From the NCBI GenBank assembly GCA_030390025.1, contig CM059427.1, positions 188,542,001 to 188,606,000 of the forward strand: a stretch of 64,000 bases of DNA, read 5' to 3'. The notes beneath the pieces are model-generated. The model made no database searches. It worked only from the letters and a program-made list of their open reading frames with translations, and had not been told where the DNA came from. A program made the position numbers and the translations under genes. Below, piece by piece: positions 1 through 64,000 of this stretch (within the stretch, counting starts at the first letter, position 1; the number at the start of each line of letters is the position of its first letter). This DNA is from Squalus acanthias (lineage: Eukaryota).

Positions 1-2
1 GC

Positions 3-845
3 CACCTGAGTAAACTTACACAAAAGGGGGACCCCTCAGTACACTTCATGGAAGTGGAACAGCGGGCAGGCATCAATGACTGTGATGATGCCGAGATGGC
101 AAAAATGCTCCTGTTCTCACTAGATGGCAAACTATACCAGTCCCTCTCTGCCGAAAGCAAGAGAGGATGGAATGGGTATGCTGCCTTCAGAGAGGAGGTT
201 TTAGAGGCCATGGGGATAAATGATGGTAGTCCCTTCTCCCGGGTGGAGAGGACAGTGCAGCTCGCAGGGGAGACCCCACAGGCTTTCGCAGACAGGCTGT
301 GGCTTGTGTACAGGGGTGCTTGTAATGGGGATCTCGACCGAGCTAACCTGAACAGGGACGAGCTGGCCCACTGGCTCCGTAGCCGAGTGGCAAACAGCTT
401 GCCACGAATCAAAGCCAAGGCTGAGCTTTGGTTTGACCCAAGAGATCCCCGGGTCACCGAGGAGGCAATGGTCAGACAACTGACCCTAGCCGACCGGAAC
501 GGTAGGGGGGCTGAAGAGCCCCCACCGAAAGGAAAGGTGTATGAAATAAAGCCCAGTCAGGATAAGAAGGAGTGGCACCAGGAAGGTGGTAAAACTTCCG
601 ACACAAAGCGTAACTGCTTCGGGTGTGGGAAGAGTGGGCACTGGAGAAAGGACTGTAGAAATCCCTGGAAGGATATACTAACAAAGAATTCCCCAGCTTT
701 TGCCCCAAAAGTAGAGGCACCGACCTCTTCCCCCACACTGGACACAATAGTAGCGGCCATCAGAGTCCTGTTTGGTGGCCCAGAGAAGGTAGCTACAGCC
801 ACTGGTGCTGTAATCCCACCTGCCCCCCCTAACGCAGACCTATGA
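3..845 (+). CDS. gag: Gag C-terminal part (capsid MHR plus CCHC nucleocapsid); frame open from window start
   Basis: MHR-like QLAGETPQAFADRL; zinc knuckle CFGCGKSGHWRKDC; ends in TGA followed by CTAG. Confidence 0.9.
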   Translation, partial: HLSKLTQKGDPSVHFMEVEQRAGINDCDDAEMAKMLLFSLDGKLYQSLSAESKRGWNGYAAFREEVLEAMGINDGSPFSRVERTVQLAGETPQAFADRLWLVYRGACNGDLDRANLNRDELAHWLRSRVANSLPRIKAKAELWFDPRDPRVTEEAMVRQLTLADRNGRGAEEPPPKGKVYEIKPSQDKKEWHQEGGKTSDTKRNCFGCGKSGHWRKDCRNPWKDILTKNSPAFAPKVEAPTSSPTLDTIVAAIRVLFGGPEKVATATGAVIPPAPPNADL

Positions 846-1973
846 CTAGAACCAGTGCAGCCCGTCTACCTGTGTTCCCCGGAATACGATGGTAAGAAGG
901 GGGTGGAGACGGTGCAGGGGAGATGTTTGGTGGACACCGGAGCTGCCAGCACGGTGGTCCATTCAGAAGACCTGACCAATTCACCCAGGTCTAACAAGGT
1001 CCCATTTAGCATAATGGGGTTCACAGGGAACGAGCAGGCTGGGGCAATGTCCAAACCTTTGGACATAGATTTAGGATCCCTCCATACCACGTGGGAGGGT
1101 AACCAAAAGGCCGACAAATTGGGCAAGCAGGGGACCAGGGAAGGAGAGTTCTGGGATCCCTATAAAGCAAGTCCGGTAGCCGCAATCCGGGACAAGGGAG
1201 GCACACAGGGGGTAGCTTTGCCCCCGGACTTGAAGCAGGTCCAAGCCCAGGATCCCGTCCTTAAGGCCGGCCTGGTAAAGAGAGAGAATGGGGAGTCCAT
1301 AGAAGGTCTGTTTAGGGCAGCGGACGAGATTTTAAAACAGATTCACTGGCAAGCAGCCAGTAACCTGGGGAGCCAGCACCAGAAAAATCGCCTGCTGTTA
1401 GAACCCCAGAGAACCCACGAGTGGGAGATTGACCAGTGTAAACTGTTTAAACCCGACAAAGGGGAACGGCCAGCAAGGGTGAACCGCCCCAAAGTTAGAA
1501 ATCCCCAGCCAGCAGCTGTGGCAGACGCACAAGCTGCAGCGGGAGGGACAGTGTGTTGTCTCACAGGAGAGAACCCTCCCCCGATGACATGGGACTCAAG
1601 CACACCCCCAGTGGCCAGAGCCCTAAGAAGGTCTCCCCACACACCACAGCCAAGGCTACTGTGGCCACAGGTGTATCAGTTTACAGGGTCCCACCCAAAG
1701 AGGGCTGCAACCCGAAAAGGAGCGCCCAAGAGCAGGGAGCGTTCTAAAGTTGGGGATCCCCAGCCTACAGCCTCCAACAGTGAGGGACTCACAGGAGAGG
1801 TAGTACTGGGAGAAGAGAGAGAGAAGGGTCCCCAGCCTGCAGCCTCAGGCTGGGAGGAGCCCACAGATATGAACGAGGGCGCTGCAGCCACACCAAAGGG
1901 GGTAGTGTGCTGCAGCACAGGACGCAGCTGGGATGTTAAGATAACCCCAGCGTTTTGGAGGAAGGCCTTCTGA
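846..1973 (+). pseudogene. pol: Internally deleted pro-pol in frame with gag: protease N-half, RNase H tail, integrase flanks, Pro/Ala/Gly-rich tail
   Basis: CLVDTGAASTVV and IMGFTG (protease); GNQKADKLGKQG (RNase H end); DLKQVQAQDPVL (pre-integrase); IDQCKLF (integrase C-end); no RT YxDD, no HHCC, no DDE. Confidence 0.8.
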
Positions 1974-2252
1974 GTCCGGCGGTACAGGCCGCACTACACC
2001 CAGGTGTACAAGCCATCCAGAGGCCACAAAAGGCAGAGGCTAAACAGGATTTAACCTGGCCGTCCGGAGACGGGTGGCAAATGTACAGAGTTTTACGTTT
2101 TAAGTCATTGCAGTTTTGGTAGTTATGGGTTATCATTAGTTCAGTTATTTGTAGAGTTTTAAGTTTAAGGGCTCGATTAATTATCCAGCCAGAGAACCTT
2201 TCTGGGACATGGATATATGTTTTGTGAGTGCCCCTACAGAAAGGAATTCGGA

Positions 2253-3938
2253 ATGACAAGGGTTCTGCTCCTGCTCGCCCTGGTAGGGGTGAGCATCGGT
2301 GACCAAGGTGACGTAGAGGACTCCCACATCTATGGGTGCTCGGGAGAGAGAGCACCAGTCGTCATCGCAGGGGGTGGCGAGCGGGGAGTGGAGGAGCTCG
2401 CCATCTACTTCCACGAGGGAAGGTGGCCAGGGTGGCTGAGTTCCAACTCTACTAAATACTCCAACCAGCCCGGGTTCATGTACGGGGAGGCCTCCCTCCC
2501 ATGCCCCAGAATACAGGTTGTTGCCACAAGGGTCAGTGTCACCGAGGGGAAGCGTGTGTGCCTTACCTGTAAGGGACGAATTCCCCTGAATAGGTGGTGG
2601 TGGCTCAGGAAGCTGAGCAGGGACGCAGGGGACCATACAGCCCACTGGGAAAGATTAGGGAACGACACCTACCGGACAATCACAGGGACCCAAGGGAGAG
2701 CGAGTGTTTGTTGGGATAAGTGGTGGGAGTCGGAACAGGGAGTCTATGTTTGTATGTGGGGATCAGAGGAAGCCTGCCCCACAGGGGTATCCATCATCTT
2801 CTCCAGCCAATGGCAAGATGCCGGGGAGGGGATAGGGTGGGATTCTAGCCTGCATGTGTGCGTGGTCCCACACATTCCGATCCCAGTTAATGCCACTGAA
2901 CTCGTGGCACACACCCGAAAGCCCCTACCCACGACCCAGGTACCAAAAACCCTGGAAGAAAAGTGTCCTACCACAACCAAGGGACCAGGGAATGGGTTAG
3001 TCCTAGTACCAACTGAAAAGGTACTATACCAGGGGGTACACTATGCAGTAGCTTCAGTAATATTAAACCTTACCGAGGTATACTTACCTGAGTGGTGTCC
3101 TAAGGAGACGGAGCAGTTGTACCAGGCCTTGCTAAAGGAAATGTTTCGAAAATTTTACGAGTTTGATTTTGCCAATATAGACAAAGTAGAGCTATACAGA
3201 ATACACCCTGAGAACCCTATGGGCACTGGGAGACAAAGAAGGGGAGCCTGGAATGATGTTTTCACTGCCTATAGTACAGGATCCTCTGTGATAAATAGCC
3301 TGGATGGCATGGAATTACAGACACAGATAAATGGTTTAAAAACCCAGTTAAGAAAGATCCTGAAGGATGGGAACACAGTGGTAGGCTCAGAGCTACACGA
3401 GGACCAAGCTATGATGGTTCATTTAAAGGAAATTATTGCTGAATTGGAAAGGCATGCCAAAACAGTAAATGCACTCATACAGGAGGATAGGAATGCATCG
3501 GATCAGGCTGAACAGAATGAGGTGTGTGTGCTGTACGGGGCATGGTTGCTGGACGAGGGCCATAGCAACCTGGAGGATTTAAAGCAAGGTTTAGTCCCCT
3601 CCTGGATCAGCAACAAGCACCTCGCAGCCCTCCACCCGTTTAGTAATTCGCTGAGCCAATGTCAATTTTGTCTAGCCTCTGAAGCCTACCCTGTCCCAAT
3701 AGATTGTGGGCGTTCCAATCACACTATCATGGGGATAGTAGTGAGGATGCCGGTCATGAGTGGGACAGCCCGACCCGTACCGGTATACAGGGTGGAGATC
3801 ATTGGGATCATTCAAGGGGGTGCACACATCCGTTTCACAGCGGTCCCACCTTATGTCATAAAGTGGGAACACGCTATGACAGGTACTGACCTCTTCGGGT
3901 GTTGGAGCCGGGGTTCACACATAATACTATGTCCCTAG
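2253..3938 (+). CDS. env: Env ectodomain: signal peptide, Ig-like domain, P/T-rich linker, class I F-type fusion protein; ends at a premature TAG
   Basis: MTRVLLLLALVGVSIG; splice acceptor CCCCTACAG ending 2239; furin site RQRR (3231-3242) followed by GAWNDVFTAYSTGSSVINSLD and a long heptad region; no CX6CC or immunosuppressive domain. Confidence 0.8.
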   Translation: MTRVLLLLALVGVSIGDQGDVEDSHIYGCSGERAPVVIAGGGERGVEELAIYFHEGRWPGWLSSNSTKYSNQPGFMYGEASLPCPRIQVVATRVSVTEGKRVCLTCKGRIPLNRWWWLRKLSRDAGDHTAHWERLGNDTYRTITGTQGRASVCWDKWWESEQGVYVCMWGSEEACPTGVSIIFSSQWQDAGEGIGWDSSLHVCVVPHIPIPVNATELVAHTRKPLPTTQVPKTLEEKCPTTTKGPGNGLVLVPTEKVLYQGVHYAVASVILNLTEVYLPEWCPKETEQLYQALLKEMFRKFYEFDFANIDKVELYRIHPENPMGTGRQRRGAWNDVFTAYSTGSSVINSLDGMELQTQINGLKTQLRKILKDGNTVVGSELHEDQAMMVHLKEIIAELERHAKTVNALIQEDRNASDQAEQNEVCVLYGAWLLDEGHSNLEDLKQGLVPSWISNKHLAALHPFSNSLSQCQFCLASEAYPVPIDCGRSNHTIMGIVVRMPVMSGTARPVPVYRVEIIGIIQGGAHIRFTAVPPYVIKWEHAMTGTDLFGCWSRGSHIILCP

Positions 3939-4534
3939 CACTCAGGACTTCTAAACCACAGTGCGGGTTTAAAGCTGCTGGCGCACGACCTATAAACTGT
4001 ACCATGGAGGTAATGGCACACGGCCATGTTTCCCCACAGGTAGCATATATAGGGGGTGGGACATATTGTGTCACCACAGGTGTGTCCCACTACCAGCATG
4101 GACACTTCTGGTGTCCGGTAAGTGACAGCAGTTTCTGCTTTAAACCCGAGGCAGAAGTTCAAGTGGCCCAGGAACGGATTGTCCCCATTCCTGAACCCTC
4201 CACTGTTCACCTCACTGTAACAGAAAACATCACCAACCTGCAAATGTATGTGACTTATTTTGGAGATAAAATTCCCCCTCTACCCGAACATCTTACCATC
4301 CTACTTAAAGCTGTAGAGATTTCACAAAAACATTTCTACACCCTGGAACAGAAAACAGTTGAAATAGGGGCAGAGATTTTGGATATACTAGTTCCACCCT
4401 GGTGGGATATTTTCGAGAATATAGAGGTGCCTTCCTGGATCAGGATGGCTTCCCATCTTCTGGTGGTCTGCCAGCTCGGGATAGTTCTCTACCTGCTGTG
4501 TATAAAGTGCAGGGGAAGGGATGGACAGCTCTGA
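3899..4534 (+). pseudogene. env: Frameshifted C-terminal part of env (Cys-rich region, heptad, membrane anchor)
   Basis: Cys-rich PQCGF...NCT...YCVTT...WCPVSDSSFCF; PPWWDIF; hydrophobic HLLVVCQLGIVLYLLCI; in a different frame from 2253-3938. Confidence 0.8.
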
Positions 4535-6012
4535 TCCAGACACGAAGGGACTTAGAAAGTGCATCAAAATAAAGGCTATGGCCAGGGATGGAACGAACCT
4601 TGATTTTGTTTTTCTAATAACATTTTTTGTACGTGTGTTGTGTCATTTTTGTGATGTGTATGATGTGTTTTCCCAAGCAGTGCAGGGGTGTCGGACCCTC
4701 TCCGTGCTTGGATGTGAAAAAAAGTTTGATTTTCTTACCTGTATGTACCTGAAACACCACATTAAAAAGGGGAATGTATGTTTGGGTTTTTAGTTTAGGT
4801 AATTATAGGGGAAGGTTGGTTTTCGGGGATCAGAAATTTTGCTCACCTGGTAATGATACTGATTCAGGTTCAGTATCACAGGGGGGAGTGTAAGCTTCGC
4901 AAAATCCCCCAGAAACTCGTATAGAACCCTAAAAGGGGTGATTTTTGGATTTGTCATACGAATTTGGGATGATGGGACCTAAATGAAGTGATTTGAGGCA
5001 AAAACCTCAGTTTTGGACATTTTTAAGGATCAGGGAAGAAAACCCCTGAGGAAAATGACTTTTGGATATGACTATTGGGAAAAACACCTTTCACAGACAC
5101 AAGACAGGCTGTGGAGGGGTGTGGCGAGGCAGTGGACAGCTTTTGGTTATTGGGGCCCAGTCAAGCTGTCTGGAAAATGTTTGCACTGCAATCCAAGCAG
5201 GAGTAAGAGCCTCACCCAAAACCTCACAAACACATCCAAAATTGAATAATTCAAGACGCCTTTTGAAATTCCCAGGCCCAAACAGGATGCTAGAAGCCTG
5301 AAAACAATAAAACATCCAGTACACCCATCACCCCACCAATCACCTGTAATCAACCGAAGAGATCGACAGGACGCAAGCCATTTGACACTTAGTAAAGTCG
5401 TTACTGTTAACAAGGTCTTACAATGACCAGGATTTGATTTGGCTTTGACGAGGCCACTTCAATTTAGTATAATTGAAGGCCCATCAAGCAGTTACAACAG
5501 TTTCAGTAAGAAGGCCCATCAAACAGTTACAGTTCAAGTTCAACAGAAGGCAGTTCTGCAGGCTGGAGTTACAGAGTTCAGGACAAGCAGGCAGAAGGCA
5601 GTTTCCACAGTTCTGCAAGAAGGCAGTTTGTAGATTTTCGCAATTATCACGATTTTAATAATAAGGAGAGAAGCAAGTTTAATTGAACATTTTATTGAAC
5701 GAAAGGCTGCTACTTTAAAAAAAAAGGTATAGCAGCCGTGTAAAATGGCCGCCGAGCATCGTGACAGGCTTTCCAGAACATGGTGAGCACACAGCCACTG
5801 CAGTAAAAAAAAACGCGAAGACCAGTCGTAATGGCTCAGACAAGAAGGCGCTGAAAATACATTTATAATGAGATCATGCACAGTACAGATTGGGAAGGCA
5901 GGATGCAACACATTTGCGTTTTGGACAGAACAATAAACTAAGTGCTTGACTCATTTTAAATGCACGGTGAGGAGTCATTGCACCGGACGGTCGGGGCCCA
6001 TCCAGATACATC

Positions 6013-6200
6013 ATTATACAAATTCCACCCAGCTCAACAATGAGAAAGACATTGACGGGTGATTGGGCCAGTTCTGAGTGATCCCGAAACCAGTTGAGGA
6101 GACAATTATACAAATTCCACCCAGCTCAACAATGAGTAAGACAATAACGGGTAGTTGGGCCAGTTTCGGGTGATCCCGAAACCAGTTGAAGAGACAATTA
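6013..6200 (+). repeat. 92-bp tandem duplication in LTR B (U3 enhancer-type repeat)
   Basis: ATTATACAAATTCCACCCAGCTCAACAATGAG at 6013 and 6105. Confidence 0.85.
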
Positions 6201-6314
6201 CCCCATACCGAGAACTTTGGGCGCCAAAATTAAACAAAAGACAGCATCTTGATTTGAGCGGGAGATAAGGCCCGTTCCAACAGTATAACTATAGAAGAAG
6301 AATGTGCATCAGGG

Positions 6315-6420
6315 TTGTTCGTTGTGCGTTCGTTCATTGGTCTCGTTCGTTTGGTGCGGTTCGTTCGTTGGTTCCGTTCGTTCGGTTGGTTCGGTCGGTT
6401 GGTTGGTTGGTCGTTGTTGA
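6315..6420 (+). repeat. (TTCG/TTGG)n degenerate microsatellite in LTR B
   Basis: GTTCGTTCGTTGGTTCCGTTCGTTCGGTTGG runs. Confidence 0.85.
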
Positions 6421-9198
6421 CCGTTTTGGGCAGAGGCTCACATTCGGCCAGGAGCGGAACCTCAGGACGAGCCACCTCGACACGGCAGGCAGCAGGGTAC
6501 ACCATCCCGATCATCGGTAATCGGTGTCCGGATCCATCAGGGCAACGCAGCGGTGTGTTCCCGAACGACCAGCCGCTGTCAGTCAAGAAGGCAGGAACTT
6601 CGGCCAAACGAGGCCCGAGCGACGAGAAGAATTCCACGTAGGAGCCGGCACGGTCAGTCAAACCCTGACCGCGCCCGAAGATAAACGACGAAGTAGGTTC
6701 AAACCCACTCTTTGAATCCTAACGAATATTTCATGACATCAGGAAAGACAGGCCTTTTCTTCTGGTTATTTGAGCGAATAGCCTGGGCCATCCGCGACGA
6801 ACGTTCATCAGGGCTAACCCGAGTGGGTCCATCGCGGCAGCGAGAGTAAACAAGTCGTGCTCAGAAGCTCCCACTGCCACGTGGCAGCCAGGGGCTGCAA
6901 CGAAAAGCTGCGAGCCTCATTTTAAATTCCGAAATAACCCGAGTGGTGAGCATGTTTCCCGATCCTACAAGTCCAGACTTAGTTTAGGTATTATAGGGGA
7001 GGGTGGTTTTTAAGAGTAATTTGTAATGTGTTATCCCCTTTACGATGTGCCGTGTGTTCCCCATTTGTATAGAACAAGATTTATAGACGTGTGTATACTT
7101 GTAATTTCTTTGATCTGCGCATATGACATGTATTTCATTATTTTGGACACCGTACAATAAAGGCATTTCATTTCGTATTATTCAACCAGGTCTATTTGAG
7201 TCCTTCTCTGCATTACTGCTCCTTTGCATCTAAGTCCAGGTGTCAGAACCGTAAGGGCGAGTGGGTCGAACCACTCACGGGTGATTATTTCAAGAGGTCT
7301 GGCCGGAGACCAGAGCAAGCAATAGCAAAGAATCACAGGCCACGAAAACCCCTTACAAGTTCCACAGCTCGGAAGAAGACAGTTTAAACAGAGGCAGAGT
7401 TACAGCAAGAAGTTCAACAAAGAAGGCCAACAACTTCACAAGCAGACCGACACGCAAGAAGAAACCAGAGCGACTGCCTCAGTGACCATCGGACACCTCG
7501 CGGCAACAAGGGCCTCATGAAACCTTTTACTCAAATGACTCTAAACCCTAACTCTAAACCGTCAAGGATTCGTTTGGTGAGCATTATCCCTGGTTCTCCA
7601 GAGTCCAACCTAGCTAGAGAAGTGGGATTGGGAGGGGTGAAGTATTCTTCTAATGTTATTTCCCTCGCTTATACCAATGTGTTCCCCAACCTGTGTTTAA
7701 GCATTAAGAGTGTTTTAAGTTTGTTACCCTTTTCTTTTAATAAAAGTCAAAATTCTTTCATCAAAACCTGTTGTCTACTGCATCTTTGTTCACAACCGCT
7801 AAGAAAGTCCAAGGTCTAGAACCAGGGTCGTGGAAGCGATTTGAACCGCTCACTGAGTCAGAGGTGAGGCTGACCCCCCCCCGCCCACACACCACCCCCT
7901 ACTCCACCTCCCCTTTTTCCCTTGCAATATTTTCTAAATATGTTATACCCTGCAATGTTTAATTCCTCGTCCTGATTTTTGTGTAGCCATTTCTCAAAAT
8001 CCCTACTATATCCGGTTTCTTGCAACATATTGGCTCGGAGTTTGCGGTGGGTATGACAGCATACTCTGAGAGTACGCCATCATAACGCCTTTGAAATACG
8101 CAGGAAGTTTGGGATTTCCGCATTGCACTAAATCCCGAACTTGCGATCTGTCAAGGTATGCCTAGACAGATGATCCACACCGCCTTTGAAATCCCAATTG
8201 CTTCCGCAGATTTGGGCTATTTGCCCACCAACTGCCCAGCAATTACAGACCTTTTTCTTACGGTTAGTGAAAGCAGGCGCAGGAGCCTGTTTCACATCTT
8301 AAAGGAAGATCTATGTCTGTCTATTGTGTATGTTTTGGTGGAGGTAACTTTTTTGTTGGTCGAGTTTCATTTTAATTACTTGGGAAGTTGAATAAGAAAG
8401 TTAAATAAAGTGAACATCTATCAAATTTAGTGACCAATTCTGTCCTTTCAACTCAAAAATGAACAACAAAACAAACAATATAATGCATCTATAACAAGGA
8501 AAATAGATTTATCTATTACCAGTCTAAATCAGATCTGAATAATATATTTTAATCCTGAAAATTAACATTGAATATATGGCTGGGAATCTCTTTCTGAAGT
8601 TCAACAACATTACTTGTCGGAGTGTTAGGCCTTTACTGAGTATCAAAACAGAAAGTTGTAAACATCGGGACTAATAAATTGTGAGTTTGGATGAAAAAAG
8701 TAAAGGAAAATTATGTAAGCTGGTTATTTCCAAAATCTAATAGAAGTTGTACAGTGAGGATGATTGTGAAAATGACCTGCTGACAAATCACTGCACTTTT
8801 GATGGAGCCACAAGCTTTAATTCACATTGAACTTTGGTGTGACACGTAAACCTCTTTAAGATCATTCAGTGTCCTCTTAAAACCTACTCATTAAATGGTC
8901 GAATGTGTTCGTCGCCCTTTCAGGAAAGCATTGGAACCCATTTGAGTGCATCTGAAAGAATTGTTAATCATTCTGGTATCACTTTACAATAAAGTACATT
9001 TTTTTAGAAGTTTTTAGAAGTTTTTAAAAGTTTTTTAAAAATTTTGAAATGTGATTTCAATTGAAGAAACTGAAAGAAGTTTTAGGCTTAGTTTTGACAG
9101 GTTTTGTGGGCGTGTCTTCCCTTACGCATAGGCTGTACGCTGCGCGCTTGGCCTCCGTGATGTCACACGCTGTGCAGAGCTGCAGTGGTGAACAGCAA

Positions 9199-10013
9199 GG
9201 GCTGGATGTTACCAGCCCTGAGGAGGCGGGTTTGGAGGTGGGACTGCTGGGAAAATAGGGAAAATTGGGAGCGGGTCCCAACCCTGCTCCCATCCCGCTT
9301 CCGAACCATCTTCCCGGGGGGTGGGTCCCCGACTCGCGCAGGGACCCATCTCCTAGCGGCGGGAAGGGTATTAGAGCCAATTAACTGCCTATTAACAGGT
9401 AGTTAACAGGCAGGTAAGAGGCTTTTCCCCATTTTACGCCTGCTGATGCGGGCTTCCCGACGTTGGGAAACCCCGCCAGGGTCAGCAAGGCGAGCTGTGG
9501 GTCTGCTGCAGTGTAAGTGTGCAAATGACAGCTGCAGAGGTAGTGTGATGGGTGCAATGGTGCACAGGTAAATATGACAGGTGAGAGAATGTAGTGAGCA
9601 AATATTTTTATTCTGTTTACATATATCTGCAGGTGACAAGATTTGATGTTTCTGTTAAGCCTCATCTGATCGGGAGAATAGACAGATGGCTTCTGCAATC
9701 TCACATGCAACTGCCATCTATTTTCTCTGAAGTAGAGAGTCATTGGTGACTCTGGGTGCAAGGGCTCACCTTTGAACAGTGATTGTCAAACACTGACAAT
9801 TCATATGTCAAAAAATTATGGTGCCTGTCACATTAACAAAACCGGCAGATGAAGCGTCATGCACTGACGTCATCTGACACCGGCTTTCCCTTAATTGGCC
9901 GGCAGGCCCAAAGGGCGGGCTTAACAAGGCCAATCATGGGAAAATAGCGTCAGGTCGTCCCGGAAACCAGCAGTCCCGCCCCCAACGCACCTCCTCAGGT
10001 AAGATCCCAGCCC
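9199..10013. mobile_element. Harbinger/PIF-like non-autonomous element (same family as 54577-55419)
   Basis: GGGCTGG...CCAGCCC termini; shares AATTAACTGCCT.TTAACAGGTAGTTAACAGGCAG and CTTAATTGGCC blocks with 54577-55419. Confidence 0.6.
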
Positions 10014-10103
10014 AAGTCTCCGTTCTGGGCCTCGCACAAGGTAAGTTCATATTCTTTTCGTAGGTTGGTGGCATACTCCGTAGAGACTGGAGGGTCAGTG
10101 GTG

Positions 10104-10385
10104 TTCCCCAGGGGTCAGTGTTGGGACCACTGCTCATTTTGATATATATTAATGACATGGACTTGGGTATACTGGGCATAATTTCAAACTTTGCAGATGA
10201 CACTAAACTCAGAAATGTAGTGAACAATGAGGAAGACAGTAACAGACTTCAGGATGGCATAGACAGACTGTTGAAATGGGCAGACGCATGGCAGATGAAA
10301 TTTAATGCAGAGAACTGTGAAGTGATACATTTTGGTAGGAGGAATGAGGAGAGGCAATATAAACAAAATTATGCAATTTTAAAAG
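10104..10385 (+). mobile_element. CR1 LINE RT fragment
   Basis: GVPQGSVLGPLL, FADDTKL, WQMKFN..C.VIHFG. Confidence 0.85.
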
Positions 10386-10662
10386 CCTGTGCAGGAACAG
10401 CGAAACAGAGATTTCCACTCTGTGAAAAAGTGCTCGATTGCAGTAAAATATGTTTTGTAAATGACGCTTTTTCAGTAGAGGAAGTGCTCCATATAGATTT
10501 CAGAGAAAAGCCGGGAGATATGTGGTCGAGAACTCAGCATTGCCATAAATAGAAGACCACATTAGTTCTTTTCAAAGATTGAAAAAGTCTTGGTGCGTTC
10601 TGTAACATCAGGATTGAAGTACAATGGGAATGCAAGAGAAAAGTGGATCTTTTGAAACGCGG

Positions 10663-11260
10663 TGGCCTGGAGTTTCTGCTTCGGGTGCAATCGGCGATCC
10701 CAGCGCAAATTGCAGCTAAAGTTGTGCTCGTTATCAGAAGAGCTTTTTTTCCCCTCAAACTCATTTGCATATCGCCAAATTTAAAACCTGCCATGAACCA
10801 GTATTTTAGAACGTAACCTTTAAAAAGAATATTTTTGCTTTAAATAATAATCCCTGATATAATGAAGAGTGGTAATTGGTGCAGTTTTATTAACACAGAT
10901 CACAATGGGTTTCTCACAAAGAATAAGCATTTTTAATCAGTGTCTATCCACCACCTGTGAGTGACCCGATTTTAAAAAGCTGAAAATGAGGTTAAAAATC
11001 TGTACAGAACCATTTACTAGTTACATTGGTGTACAGCAGTCAGTTTCGAAGTAAATTAAAAAAAACTTATATTCAAAAACTTTTAAAACATGCCTATTAG
11101 TGTCCCTGCGCCGAAAAAACCCGCTTAATTTTAAGAGGCTCCTCGAAGGTCCACAAACAGGCACAATTACCGGAAACTCCCCACGGTGATTAATTCGATC
11201 TGTGGGTTTGGCCAAGCTTCTAGTGCTATTTTTAAAAAACTGTAGTTGAGCTGAAACCAC
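10663..11260 (+). mobile_element. Truncated MITE of the family at 29349 and 44858
   Basis: Shared GAGTTTC.GCTT.GG..CAATCGGCGAT head, CTCATTTGCATATC and GGAAACTCCC blocks. Confidence 0.6.
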
Positions 11261-11463
11261 AGAATTTTGATCCCAGACACTTCGTGGTATAACACTCCTT
11301 TCATTATGAAACAGCAGATTCTCTGATTTACCATGAACTCTGCCATTTAAGATTCTCCAGTAATATTTACAATAATAGATTGCAAGACTGTCCCCTTTGC
11401 GACCCATACCGAAATGATTTTGAACATGATAGTTCCCATTTTGAGCTACCCTCTGTTTCCTAT

Positions 11464-11977
11464 TGTTGTAGGGGCTAATCGGAGCCTTAAGCGGACTAAC
11501 CGTGAAGGAGAGTTGACGCGTTACCCGACTTAGCCCGACTGAGCAATAAAACTCAAACACCAATTTACACGGTTAAATGCGGGAGTACACTTTATTCAGA
11601 GCGCCAAGGGAGAGAATTGATGCACCCGCGTGCAGTCACCGACCTCTGAAATAAGTCACTCCGGGGCACAGTATTTTATACATCCATCATTGATTACATC
11701 GTGCTCACATGAGCATGTGATAGTCATTAGAATCCAATCAATTTTATGTATACAATTGTTAAGCATAGTAAATCAATTAACGTCAGGATACAGTTGATGT
11801 GATCAGCCTCGTCTATGTGACAGTGTTATCTCGAGCCCTGTATGTTGCAACGTACTGACAAGGCAGACTGCCAACCCATTGCAGCATGTAAAAAGTCCTG
11901 TGTCAGCGAATTTAAAGTTCATTAACTGGATGAGTTTTTCTTCTCCGACATTTCTTTAATAATTTTCTTCTCCAACA
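11464..11977 (-). repeat. 3' LTR of minus-strand ERV
   Basis: About 7 substitutions versus 17173-17686; preceded on the minus strand by PPT AGAAGGGAG (11978-11986). Confidence 0.95.
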
Positions 11978-13465
11978 CTCCCTTCTGTTGGTCCGGGGGC
12001 ACGACCTTCTTGCCCCCAGGAAACCACTGCTCCGTGCCTCTTCACAGGGTCGACGCCACAGCCACTGGCTCATCTCTTGAGGGCTGGCTACCCCGGCGAC
12101 GGTGTCATGCGTTTCCTCCATGGGCTGGAGATCGGTGTATCCTTCCTTTTCTTCGTCTTCGAGCAACGGCTCCTCTTCCCGTACGGCGCTGACTGACATT
12201 AGCTGGGTTGTGGCAATCTTACAACATGTCTTTAACAAGGTTATCAAGCAACATACAGTGACACATATCATCACTATCACAACCATTACGTGCATAATCC
12301 AGGGGCCCCATTCTGTTAGCCCCAACCATTCTAGCCATGACTGTGTCGGTTCCCAGTGTAATTTCTTAATCTCTTCCTTCATGTGATTTACCAAGTTGGT
12401 GATGTTTTCCGAACTATCAGGGATGTAAGTACAACACTCTTGCCCGATCACCGCGCAAGTGCCTCCTTCCTTTGCAAGCAGGTAGTCCAGTGCCATCCTG
12501 TTTTGCATGGCCACTGTCCTGAGGGCTACCATTTCTGCACTTATTTCTGCAAGGGCTTCTGTGGTGTCGTTGGCTACCTTCTCGAGAATTTGGGCATTGT
12601 TAATGATTTCCCGTGCTAATTTACCCACCCCCCAGTGGGGGAAGGCGACGGCGAAGAATCGCTCAGTCTCCGTAATTCCTCGCCTGGTTCGATAACAATG
12701 GTGCTCCGTGAGGGATTTGAGATGGTATACATAAGGCATAACGTATCCCAGGTAACATGACCCGGTCCAATCTCTGGGCAGCCATGGGTACGCCTTGTGC
12801 CCGCATATAAAATATGTTCCATTGTAGGCCGTCATATCCATGTTTGCCCGAAAGATAGTGAAACCCATCTGACTATCTGTGGCCCATCGGGTCCCATTCC
12901 ACGGTTGGTTACTCGTTAAGTTTAGCAGACCAGTGGTATTAAACCACCAGCTTTCAAATGCCGTGTTCCCCTCCTCATATGTCACAAAGGTTTGGGTGCA
13001 ATTACTATTTCCTGCCTCTAGGTTCACCTTCACCCCTCTACTTACACTCCTTGTCCAACATATTTCCCCGACGGGTCTTCCGACCCCGGTTGTGTTTGTT
13101 AGGGCGAGGAAGGGTGGATCTTTACTAGAGTTGTACTTGGGTTTGTAACATCCCTTAAATTGTTCCAATGGGTACCCTCCACCTCGGAACTCCTCCCTCG
13201 TGACGTCATGATAGCTGTTCTGGTCATTAAGCGCAAATTCTGCTAGTTCCGTGAGATTCAGGGGTATGGGCCGCAGTGGTATCCCACCCTTACTGTGGAT
13301 CGGAATATGACTACACACCCAACAGCTACTTTGCCCTGTCTCCTTTACGTATTCATACGACATATATACAAAGGTATTCACCTGGAGCTCTCTTCGCTTA
13401 CGGGAGCCCCTTTCCATTCCCGAAACAATGCATGTTAACGCTATTAAACACAGTGGTATCCCCAT
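11912..13465 (-). CDS. env: Intact gamma-type envelope glycoprotein (517 aa from ATG 13465), tail running into the 3' LTR
   Basis: Signal MGIPLCLIALTCIVSG; CWVC (CxxC); furin RTRR; ISD MQNRMALDYLLAKEGGTC; CX6CC CAVIGQECC; TM WIMHVMVVIVMICVTVCCLITLL. Confidence 0.95.
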   Translation of the reverse strand: MGIPLCLIALTCIVSGMERGSRKRRELQVNTFVYMSYEYVKETGQSSCWVCSHIPIHSKGGIPLRPIPLNLTELAEFALNDQNSYHDVTREEFRGGGYPLEQFKGCYKPKYNSSKDPPFLALTNTTGVGRPVGEICWTRSVSRGVKVNLEAGNSNCTQTFVTYEEGNTAFESWWFNTTGLLNLTSNQPWNGTRWATDSQMGFTIFRANMDMTAYNGTYFICGHKAYPWLPRDWTGSCYLGYVMPYVYHLKSLTEHHCYRTRRGITETERFFAVAFPHWGVGKLAREIINNAQILEKVANDTTEALAEISAEMVALRTVAMQNRMALDYLLAKEGGTCAVIGQECCTYIPDSSENITNLVNHMKEEIKKLHWEPTQSWLEWLGLTEWGPWIMHVMVVIVMICVTVCCLITLLKTCCKIATTQLMSVSAVREEEPLLEDEEKEGYTDLQPMEETHDTVAGVASPQEMSQWLWRRPCEEARSSGFLGARRSCPRTNRRECWRRKLLKKCRRRKTHPVNEL

Positions 13466-13669
13466 TTTTATTTGGAAGCAGGCACTGTCTATCACCGCGT
13501 CGTTGCCGCTTCTGGTAGCACTCTTATATTAACATACAAACATAACATAAAAACACAGTAGTTAGTACACCAAATGCAATAAGCCAAAGCACGAATGCAA
13601 ACAGGTAAGGTAATTGGACATTTACGGGTCGCTTGATCTGTAGGTAAAAGAAACACAAAGAAGCGCCCA

Positions 13670-15385
13670 TTAGTTCATCTTTTCTCCATATATTTTTAAT
13701 TGTGTCCAATGTTTCCAGACTCCCTTCCCCCTTATGTCCAGACAGGCACAGGTATCACCACTAATTATAATTTCGTAGGGTCCGCTCCATTTTGGAGCGA
13801 AGCCTGGCTTGTCAGGCAGGACCTTCAGCATCACTTTGCTGCCCGCTGACGGCACGGAGGGTGTCATGACACCCTCCTGTGCCTGATCCTGAAGTTCCTG
13901 ATTGTCTCGTACGGCTTGGCGCATCCCCTTCAGTTGGGTGCTAAGCTCTAAGACATAACGCCGTAGTCTGTCCTTTAAGGGGCCCACATCAGCCCCACCT
14001 GTTATGATGCCTTCTGGTAATTGCATCGCCCTTCCTGTCATTAGTTCATAAGGGGTCAGGCCTGTCGTACGATTCGTGGTGGCTCGTAACTTCATTAGGA
14101 TAAGGGGTAAAACCTCAACCCATGTTTTCCCAGATTCCTGTATTGCTTTTGCTAAAGCATTTTTGAGTGTTCGATTCATTCTTTCAACCATTCCCGAGCT
14201 CTGGGGGTGGTAAGGGATATGGAACTTCTGTTTGATCCCCTTCAGCTGACAAATATTCTTTACTACACTCCCTGTAAAGTGCGTTCCTTGGTCAGAGTCA
14301 ATTTGCAAGGGCACTCCCCACCGCGGGATTACTTCCTCGGCCAGGATTCTGGCTACCGTTAAGGCCGTGCAATTCCGCGTTGGGAAAGCTTCTACCCACC
14401 TTGTGAACTGGTCACTTATCACAAGGCAGTATATTTTTCCGTGGGACTGGGGAAGTGGTCCCGTAAAATCAATTTGTATGTGCTCCCAAGGACCTCGGGG
14501 TCTTGGCTGGTGGCCCATTCTAATTTTAATAGGCCGGCCAGGATTATGCTGAGCACAAGTGATACATCGCTGACAGTGCCTCGCGATGTCTCTTCCCATC
14601 CCCTTCCACCACCAATCCTTACTTATTAAGGAGCTCATTGCCTCTCTCCCTGTATGTGAAATACCGTGATGTATCTCTAGCAGAGTCTGTTGTATGCACT
14701 CCGGTGCTACTACTTTACCTTCTTTTCGCCAGACTCGATCGGATCCTACTCCAGCTCCATTTCTTACCCATGTTTCCTTTTCCGTGTCTGATGCTTCGTC
14801 TTGGACTTCCCAGATCTTTATTTCATTCTCCGGGCTGTCTACGCTGCCCACCGGTACTTCGTTTATCTCCTCCTGTTCTAGAGCTGCCTGTGCTGCCCAA
14901 TCAGCCGCCTGGTTCCCCTGGTGGCTGTCCCAGTCTGGGCTTGTCTTGTCTGGTTCTTTCTGATGGGCCTTAATTTTGATAACTGCCACCTGTTTAGGTC
15001 TTTTGCTTGCTTCTAGCAAGGCCTCTATTCGTCCCTGATGTTTGATGGGGTTACCTCCTGTGGTTATATAACCTCTACGTCCCCATGCTGTCATGTAGTC
15101 ATGCACTACCCCGAAGGCATACCGGCTATCTGTGTATATATTGACTACCTGGTTCTTTGCTTCATTCAATGCTTGAGTCAACGCGACCAACTCTGCTACT
15201 TGGGCTGATAAGCTACCGTCTAACCGTCCAGATTTAACTACTTCCATCTTACTATTAACTACTGCCCACCCGGTTCGGGGTTGTCCATTAATATATTTAC
15301 GGGATCCATTTACATAGAATGTTTCCTCCACTTCCTCTAGAGGGGTGTCTTTGATAATCTCTTCTCCAATGTCCTTGTCTATATT
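13670..15385 (-). CDS. pol: Pol remnant: RNase H plus integrase (no PR, no RT)
   Basis: RNase H FYVNGS / SAQVAEL / YTDSRYAF / GNQAAD; integrase H..H..CITC zinc finger, IDF, DSDQG, MVERMN, KWSGPY. Confidence 0.9.
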   Translation of the reverse strand, partial: NIDKDIGEEIIKDTPLEEVEETFYVNGSRKYINGQPRTGWAVVNSKMEVVKSGRLDGSLSAQVAELVALTQALNEAKNQVVNIYTDSRYAFGVVHDYMTAWGRRGYITTGGNPIKHQGRIEALLEASKRPKQVAVIKIKAHQKEPDKTSPDWDSHQGNQAADWAAQAALEQEEINEVPVGSVDSPENEIKIWEVQDEASDTEKETWVRNGAGVGSDRVWRKEGKVVAPECIQQTLLEIHHGISHTGREAMSSLISKDWWWKGMGRDIARHCQRCITCAQHNPGRPIKIRMGHQPRPRGPWEHIQIDFTGPLPQSHGKIYCLVISDQFTRWVEAFPTRNCTALTVARILAEEVIPRWGVPLQIDSDQGTHFTGSVVKNICQLKGIKQKFHIPYHPQSSGMVERMNRTLKNALAKAIQESGKTWVEVLPLILMKLRATTNRTTGLTPYELMTGRAMQLPEGIITGGADVGPLKDRLRRYVLELSTQLKGMRQAVRDNQELQDQAQEGVMTPSVPSAGSKVMLKVLPDKPGFAPKWSGPYEIIISGDTCACLDIRGKGVWKHWTQLKIYGEKMN

Positions 15386-15473
15386 TTTTTTTACAACTGT
15401 GTGGGGCTCCTGTTCCCAGGATCCCCTCAGCTGGGTTCTCCCCTATGTCTCCTTTTACGGGGGCCGCTGACTG

Positions 15474-16808
15474 TCACTGTGTCTCTTTCCACTGTTGATA
15501 TTGTCTCTTTTCTTCGGGGGTCATGGTGACGTGGGTCGTCTCAGGTCTGCCATGTTTACTGAAACAAGTGGCCTCAGTATGGCCCTTCTTATTACAGTAA
15601 GTACATGTCTTCTTAGCCTTACAATCTCTAATAAAATGTCCAGGCTTCCCGCAACCATGACATGCCCCCTTGGGTCCCGCTGCCTGTTTTACCGCACTTA
15701 CACTTTCCTGTTTAACCTTGACTGTACCTTCCTCTTTGGCTTTTAACCCGTCTACCCCACAAGCCCACTCTACTAGGTCATCGTAATTCCTGGTTGTTAC
15801 TATGCCCATCTTGATGATAGCCTGGTGTGCGGGAGACAAGCCATCTTTAAAGGCCTGAATGAAAGCGGGGTCAGTTCTTGCCGGCCCTGGTTGACCTGAT
15901 GACTCTCCATAAACAATAAACAGCCTTTCTCCATATTCGGAGGCCCCCTCGCCCTTTTGCTGCTTACAGGACGTTATCTTACTCCAATTAGTCGGGGCCT
16001 CTCCTAACACCCGCTGGATTTCTGTTTTAAACAGATTAAAGGGAGCCTGTTGTCGGTCTATTGTATCTGCCAATGGACATTGTTCAGTCCATCGACCGGT
16101 CTTATAATCCGTATTGGCCTGATTGGGGGTGGTCTGCGTGAGGCGCCATCGGTCGACCGGACATGCTGCCCGGACCAACTGATGAACGTCACGCAGGTGG
16201 AGGCTGTGTCCCAGCCAAACCATATCTAGGTTTGCCCAGAACTTGGTGTTGGCACTTCGTGTTTGTAAGTTCCCCAGGTCTTTCAAAATCTGTTGTCTTT
16301 CTCCCGGGGTAAAAGGCTGAAAATCCGCCCTTGCCCCGGCGGCACCAAGCTGGCCCCTCATTCTAACGGGGGCCGCAAAATATTCTTCTGTTGTATCCCC
16401 AACTGTTTCTTCAGTTGGGGCTGTTGGTCCGGAAAGTCCGTACGGGGGGAGTGGATCTGTGTAACACCCCGTCCACCTTCCGGGACACATTCTACTTTGT
16501 TCTTGATTTATTCCCTCTAGTATTTCTATCTTCTTTTTAAAATCTGCTATTTCTCTGTTTTTGGCCTTATCAGTCTCTCGGACCTTATCTACTTGCTCGA
16601 TTAGTCCCGCCAATTGGTGTACCAAAAGAACTCCCGTTTTCTTGGTTTTCTCCCTTTTTTGCTTACGTACCCACTCTCGTTGTGACTCTAATGACTGGCT
16701 AACATCCCAGCCATCTTTCTGCATTCTGTCTATCAGCGAACGTCTATCTGTCATGTAACTATTAATAAGGGACCCCGGGGGCCCCATCTTAATGTCCTTA
16801 CCTGACAT
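15474..16808 (-). CDS. gag: Gag (444 aa) with MHR and two CCHC knuckles
   Basis: QQKGEGASEYGERL; CHGCGKPGHFIRDC and CTYCNKKGHTEATC; LPPY and PTAP late-domain-like motifs. Confidence 0.95.
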   Translation of the reverse strand: MSGKDIKMGPPGSLINSYMTDRRSLIDRMQKDGWDVSQSLESQREWVRKQKREKTKKTGVLLVHQLAGLIEQVDKVRETDKAKNREIADFKKKIEILEGINQEQSRMCPGRWTGCYTDPLPPYGLSGPTAPTEETVGDTTEEYFAAPVRMRGQLGAAGARADFQPFTPGERQQILKDLGNLQTRSANTKFWANLDMVWLGHSLHLRDVHQLVRAACPVDRWRLTQTTPNQANTDYKTGRWTEQCPLADTIDRQQAPFNLFKTEIQRVLGEAPTNWSKITSCKQQKGEGASEYGERLFIVYGESSGQPGPARTDPAFIQAFKDGLSPAHQAIIKMGIVTTRNYDDLVEWACGVDGLKAKEEGTVKVKQESVSAVKQAAGPKGACHGCGKPGHFIRDCKAKKTCTYCNKKGHTEATCFSKHGRPETTHVTMTPEEKRQYQQWKETQ

Positions 16809-17152
16809 CGCCCGTCCGCTCTCCGATCACACTCTCCAGTAAACACTCACCGCCTCTCTTCACTCTCCCGTCCTTCTGGACTCGCGAACTCGTTTACCGA
16901 CGTGTCTAGTTGCCTGGAGTTCCGGATCTCGCAAGCACCGCCCGCAGACTTTATCACAGGTTTTACTCTGTACCTTTAACCTACGGCCCAAAAATTTGAC
17001 ATTGTAATGCAGAATACTCACAACGATTCCCCCTCTGCCTTCCGAGAATACCCGGACCAAAAACCCCTATAAAGTGTACTCTCGCAAATCCCCTCAGATT
17101 CTTTCGGTTACTCGAGCCCGTTAACACTTGATCAGGGTGTCGGTACTCAGTA

Positions 17153-17170
17153 ACCCTGCTCGCAGCGCCA
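17153..17170 (-). promoter_or_regulatory. Primer binding site, probably tRNA-Ser
   Basis: TGGCGCTGCGAGCAGGGT 2 nt after the 5' LTR; complementary to an ...CCCTGCTCGCAGCG-CCA end resembling vertebrate tRNA-Ser(CGA/TGA). Confidence 0.75.
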
Positions 17171-17172
17171 AT

Positions 17173-17686
17173 TGTTGTAGGGGCTAATCGGAGCCTTAAG
17201 CGGACTAACCGTGAAGGAGAGTCGACGCGTTACCCGACTTAGCCCGACTGAGCAATAAAACTCAAACACCAATTTACACGGTTAAATGCGGGAGTACACT
17301 TTATTCAGAGCGCTCTGGGAGAGAATTGATGCACCCGCGTGCAGTCACCGACCTCTCAAATAAGTCACTCCGGGGCACAGTATTTTATACATCCATCATT
17401 GATTACATCGTGCTCACATGAGCATGTGATAGTCATTAGAATCCAATCAATCTTATGTATACAATTGTTAAGCATAGTAAATCAATTAACGTCAGGATAC
17501 AGTTGATGTGATCAGCCTCGTCTATGTGACAGTGTTATCTCGAGCCCTGTATGTTGCAACGTACTGACAAGGCAGACTGCCAACCCATTGCAGCATGTTA
17601 AAAGTCCTGTGTCAGCGAATTTAAAGTTCATTAACTGGATGAGTTTTTCTTCTCCGACATTTCTTTAATAATTTTCTTCTCCAACA
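17173..17686 (-). repeat. 5' LTR of minus-strand ERV
   Basis: Near-identical to 11464-11977. Confidence 0.95.
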
Positions 17687-17824
17687 CTATTTTGAGCCAA
17701 TTTTCTATCTCAGCTCAAACGTCCACAGCACCAATGATGTCTGAACCCTGAGCTGAAAGGGAAGAGGAAGCTCGCCTGCCCTGTGGTTTCACAAGAGACA
17801 ACGTCAATTACTTTGTGCGGAGCA

Positions 17825-17914
17825 ATGACTGAGAACCTCAGTGTGTTGTGTGTCACTGTGCTGGGAGCTTTGCTGCTCAGTCTCTGGACTACTTCACTAG
17901 TCTCTTCCCACAAG
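17825..17914 (+). other. Candidate orphan signal-peptide exon MTENLSVLCVTVLGALLLSLWTTSLVSSHK
   Basis: ATG 17825 (A/G at -3), hydrophobic core, donor AAG|GTAGGC (phase 0); GAGGAAG and TGTGGTT motifs just upstream. Confidence 0.4.
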
Positions 17915-18029
17915 GTAGGCAATCTTACTGCAAACATTCTTTTTAAAGGATTGATTTAAATGTGGTTTAAATAACTGATCACATTTTTCAAAGATGTTGC
18001 ACCCTTCAGATTAGGTGAAGTCTTAGATT

Positions 18030-18162
18030 AGACTGCACCTGACGAAGGAGCAGTGCTCCGAAAGCTTGTGATTTCAAATAAAGCTGTTGGACTATAACCT
18101 GGTGTTGTGCGACATCTCACATTTGTCCACCCCAGTCCAACACCGGCATCTCCACATCATGC
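18030..18162 (+). mobile_element. Penelope pLTR remnant with hammerhead-like motif
   Basis: CCTGACGAAGGAGCAGTGCTCCGAAAGCTTGTG...GGACTATAACCTGGTGTTGTGCG, shared with 47625-50300; CCTTCAGATTA on both flanks. Confidence 0.75.
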
Positions 18163-19534
18163 CTTCAGATTAAGCAGGGGCAACATGTACTTCTTTATAT
18201 GGTTTCATCTCCTTTTTCATAAAATTAAACTAAGGTGGTTTCTTACAACTCAATGACTGCCGTCTGCTATTTTACACATTTTAAGCTTTCCTGCTTGTTG
18301 CCTGGTTGATATAAAATTTTTGTCTTTAACTGGATTTGTTTTTTCTGGTTTCCCAAGTGATGCTCAGGTTCTGTTTGAGGTTTTCATTGTCCTTCAAAGT
18401 TCTGCTGGCGATTCAGTTCTTTGACTAATCAGTGATGCCCATTTTAGTTGAAAACGTCTCCCAGAGAAATAGGAAGTAAAAGAGTGAAAAAATAAAATGT
18501 AAGAGAAGAGATGAACCATTACGGGCAAACTTGATTGGCAGCCCTTAATGTGGGCTTGACGACTGCCCCTACTTTTAGTTCAGCTGCTCCAGTAAATATG
18601 ATACAGGGAAAAGCAGAAGCTCTAATTGAACAAAGGATCTGCCTGAAACCCATTACCTTATAAATTTGCTCGGAAAGCACAGCAATTACACCTTGCAGTC
18701 TGAAATCGTCACATTGAGTTATCACAGTTTCTCTTTATCAGCACAGTGTGTGTGAGATGGTATAATGCTCCTGCCCTTATAAACCAGCCTCTGACCTACT
18801 GTGAGCAGCACCATAGCAGATACACTACCTTTAAAGAATTCTGTTTGGAAATCTATAAACAGAAGGATCATTGTCTATTTACGGTCATTTGGGTCTTTAA
18901 AATGTCTGACCATAATGAAATTGTTATGAGCTTGTGCAACTGGTTCTGACTCAGGTCATGTGAGTAACTCAAAGCAGTAGATGGTTATTTTAGTGTCAAC
19001 ATTTGTTTCTTACCCAACATCTAAAATAGATGTTCTGGTCATATATTTCATTGCTATTTGTGGAACTTGCTGTGCGCAAATTGACTGCCGCATTTACTAC
19101 ATTAAAAATGTACGTTATTGATTGTAAAGAGTTTTGGGATGTCCTGAGGTTGTGAAAGGCACTATAACTACATGCTACAGGTATCGTTGAGGCAGAGACA
19201 ATTGCATCTTTAAGGGAAAATTGGATAAATATTTGAAGCAGGGTAAGATTTAGGGCTATGAGAGAGAGTGGGGCAGTGGGATTAGTTTTGGATTGTTCTA
19301 GCAAAGTGCTGGCACAGACATAACGGGACAAATTCTTCTGTGACGTAATCTTCAATGTCTCTATAGAAAGGAGGGATGTCATTGAAGATTATATTGAGCA
19401 ATTATTTTTGTATCCATCAGAAAGAACCTTATCCTGGAGGTAGTCATTTACTTGTTAAGGTTCTGCCTGAGAACGTACACATGTATGTGTGTGCACATAG
19501 AGAGAAAAAACATGTATTTATATACTGCGCTTCA

Positions 19535-19690
19535 CATCGAGGCAGCATTTAACCATGTGTGGCACCAAGGAGCCCCAGTAAAACTGAAGTCAATGGGGAT
19601 CAGGGGGAATACTCTCCAGTGTTGGAGTCAAACCTGGCACAAAGGAAGATGGTTGTGGTCATTGGAGGCCAATCATCCCAAGATGAGGCC
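19535..19690 (+). mobile_element. LINE RT fragment
   Basis: AAFNHVWHQG...KLKSMGIRG...W. Confidence 0.6.
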
Positions 19691-19968
19691 ATCACTGCCC
19701 ATATTTTGGTAGCTCAGGATGCTATTTTGTGCCCTAAAAATGGGGGCTGTGCGTTGGAATTTTTTGGACTTTCAGTCCCATTCTCAAGATAGACTGCTGC
19801 CACCTCTAGGCTGCTGATTTGAATCATATGCAATCTCAATACAAGGAATTTCTTTGCTTAATACAGAGTGCACCAACCTGAGGGAAGATTATCAAACAGC
19901 TCACAACAACAACAACAACTTGTATTTATATAGCGCCTTTAACGTAGTTAAACGTCCCAAGGGGCTGG

Positions 19969-21603
19969 TGTAAGGGGTGACCTGTGGCTCTGTGCTTAGC
20001 CTGGGTGCTAGTGCGGGGTTAGGCCTTGTTGCCTGCTCTGGTCTCCAGCCAGCCTGGTAACACTAGACACCTGTGAGTGGTTCGACTCACTCGCCCTTAC
20101 GGTTCTGACACTGGACTTAGGTGCGAGAGCAATAATGCAGAGAAGACTCAGGTAGACCCGGTTGAATAGTGCGAAATGGAAAATCTTTATTGCATATTAT
20201 TCAAGATTACGAGATACATGTCATAAGCACAGATTAATGACAGTACAATCTTACACACAGTTATGAAACTAATTTTAGGGAAACGAGGAGCGCACGACAC
20301 ATCGTAAAAGGGGACACACATTATAATTATCCTTAAAACTTAAACCCTCCCCTATCAATACCTGTCCTAATCTAGATTTGTAGGATCGAGACTCATGCTC
20401 ACCACTCGTGATAACTCGGAGAATTCCGAAACTCTGCTCGGATGTTTTTACCGCAGCACCTGACTATCCATGTGTTGATCAGGGGTCTCTGTACCCCACT
20501 TGTTTACTCGCTTCTGCTCCGGCTAGCAGGCTGGACCGTCTGCTGTCATGAAGATCTGTGTTGCCCTCGGAGTTCTGATACTGCTCAAAAAAGAGTCTTC
20601 CTGTGCCCTACACCGGTTCGATAGAACTCGAAGAAGGGTCTTCCTGGGCCAGTTGTGGAGTAGCCGATAGAATTCAAAGAAGTGTTTATTCGACTTACAG
20701 GCGCGGTCGGGGCTTACTGACCGTGGCGATGCATATTGTCGTCTTCTTCTCTTCTCATCTCATCTCATCTCATCTCATCTCCTCTCGGGCCTTCGGTTCC
20801 AACACCGTTTACCGACTCCTCGGGATGGTGCGCCCGCCTCCAGGCCTCGCAGCCCAGTTTTCCACAGATCTTCGCGGCAAGCCACGAGGTTGATCCTAGC
20901 GGATCAGAGTCCAGAGCCGTCAGGCAAGAGAATAAAAGTTCAGCAGCCTTCCAGCGAGTCAAAGCAGCAAGAGAGAGATGGACGGTTGTACCTTACAGTT
21001 ATAGTGCTGTAATTCCTCTTTTCCCGCCCAATCTTAATGTCTATCTTTTGTCAGGGTTTTGGCACTCAAAATTCTTGTATGGGGTGATCTCAGTCTTTAA
21101 TGGGTTTCGGTGACACTTGTAACTGTCTGAGTACTCGTTAATATTTCTCCCATTGTGGAACCGGCTAGTAGTCTCCCTGGAGGGGTTTTGGGGCTTCCAA
21201 ATGCTTGCTGTGAGTACCCGCAAACGGCTCTCTCATCGTAGAGTCGTGGGGATTTTGCATATTAATGTCTTTGGATGGGTCCTTGATCGCTCAGTACAAT
21301 AGCCCTTGTTTGCACCTGGGAGACCGATTTCAGTATTCATGTTTAAAGTGTAAACCCATCGCGTTTTGTCATTATCTCATCATGTTGGATCTTTTTGATC
21401 TTGCACAAATGTTTATTGGAACGCCATCTTGTCTGACTACTGAAAGTCTAGAACTTTCTGCCACGAGGCGTGGCGGCCATTTTACAGGCTGTTTGTGTCC
21501 ATTTTGAAACCTGACAGCATTCTGCTGAAATAAAGCTGTTTATACGAAACTATATGTCTCCTTCTTATTTTTATAAAATCGCGATAATTTTGTGAATTCT
21601 ACA
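19969..21603 (-). mobile_element. Solo LTR family B
   Basis: Minus strand TGTAGAATT...CCCCTTACA; 3' region nearly identical to 7190-7280; TSD not clean. Confidence 0.85.
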
Positions 21604-22700
21604 TGGAGAGGACTATTTTAAAACAAAAAATTTGACACCGAGCTACATAAGGATAAATTAGGGCAGGTGACCAAAAGCTTGGTCAAAGAGGTAGGTTTTA
21701 AGGAGTGTCTTAAAGGAGGAAAGAGAGGTAGCGAGGCAGACAGGTTTAGGCAGGGAATTCCAGAGCTTAGGGCCTAGGCAACAGAAGGCACGGCCACCAA
21801 AGGTTGAGTGATTATAATCAGGATGCGGAGATGCCGGTGTTGGACTGGGGTGGACAAAAATGAGAAGTTGCACAACACCAGGTTATAGTCCAACAGATTT
21901 ATTTAAAATTACAAGCTTTCGGAGCTGTCGCCCCTTCGTCAGGTAAAGGTACAATGAATGAATCTACAATATTACACAGTATATAAACACAGAAACTGCA
22001 GAGATACAATCTTTCAGGGAGGCCTTACATCAAAGACACACCAGAGCACAGCCAAGACAATGAGATGAGTCACAGGGGGTCCAACGTGTCAAATCCTGCT
22101 GTCTGCAGTTGAGCTTTTAACCCTTTTTTTTGGGGTTTGTTTTTTTGTGCTTTTTTTTAAAAACTGGAAAGACAGACAACAATGTCGAGTCATGTTCTGT
22201 AGCGTGACATGAACTCAATAGGGAGATCGGGTTCATGTCACGCTGCAGAATGTGACTCGACAACGTTGTCTGTCTTTCCAGTTTAAAAAAAAACACCAAA
22301 AAAAAACAAAAAAAAAGGGTTAAAAGCTCAACTGCAGACAGCAGGATTTGACATGTTGGACCCCCTGTGACTCATCTCGTTGTCTTGGCTGTGCTCTGGT
22401 GTGTCTTTGATGTAAGGCCTCCCTGAAAGATTGTATCTCTGCAGTTTCTGTGTTTATATACTGTGTAATATTGTAGATTCACTCATTGTACCTTTACCTG
22501 ACGAAGGGGCGACAGCTCCGAAAGCTTGTAATTTTTAATAAATCTGTTGGACTATAACCTGGTGTTGTGCGATTATAATCAGGGATGCTCAAGGGGGCAG
22601 AATTAGAGGAGCGCAAATATCTCGGGGGGTTGTGGGGCTGAAGGAGATTACAGAGATAGGGAGGGGTGAGGCCATGGAGGGATTTGAAAACAAGGATGAG
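21604..22700 (-). mobile_element. L2-like LINE 3' fragment (continues at 19905-19968), interrupted by a Penelope foldback
   Basis: GGRAFCCLGPKLWNSLP...FKTLLKTYLF; (TTG)n tail at 19905-19920. Confidence 0.7.
21823..22570. mobile_element. Penelope-derived foldback element (two inverted pLTR arms)
   Basis: 21870-22150 is the reverse complement of 22290-22570; 13-bp TSD GATTATAATCAGG. Confidence 0.85.
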
Positions 22701-23189
22701 TTGTCACACAACTCACAAGCAAAATATATTGGTGCACAGGTGTGATGGAACAAAGTTGACTCTGATTTGGCTCAGTGTTAGTGATGAACAAACCAAGACT
22801 ACCCTTTTGGGAACTACTTCTTTTAACCCTAATCTTGTAATCTTGACCAGTCATTTATATTATTTTATATCAGGTTTTTAAACATTTTAAAAATGTATTC
22901 ATTTACAGGATGTGGGCATCGCTGGCAAGACCAGCATTTATTGCCCATCCCTAAATGCCCTTGTGAAAGTGATGTCCTGTAATATCCTTTCACTGAGATG
23001 CAAAACAGCCTTGTAAAGGTTTTTAAAAAATGCACAACAAAATTTTTTTAAATCAATTATACTCCAGATATTGGCATCGCTGGTAATGCCTGCATTTTTT
23101 GCCCATCATCAATTGCCTTTGAGAAGGTGTTGGTGGGCCTTCTTCTTGAACCTCTGCAGTCCTTGTGGTGAAGGCACTCCCACAATTCT

Positions 23190-25125
23190 TTTAGGTTGCA
23201 TGTTGGCTGTTATTGCAAGGAGGTTGGAGTACAAGAGTAAGGAAGTCTTGCTACAATTGTACAGGGCTTTGGTGAGACCACACCTGGGGTACTGTGCACA
23301 GTTTTGTCTCCTTATCTAAGGAAGGATGTACTTGTCTTAGAGGCCGTGCAACGAAGGTTCACTGTATTGATTCCTGGGATGAGAGGGTTGTCCTATGAGG
23401 AGAGATTGAGTAGATTGGTCCTATACTCTTTGGATTTCAGAAGAATGAGAGGTGATCTCATTGAAACATATAAGATTCTGAGGGGGTTTGACAGGGTAGA
23501 TGCTGAGAGGTTGTTTCCCCTGGCTGGAGAGTCTAGAACTAGGGGGCATAGTCTCAGGATAAGGGGTCGGCTTTATAAGACAGATGAGGAGCAATTTCTT
23601 CACTCAGAGTGTTGTGCATCTTTGGAATTCTCTGCCCCGAATGGCTGTGGATGCTGAGTTATTGATTATATGCAAGGTTGAGATAGATAGATTTTTGGAC
23701 TTGTAGGGGGTGGTGTTTTGTGTCAGCTTCACCTGACTTCTGAGCGGTTCGAATCGCTCCCACTCCCTTGGTTCTAGACCTTGGACTTATTTGGGGGTTG
23801 TGATACAAAGGTGCAGCAGACAACTGAGTTTGATGAAAGAACTTCAATCTTTATTCAAGAAAGTAAAACACAACACAAACACTCTTAACACTCTAAAAGT
23901 GGGGAACACTTCGGTACAAGCGAGGGAAATAACATTAAAAGAATACTTCACCCCTCCCAATCCCACTTCTCTAGCTAGGTTGGGCTCTGGAGAACCAGGG
24001 ATAATGCTCACCAAATGAATCCTTGACAGTTGAGAGTTAGGGTTTAGAGTCTTTTGAGTAAAAGGTTTCATAAGGCCCTTGTTGCCACGAGGTGTCCGAT
24101 GGTCACTGAGGCGGTCGCTCTGGTTTCTTCTTGCGTGTCGGCCTACTTCTGGAGCTGTTGGCCTTCTTTGTTGGACTTCTTTCTGTTGAATTCTGCCTCT
24201 GTTTAAACTGTCTTCTTCCGAGCTGTGGAACTGCCTTCTTGCAGAACTGTAACGGTCTTCTTACAGAACTGTGGAACTGCCTTCTCTTTGCTTCTCCTGA
24301 ACTCGGTAACTCCGGCACTGACTTCTGCTGAAAACAGGCTTTCAATTGAACTCGAAACTGCAGAACTGCCTTCTGTTGAACTTGAACAGTTTTACTGGAG
24401 AACTGCTTGATGGGCCTTCAATTATACTAAATTGAAGTGGCCTTATCTACCTCAAATCAAATCCTGGTCATTGTAAGACCTCGTTAACAGTAACGACTTT
24501 ACTAGCGTGTTAACTGTTTTTTGGGATGGCTTGCGTCCTGTCGATCTCCTTGGCTGATCACTGGTGATTGGTTTTGTGTTTTGTGTTTCTAGGCTGGACT
24601 CGGTCTTTTCTATAGAAATGGTCCTGAGTGATTTGTATTATGCATGTTTTCTGATGGGCCCTGTAATCGGTTTGATGGGGCCTGTTGTTTTGGGTGGGAC
24701 AGTCTGCTCCTAGGGTCTATTGTTAAAATGTTAATGCTTGCTGGGGCTTTGAGTGAGGTCATCCCGGTTCCCCAGACATTGCAATTAACTGCAATACCCA
24801 AAACTGCTTTTACAGAGGTTGAACCCACCTTTTGTTCCTTTACAGGCCCAGGCATAGTTTTAAAATGCCCAAACTTGGTTTTTGGTCTTACAGTCTCTTA
24901 GGTTAGGCCCAAATACAATATTATCACTCTGAGGTAGTTCCAAAGACCTTTTTCCTTAGGTTTTGGGGATCTGCAAATTTTGGAAACCTTACAGACTCTC
25001 AGGGAATCAAGTGATATGGGGATTGGGAGTTAAAGTGCAGTTGAGGTCAAAGGTCAACCATGATCTTAATGAATGGCGGAACAGACTCGAGTGGCCGTAT
25101 GCTCTATTCCTGCTTCTAATTCTTA
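23190..25125 (+). mobile_element. CR1 LINE 3' fragment interrupted by solo LTR A
   Basis: LQLYRALVRPHL.YC, LEAVQRRFT, RMRGDLIETYKIL, TRGHSL. Confidence 0.85.
23702..24993 (-). mobile_element. Solo LTR family A
   Basis: TG...CA termini, TSD GACT, homologous to 4889-7903. Confidence 0.9.
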
Positions 25126-25129
25126 AGTT

Positions 25130-25620
25130 CTTAAGTCAGGAGGAATTTCCAGGATTTTGAAGCAGCGACAATAAAGGAATTCAGTTAGGATGGTGTGTGA
25201 CTTGGAGGTGAACTTGAAGGTGATGGTATTCCCATGCACCTGCTGCCCTTGTCCTTCTAGGTGGAGAAAGTCCCAGGTTTTGGAGGTGCTGCCAAAAATG
25301 CCTGGCGAGTTGAGCAGAGCGTCCTGTAGATAGGACACACTGCAGCCACAGTACGCAAGTGGTGGAAGGCGGGAATGTTTATGGTAGTGGATATGTTGCC
25401 AATCAAGCGGACCGCTTGTCCTGGATAGTGTCGAGCTTCTGGCAAGTGGCCAGTATTCCATCACATTCCTGACTTGTGCCTTGTAGGTGGAGGAGAGGTT
25501 TTGGGGAGTAACTTGATACAGCAAACCCAGCATCTGACCTGTGCTAGTAGCCACGGCATTTATATGGCTGGTACAATTGAGTTTCTGGTCAATGGCAATC
25601 CCATGGAAGTTGCTGGTGTG
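25130..25620 (-). mobile_element. LINE 3' ORF2 fragment (family of 34010-34570)
   Basis: TYKAQVRNVMEY.PLA, HHLRTVAAVC.IY. Confidence 0.7.
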
Positions 25621-26137
25621 GATTTGCAGATAATAATGCCATTGAAAGCATGTTATTGTGCAGATATTATCAATAAATGGAGCAGCAGTGAATAAGGAAG
25701 TGCTAATTGCTGTTAATTCATATCCTCAGTTAAATAAAATTCATAGGTTAACTGATCAGTTTTATTTAACTATGTGGAAGGGAAAATGATGTTTTAAAAA
25801 TCTTTGCAAGTGTATTTTTTGTCCATTCTTCCTATAATAGGTAATTACATTTCACTTTTTATTTCTACTTCAATGACTTTATTGTCAGTTGGAAAGTCTA
25901 TGTGGCTGGTGGATAAGAGGTGGATTTTGCATGGTCCATTGTTTATTAGGATGAGTAACTTTTATTACACTTCTCACAGGAAGAGGTGGAGAAGAAGTTT
26001 ATAAAGAAATTTACTGAAGAAGTTTATTGTATATTTTACAGTTCCAAGTTACAATGGGGAAATAATTTGGAAATAACAACAGAAAACGCTGGAAAAACTC
26101 AGCAGGCGAGGCAGCATCCGTGGAGAGAGAAACAGAG

Positions 26138-26170
26138 TTAACGTTTCAGGTCGAGACCTTTCATCAGAAC
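26138..26170 (-). ncRNA. Minimal type I hammerhead ribozyme motif
   Basis: Minus strand CTGATGA-A-AGGTC-TC-GACCT-GAAAC-GTTA: core boxes, stem II and palindromic stem III. Confidence 0.6.
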
Positions 26171-26484
26171 TGGAAACAGCAGGAAATCAAATAGATTTAA
26201 GGCAAGGATAAAGCTGGGAAAAGGGGGAGGGGATGAAAGAACAAAAGGAGAGATTAAGAGACATTAAGAGATATTCAAGGCAAGAGGTGGTGTTAATGTG
26301 ACAGGTTAAGGCTGAAAGAAGTGTGAAATGCACTGGCAGAATGAAGGACAGCTGCCAGCTTCCAGGAGGGAAAAAAAAAGGGAGGGGGCAAATAAAAGGG
26401 TGGATGAAAAATAAAATATAAATGTGATTGGGGCTAAGGTTATGATCTAAAATTGTTGAACTCGATATTGAGTCCAGAGGGCTG

Positions 26485-27680
26485 TGTAGGCTTCGCAAAA
26501 TCCCCCAGAAACTCAAACAGAGCCCTAAAGGGAGTGATTTTTGGACTTTTCATACAAACTTGGGATGATGGGGCCTAAGTGAAGTGATTTGATGTAAAAA
26601 CCTAAAGATCAGGGAAGAAAAAAACCTGAGGAAACTGACTTTTTGAATCTTACTGTTGGGAGAGACACCTTTCACAGACACAAGCTGCGAGGGGCGTGGC
26701 CAGGCAGTGAACAAATCAAGCTGTCTGGGAATTGTTTACACTACAAATCCTACCAAGGTGCAAGAGACAAAGCAAAAACTCACAAACACATTCAAATATG
26801 AATCCCCAGGGGCAAACAAGATGCTGGAAATCTAAAAACGATTCCGGACAATAAAACTTCGATCACACAGTTTCATAGCCATTATCCCATCAAAAAAACC
26901 AATCAACCAGGTATCCACAGAACAGATTTAAAAGCCCACCAACAGACCTAGGACAATAGGGGGAGATTTGGCACGTCGATAAGGCTGTGTTTAAATCGGA
27001 AAACGATCAAGTATTGTTTAACACTGAGCAAAAGCCATCGGAACTGGCAAGCCCGCCAAAACAAGACAATTGGACTAAGCAAGGTTCATTTGCAACCAAA
27101 AGGAATCCATTTTAGTAAGGGTTTTTTGGGAGCGAATAAGAAACAGTATAATTTGAAAGCCTGTGCCATAATCTCCCTCTCTTTCGGACTGGCTGACCAC
27201 ATGGACACAGCTCTCTCCCTGCTCCAGCAAAACCTACCACAAGCCACGAGGAAGAAGGCCAGAAAACAGACCAGCACGCAAGAAGAAACCAGAGAGACTA
27301 CCTCAGTGACCATCGGACACCTCGCAGCAACAAGGGCCTTACGGAGTCTTTTAAACAAAAGACTCTAAAAAATCCTCTCAAGGATTCGTTGGTGAGCATT
27401 ATCCCCTGATCTCCTGAATCCAAAAACCTAGCTAGATAGTGGGATCTTTGGGAGGGATAAGGTTTTGTTTGATATATTGTAATTTCCCTCGCTTGTACCG
27501 TGTGCTCCCCATCTGTGTTTTAAGTAATAAGTGTGTTTCAAGTTTGTTACCTTTTTCTTTTAATAAAGTAAAATTCTTTCATCAGAACCTGTCGTTTACT
27601 GCAACTTTGTTCACAACCCCTAAATAAGTCCAAAGTCCAGGAACCGGAGGGGTGTGGGAGCGATTAAGATACCCCTTACA
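26485..27680 (+). mobile_element. Solo LTR family A (diverged subfamily)
   Basis: TGTAGG...CCTTACA, TSD GCTG, AATAAA 27562. Confidence 0.9.
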
Positions 27681-29132
27681 GCTGTAGCGTGCCTAAACGA
27701 AAGATGAGGTGCTGTTCCTCGAGCTTGCGCTGCGCTTCCGTGGAACAGTGTAATAGGCCGAGGACGGTGAGGTCAGAGTGGGAGTGAAGCGGTGAATTAA
27801 AGTGACCGGCGACCGGGAGCTCGGGGTCCCCCTTATGGACTGAATGGAGGTGTTCCGCAAAGCGGTCACCCCATCTGCGTTTGGTCTCCCCAATGTAGAG
27901 GAGACCACATCGTGAGCAGCGAATACAGTATACTAAATTGCAGGAAGTACAAGTAAATCACTGTTTCACCTGGAAGGGGTGTTTGGGGCCCTGGACATTG
28001 GGAAGAAGGGAGGTATAAGGGCATGTGTTGCATCTCCTGCGCTTGCATGGTAAGGTGCCGGGTGAAGGGGAAGGGGTGCTGGGGGTGGTAGAGGAGTGGA
28101 CTAGGGTGTCGCGGAGGGTGCGGTCCCTGCGGAATGCTGAAAGGGGAGGTGAGGGGAAGATGCGTTTGGTGGTGGGATCACACTGGAGGTGGCGGAAATG
28201 GCGGAGGCTGATCCGTTGAATGTGGAGGCTGGTGGGGTGAAAGGTGAGGACAAGGGGAACTCTATCGTGGTTCCGGGAGGGAGGGGCAGGGGTGAGGGCA
28301 GAAGTGCGGGAGATAGAACGGACATGGTCGAGGGCCGTGTCGACCACGGTAGAGGGGAATCCTCGGTTGAGGAAAAAGGAACACATGTCGGAAGCACTGG
28401 TATGGAAGGTGGCATCATCAGAGCAGATGCGGCGGAGATGGAGAAACTGGGAGAATGGAATAGAGTCCTTACAGGAGGCGGGGTGGGAGGAAGTGTAGTC
28501 CAGGTAGCTGTGGGAGTCAGTGGGCTTGTAGTGAATGTTAGTCAATAACCTATCCCCAGAGATGGAGACGGAGAAGTCGAGGAAGGGAAGGGAAGAGTCG
28601 GAGATGGACCATGTGAAGGTGAGGGAAGGGTGGAAATTGGAAGCATAGTGAATGAAATGTTCTAGTTCAGGGCGAGAGCAGGAGACGGCACCGATACAGT
28701 CATCAATGTACCGGAAAAAGAGGTGAGGGAGGGGACCCGAGTAGGACTGGAACAAAGAGTGTTCCACATATCCCATGAAAAGTCAGGCATAGCTAGGACC
28801 CATGCGTGTACCCACAGCAACACCTTTAATTTGGAGGAAATGGGTGGAGTCAAAGGAGAAGTTGTTCAATGTGAGAACAAGTTCAGCTAGGCGGAGGAGG
28901 GTGGTGGTGGATGGGGACTGTTTGGGCCTCTGTTCAAGGAAGAAGCGGAGCGCCTTCTCAGGCCATCCTGATTTGGAAAGCTGTTTTACCTCATTTCTTT
29001 CTGTTCACAGTCTGAAGTGTTAAACATATTCAGGAATGTGCCTCGGTTTTACTTCTGGTGGTTTTCTGGTGCTATATATATATCTATATCTATTTGTATA
29101 TTTCTTACAGGGAAAGAGATGGAATCTGTGAA

Positions 29133-29220
29133 ATGAGGCTACGATTTTTCTGCAACAAAATGCCAGCTGGTTTGATGTTCAGTTTCTTGGTGTTTCTACT
29201 TCCGTCTGTTTTCACACAAA
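29133..29220 (+). CDS. CD4/LAG-3-like Ig gene, signal-peptide exon (exon starts 29111; second in-frame Met 29160)
   Basis: Acceptor TTTCTTACAG; MRLRFFCNKMPAGLMFSFLVFLLPSVFTQ; phase-1 donor A|GTAAGT. Confidence 0.75.
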
Positions 29221-29348
29221 GTAAGTGCCTTATTTCCACCAATCACAGTCATATTGTTTTACTTTATCAGAGTGTTTAATGAATTCACCCAGCTAGTATT
29301 CAGCAAGCAAGTAAGGTCTTTATTTTCCTGTCCCTGCTCCTTTAAACA

Positions 29349-30040
29349 GGGGTAGAGTTTCTGCTTTGGGCACAATCGGCGATTCCGGTGCAAATTGCGC
29401 ACAAAATTGCGCCCGTTTTGAAATTTTTTTTTACTCGAGTTTCCGCTCAAACTCATTTGCATATCGGCAAAAGCAAAATCTGTCCTGAAGCAGCGCAATT
29501 GGGCAACGTTTTAAAACATCATTTTACTTTATAAAGTTGCTTTAAAAAGTATTCCTTGATATATTTAAGAGAGGTAACTTGGTGCAGTTTGATTAATACA
29601 GCTGGAAATGGGTTTATCAAAAAATAAGCATTTTAAATCACAGTATCAAAGCCAGCTGTGAGTAATCCGATTATAAATTATTAAAATTTGGGGAACTGTT
29701 GTGAGTTCCTTATAAAAAATAATCATTCAAACATACCTATTAATGTCCTTACGCACAAAAGTTCCAGCTTATTTTTTGGAGCCTCCTCGAAGGACTGCAA
29801 ATGAGCGCAATTATTGGAAACTCCCAATGCTGATTAATTCATCCTGGGGGCGTGGCCAGTTTTGTGGGCGGGGCCAGTTTCCAGCGCGATGATTTTAAAA
29901 GTCACGCAAAAGATCGTGGAAACTATAAATATGTTGAACGCAATTTCGGCTTAAAATTCCGCGATCTTTTGCACCGTTTACGCCGATATCGGGGAAATCG
30001 TGCAGAAAAAAACAGCGTGATCGAGCGGAAACGCCAGGCC
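29349..30040 (+). mobile_element. Harbinger-type MITE (two-unit GC-box version)
   Basis: End GCGGAAACGCCAGGCC is inverted to the family head GG...GAGTTTC.GC; colinear with 44858-45940. Confidence 0.65.
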
Positions 30041-32436
30041 GCTGTGTAAGTTCACTTTTCAGAGTCCAACAGTGGAACAACTTAATAAAATGAAAAATGT
30101 TAGCAGATTTCTCATTGCTCTTCAATTCCTTTTCCCGATCTGTCTTTTAATCTCTCTATCTGTCGATACATCTACTCTTGCATGTAGCAAACGTCCATCA
30201 GAGCATTTTCTGTTTTCTATGATATGTTATATTTGATCAATCAACAGCTGAACAGATTGCATGTGGTATAGAATGGGTCAAAAGTAAAAACAATATTAAA
30301 ATGTTAATAAGCGTTAAAATTCAGAATTATTGAGAATCATTTTTTGTGTTCGAGGCTGTGCAACATATAAAAGTTACATTTGGGTAAAACATCATTTGAA
30401 AAGGTTTGAAGGTTTGTCGCTGATCCTCACTTCGGGTCACATCTTGGTTTAGTGTCCAAAGATGTTTAAACATCACTGTGAATACAGTGTGGACAGAGCC
30501 ATTGTGGTTTTGGTAATTGTGATGTGAGCTGGTATTTAATCAAGACTTACAGACACATGGGATTTACTGCTTTAGATCACTTCCCTTGTGAAAATGTAGA
30601 TAAAATAATGGTTACAATGAGGATTAATTGACTGTTACCCTTGAAATGAAGGAAGATAATGATTCAAAGGTGGAAATGTAGTTCAGGGAATGGTAACGAT
30701 GAACTATTGACTGAATGATGTGACCACTGTCACCAGAGGCCACCTGGAAGTATCCAAATGCATTAACGTTAAATGTCACTGTCACAGCCACAGTTGTCAC
30801 CTTTCACAGATAAGGCAAAGCACCTGGTGGAAAGAGGCTGCAAGTCAGGTTCCAAGAGCTGGTTTATCTCTGTCACGGTGTCTCATCAGACAAGGGGTGA
30901 GGATGCAGGAACTGCCTGATCGCTGCCCACCTCAGGAAACCCCGTCACAGGACAAACGGGGTGGAGACCCGACGTAACCGTATCCTGCACCAATTTCACT
31001 CCCCAAGTTCCACCTTGATAATTCCCCCTGCAGACCAGGAGTCGGGAGGTGATTTGGAGACTTTATTTTCAGTAACAAGAAATTTAGCCATGACCTCTCT
31101 TTTTATTTTGATTACTTTTTGTACTAATAATGTATATTACATAGAATTACATAGAATTTTACAGCACAGAAACATCTCTCTCATGTGCCTATCTATGTTC
31201 AGAAAGCTCTGCTAATAGATACACAGAATATCGACTGAAAGTGTTCTGTTTTTCCCTACAACCGTGCCTGCAGTGAAGGTGACATGATACAGTGCTTTCT
31301 CCTCATGTATTAGTGCTTCATTGTAACCTTCTCTGGAATGAACTCCTCAATGAAGGAGCTTTGCCAGCTTCTTGGGATTGTAATGGGAGAGGATTTTGCT
31401 CTCCCTTCTTGCCCAATTTTGGATAGATTGTGGTCGGCAGGGGCAGAAAGTGGGGATGGGGATCCGGCGGGCTGCTCCCTGCAGATTGTCGTCACTTCAC
31501 TGAATATATGGACCCAAATATGGAGAGATTTATTCAAATTGCGTGGAGTGGCCAAGTGTTATCAGATGTTACATTCACCGTCATTACCGCCATAACAATG
31601 CTGGAACACAAGGGACAGCAGCATGTTCCCGGCATCTAGTGTTGTGTTGGCTTGCGGGAGTGGATTTCAATTTCAAATATCTATCTGAAGCAAAGCAATT
31701 GATCATGATCAAAGCAATTTGATCCCTCCCTGTCCCAGGTGGGTCCCTCAGATCAAAGCACGAGTCCTGCTGGGAGCCCACAATAATTATGGAAATTATG
31801 CTGATCTCAGGAAATTCCCCAGGGATCACGGTTTGGGAAGACAGGCGGGCACGGAGTCTGTCACACTGACCTACAGACAGATTATGGCCAAGTGGAAAAT
31901 CCTGCCTCCCTTTGTTATCGGTAATCCTGTGGGTTGCCTGGTCACTGGTGGTCCAGGAGAACCAACAACGTACTGGGCATTGCACAAGAGGAGGGGAGCT
32001 CACTTGTAGAGATCGCTGACCTGATTTATGAGCCTGAAGTGTTATGACTGCACCAGTACTGTATTCAGTTTTAGGAGAATACTGATTATTGTGATGGTAT
32101 TTCAGATTTCTTAACAATGTCGGAGTAACGATTCCCCTTCCACACTCCCAGTAAATGCTGGAAATACGGATTGTGAAATTGGACACTGGAGGCCCACAAG
32201 GTCAGAGTGCAGTGGCAGAAATTCACCCTCTAATGTCCTAAAGTATCACTGGATTAGGCCAGATTATTCCAGACAGTCAGCTCTTCACCGGGGTGTGTAT
32301 GTGTCATTGCTGAATCCATTGTATATAAATAATATGACTGTAAATAAATGAAGTCCAATATTAATCATTACAAACATGGGATTAAGGAGTTACAGTTTAA
32401 ATATTTAAATACTTACATTGTTCCTCTTTCTAACAG

Positions 32437-32778
32437 GAAACACAAATCATATTTATTTTTTGGATAAGCGAGATGACATTCCATTAAAAGGACCGGACAA
32501 TCCTGGGAATGGCCCTGTTGTCTGGGAATGGAAACCACACTCAGGGCAAGAAATCCAGCGGCTGGTTACTTTTCACAAAGGGGGTTCGGGCTTGTGGGAC
32601 GCACAATGGAACGATCACTTTAGCAACAGCGACTTGTACTGGATAGTAGAATGGAGTCCTTGGACCATTAATGTGAGAATTAGAAAACCCACATTTAAAT
32701 TTGCGGGATCGTTCATCTTGACTCAAACACAGCCGAGTAATAAAATCCTGAAACAGTATGAAATATTTGGGATCAAAG
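32437..32778 (+). CDS. CD4/LAG-3-like Ig gene, D1 (V-like, no cysteines)
   Basis: Acceptor CTCTTTCTAACAG, donor G|GTGAGT, phase 1-1, 342 nt open; VVWEWKP (C strand), INVRIRKP (E), FAGSFIL (F). Confidence 0.75.
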
Positions 32779-34009
32779 GTGAGTGGGACAAAGTCTAGAA
32801 AAGGTTCAATAAAATGATTCTCAGTGAATAATTTCATGTGTAATGATGAGAGATTGCCAGGATCACGTGAGATTTATATCACCCAGTGCAGAGAGCATCT
32901 CTCATTAAAACAACCAGGGGAAAGATTTTGTTCATTGTTTCTCCTGAAATGGTCAACATGAGTAAAAACATTTTGACAATTTCACCAGAAATAGCAAACC
33001 GAGTAATCTACCCCACAGAGAGTATTATGGTCTGTACACTGGCACACTCTCTGTCAGATGTACTGAATTATGTTACCAAACCAATAGATCCCTTGTAGTA
33101 ATGGGCCTCAGCGCGATGGGACAGGAATAAGATTGGCCAGAATCACTGCTCCTGATTGCTGTCCAGTGAACCTGTTAGATGTGTCACTTGGTTGAGGTCC
33201 CACAGGATGTCAAGTGTCCCTGGAACTCGTACTATGCCAAGGAGTTAACGCCTTCAGGAAAGCAAGAAGAACATGGCAGAGAAAAAGAGATACATTGGGG
33301 GGAATTTTAACCTCAAAAAATGTTTGGCTTGGGGTCGGGTGGGAGGTTCCAGAGTTAAAAATCTGAATCCTGGCCCCAACTCGCCTCCAACCCGCCCACT
33401 TCTGGTTTTAACTGAGGTGGGACGGGGGTGGGGGGGCAGCTAACCTGCTCGCAGGTGGTGAGTTCACACTTTAAATATTCTAATGGGGTTGGGTGCCTCA
33501 TAGTGATCCACCATTTTAAATTTAACTGTGGGCTCGGGGAACCCGCCAGCTAAAGGGTGACGAGGACAGCTGGACCCAGGGTTTCTGCCTCGCCACCCGC
33601 CCACGATCGGTCCCCTCCCCCCGACCCTTTTGATCTCCCCCAAACTACCCCTGGGGCCTCCAATACCCCCACATGAGATCTCCGATCTCTGATCCCCCCT
33701 CCAGCCTTCCGACCTCCCCCCTCCGGCCTTCCAACTTCCCCCCTGCAGCTTTCCAACCCTCCTCCGATCTCCGATACTCCCTCTGGCCTTCTGACCTCCC
33801 GATCTCTCCCCTCCGGCCTTCTGACCTCCCCACTCGGACCTCCGATACCCCACTCCTGCCTTCCAACAACCCTACCATTCCCTCACTCCCTGCTCTCTGT
33901 GGCCTGGTGCCCCAGGCCTTTACATTCGAGCCTTTCCTTCTGGCTGGCTGCGGGAGGGAAACAGAGATTTAAAATGTTGATCAGGCCCTGTCGCTAAATT
34001 CAGTCTCGC

Positions 34010-34570
34010 CACTCCCTATCTGCCTCCAAAGCCTTTCCTCCATCTACAAGGCACAAGTAAGGACTGTGATGGAATACTCTCCACTTGCCTGGATGAGTGC
34101 AGCTCCAACAACACTCAAGAAGCTCGACACCATCCAGGACAAAGCAGCCCGTTTGATTGTCACCCCATCCACCACCTTAAAAGTTCACTCCCTGCTCCAC
34201 CAGCGCACTGTGGCTGCAGTGTGTACCATCTACAAGATGCACTGCAGCAACTCGCCAAGCCTTCTTCGCCAGCACCTCCCAAACCTGCGAACTCTACCAC
34301 CTAGAAGGACAAGGGCAGCAGGCGCATGCGAGCACCACCACCTCCAAGTTCCCCTCCAAGTCACACACCATCCTGACTGAGAAGTATATCTCCGATCCTT
34401 CATCATTGCTGGGTCAATCTCCTAGAACTCACTACCTAACAGCACAGTGGGAGTACCTACACCACACGGACTGCAGGGGTTCAAGAAGGCAGCTCACCAC
34501 CACCTTCTCAAGGGCAATTCGGGATGGGCAATAAATGTTGGCCTTGCCAGTGACGCCCAGATCCCATAAA
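34010..34570 (+). mobile_element. LINE ORF2 3' end
   Basis: YKAQVRTVMEYSPLAWMSAAPTTLKKLDTIQDKAARLI; GGGCAATAAATG tail. Confidence 0.8.
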
Positions 34571-35662
34571 ATTCCGGCCATTGTATCTACTCAAAAATAT
34601 TTAAAAAGCTTTAGTATAAATATATCAAAATCTTTAGTTTCTGCCAACTAAGGATGCTGCTCAACAGCTGCACTTTCTGGTTGATTGATGTGTGTAATAT
34701 CTAAATGAGGCTGAGGTCACTGTCATATGTACTTGATACAAAATATAATCCAATCCTGAAATGTCGAAGTGGCCAAAATATCATCGTGACTGTACTGGGC
34801 CTGGACCATTGCTCCTGAGGTGTTGGCACAAACTGCACCAGAATGAGTTGACCATAATAGAAAGTCAACTCATTTACATTTGTTAGTGGCACTCATGGTA
34901 CATAGTGCCTGGTACACGGGGAATGTCACACGGGTCGGGCACCAGAGTGTTGGGCTCCAGCAGCTAATGGATGCCACCATTGTTTTGGCCTGACATTGGA
35001 ATTAAAGTCCCTGTTGAAGATTTGATTCTTACTTGTCATGTTGTAGGTGGGACTGAAAGTCAGGGTGGGCATTTTTAGAACAAGCCTCTCCTGAAGTGCC
35101 ATTCCTCATGGACGCTCAATGATTGGAGCCCTGCTCAGGACCATTTTGGGAGCCCACTAATTTAAATAATGTAATGACTTTTGGCGTGGATTTTGTGCAC
35201 AGGCTCCCAGTGCGTGTGTTAGGTGGTCTTACTGAAGTGTGCGAGGCACATTGAGAACAGAGTGGGACTGGAGCCTTCTCCATGTCTGATAATATGGGCG
35301 CTACATTTCCATCACACCCTCCTCTGGTGAGATTCCATCACCTGTCCATTGTGGTGTCAGCTTCCACAAATGTCATCCAATCTATGTAACCTTAACCTGA
35401 CCCCGGATACTCCAGCAGGGTCAGGGGTAAAGGTCATCGGCCGCACTCTGGCTCATTCACGCTGGCAGAGCTGGACTGAGAATTTTCAGCCTCACTGTGT
35501 TATTCGACTGATAAGATGCACTTGTGTGTAATCTGGCCTGACTCTTTAATGCAGCAAGGTACAAGTGCTGATGATGGGCACATCCTACGGTCAGTTAGAA
35601 CCTAATCATTGGATTGTACATGTCACTACTTACACTAAATCTTATTGATATGTTTTTCACAG

Positions 35663-35932
35663 TTGAGTCAAGTCCACAGAGTGCTGTGGTGGGCAGTGAC
35701 GTTACACTCAGCTGTACCATCTCCAAACTCTCAGATACAGTCAGTCTTCAATGGAAACAGAGAGACTCATCTCAGCAGAACAGGAGCAACACTGATCAGA
35801 TCCGACTAAATAACACAGTCTATCTGATAGTCAAACATGTTGCAGTAGAGGATAAGGAGTTGTACGCGTGTGAAGTGCAGGAAGATGGATCCATTATTCT
35901 CACTGGAAAAGCAGATTTTTCTGTGGCCCAGG
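35663..35932 (+). CDS. CD4/LAG-3-like Ig gene, D2 (C2-type)
   Basis: Acceptor TTTTTCACAG, donor G|GTAAGT, phase 1-1; GSDVTLSC...LQWK...EDKELYAC. Confidence 0.9.
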
Positions 35933-36879
35933 GTAAGTGCAGTTACCTCACAGTAGATATTAAAGAGTTACTAATATAAAACTGTTACATATAAAGTGGA
36001 GTCATACATGTCAACCATCAGCACTTCATGCTTACAGTCAGCATGTGGGGGCCTGGTGCACATATCAGCATTGAACAAAAAACTGGCCTCTCGCCCCTCA
36101 ATGCCACTTCTAACCGAGTTCTGCTGCTATTTCAAGTGATTCCAGCTGCTGCATACTCTAGGCTTCAAATAAGCATTCAGCCTGGAGCAGGACTGAGGGA
36201 AGCGGGAAGGGCAGGGAATCAATGGCCATGAACAGAGAGGGAAGGATGGAAATGATGGCAATGTGGAGGAGAGATGGTGGGCAGAGGGAAATGACAGAGG
36301 CTGGGAGTGGGGCTTTGGGGGAGGAAGAGGGGAAAAGCTGAGAGTGGAACTTTGGAGTAGAAGATAAGAATTTGCATTTGTGTGAAGTGTAGAAAAAAGA
36401 CTCTGTTATTAAAATAGCATCAAAACTATTGATGTGGATCAGGGTAAGGCCAGAACTACCTTACAGTAGATATTAAATAGTTACTGAAATAACACTGTTA
36501 CACACAAAGTACAGGGAGCACAGAGACAGCATATGCTTTTACTACAGACTGGGACCTTATTTTCTCTTTGAAACATTGGTGTAAATATAACATTGCAATA
36601 CAGTGGGCAAATATCAACAACCAGGTCTTGATGGATCTGACAATAAATAGCAAAAGAGTTGAAGGTGGACAACAACATTCTCACACAGCTCATCAGTTAC
36701 CAAAACACAGAGACAATTCTTTTCTAAATATGGTTCACTTTATTCACTGCAAGGGCACAGCATTAAAGTCCATCCCTGAATATCTATTCAGTGCTCTTCC
36801 AATACACACACATATGGCCGGAGTTTTCCAGGGTGGTAGTGGGGGCGATTGGTGGCGGGTCGGGTGGGAAAGTTATTTA

Positions 36880-39650
36880 TAGAATCATAGAAATTTACAG
36901 CACAGAATGAGGGCATTCAGCCCATCTTGTCCGTGCCGGCCGACATAGCTATCTACCCTAATCCCACTTTCCAGCATTTGGTCCGTAGCCTTGGAGTTTA
37001 CGGCACTTCAAGTGCATTTCCAAGTACATTTTAAATGTGGTGAGGGTCTCTGCCTCTACCACCCTTTCAGGCAGTGAGTTCCTCTGTGTGAAAAGAATTC
37101 TCCACAAATCCCCTCCAAACTTCCGACCAATTACTTTAAATCTAAGCCCCTGGTTATTGATTCTGCTGCTAAGGGAAATAGATCCTTCCGCTAAGGGAAA
37201 TAGGTCCTTCCTATCCACTCTATCTAGGCCTCTTATAATTTTATACACCTCAATTAGGTCTCCCCTCAGCCTCCTCTGTTCCAAAGAAAACAACCCCAGC
37301 CTATCCAATCTTTCCTCATAGCTAAAATTCCCCAGCCCAGGCAACATCCTCGTAAATCTCCTGTGCACCCCCTCTAGTGCAATCACATCCTTCCTGTAAT
37401 GTGATGACCAGAACTGCACGCAGCATTCTAGCTGCGATTTAACTAGTGTTTTATACAGTTCAAGCATAACCTCCCTGCTCTTATATTCTATGCCTCGACT
37501 AATAAAGGCAAGTATCCTGGATGCCTTCTTAACACCTTATTTACCTCTCCTGCTACCTTCAGGGATCTGTGGACATGCACTCCAAGGTCCCTCTGATCTT
37601 CTACACTTCTCAGTGTCCTACCATTTATAGTGTATTCCTTTGCCTTGTTAGCCCTCCCCAAATGCTTTACCTCACACTTCTCCAGATTGAATTCCATTTG
37701 CCACTGTTCTGCCCACCTGACCAGTCCATTGATATCTTCCTGCAGTCTGCAACTTTCTTCTTCATTATCAACCACACGGCCAATTTTTGTATCATCTGCA
37801 AATTTCTTAATCATACTTCCTACATTCAAGTCCAAATCATTGCTATTTACCACAAAATACAAAGGACTGAGTACTGAGCCCTGCGGAACCCCACTGGAAC
37901 CAGCCTTCCAGTCACAAAAACACACTTCGACCATTACCCTTAGTTTCCTGCCTCTGAGTAAATTTTGGATCCAACTTGCCACTTTGCTTTGGATCCCATG
38001 GGCTTTTACTTTCATGACTAGTCTGCCATGCGGGACCTTATCAAAAGCCTTGCTAAAATCTATATAGACTACATCAAATGCACTACTGTCATCGACCCTC
38101 CTTGTTACCTCCTCAAAAATTTCAACCAAGTTACTCAGACACGACCTTCCCTTAACAAATCCATGCTGACTCTCCCTGATTAATTTGTGTCTTTCTAAAT
38201 GAAGATTTATCCTGTCCCTCAGAAGTTTTTCCAATAATTTTCCCACCACCGAGGTTAGGCTGATTGGTCTGTAATTACTCGGTCTATCCCTTTCACCCTT
38301 TTTAAACAACAGTACCACGTTAGCAGTCCTCCAGTCCTCTGGCATACACCTGTAGCCAGAGAGGATTGGAAAATGATGGTCAGAGCCTCTGCTATTTCTT
38401 CTCTTACTTCTCTTAACAGTCTGGTATGCATTTTATCCGGGCCTGGGGATTTATTCACTTTCAAAGATGTTAAACCCCTTAATACTTCCTCTTTCACTAT
38501 GTTTATTTCATCTCATATTTCACACTCCTCCTCCCTGATTGCAATTTCTGCATCGTCCCTCTCTTTTGTGAAAACAGACACAAAGTATTCATTAAGAATC
38601 ATACCCATGTCTTCCGCTTCCACACACAGGTTACCTTTATGGTCCCTAATAGGCGCTACTCTTTCTTTAGTTATCCTCTTGCTCTTAATGTATTTATAAA
38701 ACATCTTTGGGTTTTCCTTGATTTTACTTGCCAATATTTGTACATGCCCTTTCTTTGCTTTCCTAATTTACTTTTTAATTGCACCCCTGCACTTTCGATA
38801 CTCCTCTGGGGTTTCTGCAGTATTGAGCCCTGTCATAAGCTTCCCTTTGTTTCTTTAACCTTCCCTGTATGCCCCTTGACATTCAGGGAGCTCTAGATTT
38901 GTTAGTCCCACCCTTTTCTTTAAGGGAACTACTTGCTCTGAACCCTCACTGTCTCCTCCTTGAATGCCTCCCACTGCTCTGACACTGATTTAACTTCAAG
39001 TTTCTGCCTCCAGTCCACTTTGGCTAAATCACTTCTCAGCTTAGTAAAATTAGTTTTCCCCAATTGAGAACTTTAATTCCTGGTCCATCCTTGTCCTTTT
39101 CCATAACTACTCTAAATCTTACTGAATTATGATCACTACCACCGATATGCTCTCCCACTGATACCCTTTCCACCTGCCCAGCTTCATTCCCTAAAACTAG
39201 GTCCAGAACCACACCCTCTCTTATTGGGCTTGCTATGTACTGGCTACAAAAGTTCTCCTGAATGCATTTTAAGAATTCTGCTCCCTCTATGCCTTTCACA
39301 CTAATTCTATCCCAGTTAATATTAAGGAAGTTGAAATCCCCTACGATTACTGCCCTATTTTTGCATGTCTCAGAAATTTGCCTACATATTTGCTCTTCTA
39401 TCTCCCTCTGACTGTTCGAAGGTCTATAGTACACTCCCAGCAGTGTGATTGCCCCTTTTTTGTTTTGCAGTTCAACCCATATGGCTTCATTTGATGATCC
39501 TTCTAAGATATCCTCCCTCCTCACAGCTGTAATTGAATCTTTGATCAATATTGCGACTCCCCTCCTTTTGTATCCCCCTCTCTATCTTGTCTGAAAACCC
39601 TGTAACCAGGAATGTTGAGCTGCCAGTCCTGCCCTTCTTTCAGCCATGTC
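36880..39650 (-). mobile_element. CR1 LINE ORF2 (endonuclease plus RT), degenerate
   Basis: IVGDFN, LDLVL, SDHN (APE endonuclease); NYRPISLTS, DFSKAFDKVPH, GVPQGSVL, FADDTK; several frameshifts. Confidence 0.95.
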
Positions 39651-40839
39651 TTATTTTTGGGAGTGGTTTGGGAACCTGCTATCATCCCGCCCCCATCGCC
39701 TTTCCCCCGGGCACCTCTGTCATCGCGGAGCCGACCCGACTGGTAGAGGTGGGCGGCCCAATTGAGATGATTAACAGTTAGTTGTCAGACCATTAACAGT
39801 CTTTTTTAACGTTCTTTGTAAATTTAACTGCATGGCCAAGGCAACCACATTGCTCGGGAAGCACGTCTGTCAACCTGAGGCGGGAGTTCCATGGTCATTG
39901 CTCCAGCTGAATTCTTGACAGCATCTAATGTACAGTAAAAGCTTCCACCTGACAGATAATCACTTTCCTCAGGCAGAAACTGTTGCTCAGTCCATTTCCA
40001 GCACAGATTCTGTAGGCTGCAAAAGTTTCCAGCAAAGTCTCAATCCAGTCTCACCTCATTGGTAGAACTCTCTCACCATTGACAGAATGCTTCTGTTATC
40101 TGTACTTCACCTGCCATCTATTCCATCAACAGGGGTGCCATTTATACTGTCTCAACTTGGTCCTCAGAATAGGACCACAATGAGCCCCAACATCAGCAGC
40201 ACCAGGCACACCAGCAGCACCAACAACAACACCAACCTTCTCCACAATCACCTGTTGGTGCACAGGACACCGGGCATCAGCACCCGACGACATTGCTGTC
40301 CAGGAGGGTAGGGATGGCCTCATCATGGCCAGATTTAGTTAGGTTTACGCTGTACACCTATATGGCAGCCACATGATGCGCCAGGTTGGCACCACCCCAC
40401 ACCAACACCACAAAACATCCCTACAATGACCAAGCCATGATCTTATTGAATGGTGGAGCAGGCGCGAGGGACCGTATGGCCTATTCCTGCTCATATTTCT
40501 TATGTTCTTATAAGCCATTCATTTCATACTCATCACCATTGCGGGGGGGTACAGTTGTGTTTCACCATTCACTGCAACTCACTCAGTCACTTCCAAAGGT
40601 GCACACAAATCTTTTGAAGAATGGAACGTGATGTAAATGAAGATTTTTATGTTTGACATCACAGTAACAGAAACTTTACATAAACATTGGATAATGGTTA
40701 CCCTTGTGTGTTGTTAGTTGGTATGATTGCACTAGGATGAGGGTGAGTGTGAGGGATGGCTAGTGAGATTGGCATGTGAAAAGGTAGATAGATAGAGAGG
40801 GATAGGTGGAGGTGCAAAATATGTTGGTGTGAGTAAGGA

Positions 40840-41626
40840 TACATAGATACATAGATACATAGAACAGTACAGCACAGTACAGGCCCTTCGGCCCTCGATG
40901 TTGTGCCGAGCATTGTCCGAGACCAAGATCAAGCTATCACACTCCCTATCACTCTGGTGTGCTCCATGTGCTTATCCAATAGCAGCTTGAAAGTTCCTAA
41001 AGTGTCCGACTCCACTATCACAGCAGGCAGTCCATTCCACACCCCAACCACTCTCTGAGTAAAGAATCTACCTCGGACATCCCTTCTATATCTCCCCCCA
41101 TGCACCTTATAGTTATGCCCCCTTGTAACAACTGCCTCTACCCGAGGAAATAGTCTCTGAACATCCACTCTATCTATCCCCCTCATCATCTTATAAACCT
41201 CTATTAAGTCGCCTCTCAACCTCCTCCGCTCTAAAGAGAAAAGCCCCAACTCCCTCAATCTTTCCTCATAAGACCTCCCCCCCAAACCAGGCAGCATCCT
41301 GGTAAATCTCCTTTGCACTCTTTCCAATGCTTCCACGTCCTTCCTATAGTGAGGTGACCAGAACTGCACACAATATTCCAAATGTGGTCTCACCAAGGTC
41401 CTGTACAGATGCAGCATAACCTCACGGTTCTTAAACTCAAACCCTCTGTTAATAAACGCCAACACACCATAGGCCTTCTTTACTGCTCTATCCACTTGAG
41501 TGGCAACCTTCAGAGATCTGTGGATATGAACCCCCAGATCCCTCTGCTCCTCCACGTTCCTCAGAACCCTGCCGTTGACCCTGTAATCCTTATTCAAATT
41601 TGCCCTACCAAAATGAATCACCTCGC
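40840..41626 (-). mobile_element. 5'-truncated young CR1 LINE
   Basis: Open 230-aa ORF2 C-terminus, microsatellite tail, nearly identical to 46557-47343. Confidence 0.95.
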
Positions 41627-41629
41627 ACA

Positions 41630-41830
41630 GGAGTATGTTAGGGAAGGCTGAGTGCTGGGGATGTAATGAGAGGCACAGCAGGATGAGGTTGAGTGTGGCT
41701 TTGTACTAACATTTCCTGATCTAATGAGATCATTGAAATGTTTGCGGCACTGCACCCAGGTCCGCCTGAACACATCCCTGCTTGTGCCCTCCTCTGCAAT
41801 CTGCAACCAGGCTGTTTTGGTCTACTGGGG
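41630..41830 (-). pseudogene. Harbinger Myb/SANT-like DNA-binding gene fragment
   Basis: IAEE......RRTWVQCRKHFNDLIRSG trihelix motif followed by a GTAATG-like donor. Confidence 0.6.
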
Positions 41831-44477
41831 AGGTCGCTTTGAAGGCAGACTGTAAAAAGCCTTTGGTGAGGCTTGACCAGAAATGAATTGTTAAACTGTT
41901 TTATCTCACAGCGAGTGATAAATAATGAACACGGTACACTTTGCCACACCAGTGGGTCAACGATTGATTTAAACAATTGGGCGAGAAAGTTGTCGGTGTC
42001 ACCGCAACTGGAGTTAAGGGCCGCTGAAAATGGCCGCAGAGCTAATGAGAATAAATTTGTCTGGGGGGCTGGAGATTGGTGGCGCAGCACTAACCTTCCA
42101 TGCAGCGCCCCCTGGTGGCGTTAGTGGAGACCTCCGAGGTGAAGTTCCCGTCCTGACGTGGTGTTCGAGCTTCGCACAGCCTCTGGGAGCGAGGAATTGT
42201 GGGCCATTAAAAGGGCTGTGAATTAAAGGGGCCACGTACTCGGAACTGATACAAATTAAAATGCAGTGAAAAAATGCAGTTTTCAGCCAATACTGACTGT
42301 CAAAAAAAATATATAACATTAAAAAGAAGTCCCAAATGTGATTGTTCAGTTCTTAAAGCTGAATTCCCTTCAGAACCTCAAAAAATAGGAAATTTGCTTC
42401 AGCACTAACACAAATGGCTCAGCAAGGCAGGGAAGGGGCACCCAGCATCTCGCACGCAGCACTCCAGCTTTGTGCAGGGGGTCAACACTGCAAGACAGCT
42501 CCTCTACCCACAGGGGTCAGGAGACCCTCCAGAAAGTAGGATGAGGAACTACATCACCGAGGCAACACTGCCAGCAGTGTCGCCCCCACCACCTGGCTCC
42601 AGTGCCGAAGGAAGCTTCATGACCTCAGACCACTGGTCAAGGTCAGTAAATGCATCTTCAAAAGCCCTCTCCTACCAACTGCAGCAGCAGCCTCACACAT
42701 TGCTCAATGCACGACTCCCCTCTCAATCACTCACCTACCAACAATCTGCACCAATCACGAGGCACATCTCCGATTCCTAGCCTCACCTCACCCCTTGGAG
42801 GAGACGGTGTAGGCCATTCTTGGCAAAGGCATGGCTGAGCCCTTGGCCAGCGGTGCGGCTGAAAGGATACAAGATGCTGGTATCCTCACTTGTTAGCCTC
42901 CTTCTGGCATGCACCTCATGCTTTCTTGCCCTCCCATTACCACAACTCCACACTTGTCCCATCCTCATTTCACAAACCCAAGAAATGCAGCCTGCCCAGC
43001 CAGTGGTTGGCCAAGAAGAGGGAGGGCGGAGGAGGAGGAGGAGGTGATGATGATGATGATTTGACACTCCCAGCCACCAGCCCCTTAAGGCCAACCAGCA
43101 AGGCCTTTTGCAGTGTCCCCCACTGAAAGTCAGAAGCTTTCCACCAGCCATGCTGCAGCCACTGGGTGGCACTGCGTCACATCAGTAGGATAGGCAAAGG
43201 CATGCATAAGGGTAATGAGTTGATTTCTTGATGTCAAGATGATGTTGTGATGCTCAATAACAGATGGAAGGAAAGTTGTGGAAACGGGAATTGGGATTGT
43301 GGTCACTGGTACCGCAGGCGGATGATTCCATCCCGGATATCCCAGCCAGAACGGGACTGTCTGGGTTGTATCCTTCCTTCGGATGCTGTAAATCTGAAAT
43401 GCAGGAAATACTCAGCTGGTCAGGCAGCATCTCGACCTGAGACGTGAACTCTGTTTCTCTCTCCACGGATGTTGCCTGACCTGCTGTGTATTTGCAGCAT
43501 TTCCTGACTTTTCAGAGTCCTTCCTTTACCATCCGAGGGCTTGCAAGCATCCAGCAGCACTCCCTACACACTTAACAAGCTTTTAACATCTAATGCAGCA
43601 AGCCACTACTTCAATAAAATAAAAAAACACAGTCCAAAAGCTTAAATCCAAATTTACCTGAATGATGTATGTGCCACTTTAAGAGGTGCTGACATTGCCA
43701 CTGTCAGCCTGCTTGCAAGCCAGGTTTCACTGGCGTGCTTAGGACCCCGCACTGAATTCAGCGCTAGGGTCGAAGTTCTGAGTGATGATGTTCAGTCGAC
43801 ATTGCATTTTTTTCTCCAGGGCGCTGCCAGTCACCGACAACGCAAAGCAAACGTCGAAAATGGAGGACGCTGCAGGACCCGCCACCAGCTGGTGAAAGAG
43901 CGGTGGCCGCCGCCCTTTCGCCATTTTTTGCCGGTAACGGGTGGCGTAAAGCCCCCGAATTTTTCACCCATTAACTCCTAACTACCCTCCTACATGATAA
44001 ACCTCTGAGCCTGGCCCAGGCTTGCCCTTGCAACTTTCTGTATCAAGCCAGACTGACGATGCACCCTTTGATGGACCTGCCTGTTTGCTTCTGTCTCTCT
44101 CTTTGTTTTATCTCCTTCTGTTAACAACCTGAGGGGACCAGATGTGCCCAACACAATGGGTATGAGGCGTTTATTGACAATCGATTGCTGAGACAGTTTA
44201 ACAAATTGATTATCTACAGTCCATGGGGAAACAACATCACTTTGACGGGGGCCATGTTTGGGCAGATGGACTTTGTAGCACAACCCGGCGTTTAAACAAT
44301 AGGCAGCCTGGGCCGGCAGCCAGTGTATCCGGGTCCCAGCCGATTTCCCTGTCCCAATGCTGCACTCCCAGCTGGCTTATGCCAGGAGGGCGCTGAATGG
44401 CCCTGTGGGAATTCAGAACATCTGTATCTCAGCAGCTATATAAATCTAACACCTTGTTTCCTGTCTCTCTATTTCAG

Positions 44478-44816
44478 ATTTACGCAATAAGAGTTACACA
44501 CTTTATCGGTCAGGCACAGATCACAGTGAACTCTCCCTGATTTGTGAAGCTAAATCTGAATTCAGTAAAACTAAATGGACTTGGAGGTCACGTCATATTC
44601 AGAATCAAGAGAAAGAAATAGCTTCTACTTTCAGATCTAAGCCTATCGAAGTAAACAGGACCTATTTTGGGAGTCGACTTGTGCCCACAGTGGGAAATTT
44701 TAATGGCAAGAACTTCAGTGTGAGGATTGTCCCCGTACTGTTTGAAGATGCTGGAGTTTACACTTGTTCTCTGGGGTTATTGAATTATGTGACCATTAAA
44801 CTAATCACAGTTAAAG
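44478..44816 (+). CDS. CD4/LAG-3-like Ig gene, D3 (V-type)
   Basis: Acceptor CTCTCTATTTCAG, donor G|GTAGGA, phase 1-1; ELSLIC...KWTW...FGSRL...NFSVRI...EDAGVYTC. Confidence 0.9.
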
Positions 44817-44857
44817 GTAGGAGACAGAATGCTGCAGGTGTTTTCAATGATAAAGTT

Positions 44858-45940
44858 GGGTAGAGTTTCCGCTTTGGGCACAATCGGCGATTCCGGCACA
44901 AATTGCGCCCAAAACTGCGCCCGTTTTGAAAAGTGTTTCCCCCCCACCCCCCGAGGTTCCACTCAATCTCATTTGCATATCACCAAACACAAAATCTGCC
45001 CTGAACCAGCGCAATTGGACAGTGATTTAAAACCTAATTTCTTTTTGCTAATATTGCTTTAAAAATATTCTAGGCTACATTTAAGAATGGTAACTTGGAG
45101 CAGTTTGCTTAATACAGCTGAAAGTGGGTTTGCCACAAAAAATAAGCATTTTAAATCACAGTATCGATCCACCACCTGTGAGTAACTGATTTTAACTGAC
45201 TGAAAATGACATAAAAAAATATACAGAACTATTTTCCAGTTAGATTGGGGCACAGTAGTCAGTTCCTTAGTAAATTGAAAAAAAATAATTTCAAATCCTT
45301 TCAAAACGTACGTATTCGTGTCCTTGCGACCAAAAGATCCAGCTTCATTTTTGGAGCCTCCTCGTCGGCCTGCAAACGGGCGCAATTAGTGGAAACTCCC
45401 GATGGTGATTGGTTCACCCTGTGGGCGGGGCCAATTTTGTGCGCAGGGCCAGTTTTATAGGCGGGGTCAGTTTTGTGGGCGGGGTCAGTTGTGTGGGCGT
45501 GGCCAGTTTTGTGGGCGGGGGCCAGTTTTGTGGGCAGGGCCAGTTTTGTGGGCGTGGCCAGTTTTGTGGGCGGGGACCAGTTTTGTGGGCAGGGCCAGTT
45601 TTGTGGGCGTGGCCAGTTTTGCGGGCGGGGGCCAGTTTTGTGGGCAGGCCAGTTTTGTAGGTGGGCCCAGTTTTGTGGGCATGGCCAGTTTTGTAGGCAG
45701 GGCCAGCTTTTTGGGCGGGGACAGTTTTGTGGGCGGGGCCAGTTTTATAGGCGGGGCCAGTTTTATAGGCGGGGCCTGCTTCTAGCGAGACGTCTTTAAA
45801 ACTAGCGCAAAAGATCGCGGAAAATCAAGTTGCATTGAATGCAATTTGCGCTTAAAATTCCGCTACTGTTTGCGTTGGTTACGCCGATATCGGGCGAATT
45901 GTACCGAAAAAAACAACACAATGGGGTGCAAACTCCAGGA
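44858..45940 (+). mobile_element. Harbinger-type MITE with expanded GC-box array
   Basis: Colinear with 29349-30040; end GCAAACTCCAGG. Confidence 0.7.
45420..45776 (+). repeat. 18-bp tandem repeat TTTTGTGGGCGGGGCCAG, about 20 units
   Basis: Directly visible; units carry GGGCGGGG or GGGCGTGG boxes. Confidence 0.95.
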
Positions 45941-45984
45941 CATTCTTTAAAATCTAAATGATTTTCTTGTTTACACATTCACAG

Positions 45985-46248
45985 CTGAACCATCTGATGC
46001 AGTGACTGAGGGAGACACCGTTACCCTGACCTGCTCTGTCTCTGATGTCACTGAATCAATGAGACTTGTTTGGATCAGTAGCGATGGCAAAACTGTTGAA
46101 GAGAAAACTTTTAAGGACCAGAAGCAGGAAGAGGATTTGTTACGGCTGATTATTCAAAAAGCTGATCGAGACAGAAGGAACTGGACATGTGTTTTGTTTC
46201 ATCAAAACACGCCCAGCATTTTAATTCCATATTATCTGAAGGTTAACA
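45985..46248 (+). CDS. CD4/LAG-3-like Ig gene, D4 (C2-type with WxC)
   Basis: Acceptor TTCACAG, donor A|GTAAGT, phase 1-1; EGDTVTLTC...LVW...NWTC. Confidence 0.9.
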
Positions 46249-47624
46249 GTAAGTGTCTCACATTTTGCTCATTGTAACCTCCATAGAAATTTCTTGCTGC
46301 TCTTTTGTTATGATAACCTTTTACTTTTCATATTCTATTGCACTCCACATTACTCAGAGTTTAATCAGAGGTGTTGACATACAAACAGTTTAACATCAAA
46401 AGTCAAACTATACAGCTCAAAGCAATGGAAGAAGAAATACAGTGCGGTGTTGGGTCATAGAAACATACATAGAACAGTGGAAGGAGCGCACGTCATCCCA
46501 AGCAAACCACCCACCCGCCCCTTCAACCACCGTCTGCCCCACCTGTGACAGAGAATGTACATAGAACATAGAACATAGAACAGTACAGCACAGTACAGGC
46601 CCTTCGGCCCTCGATGTTGTGCCGAGCATTGTCCGAGACCAAGATCAAGCTATCACACTCCCTATCACTCTGGTGTGCTCCATGTGCTTATCCAATAACC
46701 GCTTGAAAGTTCCTAAAGTGTCCGACTCCACTATCACAGCAGGCAGTCCATTTCACACCCCAACCACTCTCTGAGTAAAGAATCTACCTCGGACATCCCT
46801 TCTATATCTCCCCCCATGCACCTTATAGTTATGCCCCCTTGTAACAGCTGCCTCTACCCGAGGAAATAGTCTCTGAACATCCACTCTATCTATCCCCCTC
46901 ATCATCTTATAAACCTCTATTAAGTCGCCTCTCATCCTCCTCCGCTCTAAAGAGAAAAGCCCCAACTCCCTCAATCTTTCCTCATAAGACCTCCCCCCCA
47001 AACCAGGCAGCATCCTGGTAAATCTCCTTTGCACTCTTTCCAATGCTTCCACGTCCTTCCTATAGTGAGGTGACCAGAACTGCACACAATATTCCAAATG
47101 TGGTCTCACCAAGGTCCTGTACAGTTGCAGCATAACCTCACGGTTCTTAAACTCAAACCCTCTGTTAATAAACGCCAACACACCATAGGCCTTCTTTACT
47201 GCTCTATCCACTTGAGTGGCAACCTTCAGAGATCTGTGGATATGAACCCCCAGATCCCTCTGCTCCTCCACGTTCCTCAGAACCCTGCCGTTGACCCTGT
47301 AAACCTTATTCAAATTTGCCCTACCAAAATGAATCACCTCGCACTTATCAGGGTTAAATTCCATCTGCCATTTTTCGGCCCAGCTCTGCATCCTATCAAT
47401 GTCTCTTTGCAGCCTACAACAGCCCTCCACCTCATCCACTACTCCACCAATCTTGGTGTCATCAGCAAATTTACTGATCCACCCTTCAGTCCCCTCCTCC
47501 AAGTCATTGATAAAAATCACAAACAGCAGAGGACCCAGCACCGACCCCTGTGGCACACCGCTGGTAACTGGTCTCCAGTCCGAAAATGTTCCATCCACCA
47601 CCACCCTCTGCCTTCTATGAGATA

Positions 47625-50300
47625 TGATGCGGAGATGCCGGTGTTGGACTGGGGTGGACAAAATTGAGAGGTCGCACAACACCAGGTTATAGTCCAACAG
47701 TTTTATTTGAAATCACAAGCTTTCGGAGCTATCGATTTGCTCCTTCCTCAGGTGAAGTAAATTAGATACAGAATCTCCAAAGCATATATAGATGGAAAAC
47801 AAAGAATGTGTACTTTACAATTGCAGACCAATAAATTAAATCATCCTGACTATCTGCCGAGGTGTGATAAAGTTAATTAAGTCAGCCAGGAAGGTACCAC
47901 ATCAAAGACATAGCAAGATACAACTGAGACAATGAGGTGTAGTCGCAGGGGTTCTAACGTGTCAAAAGCTGCCGTCTGTATGTAAAACGAAAAGCTTTAA
48001 CATTTTTTTACTTTTTTACTGGGAAAATTTTTACTTTTTTTACTGGGAATCACATCTGTGAACAAGCTAACGACGACTCGAGTCCGGATCACGTCATGTA
48101 TCGTGACATAAACCCAAGATCCCGATTGAGACCGTCTTCATGAGTGCGGAACTTGGCTATCAGTTTCTGCTCGATGATTTTGCGTTGTCGTGTGTTTCTA
48201 AGGTTGCCTTGGAGAACGCTTACCCGCAGATCCGAGGCTGAATGTCCTTGACTGCTGAAGTGTTCCCCGACTGGGAGGTAACAATCCTGCCTGGCGATTG
48301 TTGCGCGGTGCTCGTTCATACGTTGTCTCAGTGTCTGCATGGTCTCGCCGATGTACCATGCCGCGGTGCATTCTTTCCTGCAACGTATGAGGTAGACAAC
48401 GTTGGCCGAGTCACATGAGTATGTACCATGTACCTGGTGGGTAGTGTCCTCACGTGTGATGGTGGTGTCTGTGTTGATGATCTGGCATGTCTTGCAGAGT
48501 TTGCCATGGCAGGGTTGTGTGGTGTCGTGGTCGCTGTTATCCTGAAAGCTGGGTAATTTGCTGCGAACGATGGTACTTCTGAGGTTAGGCGGCTGTTTGA
48601 AGGCAAGTAGTGGAGGCATGGGGATGGCCTTAGCGAGGTGTTTGTCGTCATCGATGACATGTTGAAGGCTGCGAAGAACATGGCGTAGTTTCTCCGCTCC
48701 GGGGAAGTACTGGACGACGTAGGGTACCCTGTTGGTTGTGTCCCGTGTTTGCCTTCTGAGGAGGTCTATGCGATTTTTCGCTGTGGCCCGTCGGAACTGT
48801 CGATCGATGAGTCGAGCGTCATATCCCGTTCTTACGAGGGCGTTTTTCAGCGTCCGTAGGTGTCCATCGCGTTCCTCCTCGTCTGAGCAGATCCTGTGTA
48901 TTCGCAGGGCTTGTCCATAGGGGATGGCTTCTTTAACATGGTTAGGGTGGAAGCTGGAGAAGTGGAGCATCGTGAGGTTGTCCGTGGGCTTGCGGTAGAG
49001 TGAAGTGCTGAGGTGTCCGTCTTTGATGGAGATTCGTGTGTCCAGGAATGAGACTGATTCTGAGGAGTAGTCCATGGTGAGTTTGATGGTGGGATGGAAC
49101 TTGTTTATGTTATCGTGTAGTCTTTTCAGTGATCCTTCGCCATGGGTCCAAAGGAAGAAAATGTCGTCGATGTATCTGGTATACAGCGTTGGCTGGAGGT
49201 CCTGTGCAGCGAAGAAGTCTTGCTCGAACTTGTGCATGAAGATGTTGGCGTATTGGGGTGCGAATTTGGTCCCCATGGCTGTTCCGTGTGTTTGGGTAAA
49301 AAAATGGTTGTCGAAGGTGAAGACATTGTGGTCAAGGATGAAGCGGATGAGTTGTAGGATGGCGTCTGGAGATTGGCTGTTGTTGATGTTGAGTACTGAG
49401 GCTGTTGCAGCGATGCCGTCATCGTGGGGGATACTGGTGTAGAGTGCCGATACGTCCATCGTGGCAAGGAGTGTTCCTGGTTCAACTGGTCCGTGGGTGC
49501 TGAGTTTCTGTAAGAAGTCTGTAGTGTCGCGACAGAAGCTGGGGGTTCCCTGTACGATGGGTTTCAGAATGCCCTCGACGTATCCAGAGAGGTTCTCACA
49601 CAGGGTTCCATTGCCTGATACGATAGGACGTCTGAGACAACGTATGAACGAGCACCGCGCAACAATCGCCAGGCAGGATTGTTACCTCCCAGTCGGGGAA
49701 CACTTCAGCAGTCAAGGACATTCAGCCTCGGATCTGCGGGTAAGCGTTCTCCAAGGCAACCTTAGAAACACACGACAACGCAAAATCATCGAGCAGAAAC
49801 TGATAGCCAAGTTCCGCACTCATGAAGACGGTCTCAATCGGGATCTTGGGTTTATGTCACGATACATGACGTGATCCGGACTCGAGTCGTCGTTAGCTTG
49901 TTCACAGATGTGATTCCCAGTAAAAAAAGTAAAAATTTTCCCAGTAAAAAAGTAAAAAAATGTTAAAGCTTTTCGTTTTACATACAGACGGCAGCTTTTG
50001 ACACGTTAGAACCCCTGCGACTACACCTCATTGTCTCAGTTGTATCTTGCTATGTCTTTGATGTGGTACCTTCCTGGCTGACTTAATTAACTTTATCACA
50101 CCTCGGCAGATAGTCAGGATGATTTAATTTATTGGTCTGCAATTGTAAAGTACACATTCTTTGTTTTCCATCTATATATGCTTTGGAGATTCTGTATCTA
50201 ATTTACTTCACCTGAGGAAGGAGCAAATCGATAGCTCCGAAAGCTTGTGATTTCAAATAAAACTGTTGGACTATAACCTGGTGTTGTGCGACCTCTCAAT
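47625..50300 (-). mobile_element. Penelope-like element, 5'-truncated, with inverted pLTR
   Basis: 49633-50300 is the reverse complement of about 47662-48331; TSD (T)TCTATGAGATA. Confidence 0.95.
48089..49630 (-). CDS. Penelope RT plus GIY-YIG endonuclease, 5'-truncated but stop-free
   Basis: RPIVS, DVSALYTSIP, GTAMG, RYIDD, FLD, YRKPT; NVVYLIRC, WYIGET, R.R..EH, GLN. Confidence 0.95.
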   Translation of the reverse strand, partial: RPIVSGNGTLCENLSGYVEGILKPIVQGTPSFCRDTTDFLQKLSTHGPVEPGTLLATMDVSALYTSIPHDDGIAATASVLNINNSQSPDAILQLIRFILDHNVFTFDNHFFTQTHGTAMGTKFAPQYANIFMHKFEQDFFAAQDLQPTLYTRYIDDIFFLWTHGEGSLKRLHDNINKFHPTIKLTMDYSSESVSFLDTRISIKDGHLSTSLYRKPTDNLTMLHFSSFHPNHVKEAIPYGQALRIHRICSDEEERDGHLRTLKNALVRTGYDARLIDRQFRRATAKNRIDLLRRQTRDTTNRVPYVVQYFPGAEKLRHVLRSLQHVIDDDKHLAKAIPMPPLLAFKQPPNLRSTIVRSKLPSFQDNSDHDTTQPCHGKLCKTCQIINTDTTITREDTTHQVHGTYSCDSANVVYLIRCRKECTAAWYIGETMQTLRQRMNEHRATIARQDCYLPVGEHFSSQGHSASDLRVSVLQGNLRNTRQRKIIEQKLIAKFRTHEDGLNRDLGFMSRYMT

Positions 50301-50806
50301 TCTATGAGATAGCCAGTTACTTATCCAATCGGCCAAATTTCCCTCTATCCCACAACTCCTTACTTTCTTCATGAGCCGACCATGGGGAACCTTATCAAAC
50401 GCCTTACTAAAATCCATGTATACGACATCAACTGCTCTACCTTCATCTACACACTTAGTTACCTCCTCAAAGAATTCAATCAAATTTGTTAGGCAAGACT
50501 TACCCTTCACGAATCCGTGTTGACTATCCCTGATTAAGTTGCCCCTTTCCAAATGGTCATAAATCCTATCCCTCAGGACCTTTTCCATTATCTTACCAAC
50601 CACCGAAGTAAGACTAACCGGCCTATAATTACCAGGGTCATTCCTATTTCCTTTCTTGAAGAGAGGAACAACATTCGCCACTCTCCAGTCCTCTGGCACC
50701 ATTCCCGTGGACAGTGAGGACCCAAAGATCAAAGCCAGACCCATTGTCAGGCAGATATAGATGGAATACATCATTCGAGGTACAATTATGGGGAAGGAGA
50801 GAGATG

Positions 50807-51037
50807 CCCTGACCTGCTCTGTCTCTGATGTCACTGAATCAATGACATTTGTTTGGATCAGAAACTAAAGCAACATTGTTGAAGAGAAATCGTTCAATGG
50901 ATGGAATTGGGAAGGGAAATCATTGAGACTGATTATTCAGAAAGCTGACAGAGACAGAGGGAACTGGATATGTGTTTTGTTTTATCAAAACAGCCCCAGG
51001 TTTTACCCCTGTACTATCTGGAGCCCAGTGCTAAGTG
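50807..51037 (+). pseudogene. Decayed duplicate of the D4 exon
   Basis: LTCSVSDVTESM.FVWIRN*...LRLIIQKADRDRGNWICVLF; in-frame TAA, late frameshift, donor altered to GCTAAGT, no acceptor. Confidence 0.9.
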
Positions 51038-52704
51038 ACTCCGCGTTTGCGCTCAACAGAAAATTCTTGTCACTAATTGTTCTTTTTACCAGAGATGACC
51101 CCTCATCCTTTGTGTCCTATTTCTCTCCACTATTGCTCACAGCCTCCACATTCATAATTATTCACACCACAGTTTGAAACCACAAGAAATGCCACACAGT
51201 GGCTCAGACACATTGGGGGTAATTTTGACTTCGGGCGATAGAGTCAAACGAGCGATATCGGATCAGCCGCCCGTTATACATCGCTCCTGATTTTCAGTTC
51301 CATTGATTTCAAAGTCAAAATTGTATCGGAAGGTTGGAAGGAGTGTGCAGTTTCAGATATGGAGGCTGAAGGCATGTGGCCTGATCAGAGAGTAAGGAGA
51401 GGGAAGAGTATGTTTCCTGTCTCGCCGCCCATGATTTTCTGATCAGCACGGGCTGTGTGTGAGGTTCTATCACTGGTGCAGAGCCTCAGAAAATCTACCC
51501 TCAGATAACTCAGCACAGCCTGGGATCGAGTTTGGTACCTTCCCGGTCCGTATGTCTCAGATACGCATTGAGACAAGGCAAGCATTTATTTTTGAGAGCA
51601 AAATGGTACAGAAGCCATTTCCGTTGGTTTTCTGACCCAAAATCAATCCGAATCTTTAGGCAGAATGTTAAAAAAAAAATCACAGCAAAAAGCAATTCGC
51701 AGCTGCAAAAATTGCAATTGAATGTCTCCAAACTTCAGGCTCAGAGAAACTCTTCTTCTCTGCCTGTCTCAGCTGATCCTGGAAACATCGGAGCCTCATC
51801 ACTCTCATTCTAACTGAGGGCTCGTGCACTGTGAGCACAAGAGCAGGAAACTTGAGGCTCTGGGCGGCCTCCTGAAACAGGCTTTAGGTGTCTTGCACAT
51901 GTAATTCTGGGTCCTATTGCCAACTGGAGGACCCCGATTGAAATTGGTGGACAGATGGGCGGAGTTTATGCCGGGCCAGCTCCAGCTCACTGTACCAGGT
52001 TTTGAGTGGATGAACCACTGGTGTTTAACAGGACCATTGGAGGCCACTCAAGAAATGGCCGGAAAATCTTTTAACAGTTACATTTCTGTGGAGCCAGGGG
52101 GAGATGGAGTGCTTCTCCTGGCTCCACAATAATACTGTGGCCTGGGTTCGACCTCCACACAAGCCCACGGGTTTGGCTCCCCAAAGGACCTACCTGTGGG
52201 CTGGTTCAGCATCGAAGCTGGCTGGAATTCATCAGGACCCCACTGGGACACAACGATTGGCATCTGCGTATCGTCTGTTTCATTCTAATGAGAGCTGATG
52301 GTGAATTTCATCTGGCCCCAGGCCGGCAGGGATCGGCGCTCAAAGCAATCACTTCGCCAACTCGATGCCCATTTTGGGACAAAGTTCAATTTCTCAGACT
52401 TGGAACCTGCAGATTTAAAAGCAGAGGAATGAAAGGGGACCTTAAAGAGCTTTATAAGATAATGAATGGAACAGAAAATATTGGTCTGGAGGAAAATCTC
52501 TGGACTGGTATAAGAGGCAGTTGGAGACTGTGATGATGAGACTGTAAGATTACATCGAAGGATTAGCTGGAGGAACCGACTATCTTCCCTCATCCCTTGT
52601 CTTTATTTATCCTCATAATAATAAGGTTGAGTCCATGAGGGTGCTGCCAGAAAATGAAAAGTGAAGGTGTAGTGTTAGGAGATTTAAATCAGTCAGGAAA
52701 TAAT

Positions 52705-53469
52705 GGCCCAAAAATTCGGCTGAATACGGGAGAGTACGAACTGTGCACTCTCGCGTATTCAGTCCCGAAGTGCCGGTTTTCTGCATGCACTGCGCATGCA
52801 CAGAAAACCGGCACTTCCGGTATGGCGAAGGGGGCGGTTCCTAAGTGAACCGCGTGTGCACTACAGGCTGTGCGCACGCAGCACACTTAGGTTTTTTTTC
52901 AGGTTTCAATACGAAGGTAAGTATGGAAGATTTTACACATGAAGAAAGGAGGCGTAAGACCCCCTTTTAACGAGGTAAGTAGTTAATGAAGTATTGTTTT
53001 ACATTTTTTTCAAAAGGTTTATCTTTTTTAGAGACTTTAAAGAAAGGTAGGTTTATTTTTATAACTTTTAAAAAGAATTTAAATTTTTTCAAAAATTTTA
53101 ATTTTTGTTTAAAGTGGTTAATTTATTTAACTATAGTTATTTTATTAATGTGATGTTTTTTTTTTAAATTTATTTGAGGTTTAGCTGTTCTTTTGGGGGC
53201 AATTTGTATTCATAGTTTTGACAGTTCTCCTGTCAAATCTATGAATGAAAGATGGTGTGCTGCCATTGGCTCTCCATGGCACACGTGATCCCAGAGGTCG
53301 CATCGAACTAACTGCGTCTCTGGGACACGCACACACTGCGCACCGGCACCAGGGAGAGGCCCAGGACCAGAAGTTCGTGTGGGCCCGAAACACAACGGCC
53401 GGCGCGGAGTGTGATATCGCGGGGGATCCATACCCCCACGGCAAGCCTCCGAGTCAAATTTCTGGGCCA
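52705..53469. mobile_element. Harbinger-type MITE
   Basis: TGGCCCAAAAATT...AATTTCTGGGCCA termini. Confidence 0.55.
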
Positions 53470-54576
53470 TTAAAAGGAGTAAAAAGCATCAATGGTACAT
53501 GGCTGAAATAAAGAACAGAGGGAAAAGAAACAAAAAGAAGCATCAGCTACACTGGGTTAAAAAAACCTCACAGGATTGAAGGAATCAAAAGCTTGTTAGA
53601 CCGTTAAACTTACTGTGAATGCAGCTCTATCACCAACGTTGTTTGTGCCGGATTCTCACACAGGTCTTGTGATTCACTGAGCAATGGGAATTCCGACAGA
53701 GTATCCGTGATAGGCACCAGACAGGAATTCACCACCTCAACAGCACTTGTACACGCACTGAGTGTTAATAATAGGCTCAGCAATATTACAAGGCAAGGTT
53801 TCACAACCAGCAGCACAGTGCGTGGATCCTGCGTTCGCTCCCACACTAGAAACCCCGCCAGAGGAACTTGGGGTCGATGTGAACTATCGGGTGTCTGACC
53901 GGCGGAGCGGGAGGGCGATGGACGGCCGCCCGATGGTGCTGACGGCAGGCCCGGTCCATGTTGACGGACGGGCCTCATTCGCATCACGCCGGCAGGCCTT
54001 GGGCAGAAATCGATGGGCCTACCGCCTGACTCCGCCCACCCAGCGCTAGGCCCGGGAGAAGATCGCCGCGGCAACAGTGACTGCAGGAATGGGGGGAAGG
54101 GGGGCTGAGCCATTCCCGGCCATTTTCCGGGACATTACCATCCCGATTCCACCAGCCGGGAGGCCTCAAAATTCAACCGCTCACTCCCTGAACAGTGGGA
54201 TTATAGGTCATTGAATACAATGGCACATTGAGGCTTGCAAACCAGATATTAGAGAAGACAATGACATTGATATGGAGAGTAAACTAAAGACAAATGATTG
54301 GGGATAACATGGAAGATCACATTCAATGTTCTGTTTAATAGTTTAAAATGAGGTTTGATAATCTTTACCATGATCAATGCCATGGGAGATGACCCAGTCT
54401 AACATAACTATAATGGAAGTCTGTCTACTGATGATATTGTCCACCTCATCTAGTGTTACAATATTATATTGATTAAGATTTTGAAATAAAATAGTAAATT
54501 AAATGTACCATAGATAAACATTACAACAACACACAAAACTTTCAAAAACATGCGTGGTAGCACTGTTAAACATTAA

Positions 54577-55419
54577 GGGCTGGATTTTCAATGACCCGTG
54601 GAGTCGGGTTTGGAGGCGGGGGGGGGTTGAAGTTGCAGATTCGGGGGTCCCGACCCCATCCCGCCTCCAACCCACCTCCATGCCAGTTTCTCTGGCGGCG
54701 GGTACCCGACCTGTGCTGAAACCCGACTCCCCGAGGCGGGAAGGGTTTAGTGACAATTAACTGCCTGTTAACAGGTAGTTAACAGGCAGCTTTTTGCATA
54801 ATCCCTATTTTAAAAAGAAAAGTGTGGGCTTCCCGACAGGTGGCAACCACGCCAAGTTATCGGGGCAGGCCGTGGGTCTGCAGGGGTTGGAGGGGTCGAT
54901 ATGTCCAGTGGGCAGGTGAGTGATGGGTGCATGTGTGCAGAGGTAAGTGTGTAAGGTAAGTGCTAAGTGTTGGAAAAAGTTTTACTTACCTTAACTTCCT
55001 CCTGCAGGTGTCAGCCCTTCAGTTCTCGGGAGTTAGAAATCTCACCGGCACAGAAAGCAGGAAAGCCGTGGTTCTGTCAAAAACTGCATCCTTCTGTTTT
55101 CTGTGCTGGAATGATTTCTAACTCAGCCTGAGAGGAAGCACTGAAGTTAGAAATCATATTGTCAGTGTTTGACAGCTTCACAAAGCTGTCAAACGCTGAT
55201 ATTTCATCTGTCAAAAGCTCTTGACAGATAAAATGTCAGTCTGTGACGTCACCTGTTGCCGGGTGGCCCTTAATTGGCCTGCTGAGCCCACTGGGCAGGT
55301 TCAACAAGGTCAATCAAGGGAAAATACAGTGGGTTGGCCACATCTCGATGGAGGCGGGTTCACAAGCCAGAATGTATGATTCCCGACCCCAACCCGACCC
55401 CAGATACAAAATTCAGCCC
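54577..55419. mobile_element. Harbinger/PIF MITE
   Basis: GGGCTGGATTTT...AAAATTCAGCCC TIRs and TAA TSD on both sides. Confidence 0.8.
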
Positions 55420-55937
55420 TAATAGTTTCAACAAAATAGCACTTTGTCAAAATAGGTGTTTTTTAAGTGAATGCCAGTTACAGATCTGTGGCTGTCTCAC
55501 ACCTTGATGGTTAATGTCTCCCCAGACAGCACAGCCGAGATTGGGAACTCGCCACCTGGGGAATCTCAGGTGTGAATCTGTATTCTGCCACTCTGGTCAG
55601 GACAACACTTTCACATCCAGTTTGACAGTTTAGATAATGAATGACCCAATTTTGAGTTTATTCACTCCCTTTTCATTCACTCAGAGCTGCTCACTTTAAT
55701 TCTAAACCATTGCACCCACAAGAATCTGTTGAAAATAGTCAAATCCAAACACATAAAATGTGACAAAAAGAACACAACGTGGACTTGGTCTTGATGGAAA
55801 TATTTGGTTCTCTGGCTCCCAGTGTTTAAAGCAAAATGTTTTCACTTTCCACATCTTTTATAGAATGACTGGCAGGAGTATTTAAATATTAAACGAGATG
55901 GAGAGTGAAACTAAAATATCAACTTTGTCCTTCACAG

Positions 55938-56041
55938 TGAGACCACTTCCGGAGATTTGGATCATCACAGTTTCGGGCTACTTGTTGGTTATTCTGGGCG
56001 TTGCTGTTGGACTAATTTGCTGCTTGAAGAGGATGACCAGA
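55938..56041 (+). CDS. CD4/LAG-3-like Ig gene, transmembrane exon
   Basis: Acceptor GTCCTTCACAG, donor AGA|GTAAGA, phase 1-0; MRPLPEIWIITVSGYLLVILGVAVGLICCLKRMTR. Confidence 0.85.
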
Positions 56042-56305
56042 GTAAGAATTTCTTTATCTTTCCAGTAAATCAGGAATTAGTGCCGAGCTGTCACTTGACA
56101 CTGAGAAAACTGATGTTCGTTGAACAGATATTATGTGGTCACAAACTGTATTTTAAAATTTCATTTAAATATTGTACATTGTATTGAATTTAAAGGAATC
56201 ATCAGTTAAAGGAAGCAATTGTTCCAAATTGTGTGAATTCTTATAGCTTTGAATATTTTTCCTGATTCAAACGGCAATAACTTCCCTGCTCCCACTTTCC
56301 ATCAG

Positions 56306-56356
56306 GCTCTGAGGAAGGAATCAGGGAGATCTCGGAGGGCCATACCTGATTATTAA
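56306..56356 (+). CDS. Candidate last exon A: cytoplasmic ALRKESGRSRRAIPDY*
   Basis: Acceptor CCCACTTTCCATCAG, phase 0, AATAAA at 56509. Confidence 0.55.
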   Translation, partial: ALRKESGRSRRAIPDY

Positions 56357-57054
56357 TGAATGGACAATGCTCAAACTAGGAGCCCAAACTTTTAATATGT
56401 TTCACTGATTATCACAAATATTCCTCTTGGAAATTAAGAACTTGATTGTCATCAGAAACCAATAATATGTGAACAGATGTTTGAAAATGAACAACCAGTA
56501 AAAATTGCAATAAACTGAACAGTAAGACTGTATTTAGTGAAAATTAATGATTATGAGAAACTTTACATCAGATCACAGCTCTGGGAGGTAACAAAAGAGA
56601 CAGAATCAGTAGCTTTAGTAGGAGAGCATTGTTCTGTCAGAAGCAGAGTTGTAAGTTCAAGGAGGTAACTTTACTGGTGAGGTCAGTCAACCACAGGGAG
56701 AACCTCTCAGAAATGTGGTCACACTATGGCCATGAACTTTGACCTCAATGGTGTGACCTTATTTTACATTCATACATTCATAGTAGGAAAAATCTTCCAC
56801 AATATCTGCTATCAGTAACTGGAGTTAGTTTATCATTTTAATCAGGTCTGTTCCTTCCAAATACTGAAGTTTATAATTGTTGAAATTATCTCATTAACAC
56901 TGAGCCAGTGATGTGTGGGTCATGGTCTGTTCTGTTGCCCATTCTGTAAAATTACTCCTCTATTCGACTTCCTCTTTATCCATCACTTCCAGTCCAGTGT
57001 TTATTATTGAAGGATAAGCTCTTTATTTAAAGCACATTTCTTGCCTCTTGTCAG

Positions 57055-57162
57055 ATATCGAACAGCGGGAATCCACCCGAGCCGACAGAAAATAAAACGG
57101 ATGATTCAGAAGAAGCCGTCGCATTACAGACCCTGAACTCTGATACTGATCTGAGATCATAG
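57055..57162 (+). CDS. Candidate last exon B: acidic tail ISNSGNPPEPTENKTDDSEEAVALQTLNSDTDLRS*
   Basis: Acceptor TTTCTTGCCTCTTGTCAG, phase 0, AATAAA at 57834. Confidence 0.55.
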   Translation: MSNSGNPPEPTENKTDDSEEAVALQTLNSDTDLRS

Positions 57163-58217
57163 ATTGACTGATACAGCACAGAAGGAGGCCATTCAGCCCA
57201 TTGTGCCTGTGCCCATCGAGATCTGCAGTCTATGGAAACTAGATCGACCCAACTTGGGAATCTTTAGAAATAGATTTGTGGTTTTATTCTGGAGTTATTT
57301 TGTGGGTTTTTTAATGTATCTAGTTTAGTTTATATCCCGAAGTGTCCATTTCAATAGTTCCCAGTCTCAGTATCTGTTACTTTACTTCACAAGTCCTAAC
57401 TTGCCAGGTCGCTGTAAGAAATTCTAATGGTGGAAAATCGTGCGGAGATTGGGCTGAATTCCTGATCTCCACTCGTGGCCGGTGAGGCTCCAGGCTGGGG
57501 ACACAGTTTTATAACTGTAGGGACTGACGGTGACCCAGTGGTACAGCCGTGTGTGGAGCTTGAAGTGCTGGGATGTGGATTTGTGACTGTGGGTCCCCAG
57601 TGAGTGATCTCAGCTGGACTCTCTCTGCAGAGGAGCTGAATGGAGCTGAGCTGCTACAAATGAGAAGGAATGAAACTCGGCTCAGTAAATATGGGCGTCT
57701 CCCCTGCACCTCCCAGCACCTGTTCACACAACGAGATCGCGGAATCTCCGGAGAAGGTTGTCTCCATGCTCCCACCCAGGGACTTGTTTGCAGCAGAGTG
57801 TGACTAAAAGATTAACAGAAAAGAAACAACATGAATAAAAGTTGTGGAAAAGTAAATCTGCAAATTAAAGTGGGAATGATTGCAGCTTTGGGAATGTTTT
57901 ATTAATTTATCCTTAACAATCATTTAAAAGCCCTGATAATCAATTGTTTGCTGATTTTACTGATAGATTGTGATGAAGAGATTGGTTTGGAATGGAATGG
58001 GAAAGTGTTTCCTTTTGTCATTGAATCTCTCCTGCCCTCCACCCTATCACAGACCTTCCCCTTTGTTCTTTCCTCCCCCTCTTTTCCCTGGCTCTCTACT
58101 TGCTTAAAAACAGTTAAATCTCTAACATCTGCCAGTTGTGTTGAAAGGTCATCGAGCTGAAACATTAACTCTCTTTCTCTCTCCACAGATGCTGCCTGTC
58201 CTGATGAGTGCTTTCCA

Positions 58218-59371
58218 TGTTAGAAACCAGGGGTGTTCAAAATGTATATGGTTTTACGGATAAAACTGTGACGCGAGTAATGCTGTATTTACATGATTGT
58301 ATTTGAACTAGAGACAGAAAGTCTCTCAGACTAGTATTAGAATAATTAGATAGGTGCGTAGAATCTGCCTATGTTTTGGTTCCCTGCGGATCTTATAGCA
58401 TTCTGCAGTGTGACGGTCATCAATAATCTTGTTTTCAAGTCAGGATTTCAACCTTGTTTATATTTCTCTAATTTGACCGACCAAGGCCCAATGTTATATT
58501 TCTTCCATTACTGCTAATAACCATATTATAATGCTAAGGTAGGATTTTGACTTTGTTTAACAAAACTGCTTTAAAATGCGTAAGTTAACCAGTGTATGAG
58601 AATAGAATAGAAGATATCTTTGGGAATTTAATGATTCATTCCATGGTACAATAGTCTGATAATGAAATAGTTAGTTTTGCATAGCTAAAGCTGCATGAAC
58701 AGCATGAGCATAAATAACTGATAACAAGCAGTTACAAACACCTGATGGCCAAGAATGGCATGTCCGACTCCAAACTAGGGAGGATTGAGACAAGAGAGAT
58801 AAGACATGAATTCCAAAGGAAGAGCCTTCAGAAAGATTAAACAATAAGACAAATTGAATGAGGTAATGAGACCCCCTTTTGGGGAGGGCTTTCATCCAAG
58901 AACCAAGACAAAGAACTTGAGCTGTCATTGGTTGATGAGGTTTTCGCGGAACCTCTATAGGTTAATTGGTCTTGTCAATAACTTGGCTTCAGGCCCACCA
59001 CTAAAAAGAGAATAAAAGTGACACCCTGAGTGCTTGTCCACACAGTCGGTGGAGGGGAGAGCCAGACAGAAGTTGAGCTGTTCAAACGCTCTTTTGAGAG
59101 TGATCCCATGCTCAATAACTCAAAGGCCCTAGAGAGAGAGAGAGAGAGAGAGAGGCCGGAAGCCAGAGAACTGTTCACGCACGCCAGCCGTCTGTCCGAT
59201 CAGGACCGGTACCAGCTTCTTGTCACGGTCGCATGTTTTTGCTGTGTAACTAGCATGTTATATTCCATCTTAAACTCTGATTAAACAAAACATACCCACC
59301 ATATTGGTTTGCAGTCGATGCTGATTATTTGAAAGACTAGAGATAAGCTACTAATTGGCCTAATCTCTACA
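58218..59371 (+). mobile_element. Solo LTR (third family) inserted in a Penelope tail remnant
   Basis: TGT...ACA termini, TSD TCCA, internal (GA)n, ATTAAA near the 3' end. Confidence 0.8.
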
Positions 59372-59496
59372 TCCAGCATTTTCTGTTTTTATTCCTCTTC
59401 AGCCATGTTGCAATAATGGGGTGAGTACATTTCCCTTTCATTTTGACTCCATTCTTTTAACCATTTATGGGAATGCATCTAAGGTAGTGGATCTGT

Positions 59497-60216
59497 GTAC
59501 CTGATAAACCCCTTCGAATCCAGCACAGCTCCAGTTCTGGACATGATAAACCCCTTCGAATCCAGCACAGCTGCAGTTCTGGACAGGATAAACCCCTTCG
59601 AATCCAGCACAGCTCCAGTTCTGGACATGATAAACCTCTTCGAATCCAGCACAGCTCCAGTCCTGTACATGATAAACCCCTTCGAATCCAGCACAGCTCC
59701 AGTTCTGGACATGATAAACCCCTTCGAATCTAGCACAGCTCCAGTTCTGTACATGATAAACCCCTTCGAATCCAGCACAGCTCCAGTTCTGTACATGATA
59801 AACCCCTTCAAATCCAGCACAGCTCCAGTTCTGTACATGATAAACCCCTTCGAATCCAGCACAGCTCCAGTTCTGGACATGATAAACCCCTTCGAATCCA
59901 GCACAGCTCCAGTTCTGGACATGATAAACCCCTTCGAATCCAGCACAGCTCCAGTTCTGGACATGATAAACCCCTTCGAATCCAGCACAGCTCCAGTCCT
60001 GGACATGATAAACCCCTTCGAATCCAGCACAGCTCCAGTTCTGGACATGATAAACCCCTTCGAATCCAGCACAGCTCCAGTTCTGTACATGATAAACCCC
60101 TTCGAATCCAGCACAGCTCCAGTCTGGACATGATAAACCCCTTCGAATCCAGCACAGCTCCAGTCTGGACATGATAAACCCCTTCGAATCCAGCACAGCT
60201 CCAGTTCTGGACATGA
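59497..60216. repeat. 42-bp minisatellite, about 17 units
   Basis: ATGATAAACCCCTTCGAATCCAGCACAGCTCCAGTTCTGGAC repeated head to tail. Confidence 0.97.
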
Positions 60217-60300
60217 CAAGACGGCTCAGCAAAAGCCTGAGATTGTTCTGTGTGAAACTTTCAGGCTTGTGATCTGCTCCTCGCTTTCATAATAAACCTA

Positions 60301-60520
60301 AATGAGAAGTCGCACAACACCAGGTTATAGTCCAACAGATTTATTTAAAATTACAAGCTTTCGGAGCTGTCGCCCTTCCTCAGGTATTATAACTTTACCT
60401 GAGGAAGGGGCGACAGCTCCGAAAGCTTGTAATTTTAAATAAATCTGTTGGACTATAACCTGGTGTTGTGCGACTTCTCATTTTTGTCCATCCCAGTCCA
60501 ACGCCGGCATCTCCGCATCA
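60301..60520. mobile_element. Miniature Penelope foldback (hairpin)
   Basis: 60301-60386 inverted at 60397-60483; TSD TCATAATAAACCTA. Confidence 0.85.
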
Positions 60521-61392
60521 TAATAAACCTAGACTCACTTCCCCAGATTCTGGGTCACAAATAGTTTATCAAAATGTACAGAATTATTACAGTGAATAAA
60601 AATGAGGCCAAGAGAGATTCCCTCAACTGAAGTGAGGTGTGATCTGGTTGCTGAGTCGTCGCCTCCTAATCCAAGTTCGGAGAGTCCCTTCTCATCCATT
60701 GTCTGTTCCAGACTGAGGAGAATCTGTGGGAGATGAGTGACTAAATATCAAACTGTGTGGGAGAGGGAGGTCATTGGGAGGGGGGACGGCCCATCACCAC
60801 CTCAGGTGCCAGTGCTGCCCTCATCCTGAGAATAAATATAAAAAGGATCCTTTTTCAGTGTGTATTTTCCAGAAGTTTCCTCCACAGCCTGCATTCTGCA
60901 GGGAAATAAAGTTTCTTCTCATCTTAACTCTGTCCTCAGGTTTCATATTTTTACGCAGCTCCTGTCGTTTGATATTCATGATTCAATTTAAACTACCTAA
61001 ATTGTCAGACTCTCTCATCATTTTAAAGACTTGGATCATGTCATGTGACCCCTTCAGGCTTCTTCAGTGAAAAGACCTCCATCTGTCACTCACTAGACTT
61101 TGACATAACCAGAAGGGAACATTCCCTGGGTTTAGGATCCTTCCTGTTTTTATGCAGGAGTTACCATTTTTAACCAGCTTCCATTGTTACATTCTTACAT
61201 GGACTATTTTAAAATTAATACAGAAATCTGACTACATTGAAAATCACACCGATTTGTATAAAACCCATCTTTAGAAACGATAGGAAAACTGGAAGAAGAG
61301 AAGGGGTAGCCTTATTGATTAAAGATACTATTACAAGATTAGTAGATTAGTAAGAGAGGAAATAAGTTAGGGAAAGCATTCAGTGGAGACTC

Positions 61393-62131
61393 TGGGGCAA
61401 AAAATTTGGTATCGACCATTTTGGGCGCTAACATCGCCTGGGTGCTAAAGTTAGCGCTCGGCGAAAAATAGCACTGGCGATCGATAAATTCAGTATTAAC
61501 GCCCCAAGAGGGAGGTGGAGCGCTAATTCAAGCACTCCACTTCCGTCTTAGAGCGCTAACCCCGAATATCGGGGCGGTGCGTTCTGCAGCGATCCGCACT
61601 GGGCCACGTAGCGCTGCCGAATGGAAGGGCTCTTCACCTCATTAAAGGGGAGGGCCCAAGCCCACAACTCTGCGGGGCCCTACCGGGATCACCGGGGAGC
61701 GGGGTTCCGTGCCAGCAGCCCAGCACACAAGAGGAGCGCCGGGCTGCCAGATCACAGCACGGATCCTGTGTTCAAAGAGGCAACGGGCCGCGACAAGTAA
61801 GTCGGCTGATTTTTTATTGTTCCCTGCTCGCCACCTCTCCTTTACTTAGCGCCCCGCGAGCCTCCTGCCTCTCCGTTCCCGTCCCCTGAATCAGTCGCTG
61901 TCATCGCCCGGCACAGATTCAGGGGGGCGCGGGCCAATTTTGCAGGCGGGGCAAAAACGGGGCGCTGCGCACGGTGATGATGTTGCTACCGGTTACCGCC
62001 GCCACTAAATTCCCGCTGAATTTAGCGGGAGTCATTTGCGGCCCCGCGCCCGGGCGAAAAGTCACTTGCGCCCCATTAGCGCCCCCCGGAGGCACTAACG
62101 AGAGGCGGAAATGCACCGAATTTCTAGCCCA
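61393..62131. mobile_element. GC-rich Harbinger-type MITE inside a CR1 endonuclease fragment
   Basis: GGGC...AATT / AATTTCTAGCCC termini; flanks translate to GGGVALLIK and GVVYRPPG...GDF. Confidence 0.55.
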
Positions 62132-62867
62132 ATTGATGATTAGAATTGAGCAATAAGAGAAGACTTAAACCTGTTATGGGAGTTGTCTACAGGCCTCCTG
62201 GTTGCAGCAATGAAGTGGCAGAATGTATTAATTCAGAGATTAGAGAGGCTTTTAGCATAAGCTGAGTTGCTTTAATGGGAGACTTTGGGCTCAATTTTAA
62301 TGGGGAAGGAGGGCTGGGTGCGGGAGTGCTCCGAGGTGGTCAGGAAACTCAGGAGAACATTTTCCCACAGGCCCTGCCAACTTTAGCAGCAGGGCCTGAT
62401 TAGCATGGGAAGCCTCTGTTTCCCACTCTCAGACAGCCAGATGGAGAGCTTGGCTGGCTGCGGGCGGGTAGGCCTGCAGCACTAGGCCGCAGAGAGGAGG
62501 GAGGGAGGGATCAGGTGGGAGCCGGGGTCAGCCGGAGGAGGATCGGAGATGGGGGTGAGAGAGAATCGGGGCCGGAGCATCGGGGGCGGGAGGAGAGGGA
62601 AGAATGGATCGGGGCCGGTCTCCTGAGATTGGGGATTCGGGAGGCGGGGGCGGTGGGGGAATGGATGAATGAGTCAGGTCCGGACTACTGAGCATCGAGT
62701 AGTAGGGAGGGAAGACTGGATCAGGGCTGGAGCTTCGCGGGGGTGGGAGAGTAGATCAGGGCCGGAGGATCGGGGTGGGTGGGAGAGTAGATTGGGGCCG
62801 AAGGATCGGGAGGGTGGGAGAGTAGATTGGGGCCAGAGGATCGGAGGGGGGGGGGGTGGTAACGAAT

Positions 62868-64000
62868 TTTGGGGCCAGAGGATCAGGGGATGGGACAGTA
62901 TATTGGGGTCGGAGGATCGGGGGGTGGGACAGTATATTGAGGCCGGAGGATCGGGGGGTGGGACAGTATATTGAGGCCGGAGGATCGGTGGCTGGGACAG
63001 TATATTGGGGTCGGAGGATCGGGGGGTGGGACAGTATATTGGGGCCAGAGGATCGGGGGATGGGACAGTATATTGAGGCCGGAGGATCGGGGGATGGGAC
63101 AGTATATTGGGGTCGGAGGATCGGGGGGTGGGACAGTATATTGGGGCCAGAGGATCGGGGGATGGGACAGTATATTGGGGTCGGAGGATCGGGGGATGGG
63201 ACAGTATATTGAGGCCGGAGGATCGGGGGATGGGACAGTATATTGGGGCCGGAGGATCGGGGGATGGGACAGTATATTGGGGCCGGAGGATCGGGGGATG
63301 GGACAGTATATTAGAGCCAGAGGATCGGGGGATGGGACAGTATATTGGGGTCGGAGGATCGGGGGATGGGACAGTATATTGGGGCCAGAGGATCGGGGGA
63401 TGGGACAGTATATTGGGGCCGGAGGATCGGGGGATGGGACAGTAAATTGGGGCCAGAGGATCGGGGGATGGGACAGTATATTGGGGCCAGAGTATCGGGG
63501 GATGGGACAGTATATTGGGGTTGGGGGATCGGGGGATGGGACAGTATATTGAGGCCGGAGGATCGGGGGATGGGACAGTATATTGGGGTCAGAGGATCGG
63601 GGGATGGGACAGTATATTGGGGTCAGAGGATCGGGGGATGGGACAGTATATTGGGGTCGGAGGATCGGGGGATGGGACAGTATATTGGGACCAGAGGATC
63701 GGGGGTTGGGACAATATATTGGGGCCAGAGGATCGGGGGATGGGACAGTATATTGGGGCCAGAGGATCGGGGGATGGGACAGTATATTGGGGTCGGAGGA
63801 TCGGGGGATGGGACAGTATATTGGAGCCAGAGGATCGGGGGATGGAACAGTATATTGGGGCCAGAGGATCGGGGGTTGGGACAGTATATTGGGGTCGGAG
63901 GATCGGGGGATGGGACAGTATATTGGGGTCGGAGGATCGGGGGAATGGGACAGTATATTGGGGTCGGAGGATCGGGGGATGGGACAGTATATTGGGGCCG
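62868..64000. repeat. 34-bp G-rich minisatellite, about 33 units, running off the window
   Basis: GGGACAGTATATTGGGGCCGGAGGATCGGGGGAT. Confidence 0.97.

Follow-up and report, generated by a model that had tools for sequence, protein, structure and literature searches.

The locus and its elements

The window, by which we mean the whole stretch of 64,000 nucleotides analysed here, opens within one copy of an endogenous retrovirus that is very abundant in the cartilaginous fish Squalus acanthias. The env open reading frame of this copy spans 2217-3938 and comprises, in a single frame, a signal peptide, an N-terminal head, a Pro/Thr-rich linker, a furin site and a body resembling the fusion (F) proteins of paramyxoviruses and pneumoviruses. 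Env stops at codon 574 and its remainder lies in another frame; the window copy is dead. The following features were recognised.

3..845, plus strand: 3' part of gag with a zinc knuckle; the element begins upstream of the window
846..1973, plus strand: pol remnant, the start of the protease followed by a large internal deletion that removed RT and RNase H
2253..2300, plus strand: likely signal peptide, env residues 13-28 (from the sequence, with a hydropathy peak at residue 13)
2301..2504, plus strand: N-terminal extension of the head, residues 29-96, with C41 and C96 (low model confidence)
2505..2762, plus strand: Ig V-like core, strands A' to F, residues 97-182 (Pfam, ESM Atlas, structural model)
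2763..2879, plus strand: predicted long F-G loop, residues 183-221, with the conserved C187 and C215
2880..2912, plus strand: predicted G strand, residues 222-232, with an N-A-T-E-L motif (structural model, alignment)
2913..2963, plus strand: Pro/Thr-rich linker from head to fusion body (from the sequence; constraint signal absent)
2964..3938, plus strand: predicted paramyxovirus/pneumovirus F-like fusion body from C250 (sister-copy model; premature stop in the window copy)
3231..3242, plus strand: furin-type cleavage site RQRR, residues 339-342, ahead of a putative fusion peptide
3890..4534, plus strand: C-terminal remainder of env with a transmembrane segment, in another frame (broken copy)
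4889..5331, plus strand: beginning of the 3' LTR; a segment 2.3-2.8 kb before the window matches it at 90% identity

The large pol deletion (window 846-1973) recurs in L032, a copy located on contig C29. Because the same deletion is found in both copies, a non-autonomous subfamily keeping gag and env is suggested. Another sister copy, L034 (L034:3388-8427), displays 89% identity to the window over env and 76% over gag and differs in its signal peptide and tail, a pattern which, as far as the alignment goes, is that of recombination between subfamilies with the Ig head retained. Sister-copy pol encodes a protease, RT, two RNase H domains and an integrase, the RNase H pair being recognised as RT_RNaseH_2 (E=5.5e-21) followed by RNase_H (E=7.4e-21). 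The RT of the element matches MLV-type (E=3e-55) and foamy-virus (E=7e-54) enzymes, both above Ty3 (E=1e-39). Elsewhere in the window, two tandem 92-base repeats of 90% identity are located downstream of the 3' LTR start (6013-6196), and a second, unrelated endogenous retrovirus with gag and RNase H/integrase occupies 11912-16826 on the minus strand; its gamma-type env frame is uninterrupted over 538 codons (TLV_coat, E=1.4e-15).

Immunoglobulin signature of the env head

A preliminary description of this locus had read env residues 99-217 (window positions 2511-2867) as an immunoglobulin domain placed between the signal peptide and the Pro/Thr-rich linker, ahead of an F-type fusogen. The motifs on which it relied are present and the placement was supported. 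The motif residues are C118, W128 and E173-x-G175-x-Y177-x-C179; C118 and C179 lie 61 residues apart, within the 55-75 residues usual for V-set-like domains. The canonical D-x-G-x-Y-x-C is found in four relatives (P0001, P0006, P0008 and P0069), the window copy having Glu (E173) in place of Asp. Additional cysteines, C115 and C165, are present as well, and the mature head contains eight in total (41, 96, 115, 118, 165, 179, 187 and 215) that are nearly invariant in both copy sets compared.

Residues 97-182 matched a sole Pfam family, Ig_3 (E=0.001), over profile positions 2-74 of 78. The Ig assignment thereby gained a profile match, though one scoring 19.9 bits (19.5 bits for residues 97-232), below the curated cut-off of 30. 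Two relatives at 54-61% identity also match Ig_3 (P0008, E=0.0085; P0069, E=0.0027), and the Pfam search of the skate relatives P0001 and P0006 matched no family. The ESM Atlas neighbours carrying a Pfam family are all V-set, I-set or ig proteins (scores 0.91-0.93, recognition 2441), the best ten family-bearing matches belonging to the Ig clan without exception (10/10). A profile of the head alignment, which included long unrelated tails, gave no match among PDB sequences.

Structural models of the head and body

Because the window copy is broken, the ectodomain of the unchanged sister copy L034 was modelled with AlphaFold (44-row alignment, mean pLDDT 64.5); residue n of this model corresponds to window env residue n+39. 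Model residues 3-196 match V-set and I-set domains, among them those of TCR V, TREM1/2, pIgR, CD8 and antibody V, with Z 8.5-9.8 (VIA-align), the alignments covering about 85-110 residues with an rmsd of 2.2-3.7 Å in nearly all rows (one 4.3, one 5.2). Among the top 50 structural rows of the model, those aligned to the head region are from the Ig superfamily only. Identity to the TCR/TREM/CD8/pIgR-type domains amounts to 8-18%, and the head was modelled with moderate confidence, pLDDT being about 50-77 in the core and below 50 in the extension and loop. A head-only AlphaFold model reached a pLDDT of 44, with a best Z of 4.2 and non-Ig sandwiches among its top rows; its matches to Ig domains were weak (Z up to 3.7) and Foldseek returned no match at E<=0.001. 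In view of this poor quality, it was set aside as stand-alone evidence. The ectodomain model bears out the Ig fold that had been proposed, and the head is predicted to adopt an Ig beta-sandwich of V-set-like type.

Model residues 218-690 match F proteins with Z 11-13 (up to 12.8), and the top Foldseek matches of the ectodomain model are paramyxovirus and pneumovirus F proteins (hPIV3 F, E=1.1e-10). The modelled body displays an F-like three-domain core with heptad repeats; the hydrophobic C-terminal segment, found in the other frame in the window copy, is in frame in sister copies. The body is therefore predicted to be a class Ib (F-type) fusion protein with putative fusion activity. Its profile also weakly matches foamy-virus Env (E=0.019). 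In BFVD, the Env of walleye epidermal hyperplasia virus 1 (E=2e-12) occupies the top two rows together with an unnamed entry of 928 residues; both align over about 710 model columns, longer than F proteins do.

The C-terminal end of the domain was also reconsidered. In the L034 ectodomain model, the better of the two, the G strand is formed by residues 222-232 and is preceded by a loop of about 40 residues, modelled with low confidence, that holds C187 and C215. The N-A-T-E-L motif found there is kept in skate and sawshark relatives and in P0069, and we take it to resemble the V-set G-strand motif. On this model, the Ig domain probably ends near residue 232. The boundary is uncertain because in the poorer head-only model the Ig match ends near residue 195, with an alternative G strand at 190-195. 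The end at residue 217 given earlier is probably some 15 residues short, and the 'SLHVCV' segment that had closed the domain is probably not its G strand.

Origin of the Ig domain

The window copy matches Dscam (E=0.0047) and basigin (E=0.035) among PDB sequences, the matches to these two proteins spanning E values of about 0.005-0.2. Both were rejected as donors, being copy-specific noise for which the sister copy gives E=1.1 or no match. A search of 1.8 billion representatives with the whole env returned 52 matches, none of them a host IgSF protein, and no host homologue at E<0.001. Since the host donor was not found, we infer capture from the fold: the domain would have come long ago from a host Ig-superfamily gene that is now unrecognisable. 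The host-captured Ig domain of the preliminary description is thus retained as regards the predicted fold and not as regards an identifiable donor.

A viral beta-sandwich that merely resembles Ig and does not derive from the host IgSF would be compatible with the sub-threshold Pfam score, with the missing host homologue and with the copy-specificity of the basigin and Dscam matches. A short CxxC motif that the head shares with non-Ig heads (HHalign probability <3%) points the same way. We nevertheless regard such a mimic as highly improbable, since the B-strand Cys, the C-strand Trp, D-x-G-x-Y-x-C and the G-strand motif follow each other in V-set order and spacing, and since both the ten best Atlas matches with a family and the head matches among the top 50 structural rows are confined to Ig proteins.

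Copies, relatives and constraint

A first look at the S. acanthias genome yielded 5,680 candidates for the Ig segment, and all of those scored (150/150) are 88-100% identical. Forty copies were then selected by their F body, independently of the head. Alignment over at least 90% of codons 97-232 was obtained for 33 of the 40; the remaining seven are cut, interrupted or frame-shifted, and no alternative intact head occurs among the 40. Among variants common to at least three of the 40 copies, five synonymous and five non-synonymous changes in the Ig core give a pN/pS of 0.28 (p=0.04); for F residues 429-570 the ratio is 0.37. These values are based on small counts and carry no correction for transition or CpG bias. 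The loop and linker gave no constraint signal in this 40-copy analysis. A pN/pS of 0.17 calculated from the first 30 copies was discarded, as these had been picked for their match to the Ig protein.

The head is found at 54-70% identity in six relatives (Rhinoraja, Pristiophorus and Rhincodon proteins and two further records) and is therefore kept in skate, sawshark and whale shark. The N-terminal extension (residues 29-96) is conserved across the elasmobranch relatives as well.

A modular slot in front of the F body

More distant relatives have the F body in common and display a different part in front of it. Ig-looking heads are carried by the bamboo-shark protein P0011, whose automatic UniProt name is 'Ig-like domain-containing protein', and by frog proteins (Pelodytes, Mantella and Lithobates). 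P0031 is the only frog head with a Pfam match (V-set, E=0.045); the Pfam search of P0018, P0039, P0070 and seven further cluster members gave no Ig match. The Ig status of the frog and bamboo-shark heads rests on their motifs, on the ESM Atlas scores of frog P0018 (0.88-0.90) and on the automatic name of P0011. The Lithobates head is devoid of the canonical cysteines and in this presumably resembles CD2/SLAM-type domains. Frog genomes contain many near-identical full-length env genes (n=14 in the Lithobates P0070 cluster, n=16 in the Mantella P0039 cluster), each cluster carrying its own Ig-looking head. A Cys-rich head is found in Mustelus, Pristiophorus and Chiloscyllium proteins, and P0042 is an F-type Env without any head.

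Pairwise comparison of the head types with HHalign (10 + 15 pairs) gave probabilities of at most 2.9%, a similarity that is not significant. The score of head A against head B was equalled in 3 of 25 shuffles; those of A against E and of A against the Cys-rich head were equalled in none of 25, although only over a CxxC motif of 15-19 residues. These scores are compatible with one origin of the head types as well as with several. Ig-looking heads are located on both sides of a midpoint-drawn quick tree; both this tree and the FastTree one came with long-branch warnings.

The S. acanthias genome was further searched with two distant relatives and 32 loci were examined, one of which (L077) had no anchor. 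In blastp clustering, all 41 bodies stay together in one cluster, whereas the 40 heads split into 18, several of which are artefacts of broken frames. Some ten clean head types come from this genome alone (L079-L108). Among them are a group with Ig-looking heads, related to bamboo-shark P0011, and several small Cys-rich types without a known family; for 11 other heads from the same genome the Pfam search gave no Ig match. Four loci of a sister family are of particular relevance.

L083, G000 C6:82104784, minus strand
L084, G000 C2:9212040, minus strand
L104, G000 C12:67335500, minus strand
L087, G000 C25:44677686, minus strand

L083, L084/L104 and L087 are 92-95% identical in DNA sequence over the integrase end and again over the F body, and between these flanks lie about 430, 430 and 790 unalignable bases that specify three unrelated heads. 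The 5' border of the exchanged segment is the env start codon and the segment extends to the F body. At the nucleotide level, this is direct evidence that signal peptide, head and linker were exchanged as a cassette in the sister family, with heads that lack the Ig signature. Depending on the element, the slot thus appears to be empty or to carry a head, with about ten unalignable kinds in the S. acanthias genome and further Ig-like ones in frogs; the preliminary description had not noted this range of interchangeable heads.

Proposed function of the head

In our moderately confident reading, the F-type retroviral envelope begins with a predicted V-type Ig domain as its head, which probably serves as a built-in cell-attachment module in a slot that sister elements exchange as a cassette. 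By analogy with F proteins, the head would remain, once furin has cut, part of the F2-like surface subunit of a trimer, from which a flexible and probably O-glycosylated stalk would hold it out. It would bind to a protein on the surface of target cells and fill the role of the separate H/HN/G protein of paramyxoviruses. The preliminary description had left receptor binding and immune decoy side by side; receptor binding is favoured here because the slot is exchanged as a cassette and holds mostly non-Ig heads. As a counter-point, an F-type Env can exist without a head, since published lokiretrovirus Envs and P0042 are headless.

Large DNA viruses use captured Ig domains as decoys or shields. 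A comparable role in immune decoy or antigenic shielding, heads being exchanged to escape antibodies and not to switch receptor, would agree with the immune V domains (TCR, TREM, CD8, pIgR) as the closest folds and with the existence of headless Envs, and cassette exchange is compatible with antigenic variation too. We consider this role unlikely: the identity to those immune proteins is low and no donor was found, the head is conserved across sharks and skates and not diversifying, and most heads in the slot are without Ig signature. A structural cap or folding aid, which would stabilise the prefusion trimer or set its trigger without any host ligand, is distinctly improbable. The near-invariance of the eight head cysteines would suit it, and foamy-virus receptor-binding domains also sit on an F scaffold, according to the part of PMC11468914 available. 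A fitted interface is however hard to reconcile with unrelated heads of different lengths on bodies that are 92-95% identical, and the linker between head and body is flexible and unconstrained.

Beyond the attachment module favoured here, a wider and rather doubtful possibility is that the element belongs to a large undescribed group of vertebrate retrovirus-like elements combining a conserved F-type engine with plug-in N-terminal heads, several of them captured independently from the host IgSF. Recombination would then run from the start codon to the first cysteine of the engine, and the captured Ig heads would comprise the elasmobranch V-like one, a frog CD2/SLAM-like one and others. If this were true, viruses would repeatedly have turned host adhesion and immune-receptor domains into entry ligands.

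The evolution of class Ib fusogens by addition of modules to a minimal F scaffold has so far been inferred from very distant viruses; here the process is visible within one genome, where one and the same engine occurs with no head, with an Ig head or with another head, and where sister elements that are 92-95% identical differ just in the head. The heads preserve, like fossils, the interfaces between viruses and their shark, ray and frog hosts and, being small and soluble, would make the receptor question directly testable.

Comparison with known systems

The closest known system is the Env of lokiretroviruses (lokiorterviruses) described by Wang and Han (PMC7947760, PMC9040795, both available in part). 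Both are vertebrate LTR elements whose Env is F-like and has a basic cleavage site and whose pol encodes a dual RNase H (tether and new RNase H); in both, the F body opens with a 'GP..G-hydrophobic' motif. Some lokiretroviruses have an smc-like extra gene and the present element has a coiled-coil-looking ORF before or fused to gag, in which, for the single element copy scanned, no SMC family was matched. In 22 of the 23 lokiretrovirus Envs covered by the available part of PMC7947760, the signal peptide leads straight to the F body, the 23rd being truncated, whereas the present element has a head in between. The word 'immunoglobulin' is absent from the accessible portions of its text and supplement, and cartilaginous fish are not among the lokiretrovirus hosts listed in them. 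By eye, the tether resembles that of lokiretroviruses and the RT motif does not, reading 'LPQGF' (retroviral) in the element and 'PFGY' in the six Loki RTs displayed in the same portions.

F-type retroviral Envs are thus already known, and what appears new is that the exchangeable slot of such an Env is occupied by a predicted Ig domain. The preliminary description knew of no account of this architecture, and none was found in the largely open-access literature searched. An Ig-headed Env is likewise absent from the available parts of PMC9040795, 10.1101/2023.10.26.564294, PMC13709493, 10.1101/2024.03.25.586437, PMC11089739, PMC12583693 and PMC11521997.

The head shares with V-set IgSF domains (TCR V, TREM1/2, pIgR, CD8, antibody V) the predicted fold, the Cys-Trp-Cys core and the F-strand motif. 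It differs from them in its low identity (8-18%), its extra cysteines, a loop between strands F and G predicted to span about 40 residues and the lack of an identifiable donor. The predicted fold of the body is like that of paramyxovirus and pneumovirus F proteins (hPIV3 1ztm, RSV 3rki, NDV 3maw, Langya 8tvg); these have no N-terminal head and act with a separate attachment protein, whereas the F2 equivalent of the element is about 220 residues longer. The N-terminal modules of coronavirus spikes are not known to be V-set Ig domains. PMC11468914, in the part available, presents F as a minimal scaffold to which receptor-binding modules are added, N-terminally in spike and internally in foamy-virus Env, and the combination of an F scaffold with an added module is common to these proteins and to the present element. 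In foamy-virus Env, the module lies ahead of the furin site as an insertion with a fold of its own, whereas that of the element is N-terminal, predicted to be Ig-like and located in a slot that sister elements exchange as a cassette.

Follow-up and report, generated by a model that had tools for sequence, protein, structure and literature searches.

A tandem family of V-C2-V-C2 receptors on a CD4/LAG-3-like scaffold in Squalus acanthias, with a probable decoy member

The window analyzed here is a stretch of 64,000 nucleotides of the Squalus acanthias assembly GCA_030390025.1 (contig CM059427.1, here C3; G000:C3:188542001-188606000, forward strand). It carries a gene of seven coding exons whose product is a 504-aa type I membrane protein ending in the tail termed B. 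When the letters were re-read, the six exons given by a first-pass annotation were recovered with AG/GT ends and phases 1,1,1,1,1,0, and joined over 469 codons without a stop; the product lengths were likewise reproduced: tail A, from acceptor 56306, gives 485 aa, and tail B, at 57055-57162, gives 504 aa. The WxC of D4, the YxC of D2 and a transmembrane (TM) segment ending in C462-C463 were all found again. Because identity of the exons to annotated shark proteins ran as high as 89% and joints were found in contigs, the exon set is far above chance level, and the gene is a real shark gene.

All features lie on the + strand. A likely 5' non-coding exon, mapped in its 3' part at 17825..17914 (start unmapped, donor after 17914), was placed because gene models P0012 and P0005, from two other sharks, have N-termini that match it; an upstream ATG within it opens a frame that stops inside the next exon. 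The leader exon (29111..29220, acceptor 29111) encodes the signal peptide from the start codon at 29133 (CDS part 29133-29220), and a short upstream ORF from 29119 has its stop overlapping that start codon. D1 (32437..32778, class D1a) is a cysteine-free V-like domain that gave no Pfam match and forms a beta-sandwich in a homologue model. D2 (35663..35932, class D2a) is a C2-type Ig domain with YxC (Pfam Ig_2/Ig_3), D3 (44478..44816, D7 class) a V-type Ig domain (Pfam V-set, below cut-off) and D4 (45985..46248, D8 class) a C2-type Ig domain with WxC. Domain cysteines occurred only at 161, 213, 256, 330, 363 and 415, that is, none in D1 and two each in D2-D4. The TM exon (55938..56041) is of the activating type, with Ile (ATT) in place of the Lys (AAA) of most relatives, the changed bases being 55992-55993. 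The tail B exon (57055..57162) encodes 35 residues that include no tyrosine, no Phe, no Cx(C/H) and no (F/Y)xxL(D/E), and no Cys follows C462-C463; homologous tails were found in P0044, P0048, P0049, P0053, P0057, P0058 and P0074. The cysteine-free D1, the Ile in the TM, the likely 5' exon ending at 17914 and the dozens of copies reported below are additional to the first-pass annotation.

Contigs were drawn from 4 runs in 2 studies; the runs were guessed to be RNA and none was so recorded. They matched at 85-90% likeness and hence support splicing of the family, not of this copy. At that level, the RNA check proposed for the exon junctions was answered in part: the leader-D1 joint (29220>32437) and the TM-tail B joint (56041>57055) were each present in 4/4 runs and the D1-D2 joint (32778>35663) in 2/4, while the exact D2>D3 joint was absent among the contig joints listed. 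The D3-D4 contig joint used an upstream acceptor of the paralogues that is absent from the window copy. By sequence comparison, tail B is the real end of the gene, because seven database relatives have a homologous tail and its joint appeared in every run. Tail A was rejected as an end, having no homologue and no joint to acceptor 56306 among those listed. TM contigs carried Lys in 4/4 runs, and the window's own TM allele was present in none. The sole Ile contig (X1) had 5 further differences from the window, the same number as L017, a more divergent copy in the genome, and the L017 Ile allele appears to be transcribed.

The four domains of the window gene are D1, D2, D7 and D8 of an 8-Ig plan. 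Window D2 matched D2 of the 8-Ig homologues P0005 and P0009 at 81-83% vs. 52-65% for their D6; against P0005, window D3 matched D7 at 84% vs. 72% for D3, and window D4 matched D8 at 89% vs. 78% for D4. In-register loss of four domains from the 8-Ig plan would most simply account for the gene. D4 uses the downstream acceptor of a tandem pair, the upstream AG, kept in 20/20 fetched D4b paralogues, having been lost in the window copy; this loss makes the D3-D4 joint two residues shorter, and annotated isoforms P0048, P0054 and P0071 are alike in this respect. The intron before the TM exon holds a degenerate D4-like pseudo-exon (50806..51042) with an in-frame stop and a frameshift, and remnants resembling it also lie 3' of D4b in other copies. 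Large retroelement insertions are present in the window copy.

Genome searches with D4, D1, D3, the TM exon and the ITIM-type tail returned at least 74, 65, 60, 23 and 35 matches, respectively, nearly all of them at C3:186.43-189.52 Mb, a 3.1-Mb cluster. The paralogue count that had been called for thus came to about 35 tandem genes (33 D1a and 4 divergent D1c starts, some broken), ordered along the chromosome. Domain matches in the cluster were 33 D1a, 19 D1b and 4 D1c, and its TM exons were 14 TM-Lys, 3 TM-Ile and 6 TM-Gln; the two exons of the ITIM-type tail gave 16 and 19 matches, interleaved with similar ectodomains. Cluster genes comprise 4 or 8 Ig exons and then one of two endings, a TM-Lys exon with a short tail or an ITIM-type tail; each ending occurs behind both ectodomain lengths. 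At 186.57-186.59 Mb an inhibitory TM and its tail, both ITIM-like motifs included, could be followed in full. A twin of the window gene, 99.3% identical over 35 kb, lies 483.6 kb upstream; it arose by recent duplication or else is an allele placed in tandem. Outside the cluster, C3:173.8 Mb holds a divergent ITIM-type member and C26 a broken copy (the cluster map leaves out matches on C26, C1512, C9, C3:173.8 Mb and secondary fragments). Common ectodomains, ITIM-bearing members and charged-TM members therefore occur in one cluster, as in paired receptors, and the family is likely a birth-and-death multigene cluster with a paired-receptor layout.

Among the 17 close TM exons, Ile was limited to the window gene, its twin and L017, with Lys in the other 14; the Gln exons were more divergent. 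True GYL-type TMs among proteins P0001-P0251 carried Lys in 17/17 (four near-identical sturgeon rows included), and these span sharks, rays, bowfin and sturgeon. The two-base Lys>Ile change was common only to the three Ile copies, and since it matches L017 while L017's five other TM differences are unshared, it suggests spread by a short conversion tract. For the 74 database relatives, isoforms counted, an ITIM-consensus tail was present in 42 and the TM-Lys cassette in 10, and no ITSM was flagged among them. A DAP10 family search gave no match, a result that carries no weight on DAP10 absence.

Variation was unevenly distributed over the ectodomain. D1 varied most among paralogues, with a variable patch at exon residues 48-77. 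Estimates of dN/dS were 0.96 (0.65-1.48) for D1a, 1.13 (0.65-2.11) for D3b and 0.37 (0.19-0.78) for D4b, calculated without L102 (stop), L060 and L066 (shifted ends) and the near-duplicates L039, L050, L062 and L080. D4b is under purifying selection; D1a and D3b are indistinguishable from neutral. Within D1, dN was 0.23 at residues 48-77 vs. 0.02 at 27-47, and dS at 48-77 was also high (0.24), which points to segment exchange or gene conversion in the patch and leaves positive selection unproven. In the homologue model, residues 48-77 are predicted to form the C'-C''-D edge, the edge on which the MHC II contacts of CD4 sit according to the available part of PMC10768021.

The homologue model is an AlphaFold prediction of the sawshark protein P0057 (65-88% per exon to the window gene; pLDDT 88) and not of the window protein; it superseded an earlier model from 18 sequences in which D3 was poor. 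Four beta-sandwiches were predicted, with strands 123-138 and 328-343 continuous across D1-D2 and D3-D4, and the ectodomain is thus predicted to be two rigid CD4-type V-C2 rods. Such continuous V-to-C2 strands are described as rare and typical of CD4/LAG-3 in the accessible portion of PMC10768021. With this model as query, LAG-3 and CD4 took ranks 1-5 in Foldseek, and CD4 ranks 1-4 in VIA-align (Z 16-17.9, rmsd 12-22 A over four domains); P0057 D3-D4 superposed on rat CD4 D3-D4 (1cid) at 2.4 A over 170 residues (Z 13.7, VIA-align). In a PDB profile search LAG-3 was the best match after titin (E 3e-18), and a narrower earlier profile had placed PD-L1 and MXRA8 over LAG-3. CD2, SLAM and Ly9 were absent among the top profile and fold matches listed, which does not amount to exclusion.

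The protein search returned 74 elasmobranch relatives of 247-1720 aa, nearly all 'uncharacterized', with top identities of 84-85% in Pristiophorus and Heptranchias, as would fit a squalomorph shark; a genome search with P0203 gave no match. A profile search gave 471 representatives (best 150 of 471 listed, 30 named by look-up). The family had been framed as a matter of cartilaginous fish, and this was too narrow: beside chimaera, members were found in bichir, sturgeon, bowfin, eels, tarpon, mormyrid, otophysans, Denticeps and the frog Mixophyes, many of them without D1. Database members are named only 'uncharacterized' or by generic automatic names. After the family, the profile ranked lamprey multi-V-C2 proteins, coelacanth CD4 (E 1.4e-21) and LAG-3 (2.5e-20). 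In trees of V-C2 modules, from which a frog module present twice and a poorly delimited Denticeps module were omitted, the family formed a D3-D4 clade (99/93) and a D1-D2 clade (100/100), apart from the CD4/LAG-3, lamprey and DICP-like rows. Monophyly of the family had support of 99/93 and 96/96; the deep attachment was a polytomy, without a true outgroup.

CD4 and LAG-3 are a gene pair, one activating and one inhibitory. The likeness of the family to them (1cid, 1wio, 7t0r, 8dgg, 8so3) lies in the V-C2-V-C2 order, the WxC of D4, the juxtamembrane cysteines and, in the model, the continuous V-to-C2 strand, and one exon per domain with D1 unsplit is common to the family and to shark CD4/LAG-3. 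The domain order, the D4 WxC and the juxtamembrane cysteines, with LAG-3 and CD4 as top solved matches, speak for orthology to CD4 or LAG-3, or for a co-receptor-like gene duplicated from either, a reading that was nonetheless rejected as highly improbable. The unsplit D1 had been offered as an argument against CD4, and it does not discriminate, because shark CD4 and LAG-3 also lack the D1 intron in the text available from PMC10768021 (section 3.2). The tail does discriminate: Cx(C/H), the Lck-binding motif by which the CD4 tail is defined in the part of PMC10768021 at hand, and (F/Y)xxL(D/E) are both absent from tail B, as had been claimed, and family members would signal by classical ITIMs or a TM Lys instead of an Lck clasp or FxxL tail. 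Further differences are the cysteine-free D1 of the window gene, YxC rather than WxC in D2, 4, 8 or more Ig domains, about 35 tandem copies, a different contig and a separate clade. The synteny proposed for the CD4/LAG-3 locus did not hold for the window gene: TPI matched on C2106, and CSN7 and MLF family matches lay on C5 and C7 (which paralogue not distinguished), with none of these markers on C3. A CD4-like gene (83-97 kb, candidate CxH) and a LAG-3-like gene (182-196 kb), with WxC in both D2 and D4, were located on C3283, and because these are separate genes the window gene is not an orthologue of either. The first of the two owes the label CD4-like solely to tblastn, its TM and its place in the tree, because the homologue search with its D1 exon gave no match. 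Of the claim that the gene is a divergent CD4-related receptor, the V-C2-V-C2 family that is neither CD4 nor LAG-3 stood, and the single co-receptor-like gene gave way to a multigene paired system.

That the family is instead the cartilaginous-fish branch of DICP receptors was judged improbable, if somewhat less so. Both systems are clustered paired receptors with repeated two-domain modules; in the available part of 10.1101/2021.06.11.448072, DICPs occur in D1a-D2a-D1b-D2b forms and are of inhibitory, activating or ambiguous type, and these domain forms and three functional types are similar to those seen here. An AU test on 36/66 modules did not reject family and DICP-like modules as one group (p 0.46), the comparison rows being unnamed and labeled DICP by cysteine pattern rather than by database name. 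Against this, DICP domains carry C23/C104 and usually two extra cysteines (10.1101/2021.06.11.448072, excerpt), whereas D1 here has no cysteine and D2-D4 have two each; the family's repeat unit consists of four different domains. DICP-like proteins matched at E 2e-14 to 1e-12, far weaker than ray-finned family members (to 1e-102) and weaker than CD4/LAG-3 (1e-21), and among the best 120 of 142 matches to P0215 no protein bore a DICP name. The bowfin family member has a TM Lys, in contrast to the Arg named in a DICP figure legend (10.1101/2021.06.11.448072, as far as its text was available). Lamprey multi-V-C2 proteins (P0130, P0137) share V-C2 modules with WxC, and Lethenteron P0137 matched at E 2.6e-33 (summed over repeats), but they form their own clade; a lamprey CD4-like V-C2 molecule is mentioned in the accessible part of PMC10768021. 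By features, Atlas clusters auto-named 'g6f-like' came second and third, next to CD4 clusters (query P0057). Teleost G6F-like, the subject of a 2010 study by Ohashi et al., reportedly, by its title, has an ITAM tail and marks thrombocytes; the family has no ITAM, and the two are set apart by description, not by sequence. Skate MDIR and mammalian KIR/LILR resemble the family in having ITIM vs. charged-TM members in a multigene cluster, and MDIR domains resemble CD300/TREM/pIgR rather than CD4.

The reading preferred here, with fairly good confidence, is that a large tandem family works as paired immune receptors and that the window copy is a ligand-binding, non-signalling decoy. ITIM-bearing forms are inhibitory, and forms with a charged TM and an adaptor activating, as stated for DICP and NITR in the available part of 10.1101/2021.06.11.448072, where both also include 'functionally ambiguous' TM forms. 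By analogy with paired-receptor biology, ITIM members would inhibit through recruitment of SHP-1/2, and Lys members would activate through an adaptor with an acidic TM (for example DAP12, DAP10 or FcR-gamma); in D1, the variable C'-C''-D edge may bind a changing ligand, either host MHC-like or from a pathogen. The window copy is probably a decoy, and possibly a decaying one, because its TM Lys is replaced by Ile and its tail has no tyrosine, so that neither would signal; it might reach the surface without an adaptor and compete for the D1 ligand. That it is instead a young open duplicate within the same paired-receptor family, now turning into a pseudogene, was considered unlikely, though clearly more plausible than the two alternatives above. 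The lost TM Lys and conserved D4 acceptor, the retroelement insertions, the want of any contig with its TM allele, the several cluster copies already broken and the twin, by which the copy is recent or allelic, would all fit decay. On the other side, the seven exons are all open with intact splice sites, the shorter acceptor form is present in annotated isoforms, and the same Lys>Ile change occurs in L017, where the allele is apparently transcribed.

The wider placement of the family can be suggested only tentatively: the CD4/LAG-3 lineage may include it as an unrecognised third branch, a paired family of ancient origin present across jawed vertebrates, in which a CD4 scaffold with a diversified D1 edge would sense MHC-like or pathogen ligands and give sharks a large NK- or myeloid-type repertoire. 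The suggestion that the family is possibly undescribed stands, as no description was found in the literature searched, subscription journals lying outside coverage and earlier mention being possible; the available parts of PMC8455134 and of the PMC3964593 supplement held nothing relevant to it. The family is the finding, and among its kinds of member the window gene is the least typical. In the family, the rod-like scaffold of CD4 and LAG-3 serves a cluster of some 35 genes whose ITIM and TM-lysine cassettes are swappable, and both cassette types can be traced from sharks to sturgeon. If confirmed, it would provide a concrete candidate for a large innate paired-receptor repertoire of sharks, and would tie the CD4/LAG-3 and lamprey V-C2 lineages together, possibly with the DICP lineage as well.

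The coding sequence of the window's receptor gene is preceded by a five-codon upstream ORF (window 29119-29136), the stop of which overlaps the main start codon, and in the twin copy the ATG of this ORF is altered. Elsewhere in the family, six transmembrane exons (L018-L023, C3:186.65-188.53 Mb) encode Gln at the lysine position, with altered donor sites in several of them. A divergent member was located at G000:C3:173.79-173.81 Mb (L032-L034), 13 Mb away from the cluster; its closest relative is the database protein P0094, the strand-F cysteine is retained in its D1, and the tail contains an ITIM-like motif. A nurse shark 8-Ig member, P0032, carries the misleading database name 'obscurin-like protein'.

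The D4-TM intron of the window gene holds a reverse-transcriptase element of 530 codons (window 48092-49871), presumably Penelope-like, accompanied by an inverted copy of its own end. LINE fragments were identified at 37491-39581 and 46756-47712, and minisatellite arrays (45300-45800, 59460-60290 and 62500-64000) give rise to long repetitive open frames. In a proviral remnant (window 1-4800, +), the gag-like frame contains a zinc knuckle; a protease-like stretch is also present, as is an env-like frame of 585 codons, for which no Pfam match was obtained. The frames of a second endogenous retrovirus (window 11915-16826, -) resemble gag, RNase H/integrase and a TLV_coat env. This element may have been inserted recently, as its position coincides with a break in the alignment of the window to the twin copy.

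Candidate CD4 and LAG-3 genes were located on contig C3283 at G000:C3283:83146-97100 (+) and G000:C3283:182372-195859 (-), respectively. In the CD4-like gene, no D3 could be located; an N gap lies nearby. The two genes are on opposite strands in this assembly, whereas a head-to-tail arrangement has been published for catshark. These are probably the CD4 and LAG-3 of this genome.
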